Below are positions 1 through 21,630 of a stretch of DNA of 21,630 nucleotides, one piece after another. A program made the position numbers and the translations under genes. The notes beneath the pieces were generated by a model, which ran no database searches, was not told the origin of the DNA, and saw only the letters and a program-made list of their open reading frames with translations. Source of the DNA: Histomonas meleagridis 2922-C6/04-290x (lineage: Eukaryota > Protista > Parabasalia); NCBI GenBank assembly GCA_020184695.1, contig JAANOX010000065.1, positions 1-21,630 on the forward strand, given 5' to 3'. Numbering within the stretch: the first letter of the stretch is position 1; every line of letters begins with the position of its first letter.

Positions 1-1
1 T

Positions 2-712
2 AATAATCCTGACAATTTTACAATATTATTCCAGGGGTTTGGTAATATAGATAGGCGTGCATTTTATAATATAATATTGAATCATATTCATAATCATATA
101 GGTGGGGTTAGGATTGGACAACATTATTTTATAAATTATCTACGTGAAGGTTGGGTTTGGTCTCAAAAACCATTATTACCTAATGTATATCAAGACATGA
201 TAAATACATTAGGTAATGGTCAAGACATCACCCCCGATTATACTAATATTATAGAATTCGAGGGGTCAGATGAAGATAATGCATGGATACCTTATTGGAT
301 CCATTTAGAGGGGTTTGGTATAGAAAGAGCACAAAATGTAGCTCAAAATGGGGCACAATTCTTCCCTTATTTAGTTTCAGAAAATATTCCGTATGTTATC
401 AAACAATATTTACGAAGATTACAAATCTTCGATTCACTATTAAATAGTGAAAATAAACAAAGGGAAGAATTGAATGACTGTTGTTTCATATATGCTTTAA
501 AACAGTCAGGTATCCCAGAAAAAGTGCTCGATAAAATCCGTTGTAGGATTTTAGTCAAATATCATATTGCTTCTAAACTTGATTTAGTTTGTAAAGATAA
601 TTCAATTTATGCTCAAATTCACAAAGTTTATAAATCCATCGATGAAGATGGTAAAACTAGAATTAGACTTATTGTTTATCAAAAACAAGGTCAAACATTG
701 GTAGGTATATAA
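2..712 (+). pseudogene. N-terminal fragment of a Maverick/Polinton protein-primed DNA polymerase (terminal-protein region), truncated at ~700
   Basis: The frame is open from base 2, so it runs off the left edge and the TTG start at 77 is not the real start. It contains QFFPYL...LRRLQIF...NDCCFIYALKQSG, which I recognise as resembling the N-terminal part of trichomonad Maverick polymerases. The last codons (VGI*) come from the unit A leader that begins at 701. Confidence 0.55.
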
Positions 713-715
713 TGC

Positions 716-792
716 GGTCGGGAATGATCACGAGGACCCCAGGGGCCCCGCCCCCGGCGGGGCCCCTGGGGTCCTCGTGATCATTCCCGACC
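716..792. repeat. Perfect 37-bp inverted repeat with 3-nt loop (leader hairpin 1, unit A)
   Basis: 716-752 GGTCGGGAATGATCACGAGGACCCCAGGGGCCCCGCC is the exact reverse complement of 756-792; the loop is CCC. Confidence 0.97.
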
Positions 793-806
793 TTTAGTTT
801 TCACTG

Positions 807-883
807 GGGGGATTGAAGGGGTCTGAGGCCTCCGGAGGGGTCCGAAGGGCACCTCCGGAGGCCTCAGACCCCTTCAATCCCCC
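807..883. repeat. Perfect 32-bp inverted repeat with 13-nt loop (leader hairpin 2, unit A)
   Basis: 807-838 pairs exactly with 852-883; the loop 839-851 is GGTCCGAAGGGCA. Confidence 0.97.
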
Positions 884-934
884 GAGTGTGCTCGCTCCGC
901 TCGCAACAAAAATCAAAATGATTTTTGTGAGCCA

Positions 935-1014
935 TACAATTCGTCTGAAAATTTGAATGCGCATTCAATTTTGAGAGAACGCGAAACTTTTTGATAGGAA
1001 CGATAGCACTTTTA
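935..1014. repeat. 80-bp leader segment with an exact inverted copy at 8850-8929
   Basis: Base-by-base reverse-complement match. Contains the 16-bp palindrome TTGAATGCGCATTCAA (953-968). Confidence 0.95.
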
Positions 1015-1139
1015 GCACCACTTTTCGCATAAACCTATCAAAAACATCACATTACCAACACGAATTGTCCCCGATTATCTTTGGTCGGACATTTATCCTA
1101 TTTAATTTATCTTTGATCGGAAGTTAGTAGTCAAAAAGC

Positions 1140-1171
1140 GACGGTTATTGTTTGGTCTCATCACAACCTTT
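1140..1171 (+). promoter_or_regulatory. Possible Trichomonas-type M3/M5 core promoter of the 113-aa gene
   Basis: GACGGTTA (1140-1147) fits the Myb-bound M3 consensus and CCTTT (1167-1171) fits M5, 11 nt before the ATG. Unit B keeps the M3-like site but not CCTTT. These are short motifs, so a chance match is possible. Confidence 0.35.
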
Positions 1172-1181
1172 ATTTTTATAA

Positions 1182-1523
1182 ATGCTTAAACCTGTGACTA
1201 AAACGTATTTTTGTACTTCCCAAAAAGAAAACCGTTTTCCGCCTGAATTTGTGGATTCTCAAAATCCTAGATATATAGTAGTACAACAATGTAAGTGTAA
1301 ATTTAAGGATTATTTAGTATCTGATGTTTCAATGCATGCTGATTTCATTAAATGTGATCATTATGAAGATTATTTTTGTATTTATACGAATGAAAATAGA
1401 ACTAAATATAAGAAATATGAATATAAAAGTAGAAAACCAAATTTTAAAATATGGTTTAAAGAAATGAATGGTAAAGAAATTGATCCTGAATATTTTATGT
1501 TAGAATTATTATTAATTTATTAA
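1182..1523 (+). CDS. Conserved 113-aa hypothetical protein, possibly a small beta-rich virion vertex (penton-like) protein
   Basis: Intact ORF with a near-identical copy at 14312-14654. Lies directly upstream of the fibre gene. The function is inference only. Confidence 0.7.
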   Translation: MLKPVTKTYFCTSQKENRFPPEFVDSQNPRYIVVQQCKCKFKDYLVSDVSMHADFIKCDHYEDYFCIYTNENRTKYKKYEYKSRKPNFKIWFKEMNGKEIDPEYFMLELLLIY

Positions 1524-1530
1524 ATAAAAA

Positions 1531-1535
1531 TCATT
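1531..1535 (+). promoter_or_regulatory. Trichomonad-type initiator (Inr) TCATT upstream of the fibre ATG; representative of many
   Basis: TCA(T/C)T lies within ~20 nt upstream of ATGs at 1531, 3721, 7100/7105, 16694 and 21241 (+ strand) and at 6359-6363, 8396-8400, 18928-18932 and 20047-20051 (- strand). Confidence 0.65.
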
Positions 1536-1543
1536 TTTTATCA

Positions 1544-3706
1544 ATGTTTAGTATTGAGAATGCTACGAAAGGAATAAAAACTAATGTTATTGCTGCTCCT
1601 GAAATTATTGACCAAGATGACTTACAAAAAGTTTTAGAAAATTATTCTACAAATGATCAAATAACAGAAAAACTTAATACTATAACTTCGATTACAATCC
1701 CACAATTATATTATAATAAATCACAATCAGATGAAAAATATTCTACAAAAAGTCATACTCATAATACAATAAATAATGATTTAACAGTAAATGGAAATGT
1801 ACAAGTTACTTCATTAAATGGTTTTCAATTGTCAACAGCAGAAGGTGGTAAATGGGATACAAAATTATATGTTCCATCTATTATCACATTAAAAGAAGAT
1901 GGTGTTGTAGAAGTTGGACAATATATTGATCTGCATAATAATGCAGATTACGATAAAGATAATACATGGAGAATAACTGCTAATACTAATTCATTAGATT
2001 TTAAATCAAAAACTGGTTCATTATTAAGTTTCGGAAGTAATGGCAATATTCAATGTTCAACTATAAATAATGTAGATACATCTGAAATATCTTTAAATGA
2101 TCATAATCATGATGAGATTTATGCTAAAAAAAATCATGAACATGTAAACTATGCTTCATCAGATCATACTCATAGTTATACTGATTTAAATGATAAACCA
2201 CAGTCATTTCCACCTTCAGATCATACTCATAGTTATAACGATTTAAATGATAAACCTGAAACATTTCCACCTTCAGTTCATACTCATAGTTATAACGATT
2301 TAAATGATAAACCTGAAACATTTCCACCTTCAGTTCATACTCATAGTTATAACGATTTAAATGATAAACCTGAAACATTTCCGCCATCAGAGCATATACA
2401 TACTTTTGATTATGTTAATTTAAAAAAGATTACTATATCTAATGATGATAAATGGCAACTAGCAGCTATTTCACAAGAAGAAAATAAAATAATATTTAGT
2501 ATTTCTCAAGGAGAAGATGATACTCAGCCTCCTGAAATAAAAGATTATTTCATAAATAGAACTGTAGAAAATTTATGTATTAACAAACCAAATTATAGTG
2601 ATATCCGAAATAAACCATCATCATTCCCACCTGAAACTCATACACATACAGAATATGCACTACTAAATCATACACATAATTTTAGTAATTTAACATGTAC
2701 TTCAATTAATGGTTTTGCTATTAATTCTTCTCCTTCTTATAGTAATATAAAGATTGGTGTTCCTTCAGTAGCAGTTATTAAAAATGATGGAGTTTTAGAA
2801 GTAGGACAATATATTGATTTACATCATTCTGATGATTATGGAAAAGATTATACTTATAGAATTCAAGCAACCCCAGAATCATTGAATTTAAAATCAGTAG
2901 ATGATAATAGTACATTTAAATTTTATTCTTTTGGCCAACTTTTTTGTCCTGAAATTAAATGTCCTTTAATAATTATGGATTCACCCACTATGGATGGATC
3001 AATAGAATCAAATGAAGTTTATCGCTATACATGGGAATTTAAAATATCTAATGATCATAAATTATGTTTTCAAGCATTAACACAACGTGGGACCCCTTCA
3101 GATGATCAAGGAGAATCTTCTGTGGGTACACCTGAGGATAGCACCTCCTCTGAAGATTTGGTATGGAACGTTGTGAATACTACATCATATTATATTAATC
3201 ATGTATTTAATCACAATCCTGGCTCAGGTTCAATTCCAATTAATACAACCATTACTCATAATGCTCCTGTTTCAGAAGATTTAACACAATTTCAAATTGG
3301 TTCACCAGTATTTTTAACAGGTAATGTTTTTTCATTAAAACAAAATGGCGTATATACTTCAAATTCATTTACAACAGATTGTATACCATCAGTTAAAACA
3401 ACAGGTACATATAAAGAATATATAGGTATTTGTGTAGCTAAACATGAAAATGGTTATAAAGCTTCAATAGGTGATGTTATTAAAAGAGAAGTAGAAATTT
3501 TACAAGATACTATTGATTTTGCTACACATGGAGATTTTTATTTTAGAGTAAATAATACTGCAGATTATGAAATTGGTGATGTAGTATTATTTGATAATAA
3601 TAAATTATCAGATGATTTAGTAATAACGACTAAAATATTAAATTCAATAGTTGGTAAAGTAACATATAAAATAGATGAATATTTATTAAGTGTATTTAAA
3701 GAATAA
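1544..3706 (+). CDS. Tail-fibre/spike-like protein (720 aa) with HxH shaft repeats
   Basis: Intact ORF. Has a YYNKSQSDEKY motif, 19-aa HTHSYNDLNDKPETFPPS repeats and two internal NGF...VPS...DGV(V/L)EVGQYIDLH...D(N/Y)T(W/Y)RI modules. These motif types are typical of phage fibre proteins. Confidence 0.75.
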   Translation: MFSIENATKGIKTNVIAAPEIIDQDDLQKVLENYSTNDQITEKLNTITSITIPQLYYNKSQSDEKYSTKSHTHNTINNDLTVNGNVQVTSLNGFQLSTAEGGKWDTKLYVPSIITLKEDGVVEVGQYIDLHNNADYDKDNTWRITANTNSLDFKSKTGSLLSFGSNGNIQCSTINNVDTSEISLNDHNHDEIYAKKNHEHVNYASSDHTHSYTDLNDKPQSFPPSDHTHSYNDLNDKPETFPPSVHTHSYNDLNDKPETFPPSVHTHSYNDLNDKPETFPPSEHIHTFDYVNLKKITISNDDKWQLAAISQEENKIIFSISQGEDDTQPPEIKDYFINRTVENLCINKPNYSDIRNKPSSFPPETHTHTEYALLNHTHNFSNLTCTSINGFAINSSPSYSNIKIGVPSVAVIKNDGVLEVGQYIDLHHSDDYGKDYTYRIQATPESLNLKSVDDNSTFKFYSFGQLFCPEIKCPLIIMDSPTMDGSIESNEVYRYTWEFKISNDHKLCFQALTQRGTPSDDQGESSVGTPEDSTSSEDLVWNVVNTTSYYINHVFNHNPGSGSIPINTTITHNAPVSEDLTQFQIGSPVFLTGNVFSLKQNGVYTSNSFTTDCIPSVKTTGTYKEYIGICVAKHENGYKASIGDVIKREVEILQDTIDFATHGDFYFRVNNTADYEIGDVVLFDNNKLSDDLVITTKILNSIVGKVTYKIDEYLLSVFKE
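2165..2392 (+). repeat. Four tandem 57-bp coding repeats (19 aa each) in the fibre gene
   Basis: Units start at 2165, 2222, 2279 and 2336 (CATACTCATAGTTAT...). Confidence 0.97.
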
Positions 3707-3737
3707 AAAAATATTTTATTTCATTTTATATTTTTAT

Positions 3738-4751
3738 ATGGATCCAATTTATAAAAGAAGAAGAGAAATACAAAAATCATTCGAAACATTAGTTAAAAAT
3801 GAATTAAATAATGAAAATTCACAATAAAAAGGTAATTTGAGTCTTGAAAATTTCATTAATTTTTTGAATGAAAAATATAATAAAGAGTTTAATTTTACAC
3901 CTGAATTTAATACTGGTACAAAGCCATTAGTTGAAATATACAACAATTTAGTTAATTATTATATAGATGTGAGCTTAGAAAGAACAACAGATGATCAATT
4001 TGAAAATAAACAATTTGACGATTATAAGCAATTTGAATATAATTTTATCAAACTTTTTATCGAAACTGAAAAAATTACACCTATAAATGGAAAAATTAAA
4101 AGAAAAACAATTCCAGAGCATTATGAATATTATATTAGAACGATTATCAAAAAATTGAATGAGATGTTTGCACGCAAAGTTTTTGAAGCTGAAAAAAAGC
4201 CTATCAAATTTAATGAATATTGTGAAGAATTAAAAAAATATTTATATGGTATAGAAATAATTGATAATAAAATTGGGAACGTATTTACATTCGATTCTGC
4301 TTATAGTAATTATTTGTTACAATATTTTAGTAAATTTCCTTATGACAATATATATAAATATTATAATATATATGAAGATTCTAAGAATTCACCTAATATT
4401 AACACAGGTTTCAAATCTCGTTCGAAAAACAAATATTTATTTGATAACTATATACTTCCATATCATATTGATTATTCAAAATTAGATTCACAATTTAAAC
4501 CTAATATAAATAATTTAGATTATTGTCCTTATAAAAGTTATAAAAAATATCAATTAAAATATATTGGTAATGATGGTGATATCATGAAATTGTATCGGTC
4601 TATATATAAAGGTAATGAAATAGAATTCAATTTATTATTAGGTACAACCAAATTTAAATCAAATTATAATCAAATCATCACTAATGTCGTGAAATTCCCG
4701 AGAACATTAAAGTTCACATATGAAAAAGGAGACATTAACAACTATTATTAA
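3738..4751 (+). pseudogene. 5' half of the integrase gene fused to a DNA polymerase 3' fragment
   Basis: The ATG at 3738 follows an Inr and is in frame with the 3837 ORF across one TAA (3825-3827). YNIYED...NINTGFK...KNKYLF...KKYQLKYIG matches the unit B integrase frame upstream of its first catalytic Asp. From 4570 the sequence switches to polymerase. Confidence 0.75.
4570..4746 (+). repeat. 177-bp copy of the polymerase 3' end (paralogous to 9801-9977)
   Basis: DIMKLYRSIYKGNEIEFNLLLGTTKFK...KFPRTL aligns without gaps to 9801-9977 (offset 5231). Confidence 0.93.
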
Positions 4752-4836
4752 TAATAACTTTACAATTAGCACTAGAACTATTATGTTCAGTATTATTCTT
4801 CCCTACATGTGGTGAGAAATCACTTATTTTAATAAT
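4743..4836 (-). pseudogene. 5' remnant of the ~175-aa gene seen at 18398-18920
   Basis: Near-identical to 18827-18920; the start codon is mutated to ATT and the rest of the gene is deleted. Confidence 0.8.
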
Positions 4837-4870
4837 AAAAAATAATGATTTTAAAAAAAATTTTCTTTAT

Positions 4871-6350
4871 TTAGAAACCACGTTTAGTGTTAATATATTT
4901 ATATAATGATGATTTAACATCTGCAAATTTATTCTTATCTAGTAAAATCTTAGAAACTGCTTGCTTTGAAGCACTTGACCAATAATTTTCTCCTGTATCT
5001 TCTCTAATATATTTCTTAGCTGTTTTCTCATCTTTAATATTTTGACCTGCCAATATCTTATTCATTCTTGTTTTTATAATGTCATTATAAAATTTAGCAG
5101 ATACACTAAGTATTGGAAACATTCCTTTAATCATAGCTAACTTTACAGGAAGTTGTTCATCATAAGCATTATTCTTTTGATAATCTTTAAGATAATCATT
5201 ATAAATTGGCTTAATAACATATCTAGTAAACACTTGATTTGCTGTTCTCCTTTTTGGTTTGTGTGTTTTATAAACATCTCTAACACCTGTATCTTGATAA
5301 TACTTTAAATTAAATTTATCAACAGTATCCATAATTTGTCTACCTTCTGGGGTAGGTTCTACCCTAGGATCATCAAATGGCTTATTATCATCATATGAAA
5401 CTTTTTCTTATATATTTATCCATAAATTCATCGAAATCCTCTATATGTTGACCTATTTGCTCTCAAAAAGTTTTCTATTTTTGTGGACTACCATATATTT
5501 TTGTTGTAAAAATCTTATATATTGACTTTCATAGGGGTCATGTTGTTTAACCGTCCATCCATTTACAAATTTTGCTCTTTTATGTTGATCTGCAACTATA
5601 ACATCTGGAATACCATCCTTATTTATATCTTCTTCAATTGCAGTCCAATGATATCTTGGATCCTTTTTATATCTTTATTTTGTTTTTTTCAACTAATGCT
5701 CTTGCTCCTTCTATTGTTTGAAGCTCTCTAATTTTTAACATCTTTCTTTAAATCAAGAATAAGATGTGCTAATGTATCCATATTTTCATCCAATATAACA
5801 TTACTTCTCCAGTATATTTATATTTATTCTTATCTTCTATAAAATCATACATTTTACCACCAGGAGTTCTAATGTGATATTCAGGAGGTCTTGGAGGTGG
5901 TGGTAAACTTTTGGTATTTGTTCTTCTTTTTTGATATTTTCCGTCCACTTTTTCATAACCCAATGGTGGAATTTCGTTAGACAAAATTGGTTTAATGTCT
6001 TCGATAGTTACTGTTGGCTGCACTGATGAAAAATGATCTTCATATTCTGTTTCTTCCAAAGCATCATCCTTTAGAACTTCTGGATGAAATAATGCTAGTT
6101 CATCAAAAAATGGATGTCCAATATTTTGTAAATACATCAATATATTATCCCATAAAGTAATCTCATCTATATCGGCTGTTTTTAATGTTCGCCATATTAT
6201 TATTTGATTATTGAGTTCATTTATAATAATTTTATCGGGTTGTTGATTTCGCCATTGTCTTAATTTTTTTTTAGCAGCACTCATATCAATACCAAGAACA
6301 TTGAGATAAGTAGCTATTTTATTATCTAAGCCCAATTCTTTATTTGACAT
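4871..6350 (-). pseudogene. Conserved Maverick hypothetical protein (~490 aa), frameshifted; joins ORFs 5769-6350 and 4871-5332
   Basis: The intervening frames read DENMDTLAHLILDLKKDV...DPRYHW...EDINKDGIPDVIVADQHKRAKFVNGWTVK. These match the unit B fragments at 18957-20038. Confidence 0.75.
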
Positions 6351-6382
6351 TTAAAAGAAATGAATTTTAATTTTTCATTTTT

Positions 6383-7077
6383 TTATCCAATTTTTATTTT
6401 TTGATTATTCACGTCGACGATCATTTTTTGATGTCCTGTCAGTTTTTGATAAACTGAATAAATTCGATCTTTAGTATAAGGCAATGGTATTTGAGCTATC
6501 ATATAACTTAATTGTTGTTTAGAGAAATTAGGAAATATAAATATAGTACTTACATTAGCTTTAACTTCAGCAGGTAAAGATTTCCAAAATTGTACAGCGA
6601 AAAATACAGAACATTGAATATGAGCTAATTTAGTAAATAATTGATTAAAATAATTAGTAGGTTTTTTAAATAAAGGACTATTAGCACAATCTTCAAAAAA
6701 TATTATAGTATGTAAAGTTAAATTATTAAAATTATTAATATATAATTTTTGAAATAATTCAGATATTTGATTATCTACTATTTTATTTTCCCAATGATTA
6801 TTTTTAAAATGTAGGATCATTTTTCTAATCCATTTTTAGTAATATAGATTAATATATGATTTCTAGGGATATTATTACTATTTTTAATAATTTCTCTAAT
6901 TATACATTGAGTTTTCCCACTTCTTTGTCTACCTACTGCTATATTTAAAGAATTATAAAGCACATTCACTTCTGGATGAATTTCACTTATTAATTCTTCA
7001 TTTAATTTAGGTTTATTTTTATATAAACAATAATCAATCATATTATCTAAGGCATCAATATTAATATCGTTTTCCAT
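6383..7077 (-). pseudogene. A32/FtsK-like DNA packaging ATPase, copy 1 (frameshift plus internal deletion)
   Basis: Walker A GRQRSGKT, Walker B-like TIIFFED, and a KLAH...AVQ motif in the position of the A32 R/H...Q motifs. It is 108 nt shorter than the 11182-11983 copy in the middle. Confidence 0.85.
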
Positions 7078-7116
7078 AAAATAAAATAATTTTATAAAAT
7101 CATTTCATTATTATTA

Positions 7117-7509
7117 ATGGAAGCTCTTTATACATGTTTTGCACAAGAATTTAAAGATTGTGATTTTAGTGCTATAAATATTAAACCTTCGTTTTCTATT
7201 GTAAAAAATAAAAATGTAATAACATTAACTGTAACTGTGTATAATAAATATCATAATTTATTAAGAAAACAAATTTATAAATTTATAGATGAAAAATATC
7301 ATCCTACTATTAAAAATCTATTACAAAATATAACACCTGAACAATTAGATAAAGCTTATCAAATATCTATAATGGAATTATTAAATCAAATATTTAATGA
7401 TGATTTTAATAAATATAATGCTTATGTAAATAAATTAAATGTTTTACAAAATTATGCTAACTCAATAATGCCTCAAAATCAAAATGAACAATCTCAAAAT
7501 GTTTTATAA
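7117..7509 (+). CDS. Conserved 130-aa hypothetical protein, divergent from the ATPase
   Basis: Intact ORF with a double TCATT upstream; near-identical copies at 10737-11138 and 20583-20971. Confidence 0.75.
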   Translation: MEALYTCFAQEFKDCDFSAINIKPSFSIVKNKNVITLTVTVYNKYHNLLRKQIYKFIDEKYHPTIKNLLQNITPEQLDKAYQISIMELLNQIFNDDFNKYNAYVNKLNVLQNYANSIMPQNQNEQSQNVL

Positions 7510-8165
7510 ATAAAAACTTAATGTCATTAATATTTTTTAACGTTCGAAAGGTGACACATTTGAATGAATAAATGTATAATGATTTTTATGTAATTTTTTA
7601 TGGACAGGGGATCAGTGTTAAAAAAATGAATTGATTTTTATCGTATTTTCCCACTTTTGAATTAACGATAGATTCAATTTTTACAGTTATGTACTAACTT
7701 AAGATATAAATTAATTCATCGAGATCATGGAAACGATCAGTAAACTATTTAAACAAAAAATATTTGATAGTACAGTCTTTATTCAGGTTAAAAAGTCATT
7801 GTGATCAAAACTCTCAGAAAACAACATTATCGCTATTCAATTTTATGATCGTATATTTTGACAAAAACTATGATCGTAACTTTGAATCTTACAGTCATTT
7901 TGGCATTTTTTTTCTTTAACGTTCATCTATCGTACTATTCAAAAATTTTATCACAAATTATTGAAATAAATTGAATGGTTAACATCACTTCACTATTTAA
8001 ATGTTGTCTAGATTACGAGTGGGGTGTGAAATTGAATAGTTTACTAAGGAGTATACCCTGATTGAATAGTTTATTGATCGGTATTTTTCGGATGAAAATG
8101 AAGATGCAAAGATCAAACTCATTTTTTAGACACAAAACAATGAAAAAAAATGATGTTGGAGTCGT

Positions 8166-8390
8166 TTACTCAATGTATTGAAGGATTCCTAATACTTCAT
8201 CAAATTTGTCCTTCATGATTAGGTCAATTAAGTAATCTTTGATCAGATCACGGTAATTGGTAAGGCAATTTGAGGGTTCCGCCGTGATCGACCCTTCCTC
8301 CCACAGCAACACGAAGTAGAGGACTTCGTCGTCGCCTTCCTTACGGAAGTAGTGGTCAAGGATGCATTGGACCGGGTACTCTTGTTCCAT
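8166..8390 (-). CDS. Standalone chromodomain-like protein (74 aa)
   Basis: MEQEYPVQCILDH...YFVLLW...TAEPSNCL follows the chromodomain pattern (EY.V..ILD...L+.W...T.EP..NL). The ATG at 8390 has a TCATT Inr just upstream. GC is much higher than in neighbouring genes. Confidence 0.65.
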   Translation of the reverse strand: MEQEYPVQCILDHYFRKEGDDEVLYFVLLWEEGSITAEPSNCLTNYRDLIKDYLIDLIMKDKFDEVLGILQYIE

Positions 8391-8528
8391 CGTCAAATGA
8401 ATTTGGGGTACCCTAATATAAACTATTCAAATATAATGATTTATTTAAAACTATTATGATGTTTTTTGAATCATTTCAAGTTCATTTGGTATATGTTAAT
8501 ATGATTTTTTAAAATAATTACTTTTTAT

Positions 8529-8849
8529 TTAATAACCATCAGGAATACCATTAGCATAATATTTCAATCCATTATGTAAATTTAATGTGAAATAAGTATC
8601 ACGACAAATGAATAATTGAGGGGGAGGTGGATGATTTCCAGCATCATCAACATTATAATAAGTATCGTTAGCTTGAGTATATATAGGTTGTTCCTTAATT
8701 TGTATCGGGATGTTTTGACCGTTAGAGTCTAAGCCGTCGAATACGTAACCACCACGCGAACGTTCACATTGTATATTAAGCATAAAAGAAGTAGCATCAC
8801 TTAATGTATTATTATATCTTGTACCATTTGAAGCATTCCTATCCATAGT
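8529..8849 (-). pseudogene. 3' fragment of a conserved Maverick gene, probably the major capsid protein
   Basis: YNNTLSD...QCERSRGGYVFDGLDS...NDTYY...HPPPPQLFICRDTYF. A homologous end sits at 21555-21630. The first residues of the listed ORF (8850-8873) come from the inverted 80-bp insert. The capsid assignment is from recollection and is unverified. Confidence 0.45.
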
Positions 8850-8929
8850 TAAAAGTGCTATCGTTCCTATCAAAAAGTTTCGCGTTCTCTCAAAATTGAA
8901 TGCGCATTCAAATTTTCAGACGAATTGTA
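8850..8929 (-). repeat. Inverted copy of 935-1014 at the junction between the capsid-like and polymerase fragments
   Basis: Exact 80-bp reverse complement. Confidence 0.95.
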
Positions 8930-9985
8930 GAAATTAAAATTACAAAAGTTAGCAAACATTATCCCTTCCCTCTTATAGTTCAATAGATAAATGGTTTAAA
9001 CCTTAATGACGACAATAACATAAGTGAAGAAAATCCCGTCACTATGGTCGTCGACAATATAGCCTTGGAAGATCTTATAGTATATCAAAATATACGATTC
9101 CAAATAGTACGAGGCTATTATTGGGATGAGGGTTATGATCCCACCATTCAAAATGTAATCAAAGAAATATTCCAAAAACGGGTGGAATATAAACGACAAA
9201 ATAACCCTCTCCAACTAATATATAAATTAATTATGAATAGTTGTTACGGCAAAACAATTGAAAAGCCGATCAACAAAGAATGGAAGTATTTAAAGAAAGG
9301 CGATAGAGCTGATAACTACGCCTCTAAAAATCACTTTCGAATAATAGAAAGAATTCTGATTAATGATCCAAATATAGAATCATTTAATATAAAACGACCT
9401 ATAGATAAGCATTTTAACTTATCGTTGTTAGGCGTTCAAATATTAAGCATGTCAAAGAGAATCATGAACGAAGTGATGTGCTTAGCATATGACATTGGCT
9501 GTAAAATTCCTTATCAAGATACAAACTCAATGCAAATAGTAAAATCGGATTTACCTAAATTAGAAACAGCCTTCGAGGCTAAATATAATAGAAAACTAAT
9601 AGGTAATAATTTAGGGCAATTCCATTCCGTTTTTACTAGTGATGATGGTAGAAGCGATGTCAACTGCGCAGTTGAAAGCTACTTCATCATGAAGAAAACC
9701 TATATCGATAAACTATTCTATAATGATTATGGTATAGGTTATATGTCTAGGGCAAAAGGTATACCTACCGATACTAGATATATACATGCAAATCTTGATT
9801 ATGATGATGATATCATGAAATTGTATCGTTCTTTATATGAAGGTAATGAAATAGAATTTAATTTATTATTAGGTACAACCAAATTTAAATTAAATCCTAA
9901 TCAAACTATCACTAATGTCGAAAAGTTCCCGAGAACGTTATAGACCACATATGGAAAAGGAGACGTTAACAACTATTTTAAATGA
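8927..9985 (+). pseudogene. polB: C-terminal fragment of a protein-primed family B DNA polymerase
   Basis: Motif B KLIMNSCYGK (9224-9253); motif C reads YQDTNS (9512-9529) instead of YxDTDS; GQFHS and KKTY follow. The frame extends upstream to VEIKITKVSKHYPFPL across a TAG (8984), and downstream past a TAG (9941) to a TGA at 9985. Motif A and the exonuclease domain are absent. Confidence 0.92.
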
Positions 9986-10303
9986 GTAAAAAGTGCAATC
10001 GTTATTTTGTATCGTTCTTATGAATTTTTTTGTTTTGAATGTACAGTTAGATCGTCATTCAAAAAGTGAAAAGTGCTAAAATACTTAACGGTTTTTGAGC
10101 GTAACTTTGAAAATGAATGGGATGTATTTTATATCTCACAAAGTCGGCCCACGAACGGTTATATCAAATTTCTCAAGTATTGAAATCACTGAACTGAATA
10201 ACATGCAAAGGAACTATTTCTCTTATCTCTTTCTCCTTTAAATAGTTGGGAATTAACTGAAAACCTAACTAGATGTAAAAACGCCGTAGCCTTCTATATA
10301 GTT

Positions 10304-10603
10304 ATGCTTAAAGATGGTAGTCAAGGTGAAGGCCTTACCACAACTGATAGGACTAATTTAAATGAAATACGGGCCATCAAGAAGTGTATCGATCGCCTCT
10401 GGAGCAACCTAAGCCGAGATTCTAAAGAGAATGTATTTTCTTATATGGATGCAAATAGGCTAGAATTCGGTTTAGGTTCCGACTATGTCTTCAAACTAAT
10501 GAGCAAGGATAGACAAGTCGAAAAGTTTCCTGCAGTACCCTCTGAGAAATTAAGGCAATGCTTCATTGATTCTGATCAAGAAGAATTAATGCCTCCGTTT
10601 TAA
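10304..10603 (+). CDS. Hypothetical protein, possibly part of a longer broken gene (~10203-10681)
   Basis: GC-richer coding-like sequence. The frame is open upstream to 10202, with an out-of-frame ATG at 10203. It continues in frame after the TAA for 25 codons to 10681. No recognisable family. Confidence 0.45.
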   Translation: MLKDGSQGEGLTTTDRTNLNEIRAIKKCIDRLWSNLSRDSKENVFSYMDANRLEFGLGSDYVFKLMSKDRQVEKFPAVPSEKLRQCFIDSDQEELMPPF

Positions 10604-10736
10604 ATGTCCCCAAGACCGAAAGAGGATGAAGAAAAAACTAGAAGACGTCCGCCACTCTCAAGCAAATGCCCTAAAAAGTAATGAGCTAGAATAGCTCCTC
10701 AGTCATTAATAAAAAATGACTTGACCAATTTTTTTT

Positions 10737-11138
10737 TTATTGATAATTATTTTCATTTTGAGTGTTTTCTTCTTGAGTTTGTTGAGTTAATATATTAGCA
10801 TATTGTTGCAATACATTTAATTTACCTGAGTAGGCATTATATTTATTTAAATCATTATTGAATATTTGATTTAATAATTCCATTATAGATATTTGATAAG
10901 CTTTATCTAATTGTTCAGGTGTTATATTTTGTAATAGATTTTTAATAGTAGGATGATATTTTTCATCTATAAATTTATAAATTTGTTTTCTTAATAAATT
11001 ATGATATTTATTATACACAGTTACAGTTAATGTTATTACATTTTTATTTTTTACAATAGAAGACGAAGGTTTAATATTTATAGCACTAAAATCACAATCT
11101 TTAAATTCTTGTGCAAAACATGTATAAAGAGCTTCCAT
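10737..11138 (-). CDS. Second copy of the 130-aa protein (133 aa), inverted relative to unit A
   Basis: Near-identical to 7117-7509. Confidence 0.75.
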   Translation of the reverse strand: MEALYTCFAQEFKDCDFSAINIKPSSSIVKNKNVITLTVTVYNKYHNLLRKQIYKFIDEKYHPTIKNLLQNITPEQLDKAYQISIMELLNQIFNNDLNKYNAYSGKLNVLQQYANILTQQTQEENTQNENNYQ

Positions 11139-11181
11139 TAATAATAATGAAATGATTTTTATAAAAATTATTTTTATTTTT

Positions 11182-11983
11182 ATGGAAAACGATATTAATA
11201 TTGATGCCTTAGATAATATGATTGATTATTGTTTATATAAAAATAAACCTAAATTAAATGAAGAATTAATAAGTGAAATTCATCCAGAAGTGAATGTGCT
11301 TTATAATTCTTTAAATATAGCAGTAGGTAGACAAAGAAGTGGGAAAACTCAATGTATAATTAGAGAAATTATTAAAATTAGTAATATTAGTCCTAGAACT
11401 CATTTATTAATTTATATTAATAAAAATGGATTAGAAAAATGATCCCTACATTTGAATCATTAAAACCTTTAATAAAGATTACAATTTTATATGTAGCTGA
11501 AAATCAAGCTGAAGATATAGTTAAAGATATATTAAAATGGAAACAATTTTATAATGAAATTAAAAATAATCATTGGGAAAATAAAATAGTAGATAATCAA
11601 ATATCTGAATTATTTCAAAAATTATATATTAATAATTTTAATAATTTAACTTTACATACTATAATATTTTTGAAGATTGTGCTAATAGTCCTTTATTTAA
11701 AAACCTACTAATTATTTTTAATCAATTATTTACTAAATTAGCTCATATTCAATGTTCTGTATTTTTCGCTGTACAATTTTGGAAATCTTTACCTGCTGAA
11801 GTTAAAGCTAATGTAAGTACTATATTTATATTTCCTAATTTCTCTAAACAACAATTAAGTTATATGATTGAACAAATACCATTGCCTTATACTAAAGATC
11901 AAATTTATTCAGTTTATCAAAAATTAACTGGTCATCAAAGAATAATTATTGACGTTAATAATCAAAAAATAAAAATTGAATAA
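11182..11983 (+). pseudogene. A32/FtsK-like packaging ATPase, copy 2 (full length, frameshifted)
   Basis: MENDINID...GRQRSGKT...[shift ~11435-11446]...PTFESLK...TIIF[shift ~11670]EDCAN...KLAHIQC...AVQFWKSL...KIKIE*. Confidence 0.87.
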
Positions 11984-12085
11984 ATAATTTTTTTTTTGAA
12001 ATCATTATTATCTGCGAAGATTCAATGATTATCCTGATTTTATTATTTATTTAAACCCAGAGAAGAAATTTAAATTAGTAATAAT

Positions 12086-12102
12086 ACACACACACACACA
12101 CA
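12086..12102. repeat. (AC)8 microsatellite
   Basis: ACACACACACACACACA, followed by a short GC-rich stem-loop. Confidence 0.9.
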
Positions 12103-12241
12103 GCGCTATGTGAGCTTCGTGCTACGCACTCGCTCCCACCCGCGCTACATAAACTAAAGGATGAACGGCTAAAATCGATTGAATTCTCATAAATCGGTTG
12201 GTTTTGATTGAAAGTAATAAAATATATTTAAATTCATGATG

Positions 12242-12499
12242 ACATTTATATTTAAAATGTGTGAGGCATGAATCCGGCTGAGCTGTTGTTAATCCTATGT
12301 GGATTTTAGTGTTTTGTTGTTAATCCTATGTAGATTTTAGTGTTTGGAGCTTAAAGTTGTTATTAACTGAGGTTTTGAATGTAAAAAGTACCTTTTAATT
12401 TTCAAAGATGTTTTTTTAACCCTTTTTCTAACCCTTTTTTTAACCCTTTACGAAACGGAGAAAATGAGCATTTTTTGAATGATTTAACGCAAAAGTTGA
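12242..12499. repeat. Direct repeat R1 (non-coding)
   Basis: Matches 13206-13449, and its 3' part matches 12521-12710. Contains a duplicated TTGTTAATCCTATGT(G/A)GATTTT and several T(n)AACCC units. Confidence 0.93.
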
Positions 12500-12520
12500 C
12501 GGTTGATATATCAGTAAGAA

Positions 12521-12753
12521 TTTGTTGTTAATCCTATGTAGATTTTAGTGTTTGGAGCTTAAAGTTGTTATTAACTGAGATTTTGAATGTAAAAAGTACC
12601 TTTTAATTTTCAAAGATGTTTTTTTAACCCTTTTTTTAACCCTTTTTTTAACCCTTTACGAAACGGAGAAAATGAGCATTTTTTGAATGATTTAACGCAA
12701 AAGTTGAATGACAAAAAAATAAATTATTTTTAAACGAAACCGTAAAGTTTTTT
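12521..12753. repeat. Direct repeat R2 (5'-truncated), overlapping the HNH stop codon
   Basis: Matches 12313-12499 and continues to match R3 through TTTAAACGAAACCGTAAAGTTTTTT. Confidence 0.93.
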
Positions 12754-13203
12754 AAATTTTGAATAATAAAGTGCAAAACTTGAATTATTAGTATCTCTGC
12801 AATAAACATGAGCAGAACCGCGCTTATCATAACAGATTGTTAATTTTCTGAATTTAATACCGTTCCAAAAGTAAAACGCATCTGTTTTATCATCATAATA
12901 ATAATCTTCTAATTGATGATTGCCATACTTATTAACTTCAATTGAATCCTCGTTGATTTCGTCAAAGAATTCAAAGTCTTTTCCTTTACCTGAACTATTA
13001 TTTTTTAGATTTTCTGACTGATAAACCCGGAGATTTGAAACGTGATTGTTGGAACGGTTGTGATCTATGTGATCGATAAATGGCTTGTTTTCTGGATTTG
13101 GAATAAATTGTAACGCAATGATACGATGTTTAAGATATAATTTTCTGTTTAATTTACATGCAATATAACCGGTAGTTTTAATTGAAAATTCTTTAATGAC
13201 ACC
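12730..13203 (-). pseudogene. HNH endonuclease (HNH_3/phage homing-endonuclease type), 157-aa open frame lacking its start; not in the ORF track
   Basis: Manual translation: GVIKEFSIKTTGYIACKLNRKLYLKHRIIALQFIPNPENKPFIDHIDHNRSNNHVSNLRVYQSENLKNNSSGKG...YYSKFKKLYGFV*. It is preceded by ATG-TGA at 13209-13204. Confidence 0.88.
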
Positions 13204-13205
13204 TC

Positions 13206-13495
13206 ACATTTATATTTAAAATGTGTGAGGCATGAATCCGGCTGAGTTGTTGTTAATACTATGTGGATTTTAGTGTTTTGTTGTTAATCCTATGTGGATT
13301 TTGTTTGAACTTAAAGTTGTTATTAACTAAGATTTTGAACTCAAAAAGTACCTTTTAATTTTCAAAGATGTTTTTCTAACCCTTTTTTTGAACCCTCAAC
13401 GAAACGGAGAAAATGAGCATTTTTTGAAGGATTTAACGCAAAAGTTGAATGACAAAAAAATAAATTATTTTTAAACGAAACCGTAAAGTTTTTTT
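13206..13495. repeat. Direct repeat R3
   Basis: Matches R1 from its first base (ACATTTATATTTAAAATGTGTGAGG) and R2 to its last base. Confidence 0.93.
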
Positions 13496-13845
13496 GATTG
13501 TAGAAAATAAACTTTTTTAACGGTTTTCGAAATAAAATTTTAACGGTTTTCTGTTTGATTATTGGGATAGATTAACGGACGTCGAAAATGACGGTTGATG
13601 AATTTTAACGGTCGAGTGATTGTTGTAAAATGTGTTGTGAAATATATTCGAATAGATAAAGAAAAATATCTACGATGAATGGCAAATGTAAAAATTTTTG
13701 AATTGACATTGAATTTAGTGGCAAAACGATTAATAATTGAATGAGTACTGAAAAATTGGCGGGCAAAATGATTTGAATGAGTTCTGAAAAAGTTAATTTT
13801 GCGCCTGATGCACTTAAAACGCGTGTTTCAGTAGGTATATAATGC

Positions 13846-13922
13846 GGTCGGGAATGATCACGAGGTCCCTAGAGGCCCCGCCCTCGGCGGGGGCCCTAGG
13901 GACCTCGTGATCATTCCCGACC
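13846..13922. repeat. Leader hairpin 1, unit B (37-bp arms, 2 mismatches, loop CTC)
   Basis: 13846-13882 pairs with 13886-13922. Confidence 0.95.
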
Positions 13923-13933
13923 TTACTTTCACT

Positions 13934-14008
13934 GGGATTTCCGGGGTCTTCGACCCCCGGAGGTGCCCTTCGGACCCCTCCGGAGGTCTCAGACCCCTTC
14001 AATCCCCC
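13934..14008. repeat. Leader hairpin 2, unit B (imperfect arms, inverted loop)
   Basis: The loop 13964-13976 is TGCCCTTCGGACC. The left arm is diverged and holds a local GGGGTC-TTC-GACCCC stem. Confidence 0.9.
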
Positions 14009-14311
14009 GAGTGTGCTCGCTCCGCTCGCAACAAAAATCAAAATGATTTTTGTGAGCCATACAATTCGATAGAAAATTTGAATGAGCATTCAATTTTGAG
14101 AGAACGCGAAACTTTTTCATAGGGACGATAGCACTTTTTATGCCACTTTTCGCATAAACCTATCAAAAACCTCGTATAACCAGCGCAAAATGTCCCCGGT
14201 TATGTTTGGCCGGACATTTATCCTATTCAATTTATCTTTGGTCAGAGGTTTGTAGTCAAAAAGCGACGGTTATATTGTTTGGTCGCATGGCAAACTTTAT
14301 TTTTTTCATAA

Positions 14312-14654
14312 ATGCTTAAACCTGTGACTAAAACGTATTTTTTTTTTTTTCAAAAAAGAAAACCGTTTTCCGCCTGAATTTGTGGATTCTCAAAATCCTA
14401 GATATATTGTAGTACAGCAATGTAAGTGTAAATTTAAGGATTATTTAGTATCTGATGTTTCAATGCATGCTGATTTTATTGAACGTGACCATTATGAAGA
14501 TTATTTTTGTATTTATACAAATGAAAACAGGACTAAATATAAGAAATATGAATATAAAAGTAGAAAACCAAATTTTAAAATATGGTTTAAAGAAATGAAT
14601 GGTAAAGAAATTGATCCAGAATATTTTATGTTAGAATTATTATTAATTTATTAA
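14312..14654 (+). pseudogene. Unit B copy of the 113-aa protein, frameshifted in a T run
   Basis: The ATG at 14312 matches 1182. A long T homopolymer (~14338-14351) replaces TTTTGTACTTCCC. The rest is near-identical. Confidence 0.85.
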
Positions 14655-14676
14655 ATAAAAAAATCATTTTTTATCA

Positions 14677-16677
14677 ATGTTTAGTATTGAGAATGCTACG
14701 AAAGGTATAAAAACTAATGTTGTTGCTGCTCCTGAAATTATTGATAAAGATGACTTACAAGAACTTTTAGAAAATTATCCTACAAATGATCAAATAACAG
14801 AAAAAAACTTAATACTATAACTTCGATTACATTACCTCAATTATATTATAATAAATCGCAATCAGATGAAAAATATTCAACAAAAAGTCATACTCATAAT
14901 ACAATAAATAATGATTTAACAGTAAATGCGAATGTACAAGTTAATTCATTAAATGGTTTTCAATTAACAACTGCAGAAGGTGGTAAATGGGATACAAAAT
15001 TATATGTGCCATCTATTATTACATTAAAAAGAAGATGGTGTTGTGGAAGTTGGACAATATATTGATATGCATAATAAGGCATATTGTTATAAAGATAATA
15101 CATGGAGAATAACTGCTAATACTAATTCATTAGATTTTTAAATCAAAAAAACTGGTTCATTATTAAGTTTTTGGAAAGTAATGGAAATATTCAATGTGCA
15201 ACTATTAATAATTTAGATACAACTAAGATATCTTTAAATGATCATAATCATGATGAGATTTATGCTAAAAAAGATCATGAACATACAAACTATGCTTCAT
15301 CAGAACATACTCATAGTTATAACGATTTAAATGATAAACCTGAAACATTTCCACCTACAGTTCATACTCATAGTTATAATGACTTAAATGATAAACCTGA
15401 AACATTCCCACCTTCAGAACATACGCATAGTTATAATGATTTATCTGATAAACCTGAATCATTTCCACCCTCAGTACATACACATACGGAGTATGCTCTG
15501 AAAGATCATAATCATGATACAAAATATGCTGCTACAAATCATACACATAGTTATAATGATTTAACAGATATTCCTACAGTATCAAATCCAGAAAATATCA
15601 CATGTTCAACAATTAATGGTTTTTGCTTTAGATTCATCTCCTGCAGATTCAAATTTAAATATTAGTGTTCCTTCAATTGCAGTTATTAAAAACGATGGTG
15701 TTTTAGAAACAGGTCCTTATATAGATATGCATACTAGTGATGGATATGAAAATGATTATAGTTTCAGAATACAATGTACAGGGAATGTTATGGAATTTAA
15801 ACCAACACTAAAAAGGTTGCAATGGTTTTTTTATTACACAGCAGCTTTTGATGCATTAGGTTGTACTAAAATTAAATTGCTCTCAAAATTATGTACTCTG
15901 TAAAAACTAATGGTATTGATAATACAGGAAATATAAAAATCCGGTACTGGTCAATTCACTAGTTTAGAATCTACTAAATTAACTTTATTTCACAGTATAA
16001 TTGAAGAATCAGGTAATACATATCAATTATTATGGAGAATTTATGGATGTACACCTACTGAAGATAAAAAATATGGAAGATTATATTTTGAATCTGTAAC
16101 ACAAAAAGAAACAAGATAATGATACATTTTCTGATATATATAGTGCAATATATTATATTGCAACTACATTTAATACATTTGAAGGAACTGGAGGTTTAGC
16201 ACAAATAAATACAACTATTACTCATAATGCACCTGTTGAAGAAGACTTAACACAATTTCAAATTGGTTCACCAGTATTTTTAACAGGTAATGTTTATGCT
16301 TTAACCAATGAAGGTAAATATGTTACAAATACTTCATCAACTGATTGTATTCCATCAGTTAAAACATCAGGTACTTATAAAGAATATTTAGGGATATGTG
16401 TAGCTAAACATGGAACTGGATATAAAGCTTCAATAGGTGATGTTATTAAAAGAGAAATCGAAATTTTACAAGATACTATTGATTTTTGCTACACATGGAG
16501 ATTTTTTTATTTTTAGAGTAAATAATACCGCAGATTATGAAATTGGTGATGTAGTATTATTTGATGGTAATAAATTATCAGATGATTTAGTAATAACTAC
16601 TACAAATATTAAATTCAATAGTTGGTAAAGTAACAGGTAAAATAGATGAACATTTATTGAGTATATTTAAAGAATAA
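14677..16677 (+). pseudogene. Unit B fibre gene, broken by multiple small indels
   Basis: Same N-terminus (MFSIENATKGIK) and C-terminus (...LLSIFKE*) as 1544-3706. The ORFs at 15171, 15616 and 16437 are pieces of it. Confidence 0.88.
15306..15476 (+). repeat. Three tandem 57-bp coding repeats in the unit B fibre
   Basis: Units start at 15306, 15363 and 15420. Confidence 0.95.
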
Positions 16678-16712
16678 AAAAAAATATTTTATTTCATTTT
16701 TATTTTTTTAGA

Positions 16713-18401
16713 ATGGAAGAACGTGAACCAAAAAAAGAACCTAGCATCAATAAATCTCCATTAGATGAAGTACGACGATTAGCTCTACTTAATGATAAAG
16801 GACCTGAAAAACAGCCTTCTTTTTACGAATTTTTAATGCAAAATTTAAAATTGATTTTTCGTAATCTGAAATTTGATTTATCATTAAATAATTTTTTAAA
16901 ACTAATGGATGAAGCAACAAAATCTGTTAGAAATGGGGTTCCAATATCACCCACATATAGAATTCAATTTAAGTCTATGAAAGAATATTATCAAATCATT
17001 ATTAATAGTTTTTATTATAAATTTTTCAAAAACCCAAATTAATACAAATTTAGATTTTGATGAATTTAAGAAATTAATTAATGATATTATTAAAAAATAT
17101 AATATAGATTATATTGATGGACATATAGGTTTATATCCATTAAATGAATATTATAACTATTATAAATCTATTATTCTAAAATATACACCTTTAAGAAAAT
17201 TACTTCATAAAATATTTGCAAAAGAAGTAGAAAATGATTTTAAAAATGGGAAACCTAAAACTATACAAGAATTTATTAATTTCTTAATTACAAAATTAAC
17301 TAACTCAAATATAACAGAAAATATTCCATTAGATTATGCTTATTCATTATATCTTTTATATTATTTTTATCATTTTAGATATGTAACTCCAAATGATTCT
17401 TACAATATTTATGAAGATAAACAAAATATTAATACAGGTTTTAAAACTTTAAATAAAAATAAATATTTATTTAAAAAATTAAATATACCTTATAGTATTG
17501 ATTATACAAATATAGGTAAAATAAAACCGAATATAAATTATTTTCCTTTCAAATTAAATAAAAAATATCAATTAAAATATATTGGAGGTAATGGAGAATA
17601 TCAAATGGATTTATTTTTTTCACATAGTGATGAATTTAATTATGATTATTGTTATTTATTAGCTGTAGAAGTACAAACTAGATTTTTATTTGGTACTTTC
17701 ACTAATATTAAAATAAACGATAAACATTATAAAAAATCAATCGAAAGTGTAGCTAAAGCTTTATTTGAACTTTATGGTACAGGTTTATTTAATCCTAAAA
17801 TTATTCATTGTGATTCAGAAACAACATTTTTTTATCAAAACCTTTACAATATATTTCAAATCATTTAATTGGTACTAAAATAATTTATGTTAAAAAAATA
17901 ATAATTAAAAATAAATCTTATCCTATACATTCATCTTTAGCTATAATTAATAGAATTTGTAGAACTATTAGAGATATGGCTGATAATATGGGTTTAGAAT
18001 ATATTCAACCTCATGATATGAATAAAATTATACATAATTATAATCATACTTATCATAAAACATTATCTAAATTAAATCATAAAAAAATATCACCATATGA
18101 AGCTAAAATAAAACAAAAATCTTTTGGTTTATCTCTACATAAATTAAATTATAATATTATGAAACAAAAAGGATTTTATTTACCTCCTGGTACAACAGTA
18201 ACAGTTTATAACACAGATCAATTAAAAAAGAGATCAAAAATATTACCAGATATTTATATAGTAGATAATTTTGAAAAAGGTAAATTTAATATTCATAATG
18301 ATAAAGGAATAAAAATGTCAGTACCAAGATATTTATTAAATCCAGTTCCAAATGCAATTATTATACCTTCAAAAGAAAAAGATCCAATGATGTTTTATTA
18401 A
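16713..18401 (+). pseudogene. Retroviral-like (rve) integrase of Maverick type, frameshifted
   Basis: YQMDLFF (first Asp 17608), YCYLLAVEVQTRFLF, IIHCDSE (second Asp 17812), SSLAIINRICRTIRDM, IIHNYNHTYH. A long frame lacking an ATG links ~17030 to 17605. Frameshifts at ~17030, ~17830 and ~17895. Confidence 0.88.
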
Positions 18402-18920
18402 TAAATAAATACTTTTTCTAAGGAAATATTAAATTCATCCATTAATGTGTTATATTCTTTATTATATTGAGAATTAAAATCATACCCATTAATCTTAATT
18501 GAATTAACTTTTTTAATTGGATTTACATGTTTTTAAACATCCAGGTTCAGGATCTTCATAACTTAATCTAACTTGATTAAAATCAATTTCTAAAATTAAA
18601 CTTATAGCTTGTACTAAATCATTAGCATTAATTATAATTTTACCACTATTATCAATTAAATTTGCTATTAATTTCATATTATTTGTTTTTAATATCGCAC
18701 TAAATGTTAAAGCTATATGTTTATATAAAGCACTAGCATTATCAGTATTAATTTCAGTTTCTCTTGTAATTATTTTTGATGTTTCTTCATTAACTTCAGG
18801 ATAATGTGCTGGTGTTTCACTATTGTTATTATTAATAATAACTTTACAATTAGCACTAGAACTATTATGTTCAGTATTATTCTTCCCTACATGGGGTGAG
18901 AAATCACTTATTTTAATCAT
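18398..18920 (-). pseudogene. Conserved hypothetical protein (~175 aa), frameshift plus internal stop
   Basis: ORF 18513-18920 continues in a shifted frame as NPIKKVNSIKINGYDFNSQ*YKEYNTLMDEFNISLEKVF to a stop near the integrase stop. Inr upstream. The end coordinate is approximate. Confidence 0.65.
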
Positions 18921-18956
18921 AAAAAATAATGATTTTAAAAATTTTTGTTTATTAAC

Positions 18957-20038
18957 TTACTCATCTGCTAATCCATTAGGTGTACCAATTATACTTACTA
19001 CATATTTTTTAACTGCATCTAACATTATTTGTTCATGGTTAGGATCTTCTAACAAATCAGTAACAACTTTTTTACAAGCAGTTGAATAATAACTTTCACC
19101 TGTCTCCAATTTATATTTTTTACCTGCTTCAATATTTGGAATATTACGTTTTTTTAATAGTTCTTCTACTTTAGGAATTACCATTAATTTTGTATAATGC
19201 AGCAGATAATTGAAGTATTGGACAATAACCCCTAATTCTTCCTTGATATTCACTATTACCTTCATATTTATCAACGAAAGTTTTATATGCATCTTTAACA
19301 AGTAAACTTGTAAATACTGCATTTGCTGACCTTCTTCTTGGAGTACTATGTAATTTATAAATATTCATAACACCAGTATCTCTATAATAGTTATCATTAG
19401 CCCTTTTCACTTTTTCCCTAAATTCATCATATTCAGGATTATATTGGACAGTTGGATCATCGAATGGTTTATCATATTTTACTGTTCTTACTTCACTATC
19501 TAGCCATTCATTGAAAGATTTAATCTTCTTTCCATCTGCTCTATGTTGTCTTCTTTTTTTTTAGGATTACCATAATTATTTTTTAAATATTCCATATATG
19601 CTACTTGATAAGGATCTTGTTTTTTGACTGTCCATCCATTAACGAATTTAGCTCTTTTATGTTGATCTCTTATAATAATATCTGGAATTCCATCAGCATT
19701 AACATATTTTTTTTTACTGACCAATGATATCTTGGATCTTTACCATCATTATGTTTGTTAACATATTCCAAAGCACCATTATATGTTTGTGCATCTCTAA
19801 CTTTTCTAACATCTTTCTTTAAATCAAGAATTAGATGTGCTAAAGCTTTCATATTCTCATCAATTAATGTACTATCAGCACCATGATATTTATAATGACT
19901 TAAATCATCATCAAAAATATATTTAGCATCACCCTCTGTAACATATCTTTTAGGTTCTTTTTTAATAATTGGTGGATATATACGTGTACCATCTTTATTT
20001 CGTGGTCTACGTGTTCCATATATCACATCTTGTTGCAT
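18957..20038 (-). pseudogene. Unit B homologue of 4871-6350 (~360 aa), split into four listed ORFs
   Basis: Shared blocks DENM.ALAHLILDLKKDV, DPRYHW, DGIPD..I.DQHKRAKFVNGWTVK, YY.DTGV..+YK.H...RR.AN.VFT and TGE.Y+S.A.K..V. Confidence 0.8.
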
Positions 20039-20071
20039 TAAAAAAAAATGATTTTAAAAAAAAAATTTTTT

Positions 20072-20529
20072 TTATTCAATTTTTATATTTTGATTATTAA
20101 CATCAATAATCATTTTTTTGATGACCAGTTAATTTTTGATAAACTGAATAAATTTGATCTTTAGTATAAGGTAATGGTATTTGTTCAATCATATATCTTA
20201 ATTGTTGTTTAGAGAAATTAGGAAATATAAATATAGTACTTACATTAGCTTTAACTTCAGCAGGTAAAGATTTCCAAAATTGTATTTTTATTAATATAAA
20301 TTAATAAATGAGTTCTAGGACTAATATTACTAATTTTAATAATTTCTCTAATTATACATTGAGTTTTCCCACTTCTTTGTCTACCTACTGCTATATTTAA
20401 AGAATTATAAGGTACATTCACTTCTGGATGAATTTCACTTATTAATTCTTCATTTAATTTAGGTTTATTTTTATATAAACAATAATCAATCATATTATCT
20501 AATGCATCAATATTAATATCGTTTTCCAT
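20072..20529 (-). pseudogene. Packaging ATPase, copy 3, with a ~345-bp internal deletion that removes Walker B
   Basis: Joins ...IYINKN directly to ACAATTTTGGAAATC (QFWKSL region); Walker A is retained. Confidence 0.87.
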
Positions 20530-20582
20530 AAAATAAAAAATAATTTTCATAAAAAAAGCATTCTGTCACTTCATTATTTTTA

Positions 20583-20971
20583 ATGGAAGCTCTTTATACA
20601 TGCTTTTGCACAAGAATTTAAAGATTGTGATTTTTAGTACAATTAATATCAAACCTTCGTTTTATATAAAAAAAAAAAAAAATGTAATAACAGTAACTGT
20701 AACTGTGTATAATAAATATCATAATTTATTAAGAAAACAAATTTATAAATTTATAGATGAAAAATATCATCCTACTATAAAGAATCCTTTACAAAATATA
20801 ACGCCTGAACAATTGGATCAAGCTTATCAAATATCTAAAATGGAATTGTTAAATCAAATATTTAATAATGATTTAAATAAATATAATGCTTACTTAGGTA
20901 AATTAAATGTATTGCAACAATACGCTAATACATTAATGCCACAAAATAATCAACCTCAAAATGATCTATAA
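20583..20971 (+). pseudogene. Third copy of the 130-aa protein, with an early frameshift
   Basis: ATG GAA GCT CTT at 20583 matches MEALY. The frame shifts within the first ~60 nt and then matches 7117-7509. Confidence 0.8.
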
Positions 20972-21252
20972 ATAAAAATCTAATTATTTAGTATATGTAA
21001 ACTATTTAAACAAATATTATTGTGTTTACCGTAAATAAACTAAATAAAAAGTTTACTGAATTATAAACTTTTGAAAAATATTTTATCACAATACAATTAT
21101 GTTGTGATAAAATGACGAAAAATGACTTGTCAAATGACACAAAGTCCTAACCTATTTTCTCAATATTTGAAAGGGTGTTCGTTTCAAAATAATAAAAATA
21201 TATCAAAAAGTTTAATTGAGAGACAATATTTTGCATGACTTCACTTTCAGGA

Positions 21253-21492
21253 ATGGAACAAGAGTACGCAGTCGATCATATCTCTGATCCCGAGTTCAAA
21301 GATGGGGCGGTCTCTTTCCTGGTGCACTGGAGCACAGGAGAAGAAACTCGTGAGCCTCTTAAAAACCTAGTCCCTGGCTGCCTTGAAAGTTTACTTAATT
21401 GGAGTCAATGCTACAGGCGCATCTTGAAGCCGGAATACCTAGAGCAGTTCGATAGAGCACTTGACTACGCGATCACTCATCCGTATCAATAA
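21253..21492 (+). CDS. Standalone chromodomain-like protein (79 aa)
   Basis: MEQEYAVDHISD...FLVHW...TREPLKNL. The ATG at 21253 follows a TCACT Inr (21241). About 50% GC by hand count. Confidence 0.65.
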   Translation: MEQEYAVDHISDPEFKDGAVSFLVHWSTGEETREPLKNLVPGCLESLLNWSQCYRRILKPEYLEQFDRALDYAITHPYQ

Positions 21493-21554
21493 ACAATCAA
21501 TTCTAATTTTTAATCTTAAAAAAATCTGAGATCTAATTTTAAAATAATTTTTAT

Positions 21555-21630
21555 TTAATAACCCTCTGGTGTACCATTAGTATGGTATTTCAGACCATTT
21601 TTCGTAAGTCTAATGTGAAATAAGTATCGC
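21555..21630 (-). pseudogene. 3' end of the capsid-like gene, unit B
   Basis: DTYFTLDL...NGLKYHTNGTPEGY* is homologous to DTYFTLNLHNGLKYYANGIPDGY* at 8529; there is a frameshift in an A5 run. Confidence 0.6.

Follow-up and report, generated by a model that had tools for sequence, protein, structure and literature searches.

The window, by which we mean the whole 21,630-nucleotide stretch of DNA analysed here, is made up of broken, interleaved copies of an integrated DNA virus of the Maverick/Polinton type, with proteins that match records of Histomonas meleagridis at 94-97% and with Histomonas rather than Trichomonas as its most likely host; this virus is a new member of a known metamonad Maverick-Polinton group. 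It is quite probable that the copies are nested and rearranged, that their intact form is protein-primed, integrates by an rve-type integrase, likely packages its DNA in a capsid and carries subterminal hairpins, and that the copies seen here are relics or were damaged during assembly. The Maverick/Polinton affiliation proposed in the initial annotation is borne out by a protein-primed polymerase (pPolB), a weakly matching rve integrase, an A32-type ATPase and predicted double and single jelly-rolls. A 16.8-kb relative labelled human gut (L001) holds capsid, penton, fibre, integrase, ATPase, a 131-aa gene and pPolB on one contig, and the same gene set in partial order recurs in independent metagenome contigs. 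The window contains the following features.

2..699, plus strand: pPolB N-terminal piece from a different copy, broken off at leader A (43% to L001 pPolB, E 1e-17)
700-8929: copy A
700..1181, plus strand: leader A, likely left terminal inverted repeat (TIR), common to copy B, starting GGTAGG
716..792: hairpin 1, perfect 37-bp stem
802..888: hairpin 2, with a 13-nt centre that is inverted in copy B
1182..1523, plus strand: 113-aa predicted single jelly-roll penton of copy A, open frame (AF2 pLDDT 85.9)
1544..3706, plus strand: 720-aa fibre-like protein of copy A, open frame
3738..4560, plus strand: integrase N-terminal region of copy A, without catalytic core (69% to 17324-17603)
4561..4871: rearrangement in copy A, pPolB 3' tail (4561-4752) fused to the beginning of the small gene on the minus strand (4743-4871)
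4871..6350, minus strand: "490-aa" conserved gene of copy A, several frames
6383..7077, minus strand: A32-type packaging ATPase of copy A (Pox_A32 E 0.0095; 62% to L001 ATPase)
7117..7509, plus strand: 130-aa conserved hypothetical gene of copy A (39% to the L001 131-aa ORF)
8166..8390, minus strand: chromodomain-like gene, slot of copy A (3-homolog profile: 20 of 23 PDB matches are chromodomain proteins, best E 6e-4)
8529..8849, minus strand: major capsid gene 3' fragment of copy A (71-72% to the 539-aa P0036)
8850..8929, minus strand: inverted leader piece, perhaps left over from a right terminal repeat (equals 935-1014, 100% over 80 bp)
8930..9983, plus strand: pPolB C-terminal fragment (PF03175 E 6e-9; 56% to L001 pPolB)
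10737..11983 (also delimited as 10754-11987): third, inverted fragment, with 130-aa gene (minus strand) and frameshifted ATPase (plus strand)
12730..13203, minus strand: HNH endonuclease frame without ATG (PF13392 E 8.8e-9)
13830 to window end (21,630): copy B
13830..14311, plus strand: leader B, starting AGTAGG, with hairpins at 13846-13922 and about 13932-14016
14312..16676, plus strand: penton and fibre of copy B, frameshifted mostly in homopolymer runs
16713..18401, plus strand: rve-type integrase of copy B, three frames (PF00665 E 0.061)
18513..20971: small minus-strand gene, "360-aa" gene, ATPase (internal deletion) and 130-aa gene of copy B
21235..21492, plus strand: chromodomain-like gene, slot of copy B (44% to L036 229-435)
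21537..21630, minus strand: capsid gene 3' end of copy B, cut by the window edge (81% to 8507-8600)

The two diverged copies described initially are indeed present: both begin with the same leader (701-2345 compared to 13831-15486, 91%) and keep one order, in which leader, 113-aa gene, fibre and integrase region run rightwards and converge on the small gene, the 360-490-aa gene and the ATPase, followed by the divergent 130-aa gene, the slot and the convergent capsid 3' end. The third inverted fragment, pPolB pieces and the HNH frame lie between them; the third fragment, with its ATPase and 130-aa gene, and the HNH frame had been omitted from the initial annotation, of which the anatomy is otherwise largely real and the novelty smaller than proposed. 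Relatives support several of the smaller genes, as the HNH frame is 45% to an HNH gene adjoining the capsid gene in the related locus L027, the "490-aa" gene is homologous over 5009-5781 to a 420-550-aa ORF, and the small minus-strand gene of copy B weakly matches a 158-aa gene of L027 (E 0.039). Neither A nor B is intact. Maverick/Polinton elements generate a target-site duplication of 5-6 bp, and a complete copy bounded by two TIRs and by such a duplication was not observed.

Among the replication and packaging genes, pPolB belongs to the family, as its PF03175 fragments and the L001 pPolB (PF03175 7e-40) indicate, but it adjoins copies A and B and lies inside neither of them, and contigs extend past 699 with other sequence (loose ends). 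An integrase had been claimed for both copies, which holds only for B, since copy A lacks the catalytic core; its N-terminal part runs into a 192-bp pPolB tail (from ~4561, 88% to 9792-9983) and then into the "175 aa" gene, of which the first 130 bp are present. The copy B integrase is 36-38% to that of L001 (E 8e-27) and its homolog in L027 matches PF00665 at E 0.001; the Pfam scores of B and L027 are under the cut-off, the first two acidic motifs are aligned, and the third catalytic position is Asn in B and Asp in L001 and L027. The ATPase frames of the window match Pox_A32 at E 0.008-0.0095 and that of L027 does so at 0.0011, all under the curated cut-off, with Walker A and B motifs aligned and, in copy A, an internal deletion of ~100 bp relative to the third fragment.

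The capsid-like gene is represented by its 3' part in A and its 3' end in B. In copy A only the final ~107 codons for a protein of ~539 aa remain; they are fused to the inverted leader piece, which is followed by the pPolB C-terminal fragment. The fold was assessed on a full-length natural relative, P0036, which is 71% identical over the 105-aa fragment. P0036 is predicted to be a double jelly-roll (pLDDT 93.5), with 229 Foldseek matches at E<=0.001; aligned to PBCV-1 by VIA it gives Z 20.6, with an rmsd of 4.0 over 343 residues. A predicted capsid fold, on which the initial annotation had made its reading depend, was thus obtained, and the fragment is predicted to be part of a double jelly-roll major capsid protein. 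By sequence, the capsid had no Pfam or PDB match, no relative in IMG/VR and no match in GenBank phages. Two runs guessed to be RNA (one study) each hold one contig over 8522-8853, with 40 differences and ending 11-14 nt further on, which is a hint only and no evidence that the capsid 3' end is expressed. An origin from a bacterial phage was considered and rejected in view of eukaryote-labelled matches, a PRD1-lineage capsid and pPolB.

For the 113-aa protein, structure prediction suggests a single jelly-roll penton. The seven best VIA rows for it all come from viral capsids (chains of PBCV-1, EhV-201, the mavirus penton, Sputnik, aviadenovirus and SGIV), at middling Z values of 6.1-7.4, all under 8, and no match at E<=0.001 was obtained against BFVD. 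A homolog was found in 39 of the 47 capsid loci and the gene adjoins the capsid gene in relatives; we did not find this assignment in print.

A phage-like variable fibre, as originally proposed, is supported as a prediction. The protein consists of 19-aa His-Thr-His repeats (TRF), a variable middle and a conserved 155-aa C-terminal domain, and its repeat region has PHROG tail and tail-fibre matches (best E 2.4e-8); the fibre also matches Histomonas proteins that are named tail proteins. The assignment is drawn from the repeat region only. The C-terminal domain, considered as a candidate intramolecular chaperone, has no family match, and with no PDB match either this function was discarded; a trimer model of residues 500-720 (three copies, alignment unused) gave no verdict (score 0.00). 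The slot suggested to hold swappable cargo is variable, yet in both copies it contains a diverged chromodomain-like gene (42% identical between A and B, in opposite orientation). Virion formation and host-range variation, both suggested initially, would be candidate properties at most.

It may well be, though we would lean against it, that the family in Histomonas is by now only a decaying intragenomic transposon, in which the virion genes are remnants that form no particles. Deletions took the integrase core and most of the capsid gene of copy A and parts of two ATPases, further deletion joints occur in contigs, and all 13 members read of the Histomonas capsid cluster are partial (189-381 aa). 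Conversely, 12 contigs of run X1 and 7 of run X2 carry the capsid gene past 8853, and relatives have kept full-length capsids of 538-540 aa. Moreover, not a single in-frame stop occurs among 1086 aligned codons, and 14 of the 20 frameshifting indels fall in homopolymers of at least 4, which make up 11.5% of positions, so that many breaks may be sequencing errors. Between the copies, dN/dS is 0.16-0.65 in eight of nine comparisons, the remaining value of 1.42 coming from 60 codons at a deletion edge. For these particular copies, decay is compatible with the explanation that we favour.

It is unlikely that the nested pieces, the inverted leader and the pPolB joints result mainly from wrong assembly of a repeat family that was collapsed. 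Such a view could draw on the homopolymer-biased frameshifts in B and on the more than 1200 short contigs per run on the repeat, no listed piece of which spans the stretch, but it sits poorly with the common order of A and B, with their dS of 0.06-0.30 under purifying selection, with the recurrence of gene set and partial order in the independent metagenome contigs, and with compensated hairpin changes that recur in short-read contigs.

These hairpins lie in the leader. The left boundary at ~700 is supported by contigs with unlike flanks (in run X1, 5 before 698 and 9 before 700, agreement 0.62 and 0.49), and the first stem begins 16 nt inside it, so the hairpins are subterminal in the integrated form. 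The first description as "hairpin-ended" is accordingly not supported: the physical end of the integrated form is not the hairpin, and no closed hairpin end was observed. Both pairs of hairpins fold far better than expected (copy A z = -21.9, copy B z = -11.7; 0 of 200 shuffles as good in each case), and L001 has a hairpin 8 nt after its GGTAGG start (z -7.5). Within hairpin 1, 33 pairs are unchanged between A and B, 2 are compensated and 2 broken; at both of the paired positions 740 and 768, differences occur in 47 and 49 contigs of X1 and in 41 and 34 of X2. In copy B, the centre of hairpin 2 (839-851) is present solely in exactly reverse-complemented form (at 13964), which upholds the proposed flip and flop forms for the one loop and two copies compared. 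Loop inversion at long palindromes is common; for subterminal hairpins we did not find it in print. No hairpin came out of a strict scan of 47 relative loci; when 24 of these were scanned by folding, the L001 hairpin was recovered along with a few more, most loci stopping short of the element end. A 20-nt hairpin motif had no exact match in IMG/VR. Of the right terminal repeat, copy A has the 80-bp inverted piece only, beyond both sides of which contigs run on with leader sequence, while the right end of B lies outside the window.

In the explanation we favour, the intact form would have a linear genome copied by the protein-primed polymerase and integrated by the rve integrase. The leader would act as the terminal inverted repeat, and the ~16 nt with which it opens would be both the end used by the integrase and the point where the polymerase starts. 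As one strand is displaced during copying, it could fold into the subterminal hairpins; a switch of template from one arm to the other, as suggested by two copies, would keep these matched and invert the loop. The DNA would likely be packaged in an icosahedral capsid with the predicted penton, on which the fibre likely sits, its C-terminal domain kept and its middle swapped, and small accessory genes (chromodomain-like, HNH, kinase) would turn over.

It is highly doubtful that the free form is instead hairpin-primed in the manner of parvoviruses or poxviruses, flip and flop reflecting end resolution, perhaps with enzymes from a helper giant virus such as an egovirus. The exact loop inversion and the compensated pairs would fit, as would strand-switch joints inside hairpin 2 (827/876 and 847/882, one contig each of X1 and X2), but joints of this kind at palindromes can be assembler products. 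Egoviruses are inferred to infect Parabasalia and passed KilA to their polintons; a hairpin-priming model has also been proposed for the palindromic TIRs of Halocafeteria virophages and PLVs (bioRxiv 10.64898/2026.07.28.741278, available text). There too the palindromes lie within TIRs near the element end, but they occur mostly in elements without pPolB, which is full in the family here, those elements belong to another host and capsid group, and the available text describes no loop inversion. In addition, our hairpins are in tandem and set back from the boundary by 16 nt (8 nt in L001), and among 30 window and 40 further frames none matched a Rep or resolvase family. That these are fibre-bearing, open-framed virophage-like satellites of egoviruses, widespread in human-gut protists, with invertible terminal hairpins resolved as in poxviruses, is very improbable indeed, although it would join protein-primed and hairpin-primed replication in one genome.

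Animal-type Mavericks/Polintons possess an adenovirus-like cysteine protease; it gave no Pfam match in the frames scanned here, and none is listed for the Trichomonas vaginalis elements TvMav1-3 either; several conserved ORFs here are without an assignment. As far as the available text goes, TvMav1-3 are nested, often without TIRs, and share with our family pPolB, integrase, A32 ATPase, HNH, sporadic "cargo", a phage tail-repeat gene and an S1 tail-fibre-like gene, whereas their gene order differs (Sullivan et al. 2025, PMC12289875). Their published ends, judged by eye and unfolded, have a subterminal imperfect hairpin, those of class 3 starting GGTAG with a TTC-loop stem; the word "hairpin" is absent from the 8 supplements of that paper. 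KilA-N, DUF3839 and DUF4106-4108 had no Pfam match in the window and locus frames scanned, all copies being incomplete. Bellas et al. 2023 (PMC10120064) list Histomonas genomes, the capsid hits of which number 61 and 72 and fall into two clusters, and confirmed the double jelly-roll by modelling against PBCV-1. Their Tritrichomonas foetus capsid gene_93267 has several N-terminal motifs in common with P0036 (motif search and by eye), while the one Histomonas capsid printed in Table S3 of that study, KAH0792383, looks by eye like a different family. Three exact T. foetus capsid motifs occur together in no protein of the stored set searched. The suggestion of a new family is consequently not supported, Bellas 2023 having reported the capsid lineage and its occurrence in Histomonas and Sullivan 2025 phage-tail genes and cargo, in the parts available; the available description of Bellas 2023 lacks element anatomy, penton, fibre and hairpins, and "hairpin" and "fiber" are not in its main text. 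Adintoviruses and MELD viruses (PMC8502044, available text) also have phage-tail-fibre-like genes, but carry the chromodomain on the integrase, here a stand-alone gene, and differ in that here no maturation protease was detected and the host is a parabasalid.

Because their morphogenetic module is divergent, trichomonad Polintons have yet to be grouped, and the predicted 113-aa penton, the modular fibre and the open-framed gut relatives, close ones of which from human-gut metagenomes we did not find in print, could aid in placing them. The family also provides markers for gut parabasalids, and the way in which Polintons replicate could be tested through its subterminal hairpins, which are compensated and invertible. 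In the main text of the Histomonas genome paper, which gives repeats of ~2% compared to 20% duplication, the words "polinton" and "viral" are absent, so that viral genes of this sort have likely been counted among the host's own in its annotation.

Judged by all five of its testable core genes, the element belongs to the metamonad Maverick-Polintons and works like them; the initial annotation had proposed a Maverick/Polinton-like family. Proteins labelled Histomonas meleagridis share 94-97% identity with its capsid fragment, and the best three matches of the fibre protein bear this species name too. Full-length relatives of this fragment measure 538-540 aa; one of them, P0036, was found on 438 contigs, and 609 representatives match at E≤0.001. 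The predicted fold of P0036 (pLDDT 93.5, 105-row alignment) gave 229 Foldseek matches to double jelly-roll capsids at E≤0.001 and VIA Z scores of 20.6 to PBCV-1 and 16.6 to mavirus, which supports, at the level of a model, the capsid fold expected among the open reading frames. The 113-aa protein (predicted fold, pLDDT 85.9) has PBCV-1, EhV-201, mavirus penton, Sputnik, aviadenovirus and SGIV chains in its top seven VIA rows, with Z scores of 6.1-7.4 that are middling (below 8), and its model had no BFVD match at E≤0.001. Since its gene recurs in 39 of 47 capsid loci, it is likely the penton. In four metagenome loci (L001:7176-7544, L002, L024 and L042) the penton frame lacks the ATG present in sister loci, reflecting either a non-AUG start or a shared lesion. 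Small basic amphipathic proteins starting with MAWG adjoin the capsid gene at L036:2811-3556, L001:5062-5289 and L027:8056-8322 and are candidate internal virion proteins; none was detected in the window.

Part of this is already known from the portions of the literature covered here. Bellas 2023 (PMC10120064) lists 61 and 72 Histomonas capsid hits in two clusters, together with a T. foetus capsid, confirmed against PBCV-1, that has motifs in common with P0036. Sullivan 2025 (PMC12289875) describes T. vaginalis Mavericks with phage tail-repeat, tail-fibre-like, HNH and cargo genes, Starrett 2021 (PMC8502044) phage-like fibres and integrase chromodomains, and a 2026 preprint leaves metamonad elements ungrouped. 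Within this coverage we found no published account of the element's anatomy, of its penton, of the inverted loop or of the relatives from gut samples; such details may already be given in Pritham 2007, Kapitonov and Jurka 2006, Repbase, the figshare data or the remainder of Table S5 of Bellas 2023, or the bioRxiv supplements.

The leaders of copies A and B both fold well beyond shuffled sequences. In hairpin 1, four pairs differ between the copies (two compensated, two broken), and the paired positions 740 and 768 are both changed in short-read contigs from one study. In short-read contigs from that study the flanks upstream of 698-700 are also unlike one another, which places the element boundary there. 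The proposed flip/flop is borne out by hairpin 2, whose 13-nt centre is exactly inverted between the copies, but the element is not strictly hairpin-ended, the stems starting 16 nt inside the boundary. Similar stems, judged by eye on unfolded sequence, lie just inside the published ends of T. vaginalis Mavericks, and the relative L001 carries a different hairpin 8 nt after its GGTAGG start. A Halocafeteria preprint (bioRxiv 10.64898/2026.07.28.741278), as far as covered, reports palindromes in terminal inverted repeats and a hairpin-priming model. Arm-to-arm template switching during strand displacement would invert a hairpin loop, and we favour it over closed hairpin ends because the family encodes pPolB.

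The phage-like variable fibre holds as an architecture read from sequence: in the 720-aa protein, residues 566-720 are 84-89% identical to three Histomonas homologs and residues 451-565 just 24-26%, phage tail families match in the repeat region only, and the motif opening the C-terminal domain is kept in 115 of 120 homologs among the matches listed (439-1234 aa). Two homologs, P0129 and P0224, are labelled 'Bacilli bacterium' in metagenome-assembled genomes and are possibly mis-binned protist-virus contigs.

The notion of a swappable chromodomain cargo stood in part. Gene content varies: 7992-8522 is skipped in one contig each of sequencing runs X1 and X2, further contigs diverge to other sequence at 7479 or join from other sequence at 8524, and accessory genes of relatives include a homolog of the chromodomain-like gene (L036), HNH (L027), a deoxynucleotide monophosphate kinase (L020 group) and a DUF5906 protein (L007). 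In A and B alike, however, the slot is occupied by a chromodomain-like gene; the two genes share 42% identity and point in opposite directions. In a three-row profile search of PDB, chromodomain proteins made up 20 of 23 matches, just one at E<0.001; aligned to HP1, the slot protein presumably lacks the third aromatic cage residue. The L020 kinase (4301-4924; PF21448, 2e-12) directly follows the penton, and its cluster has five frames among 17 loci clustered.

The gene order ascribed to the two copies is shared in outline, but both are incomplete. In a self-comparison of the window they start at a common leader (701-2345 versus 13831-15486, 91%), with a third, inverted fragment at 10754-11987. 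Copy A is rearranged: its integrase ends upstream of the core and is followed by a 192-bp pPolB tail, its ATPase misses ~100 bp, and of its capsid gene 107 codons from the 3' end remain, fused to 80 bp of leader in inverted orientation and to a fragment of pPolB. Copy B reaches the window edge, where it is cut off, and carries frameshifts. Nine pairwise comparisons gave 20 frameshifting indels, 14 of them in homopolymers of at least 4, which make up 11.5% of positions, and no in-frame stop in 1086 codons; some of the apparent decay may thus be due to assembly error. The dN/dS ratio was 0.16-0.65 in eight comparisons and 1.42 in the ninth. A 99-aa frame at 10304-10603 had no Pfam or PHROG match and no homolog among the 47 loci. 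Upstream of leader B, an AT-rich ~250-bp repeat present three times (12215-13511; one a 208-bp tandem) flanks an HNH frame and may be the terminus of a different mobile family.

The metagenome scan reduced 89 pattern matches to these 47 loci. L001, labelled human gut, has open frames for capsid, penton, fibre and integrase in that order, plus ATPase, the 131-aa gene and pPolB, and a DDE_1 transposon (L001:618-2331; 43-nt inverted repeats) directly abuts its GGTAGG start. Relatives vary in gene order: the capsid and penton genes follow each other in tandem in L001-type loci and diverge in L027-type loci, and in the window they sit at opposite ends. A quick tree built from 53 capsids places four Histomonas proteins in one group with P0008 and six L001-type proteins (SH-aLRT 100). 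Judging by kinship, our guess for the host of the gut contigs is Dientamoeba. At L012:391-1827 a bacterial-type IS transposase (DUF772 + DDE_Tnp_1_6) with hairpins adjoins the capsid gene, either through a chimeric contig or by insertion.

Follow-up and report, generated by a model that had tools for sequence, protein, structure and literature searches.

Hairpins near the end of a Maverick/Polinton-type element of Histomonas meleagridis, with paired arm changes and an inverted tip probably made by template switching

Two units, A and B, in a 21,630-nt stretch of Histomonas meleagridis DNA (contig JAANOX010000065.1, the window in what follows) are dispersed copies of a Maverick/Polinton-type endogenous virus. 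Near the element end lie hairpins whose paired changes and inverted tip probably arose by template switching from one arm to the other, on strands that are predicted to be single-stranded, and folded, during copying of the end. Our best reading of these hairpins is that of a predicted single-stranded DNA end signal, kept symmetrical by copying, and a role as DNA seems more likely than one as RNA. Features are collected in Table 1.

Table 1. Coordinates of the features in the window
Feature	Position	Strand	Remarks
Left terminus, copy A	700..715	+	GGTA-GGTA tandem at start; 16 nt precede hairpin 1
Hairpin 1, copy A	716..792	.	37-bp perfect stem, 3-nt loop
Hairpin 2, copy A	802..888	.	32-bp perfect core, imperfect tip
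Invertible centre of hairpin 2	832..858	.	orientation 1 in A
Hairpins 3 and 4, copy A	889..928	-	hairpin 3: GCGGAGC 894-900, tandem GA/GA; hairpin 4: 10-bp AT stem
Terminal non-coding arm of A, remainder to first ORF	929..1181	+	A-B comparison
Conserved 113-aa ORF	1182..1523	+	52-56% identity to capsid-adjacent ORFs in L046-L048
720-aa repeat-containing ORF	1544..3706	+	unnamed and phage-tail clusters, low recognition score
Packaging-ATPase-like gene, two frames	6383..7077	-	Pox_A32 E=0.009, below cut-off
Double jelly-roll major capsid protein, C-terminal piece	8529..8873	-	72% identity to P0154
Inverted 80-nt copy of 935-1014	8850..8929	-	100% identical to A
Protein-primed DNA polymerase B, C-terminal part	9044..9943	+	PF03175 E=7e-9
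Left terminus, copy B	13830..13845	+	contig depth step, unlike flanks
Hairpin 1, copy B	13846..13922	.	stem of the family type; stem-breaking changes at 13873 and 13893 private to B
Hairpin 2, copy B	13930..14013	.	centre inverted, left arm divergent
Hairpins 3 and 4, copy B	14014..14053	-	GCGGAGC at 14019-14025
Integrase-like gene of copy B, two frames	16981..18401	+	rve E=0.06, below cut-off

The hallmarks found in the window are the protein-primed polymerase B (PolB) and the double jelly-roll capsid protein, the matches to an ATPase and an integrase being weak. The closest named proteins are those of Histomonas meleagridis (91-97% identity). The PolB fragment, which is not tied to copy A or B, is 91% identical to one of them, and in the relative L065 PolB lies on one contig with homologues of the ATPase and of the fibre. 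The ORF at 2-712 was considered as the polymerase N-terminus, and this was unsupported. From its sequence, the 720-aa ORF may be fibre-like, as a lead only; it has a syntenic homologue in L048. The translation of the ATPase-like gene contains a Walker A-like motif, and its homologue in L050 matches Pox_A32 with E=0.0013, also below the cut-off. L048 carries, at the equivalent place, an intact 385-aa homologue of the integrase-like gene, for which no Pfam or PDB match was obtained; a homologue search for the gene at 16981-18401 itself found none. No Pfam match to a maturation protease or minor capsid protein was detected among 22 ORFs scanned.

The model of P0154 (pLDDT 93) matches the capsids of iridovirus, PBCV-1, Sputnik and mavirus; the initial capsid model was unusable (pLDDT 32). 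The capsid piece is matched by 32 proteins in two clusters; the 28 listed are all named H. meleagridis. Scans of viral contigs with the capsid query gave no match, and a DUF4106 match was sought for the capsid and none was found. The accessible main text of the H. meleagridis genome paper (PMC8529796) does not mention Mavericks/Polintons and reports 0.23% interspersed repeats. The capsid-like proteins of this species are deposited as hypothetical; the supplements of PMC8529796 and PMC10120064 may list them and the elements.

Both copies are rearranged and incomplete. A reading of A and B as tandem units was dropped because their upstream flanks are unlike and their middle genes diverge. In the read contigs many different flanks adjoin the element end, indicating insertion at multiple places. 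At the end of copy A, loose ends with varied flanks stop at 698-700, and homology with B starts at 701. At the edge of copy B, between 13829 and 13830, summed contig depth jumps from 143 to 101,368, and contigs with unlike flanks number 12 in run X1 and 7 in run X2 (flank agreement about 0.5). Mavericks/Polintons are bounded by terminal inverted repeats of 100-1500 bp and a 5-8-bp target site duplication. Here the left end is sharp, and the right arm is present only as the 80-nt inverted segment 8850-8929, likely a remnant of A's right terminal repeat, devoid of hairpins, to judge by its sequence; the right termini of A and B both lie beyond the window. Pattern scans for the terminal and hairpin DNA yielded 0 matches in viral contigs, 0 in prokaryote genomes and, in metagenomes, just 2 20-mers, in bacterial DNA rich in GC and attributable to chance. 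The end region had no DNA match in three genomes with related elements.

The hairpins are GC-rich islands, as the preliminary description had noted: 74% and 68% GC, versus 27% for the window. Each of the four long hairpins folds better than 200 of 200 shuffles. That description spoke of leader hairpins; the hairpins are real, but their place is better read as the terminal non-coding arm of the element. They do not form its physical end, since the bases ahead of hairpin 1 are non-palindromic and hairpin 2 lies ~100 nt inside. At the tip of hairpin 2 is the mini-hairpin CCGAAGG, on the + strand in copy A (842-848) and on the - strand in copy B (13967-13973). CCGNAGG has 9 matches, every one in hairpin 2, versus 0.96 expected, and GCGNAGC 3 versus 0.42; hairpin 1 has no GNA loop, whichever strand is read. 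As DNA, mini-hairpins of the GNA type exceed their RNA counterparts in stability (PMC13037366).

Three paired changes had been reported between the copies, and all are present: in hairpin 1 at pairs 21/57 (A-T to T-A, for which no wobble intermediate is possible) and 25/53 (C-G to T-A), and in hairpin 2 at pair 27/61 (G-C to A-T). The chance of at least two complementary double hits, given 6 stem substitutions over the 37 pairs of hairpin 1, is 0.0009-0.0017. The accompanying claim that compensation preserves the stems holds for these pairs but omitted that 8 substitutions break a stem and that 3 nt are deleted. Two of the breaking changes, at pairs 28/50 and 30/48, are in hairpin 1, which also has one loop change; the left arm of B's hairpin 2 has 6 unmatched substitutions and the deletion. 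The range first given, 716 to 13922, leaves out copy B's hairpin 2. The broken arm makes its own 6-bp hairpin at 13943-13957, and the folding energy of hairpin 2 goes from -50.9 (A) to -22.6 kcal/mol (B). Stem-breaking at least as frequent as compensation, named beforehand as grounds against conserved stems, is found in the A-B pair (8 versus 6) but not among common family variants. Divergence between A and B is 9% in hairpin 1, 9% in 935-1014 and 4% in the first ORF, while over 889-934, with hairpins 3 and 4, 0 of 46 positions differ.

Copy B carries the 27-nt centre of hairpin 2 as an exact reverse complement of A's. All 7 tip differences (839, 841, 844-846, 849 and 851) vanish upon reverse complementing, and reverse-complemented A equals B across 30 consecutive bases (13957-13986). 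The outermost mismatch of hairpin 2, 5/83, keeps its orientation, which places the switch points inside the arms. The orientation of B's tip is tied to the right flank by 4 contigs among those listed, with 2-6 differences where a flip needs 7; for that of A, the assembly of the window is the sole source. An assembler working with short words can flip a perfect stem of 32 bp. Loop inversion is beyond the reach of selection and is possible by arm-to-arm template switching, so that the tip favours switching.

Variants of the family were counted in assembled contigs of runs X1 and X2, unphased and among the variants listed. The paired variant 736/772 stands at 31-38% and 25-50%, left and right frequencies not being independent because self-complementary arms let contigs be placed on either arm. 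The corresponding pair 13866/13902 is absent from the variants listed in B coordinates and is shown as 736/772 in A coordinates. The variant at 13987 reaches 27-29% and that at 13999 20-25%, with the partner letter of the latter in flank-anchored loose ends. Both alleles of 736/772 and 13987 occur in 11-34 contigs from two samples. The both-arm allele of A, 740C/768G, amounts to <1% of summed depth per arm in X1 and X2. At 13873 and 13893 the family letter has 98-99.6%, which makes B's breakers private, and the stem-breakers 13879, 13888 and 13891 are in 1-2 contigs each. The letters of B's broken hairpin 2 left arm are found in 6-13 contigs, so a perfect hairpin 2 is perhaps dispensable. Deletions that remove hairpins recur (joints 721-775, 723-890, 733-893 and 739-1018), and in runs X3 and X4 depth drops over the hairpins. 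Each of the putative RNA runs X5 and X6 contributed 3 contigs; these cover flank junctions and a deletion copy that the DNA runs contain too, and the tip of hairpin 1 is in none of them.

In two related elements, L049 and L074, whose first ORFs are 60% identical, a hairpin capped by GAA/TTC and unrelated to those of the window precedes the start codon by ~130 nt. Its stem is 14-15 bp long; between the two elements its arms differ symmetrically and its loop lies in opposite orientations. Their sequence context suggests that this place matches that of the window's hairpins. Among PolB-related viral contigs, a top-5% hairpin was present at 12 of 54 contig ends (2.7 expected), and a strong hairpin was absent at the other 42. 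Assemblers tend to halt at hairpins, which is relevant to this count. In 43 viral loci, mini-hairpin motifs numbered 3 in the 17 kb of right ends against 117 in 485 kb, with no enrichment at these ends.

The switching that we propose could proceed as follows. Protein-primed strand-displacement synthesis would begin at the terminus, and for a short time neither strand of the first ~230 nt would be paired. The nascent strand might then jump onto the opposite arm, by which a new letter would be copied to its partner or erased, or alternatively onto the displaced strand, which would invert the tip. More weakly, the folded cluster may be kept as it shields the end or presents it to the terminal protein/polymerase, the integrase or the packaging ATPase. 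Copies would decay after insertion by one-sided changes and deletions. The template-switch mechanism itself is published (PMC8794818, PMC8604942, PMC2690592). Of the two explanations first offered for the paired changes, the copying of one arm from the other is backed by the inverted tip and by the both-arm change nearly private to A. Selected structure does not follow from the covariation, since template switching yields an identical pattern (PMC8794818, PMC8604942), and an R-scape-type test cannot separate the two. 'Compensatory' changes in near-perfect hairpins are thus not evidence for RNA structure. Copying also accounts for the symmetry without any selection.

Could the hairpins be neutral palindromes that maintain themselves, their arms homogenised and their tips flipped as a by-product of host or element replication? 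Perfect stems arise and persist by template switching with no need of selection (PMC8794818), the divergence of hairpin 1 equals that of the non-coding DNA beside it, and hairpin-deleted copies occur. Nevertheless, deletion-prone palindromes persist in the family, unrelated GAA-capped hairpins occupy the matching place in L049 and L074, and hairpins 3-4 are identical in both copies; we consider a purely neutral origin unlikely. A structured RNA from the element end, such as a microRNA-like transcript, siRNA precursor or VA-like decoy with stems under selection, is more improbable still. Near-perfect hairpins of 77-87 nt and an RNA folding z of about -14 for A speak for it, as does TCACT, found at the foot of hairpin 2 in A (801-805) as well as in B (13929), presumably an initiator-like motif, such 5-mers occurring every 125 nt. 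However, all 21 of 21 Rfam matches were under the gathering score (those to miRNAs were rejected as generic hairpin resemblance), no tRNA and no ordered A-box/B-box pair on one strand was found, and the 37-bp stem of A is free of G-U pairs. The tip moreover changes strand between copies, and GNA mini-hairpins favour DNA (PMC13037366).

Classical two-step compensation in a stem under selection, without copying, fits the fact that 2 of the 3 paired changes are transitions, open to a G-T wobble route, and that the common variants are paired. The 27-nt inversion is out of its reach (about (0.1/3)^7 by hand arithmetic), and a two-sided allele at <1% of the family is left unexplained, so we give it very little credence. 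Finally, reads of one arm may have corrected the other during assembly or polishing, or the assembler may have flipped the tip. Copy B has many homopolymer frameshifts, the depth loss in X3 and X4 falls on the hairpins, and A's tip orientation has no independent sighting. Against this stand the recurrence of both alleles of 736/772 and 13987 in two samples, the anchoring of B's orientation to its flank, and the like flip in L049/L074, where stems are 14-15 bp; an artefact is scarcely credible. We conclude that arm-to-arm template switching is the probable source of the paired changes and of the inverted tip.

The end replication of Polintons/Mavericks is, to our knowledge, still a model without direct evidence. 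A bolder proposal, tentative and on balance doubtful, is that parabasalid Mavericks carry inside each end a hairpin cluster like that of Streptomyces telomeres, as a working part of the replication origin, which would fold on the exposed strand, be bound by the element's end-processing proteins and be copied through both strands, giving flip and flop tips in each lineage. If true, a eukaryotic protein-primed virus would combine priming by a terminal protein with strand switching at hairpins. Invertible tips are a likely sequence record of strand switching at element ends, countable in long reads.

The element resembles the parabasalid Mavericks of the Metamonada capsid group (PMC10120064) in its protein-primed PolB (pPolB), double jelly-roll capsid, ATPase-like and integrase-like genes, a sharply defined end that adjoins many different flanks, and parabasalid host; it differs in that its copies are rearranged and incomplete and its capsid has no DUF4106 match. 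No description of long subterminal hairpins with invertible tips was found for parabasalid Mavericks in the literature searched, nor anything on Maverick terminal hairpins in the accessible parts of PMC11296320, PMC6431247 and PMC11071308. Casposon TIRs contain palindromes (PMC4046053). Long palindromes also occur at the ends of virophages/PLVs of Halocafeteria seosinensis, inside terminal inverted repeats and with a proposed role as replication aid (bioRxiv 10.64898/2026.07.28.741278); those adjoin the target duplication and belong mostly to non-pPolB elements. Here, by contrast, the stem lies 16 nt inside, in a cluster of four, in a pPolB element, and the tip is inverted.

Parvoviruses have flip/flop hairpin telomeres in which the end is covalently closed and the whole hairpin flips. 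Poxvirus telomeres likewise exist as two inverted-complementary forms of a mismatched hairpin, which is a covalently closed end and flips whole (PMC8956199), whereas here the hairpin is internal and only the tip flips; unlike in both groups, no resolvase or Rep was seen. With Streptomyces telomeres (PMC7205883) the end shares a linear terminal-protein-type replicon, about 160-230 nt of stacked palindromes, GNA loops (here in hairpins 2 and 3) and compensatory changes, a likeness of features and not of sequence kinship; the stems are far longer here and the element integrates. Unlike at the circovirus melting-pot origin (PMC2690592), neither a Rep nicking site nor a Rep gene was seen. The hairpins share with that origin and with template-switched inverted repeats (PMC8794818, PMC8604942) arm homogenisation, loop inversion and instantaneous compensatory pairs, albeit with an inverted tract of at least 13 nt and 7 changes, versus loops of 2-8 nt in those systems.

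Both hairpins of the preliminary description were found in the two element copies, A and B, as GC-rich islands near the left element end, and the three paired changes in their stems are exactly those it gave. In hairpin 1, two complementary double changes among six stem substitutions correspond to P = 0.0009-0.0017. The compensatory pattern holds for these pairs, but stem-breaking changes had gone unmentioned: hairpin 1 has two, and hairpin 2 has six together with a 3-nt deletion. The account of paired stem differences had also overlooked an inversion at the tip of hairpin 2, where 13957-13986 in B is the reverse complement of A; the seven A/B differences at the tip are a single event. The original observation is real, and was partly misread. 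The stem-base mismatch of hairpin 2 has the same, unflipped orientation in A and B, meaning that the inversion limits fall within the hairpin arms. The B orientation was linked to the right flank in at least 4 read contigs (B as reference), that of A being known from the window assembly.

Coordinates of the two long hairpins in each element copy
Feature	Copy A	Copy B
Hairpin 1	716-792	13846-13922
Hairpin 2	802-888	13930-14013

Summed depth of the read contigs on B rose from 143 to 101,368 across 13829/13830, and 12 and 7 contigs, in the two samples, extended past this left end into dissimilar flanks. The same kind of end was found in A at 698-700. Hairpin 1 therefore begins 16 nt inside the left end. 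This end starts with a 4-nt tandem repeat, and short terminal repeats are compatible with protein-primed initiation. An 80-nt inverted copy of 935-1014 (8850-8929, 100% identical to A) lacks the hairpins. A 236-aa open frame (2-712) is truncated at the A terminus, and insertion of A may have interrupted a gene.

Variation across the element family was read as summed contig depths in two samples of one study (X1 and X2), which are not copy numbers; the arms being self-complementary, a contig may align to either one, and variants are unphased. On this scale, among the best 40 of 59 rows with A as reference, the pair 736/772 was segregating in X1 (43,896/114,191 and 60,552/120,040) and in X2 (23,103/75,734 and 21,119/83,687). 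Among the rows listed, B's letters prevailed at 740 (98,000/98,761) and 768 (123,317/123,799), so that the A allele is rare and altered on both arms. Among the 11 rows listed with B as reference, variants were found at 13987 (36,727/135,033) and 13999 (33,264/169,135), the partner letter of the latter occurring in spacer-anchored loose ends; the pair 13866/13902 was not among these rows, and three further variants, in 1-2 contigs, had no partner there. The B breakers were near private, the pairing letter making up 49,146/49,953 of family depth at 13873 and 68,466/68,749 at 13893. Joints removing part or all of the hairpins were recurrent among read contigs with either reference.

Paired changes and inversion are probably explained by a known mutational process: arm-to-arm template switching is described, in sections of PMC8794818 and PMC8604942, as producing homogenised arms, instant compensatory pairs and inverted loops, and both strands are described as templates at the palindrome of circovirus origins (an excerpt of PMC2690592). 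In the element, strand-displacement synthesis from the terminus would leave both strands exposed at the hairpins, and so would offer repeated opportunities for switching. Arm symmetry quite probably comes from copying, and selection acting alone, in two steps, is very improbable. An assembly artefact is less probable still. Three right-arm variants (about 3%, 6-13 contigs) are complementary to B's odd left arm, whose letters are therefore not an error of this assembly. These variants could reflect a second type with symmetric arms, a form that is flipped, or left arms that are partial.

A selected role of the hairpins as single-stranded DNA is predicted with a slight preference, and symmetry made by copying combined with such a role is the reading that we favour to a somewhat greater degree; that the palindromes are neutral is unlikely. 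Mini-hairpins are present at the hairpin 2 tip (CCGAAGG) and in the smaller neighbouring hairpin 3 (GCGGAGC). A review passage (PMC13037366) names these as DNA mini-hairpins, present in the priming signal ssiA and in the promoter of N4, and reports that their RNA counterparts are less stable. The GAA cap lies on the + strand in A and on the − strand in B, a switch that would suit DNA better than a stranded RNA. An RNA role, to which an initiator-like 5-mer at the hairpin 2 base could point, is improbable; searches for an Rfam family, a tRNA and Pol III boxes were all negative.

The element is predicted to be a Maverick/Polinton-type endogenous virus of a protist, the defining features being taken from passages of bioRxiv 10.1101/2023.08.22.554363 and PMC10120064. 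The window carries a fragment of protein-primed PolB (91% to one Histomonas meleagridis protein), a capsid fragment (97% to H. meleagridis proteins) and weak A32 ATPase and rve (integrase) matches. These named proteins point to the likely host. A full-length relative of the capsid fragment has a predicted structure (pLDDT 93) matching iridovirus, PBCV-1, Sputnik and mavirus capsids. Gene order is conserved in relatives that were assigned to assemblies of gut bacteria: 113-aa ORF, fibre-like, integrase-like, ATPase, 130-aa ORF. The alignment of A with B covers 701-2345 (91%) and several later blocks, and the window holds a cluster of rearranged copies.

Other pieces were observed in the window. 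The block of ATPase and 130-aa ORF occurs a third time, inverted, at 10754-11987 (93-96% identity to A and B). A chimeric 304-aa ORF (3837-4751) joins a 5′ part like the B integrase-like gene (4285-4584) to a polymerase C-terminus (4561-4752, 88% to 9792-9983). The fibre-like gene contains 57-nt coding repeats (2131-2405 and 15261-15570), whose number and sequence are not the same in A as in B. Two small ORFs that are related but oppositely oriented (8166-8396 and 21235-21492) separate the 130-aa ORF from the capsid end; they had no Pfam match, and we take them by eye to be chromodomain-like. At 12085-12145, a (CA)n run precedes an imperfect, GC-rich hairpin that includes a − strand GCGTAGC mini-hairpin; repeated non-coding blocks come next, up to 13511, and another mobile element may end here. 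Three related non-coding repeats of 140-250 nt lie at 12215-13511; two of them form a tandem with a spacing of 208 nt and share 99% identity.

Homologous first ORFs (60%) and a common promoter-proximal motif are found in two related elements, L049 and L074. About 130 nt upstream, each element has a hairpin with symmetric arm differences, whose loop, read toward the gene, is TTC for one element and GAA for the second. In L074, a second GAA-capped hairpin adjoins the first, then come non-coding DNA and an IS1595-type transposase, a layout that suggests an element end. In 43 viral contigs with related PolB, a top-5% hairpin was found at 12 of 54 contig ends (8 surpassing all inner windows), a count that includes some duplicate ends; contig ends are also non-coding, and assemblers stop at hairpins. 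One contig (L004) has a hairpin 9 nt inside an AGTAGT end; mini-hairpin motifs were not enriched at the ends of these contigs. Long palindromes were also seen in two viral contigs (L044, 116-623; L025, 5308-5442), one set close to the contig end. Close relatives of this virus (L046-L050, in assemblies G001-G003) have been assigned to assemblies of gut bacteria and of Gastranaerophilales, and are likely mis-binned DNA from an element of a gut protist; one of their capsid sequences occurs on 438 contigs.

The element is of a known kind, but the part in which the hairpins lie has been little described. Searches of an open-access library that lacks the founding Polinton papers listed no account of pPolB Mavericks with invertible subterminal hairpins. 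Virophages and PLVs of Halocafeteria are reported to have palindromes in their terminal repeats, mainly in elements that lack pPolB (bioRxiv 10.64898/2026.07.28.741278), and such palindromes are also reported for casposons (PMC4046053). Streptomyces telomeres, as described in part of PMC7205883, present a likeness in their stacked palindromes with such mini-hairpin loops, at ends capped by a terminal protein.

What the first reader, a model, noticed from the sequence alone, without database searches (positions are those of the whole stretch)
839..13976. Flip/flop hairpin loop: the 13-nt loop of leader hairpin 2 is exactly inverted between the two elements
Seen: the loop in A (839-851) is GGTCCGAAGGGCA and the loop in B (13964-13976) is TGCCCTTCGGACC, its perfect reverse complement. 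All flanking sequence is in the same orientation. Known: flip/flop isomers of hairpin loops mark hairpin-primed replication or terminal resolution (parvovirus ITRs, poxvirus telomeres), whereas Polintons are modelled as protein-primed. Inference: this family may use hairpin transfer or resolution at its end, or undergo recombinational inversion between the arms. Either would be unexpected for a pPolB-encoding element.
Basis: partly seen in the sequence, partly recalled or inferred. Interest (0 to 1): 0.88.

Follow-up and report, generated by a model that had tools for sequence, protein, structure and literature searches.

The report
Flipped hairpin loop inside Maverick end
Two copies of a virus-like jumping element (Maverick/Polinton) differ by an exactly reversed 13-base hairpin loop that lies about 135 bases inside the element's end, most likely the trace of one ordinary copying slip between the hairpin's arms rather than a sign of parvovirus-like replication.

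Summary
In detail: 839-851 is the exact reverse complement of 13964-13976 (7 informative sites; flanks colinear). The parvovirus/poxvirus reading is not supported. The hairpin is not terminal: the element's tip (AGTAGG) lies 134-139 nt further out, a second 37-bp hairpin lies between, and both are colinear in A and B. One template switch that copies loop plus right arm of a B-like parent over the left arm cuts the A/B edit distance from 21 to 5, so it explains A's flipped loop and A's perfect 32-bp arms together; inverting the loop alone leaves 14. Contigs of public runs show that B's orientation is real and occurs with several arm types. No contig phased in A's orientation was visible, but 31-mer contigs cannot phase A-type perfect arms, so the flip/flop ratio stays open and A's orientation rests on this assembly alone. 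The elements are degraded copies of a high-copy Maverick/Polinton family (integrase, ATPase, penton-like gene, pPolB close by). Loop inversions between inverted repeats are a known mutation class. What remains of interest is the pair of conserved hairpins just inside the ends.

The parts
2..699 (+). 5' part of a pPolB gene of another element, interrupted by the insertion of A
   Evidence: blastx to P0027 residues 213-434; contigs of X2-X4 continue the gene differently after 699 (loose ends)
700..715 (+). Left tip of element A (first base G where B has A); 701-715 identical to B
   Evidence: unrelated flanks before 698-700 in contigs
716..792 (.). Hairpin 1 of A: perfect 37-bp arms, 3-nt loop
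   Evidence: two pairs changed on both sides relative to B (736/772, 740/768)
802..888 (.). Hairpin 2 of A: perfect arms 807-838 / 852-883
839..851 (+). Centre of hairpin 2 in A orientation; GAA-capped mini-stem on the + strand
700..1115 (+). Inferred left terminal inverted repeat of A (about 415 nt)
   Evidence: contigs leave the stretch at 1115 in X2, X3, X4 (loose ends); inner boundary inferred
1182..1523 (+). 113-aa single jelly-roll protein, likely the minor capsid (penton) protein
   Evidence: model pLDDT 81; mavirus penton Z 6.8, rmsd 3.3, 107 aligned; unrelated beta-sandwiches score up to 6.6
1544..3706 (+). 720-aa protein with 19-aa repeats, fibre-like (recalled resemblance, untested)
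   Evidence: C-terminal part 55% identical to a gene of L031; no Pfam hit
3837..4751 (+). Rearranged ORF: integrase-like middle part joined to the last ~60 codons of pPolB
   Evidence: 4285-4584 matches 17324-17603 and 4561-4752 matches 9792-9983; blastx
6383..7077 (-). Packaging ATPase-like gene of A, in two frames
   Evidence: Pox_A32 E 0.0095, below cut-off; 62% identical to ATPases of L029 and L031
8529..8849 (-). 3' fragment of a gene that precedes the penton-like gene in relatives; likely major capsid protein (inferred from position)
   Evidence: 50% identical to L003 ORF; no Pfam hit
8850..8929 (-). 80-nt remnant of A's right terminal repeat; the part with the hairpins is missing
   Evidence: 100% complementary to A 935-1014, 92% to B
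8930..9983 (+). 3' part of the interrupted pPolB gene
   Evidence: DNA_pol_B_2 E 6e-09; blastx to P0027 residues 904-1273
13830..13845 (+). Left tip of element B, starting AGTAGG
13846..13922 (.). Hairpin 1 of B, 37-bp arms with two unpaired positions
13930..14013 (.). Hairpin 2 of B, with unequal arms; the left arm holds its own 6-bp mini-hairpin (13943-13957)
13964..13976 (+). Centre of hairpin 2 in B orientation; GAA cap on the - strand
   Evidence: supported by contigs
16981..18401 (+). Retroviral-type integrase gene of B, in two frames
   Evidence: 31-39% identical to ORFs of six related loci; the model of the L031 homologue matches RSV, HIV, PFV and Ty3 integrases, best E 3.6e-06
20036..20565 (-). 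Broken ATPase-like gene of B
21537..21628 (-). 3' end of B's likely major capsid gene; B runs off the window
   Evidence: 81% identical to 8507-8600

Best explanation
The reversed 13 bases are the centre of an internal hairpin in the terminal repeat of a high-copy Maverick/Polinton family, and they were most likely turned round by a single template switch during DNA copying, not by hairpin-primed replication. Shown: the exact inversion; the internal position; A's perfect and B's unequal arms; B's orientation in several other copies. Modelled: a polymerase copying a B-like end left its template at the start of the left arm, copied right arm and loop from the opposite strand, and returned at the right arm; this makes the left arm a mirror of the right arm and reverses the loop in one step. 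Inferred: the family starts replication by protein priming at the AG tip and displaces a single strand, on which these GC-rich hairpins fold, which would favour such switches; the hairpins themselves are probably kept as end signals (origin, packaging or integrase site), a function not tested here.
For: Geometry: hairpin 1 starts 16 nt and the flipped centre 134 (B) or 139 (A) nt inside the tip; the tip is identical at 15 of 15 sites and colinear. Model: edit distance A/B over hairpin 2 is 21; after one switch from B (target 13935-13976, source 13964-14008) it is 5, made of two single-base spacer gaps, one spacer substitution and one arm polymorphism counted on both arms; that polymorphism (13987 T>C) is 27-29% of depth in X1/X2. 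Loop-only inversion leaves 14; the best single switch from A to B leaves 11. Contigs: 11 of the 16 listed X1/X2 pieces run from inside the centre to beyond the right arm; 6 of them have fewer than the 7 differences that A's orientation needs, 2 more reappear as opposite-strand joints on A, 3 are likely B-oriented; one X3 piece joins left flank, B left arm and B centre with no substituted letter. On A as reference three opposite-strand joints appear across hairpin 2, on B none. A is a rare lineage: its letters at 740 and 768 are under 1% of depth. Known mutation class: interstrand switches that cover a loop invert it and can repair the stem at once (PMC8794818, passages); all 59 human-chimpanzee microinversions are flanked by inverted repeats (PMC8755829, abstract). 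End motif as in protein-primed Mavericks (PMC8097293, passages).
Against: Only two copies were read in full. The contig tables are cut (23 of 478 pieces and 14 of 26 loose-end rows; 32 of 2272 pieces, 40 of 70 variant rows) and favour pieces like the reference. Copies with perfect arms, possibly about half of the family (X3 depths 8.3 against 6.6-7.4), cannot be phased at k=31, so many more A-oriented copies may exist. One X1 contig and 2.5-3.9% of depth show a B-type or related arm at the other end of the centre: symmetrised hairpins or further flips, which these data cannot separate. Direction of change rests on parsimony without an outgroup; B could instead be a recombinant of two symmetric hairpins. 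All four runs come from one study and may be the window's own source.
Confidence: 0.68

Rival explanations
1. Recurrent flipping as a replication footprint: during strand-displacement synthesis by pPolB the growing strand often switches between template and displaced strand at these hairpins, so arms are repeatedly equalised and loops flip again and again across the family.
For: Both hairpins show changes on both arms; several arm types occur in contigs, and B-type arm letters appear on the far side of the centre at 2.5-3.9% of depth; A keeps perfect 37- and 32-bp arms although it is internally rearranged.
Against: Every contig that could be phased and was listed is B-oriented or probably so, across different arm types; no opposite-strand joint on B. 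Selection on the stems would also give paired changes.
Confidence: 0.17
2. A's orientation is an assembly or polishing artefact: within a perfect 32-bp palindrome, reads or k-mers placed the wrong way round reversed the centre.
For: No 31- or 33-mer tells the two orientations of A apart; the assembly has uncorrected homopolymer errors (10 of 13 A/B gaps; contigs add bases in B's spacer); no A-phased contig was seen.
Against: Reads longer than about 90 nt are anchored by unique flanks; polishing with reads from B-oriented copies would push towards B, not A; A's region has intact long ORFs. A junction of the A-type arm with that end of the centre exists in X3 (piece 18).
Confidence: 0.1
3. Hairpin transfer or terminal resolution as in parvoviruses and poxviruses: hairpin 2 is the end of a replicating form and flips at each round.
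For: An exact flip exists; hairpin priming has been proposed for endogenous virophages and a PLV with terminal palindromes (10.64898/2026.07.28.741278, passages).
Against: Hairpin 2 is internal, with 134 nt of conserved colinear end outside it; in AAV the two orientations are random and independent (PMC11575299, passages), whereas phased copies here are one-sided; no Rep/HUH hit among 20 ORFs; in that preprint the palindromes adjoin the target-site duplication and go mostly with non-pPolB elements.
Confidence: 0.05

Closest known systems
Hairpin-loop inversions by template-switch mutation (PMC8794818, passages read) and inverted-repeat-flanked microinversions (PMC8755829, abstract read)
   Same: Exact reverse complement of a short centre between inverted repeats, colinear flanks, stem repaired in the same event ('CM + loop inversion' class).
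   Different: Here in the end of a high-copy self-replicating element; the modelled copied tract is at least 42 nt; which polymerase made the switch is unknown. PMC8755829 argues for break repair rather than switching where the repeats are short.
Polinton/Maverick elements (definition in 10.1101/2023.08.22.554363 and PMC8097293, passages read; polymerase anatomy in PMC11071308, abstract and passages)
   Same: Retroviral-type integrase, packaging ATPase-like gene, jelly-roll minor capsid-like gene, terminal repeat of about 400 nt, AG-type tip, pPolB on the same contigs in relatives L029 and L031; the only named eukaryotic source among the 120 listed pPolB relatives is Tritrichomonas musculus (57%).
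   Different: Two long GC-rich hairpins just inside the tip; tip AGTAGG rather than (AGT)2; no protease gene seen; both copies here are broken or incomplete.
Terminal palindromes of endogenous virophages and PLV subtype 4 of Halocafeteria seosinensis (10.64898/2026.07.28.741278, passages read)
   Same: Palindromes inside the terminal repeats of integrated Polinton-like elements; hairpin priming raised as a possibility.
   Different: There one 52-nt palindrome adjoins the target-site duplication, mostly in non-pPolB elements; 'flip' does not occur in that text. Here two hairpins lie 16 and about 100 nt inside the tip.
AAV/parvovirus ITR flip and flop (PMC11575299, passages read); vaccinia flip-flop telomeres (title in a reference list only)
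   Same: Two sequence isomers of a hairpin centre that are reverse complements.
   Different: There the hairpin is the genome end and primer, a nicking site resolves it, and orientation is random; here it is internal and phased copies are one-sided.

Membership tests
Polinton/Maverick | Retroviral-type (rve) integrase | tested here: met
   B 16981-18401 matches integrase ORFs of six loci; model of the L031 homologue hits retroviral and Ty3 integrases, E 3.6e-06, model pTM only 0.34; Pfam and PDB sequence searches were blank
Polinton/Maverick | Protein-primed DNA polymerase B in the element | tested here: inconclusive
   pPolB pieces flank A and about 190 nt lie inside A; relatives L029 and L031 carry pPolB with the same ATPase and integrase; B runs off the window
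Polinton/Maverick | Packaging ATPase | tested here: met
   Walker A-like GRQRSGKT in the ORFs at 11128-11442 and 20257-20565; Pox_A32 E 0.0095, under the curated cut-off
Polinton/Maverick | Minor capsid protein (single jelly roll) | tested here: inconclusive
   jelly-roll model; mavirus penton Z 6.8 and Sputnik chain Z 6.2, but unrelated folds score as high
Polinton/Maverick | Major capsid protein (double jelly roll) | tested here: inconclusive
   only a 3' fragment; 50% to the gene before the penton-like gene in L003; no Pfam hit; not folded
Polinton/Maverick | Terminal inverted repeats of 100-1500 bp | tested here: met
   80-nt inverted remnant at 8850-8929, 100% to A; contigs place the inner boundary near 1115
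Polinton/Maverick | 5'-AG-type end motif | tested here: met
   B starts AGTAGG, one letter from (AGT)2 of PMC8097293; A has G as first base
Polinton/Maverick | 5-8-bp target site duplication | not testable with these tools
   A's right tip is deleted, B's lies outside the window, no genome held
Polinton/Maverick | Adenovirus-like maturation protease | tested here: inconclusive
   no hit among 20 ORFs; elements incomplete
Hairpin-transfer replicon (parvovirus/AAV, poxvirus type) | The flipping hairpin is the end of the genome | tested here: not met
   centre 134-139 nt inside the tip, hairpin 1 and tip colinear outside it; refers to the integrated form
Hairpin-transfer replicon (parvovirus/AAV, poxvirus type) | Both orientations common, random and independent of lineage | tested here: inconclusive
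   listed phased contigs are B-oriented but perfect-arm copies cannot be phased and tables are cut
Hairpin-transfer replicon (parvovirus/AAV, poxvirus type) | Element-encoded nickase or resolvase with a resolution site | tested here: inconclusive
   no Rep/HUH hit in 20 ORFs; an HNH gene lies outside both elements at 12730-13203
Hairpin-transfer replicon (parvovirus/AAV, poxvirus type) | Covalently closed ends or head-to-head intermediates | not testable with these tools
   only contigs were served
Inverted-repeat microinversion / template-switch mutation | Exact reverse complement of a short segment with colinear flanks | tested here: met
Inverted-repeat microinversion / template-switch mutation | Flanked by perfect or near-perfect inverted repeats | tested here: met
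   32 bp in A, 7 perfect bp within a longer imperfect arm in B
Inverted-repeat microinversion / template-switch mutation | Neighbouring differences explained by the same single event | tested here: met
   edit distance 21 to 5 with one switch

The most novel reading that the evidence does not exclude
The twin hairpins are working single-strand signals of the Maverick origin, with their GAA caps normally on the strand whose 3' end is the tip, and the family's repeated arm equalisations and loop flips record frequent template switches by the element's own strand-displacing polymerase. Counting isomers across hundreds of ends, and between the two ends of each copy, would then be a sequence-only readout of how Mavericks replicate.
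Probability: 0.18. Interest if true: 0.62.

Novelty: new member of a known kind. Interest (0 to 1): 0.3.

Why it matters
As it stands it is a clean example of a known mutation (loop inversion with stem repair) in a mobile-element end, and it removes a false lead for hairpin-primed replication. It would matter more if the flips prove recurrent: Maverick replication is modelled, not observed (the papers read call these elements characterised mainly in silico), and a high-copy family with an orientation marker in both ends would let strand-displacement, panhandle repair and hairpin transfer be told apart from reads alone. I found no paper on loop isomers in Polinton/Maverick ends in searches of the open library; subscription papers, including Kapitonov and Jurka 2006, were not available, and supplements were not read.

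Tried and rejected
No genome held, so copies could not be collected from the assembly. Pattern scans for the leader found nothing in viral contigs or prokaryotic genomes. Searches with the penton-like and fibre-like proteins gave no viral loci and three metagenome loci without a leader. 86 loci fetched with pPolB plus those three: none of 89 has a similar repeat or a comparable GC-rich hairpin; most are short or end before the termini, so this is no evidence of absence. Depth ratios as copy numbers: rejected, summed contig depth is inflated by overlap. Variant 795 as a marker of the B subfamily: rejected, the loose ends tie it to another spacer type. Variant rows at 736/772 and 740/768 as proof of paired change: not used, because contigs can be laid on either arm; the pairs are taken from the two assembled copies. 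Missing variant rows at the loop are weak evidence: that table omitted even known differences near contig ends (X3 piece 18). Low depth over the hairpins in X3 and X4 was not interpreted. Atlas look-ups did not complete. Pfam and PDB sequence searches did not name the integrase, capsid or penton candidates. B as consensus artefact: rejected. Paper searches returned nothing; 70 and paper PMC12945077 gave only a primer match; PMC11296320 mentions flip-flop only in a reference title.
Full report
Observation. The 13 bases at 839-851 and 13964-13976 are exact reverse complements and differ at 7 of 13 sites when read directly. The surroundings are colinear: 701-2345 matches 13831-15486 at 90.9%. With the local divergence of about 9%, the naive chance of these 7 substitutions is 1.2e-11. 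The segment is the centre of a long hairpin (802-888 in A), itself a small stem with a GAA triloop on A's + strand and on B's - strand.

Where the hairpin sits. Similarity between A and B starts sharply at 701/13831, and contigs from public runs have unrelated flanks there, so this is the element's tip; B begins AGTAGG. Hairpin 1 (37-bp arms) starts 16 nt inside the tip; the flipped centre of hairpin 2 lies 134 nt (B) or 139 nt (A) inside. The 15 tip bases compared are identical. Contigs leave the sequence at 1115 in three runs, which suggests a terminal repeat of about 415 nt; an 80-nt piece of A's right repeat survives at 8850-8929, 100% complementary to A and 92% to B. A is inserted in a pPolB gene: the pieces on its two sides match residues 213-434 and 904-1273 of one relative and other copies continue the gene past 699.

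What the elements are. B has a two-frame gene whose relatives fold like retroviral integrases. Both have an ATPase-like gene and a 113-aa jelly-roll protein with a middling match to the mavirus penton. Related contigs L029 and L031 carry pPolB with the same ATPase and integrase. The only named eukaryotic source among the 120 listed of 1257 pPolB relatives is Tritrichomonas musculus, so the host is probably a parabasalid-like gut protist (inference). This fits Polinton/Maverick as defined in the passages read from 10.1101/2023.08.22.554363 and PMC8097293, where AG-type end repeats are tied to protein priming. Target-site duplication, protease and a full capsid gene could not be shown. Summed contig depth over the leader is of order 100,000 against 100-600 for single long contigs, so the family is large; depth gives no copy number.

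The arms tell the mechanism. A's arms are perfect for 32 bp, B's for 7, with six differences between B's left and right arm. The right arms of A and B differ at 1 of 37 sites, the left arms at 9 of 32. I tested all single template switches with a symmetric return point. Replacing B's left arm and centre by the reverse complement of its centre and right arm lowers the edit distance to A from 21 to 5; two of the five are single-base spacer gaps, one is a spacer substitution, and two are one arm polymorphism that holds 27-29% of depth in X1 and X2. Reversing the centre alone leaves 14, and the best switch from A to B leaves 11. This is the pattern 'stem repair plus loop inversion' of an interstrand switch in PMC8794818 (passages), which counted 69 loop inversions and 6 with stem repair in rRNA genes. 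The direction is parsimony only; B could also be a recombinant between two symmetric hairpins.

Other copies. Four runs of one study hold the family, all as 31-mer-based contigs; they may be the window's own source. No 31- or 33-mer separates the two orientations of A's hairpin, whereas 86 31-mers do so for B's. Laid on B (23 of 478 pieces listed, longest first, so biased to B-like pieces), 11 of 16 X1/X2 pieces run from within the centre past the right arm. Six have under 7 differences and so must be B-oriented; two more recur as opposite-strand joints on A with the same depths; three are probably B-oriented. Some X1 and X2 pieces are the same copies. Their left sides differ, so B's orientation is not tied to B's left arm. 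One X3 piece joins left flank, B's left arm and B's centre without a substituted letter. B is therefore no consensus artefact, though its spacer has homopolymer errors. On A three opposite-strand joints cross hairpin 2, on B none. Against a simple picture: one X1 contig has a B-type arm next to the other end of the centre, and such arm letters make up 2.5-3.9% of depth on the right arm; these are symmetrised hairpins or further flips. In X3 the A-type junction (depth 8.3) is as deep as the B-type (6.6-7.4), so unphaseable symmetric hairpins may be about half of the family. A's letters at 740 and 768 are under 1% of depth: A is a rare lineage, and its orientation is known only from this assembly.

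Mechanism and rivals. Best (0.68): one or a few template switches in an internal hairpin of a protein-primed element; single-stranded intermediates of strand displacement would favour them (inference from the Polinton model, recalled from Kapitonov and Jurka 2006, not held). Rival 1 (0.17): the same switch is frequent and is a footprint of the element's replication. Rival 2 (0.10): A is mis-assembled inside a perfect palindrome. Rival 3 (0.05): hairpin transfer. In AAV the hairpin is the end and primer and the two orientations are random and independent (PMC11575299, passages); here 134 nt of conserved end lie outside the flipped centre and the phased copies are one-sided.

Are the hairpins functional? 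Probably, but untested. Hairpin 1 keeps pairing through two double changes between A and B, both hairpins fold far better than shuffles (z -4 to -15), and in B all GAA-capped stems found lie on the strand whose 3' end is the tip. Template switching alone can also keep stems perfect (PMC8794818), so paired changes do not prove selection. Palindromes in the ends of endogenous virophages and a PLV are described in 10.64898/2026.07.28.741278 (passages), and three unchecked notes of this scan report hairpins just inside Polinton ends in other genomes; these are leads, not support. None of 89 related loci held a comparable end, but most stop short of the termini.

Verdict. Real inversion, known kind of mutation, in an ordinary though uncharacterised Maverick family; not evidence for hairpin-primed replication. 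Interest 0.3. The open flip/flop count needs raw or long reads.

Noticed in passing
window:2-699 and 8930-9983: Element A is inserted in a pPolB gene of another element; about 1.3 kb of that gene and the outer part of A's right repeat are missing together (residues about 460-900 of the relative P0027).
   Followed up: partly
window:3837-4871: A's integrase region is a patchwork: integrase-like part, then the last ~60 codons of pPolB (88% to 9792-9983), then the middle of the gene that B has at 18513-18956.
   Followed up: partly
window:10737-11987: A third copy of the ATPase plus 130-aa gene module, in the opposite orientation, 93-96% identical to A's and B's.
   Followed up: no
window:12215-13511: A block present two to three times (208-nt tandem copy at 12313-12707, another at 13179-13511) around an HNH endonuclease gene (12730-13203, Pfam HNH_3 E 8.9e-09), directly before B's tip.
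   Followed up: no
window:13943-13957: B's left arm forms its own perfect 6-bp stem whose loop reads GAA on the - strand, so B's hairpin 2 could also fold as a branched structure.
   Followed up: partly
window:888-904 and 14013-14029: A GCTC-rich motif directly follows hairpin 2 and is identical in A and B; it resembles Rep-binding repeats of AAV (recalled, untested). Contigs with other upstream hairpin sequences join here (loose ends at 890).
   Followed up: no
window:2126-2405 and 15267-15575: 57-nt (19-aa) tandem repeats in the fibre-like gene, with different copy numbers in A and B.
   Followed up: no
window:21235-21492: Small GC-richer ORF with a chromodomain-like look (recalled resemblance; no Pfam hit); a weakly related stretch lies inverted at 8346-8390.
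   Followed up: partly
L028-L045: Close relatives of this pPolB, some with ATPase and integrase, sit in contigs filed under bacterial and archaeal gut genomes; likely misbinned protist Maverick DNA.
   Followed up: no
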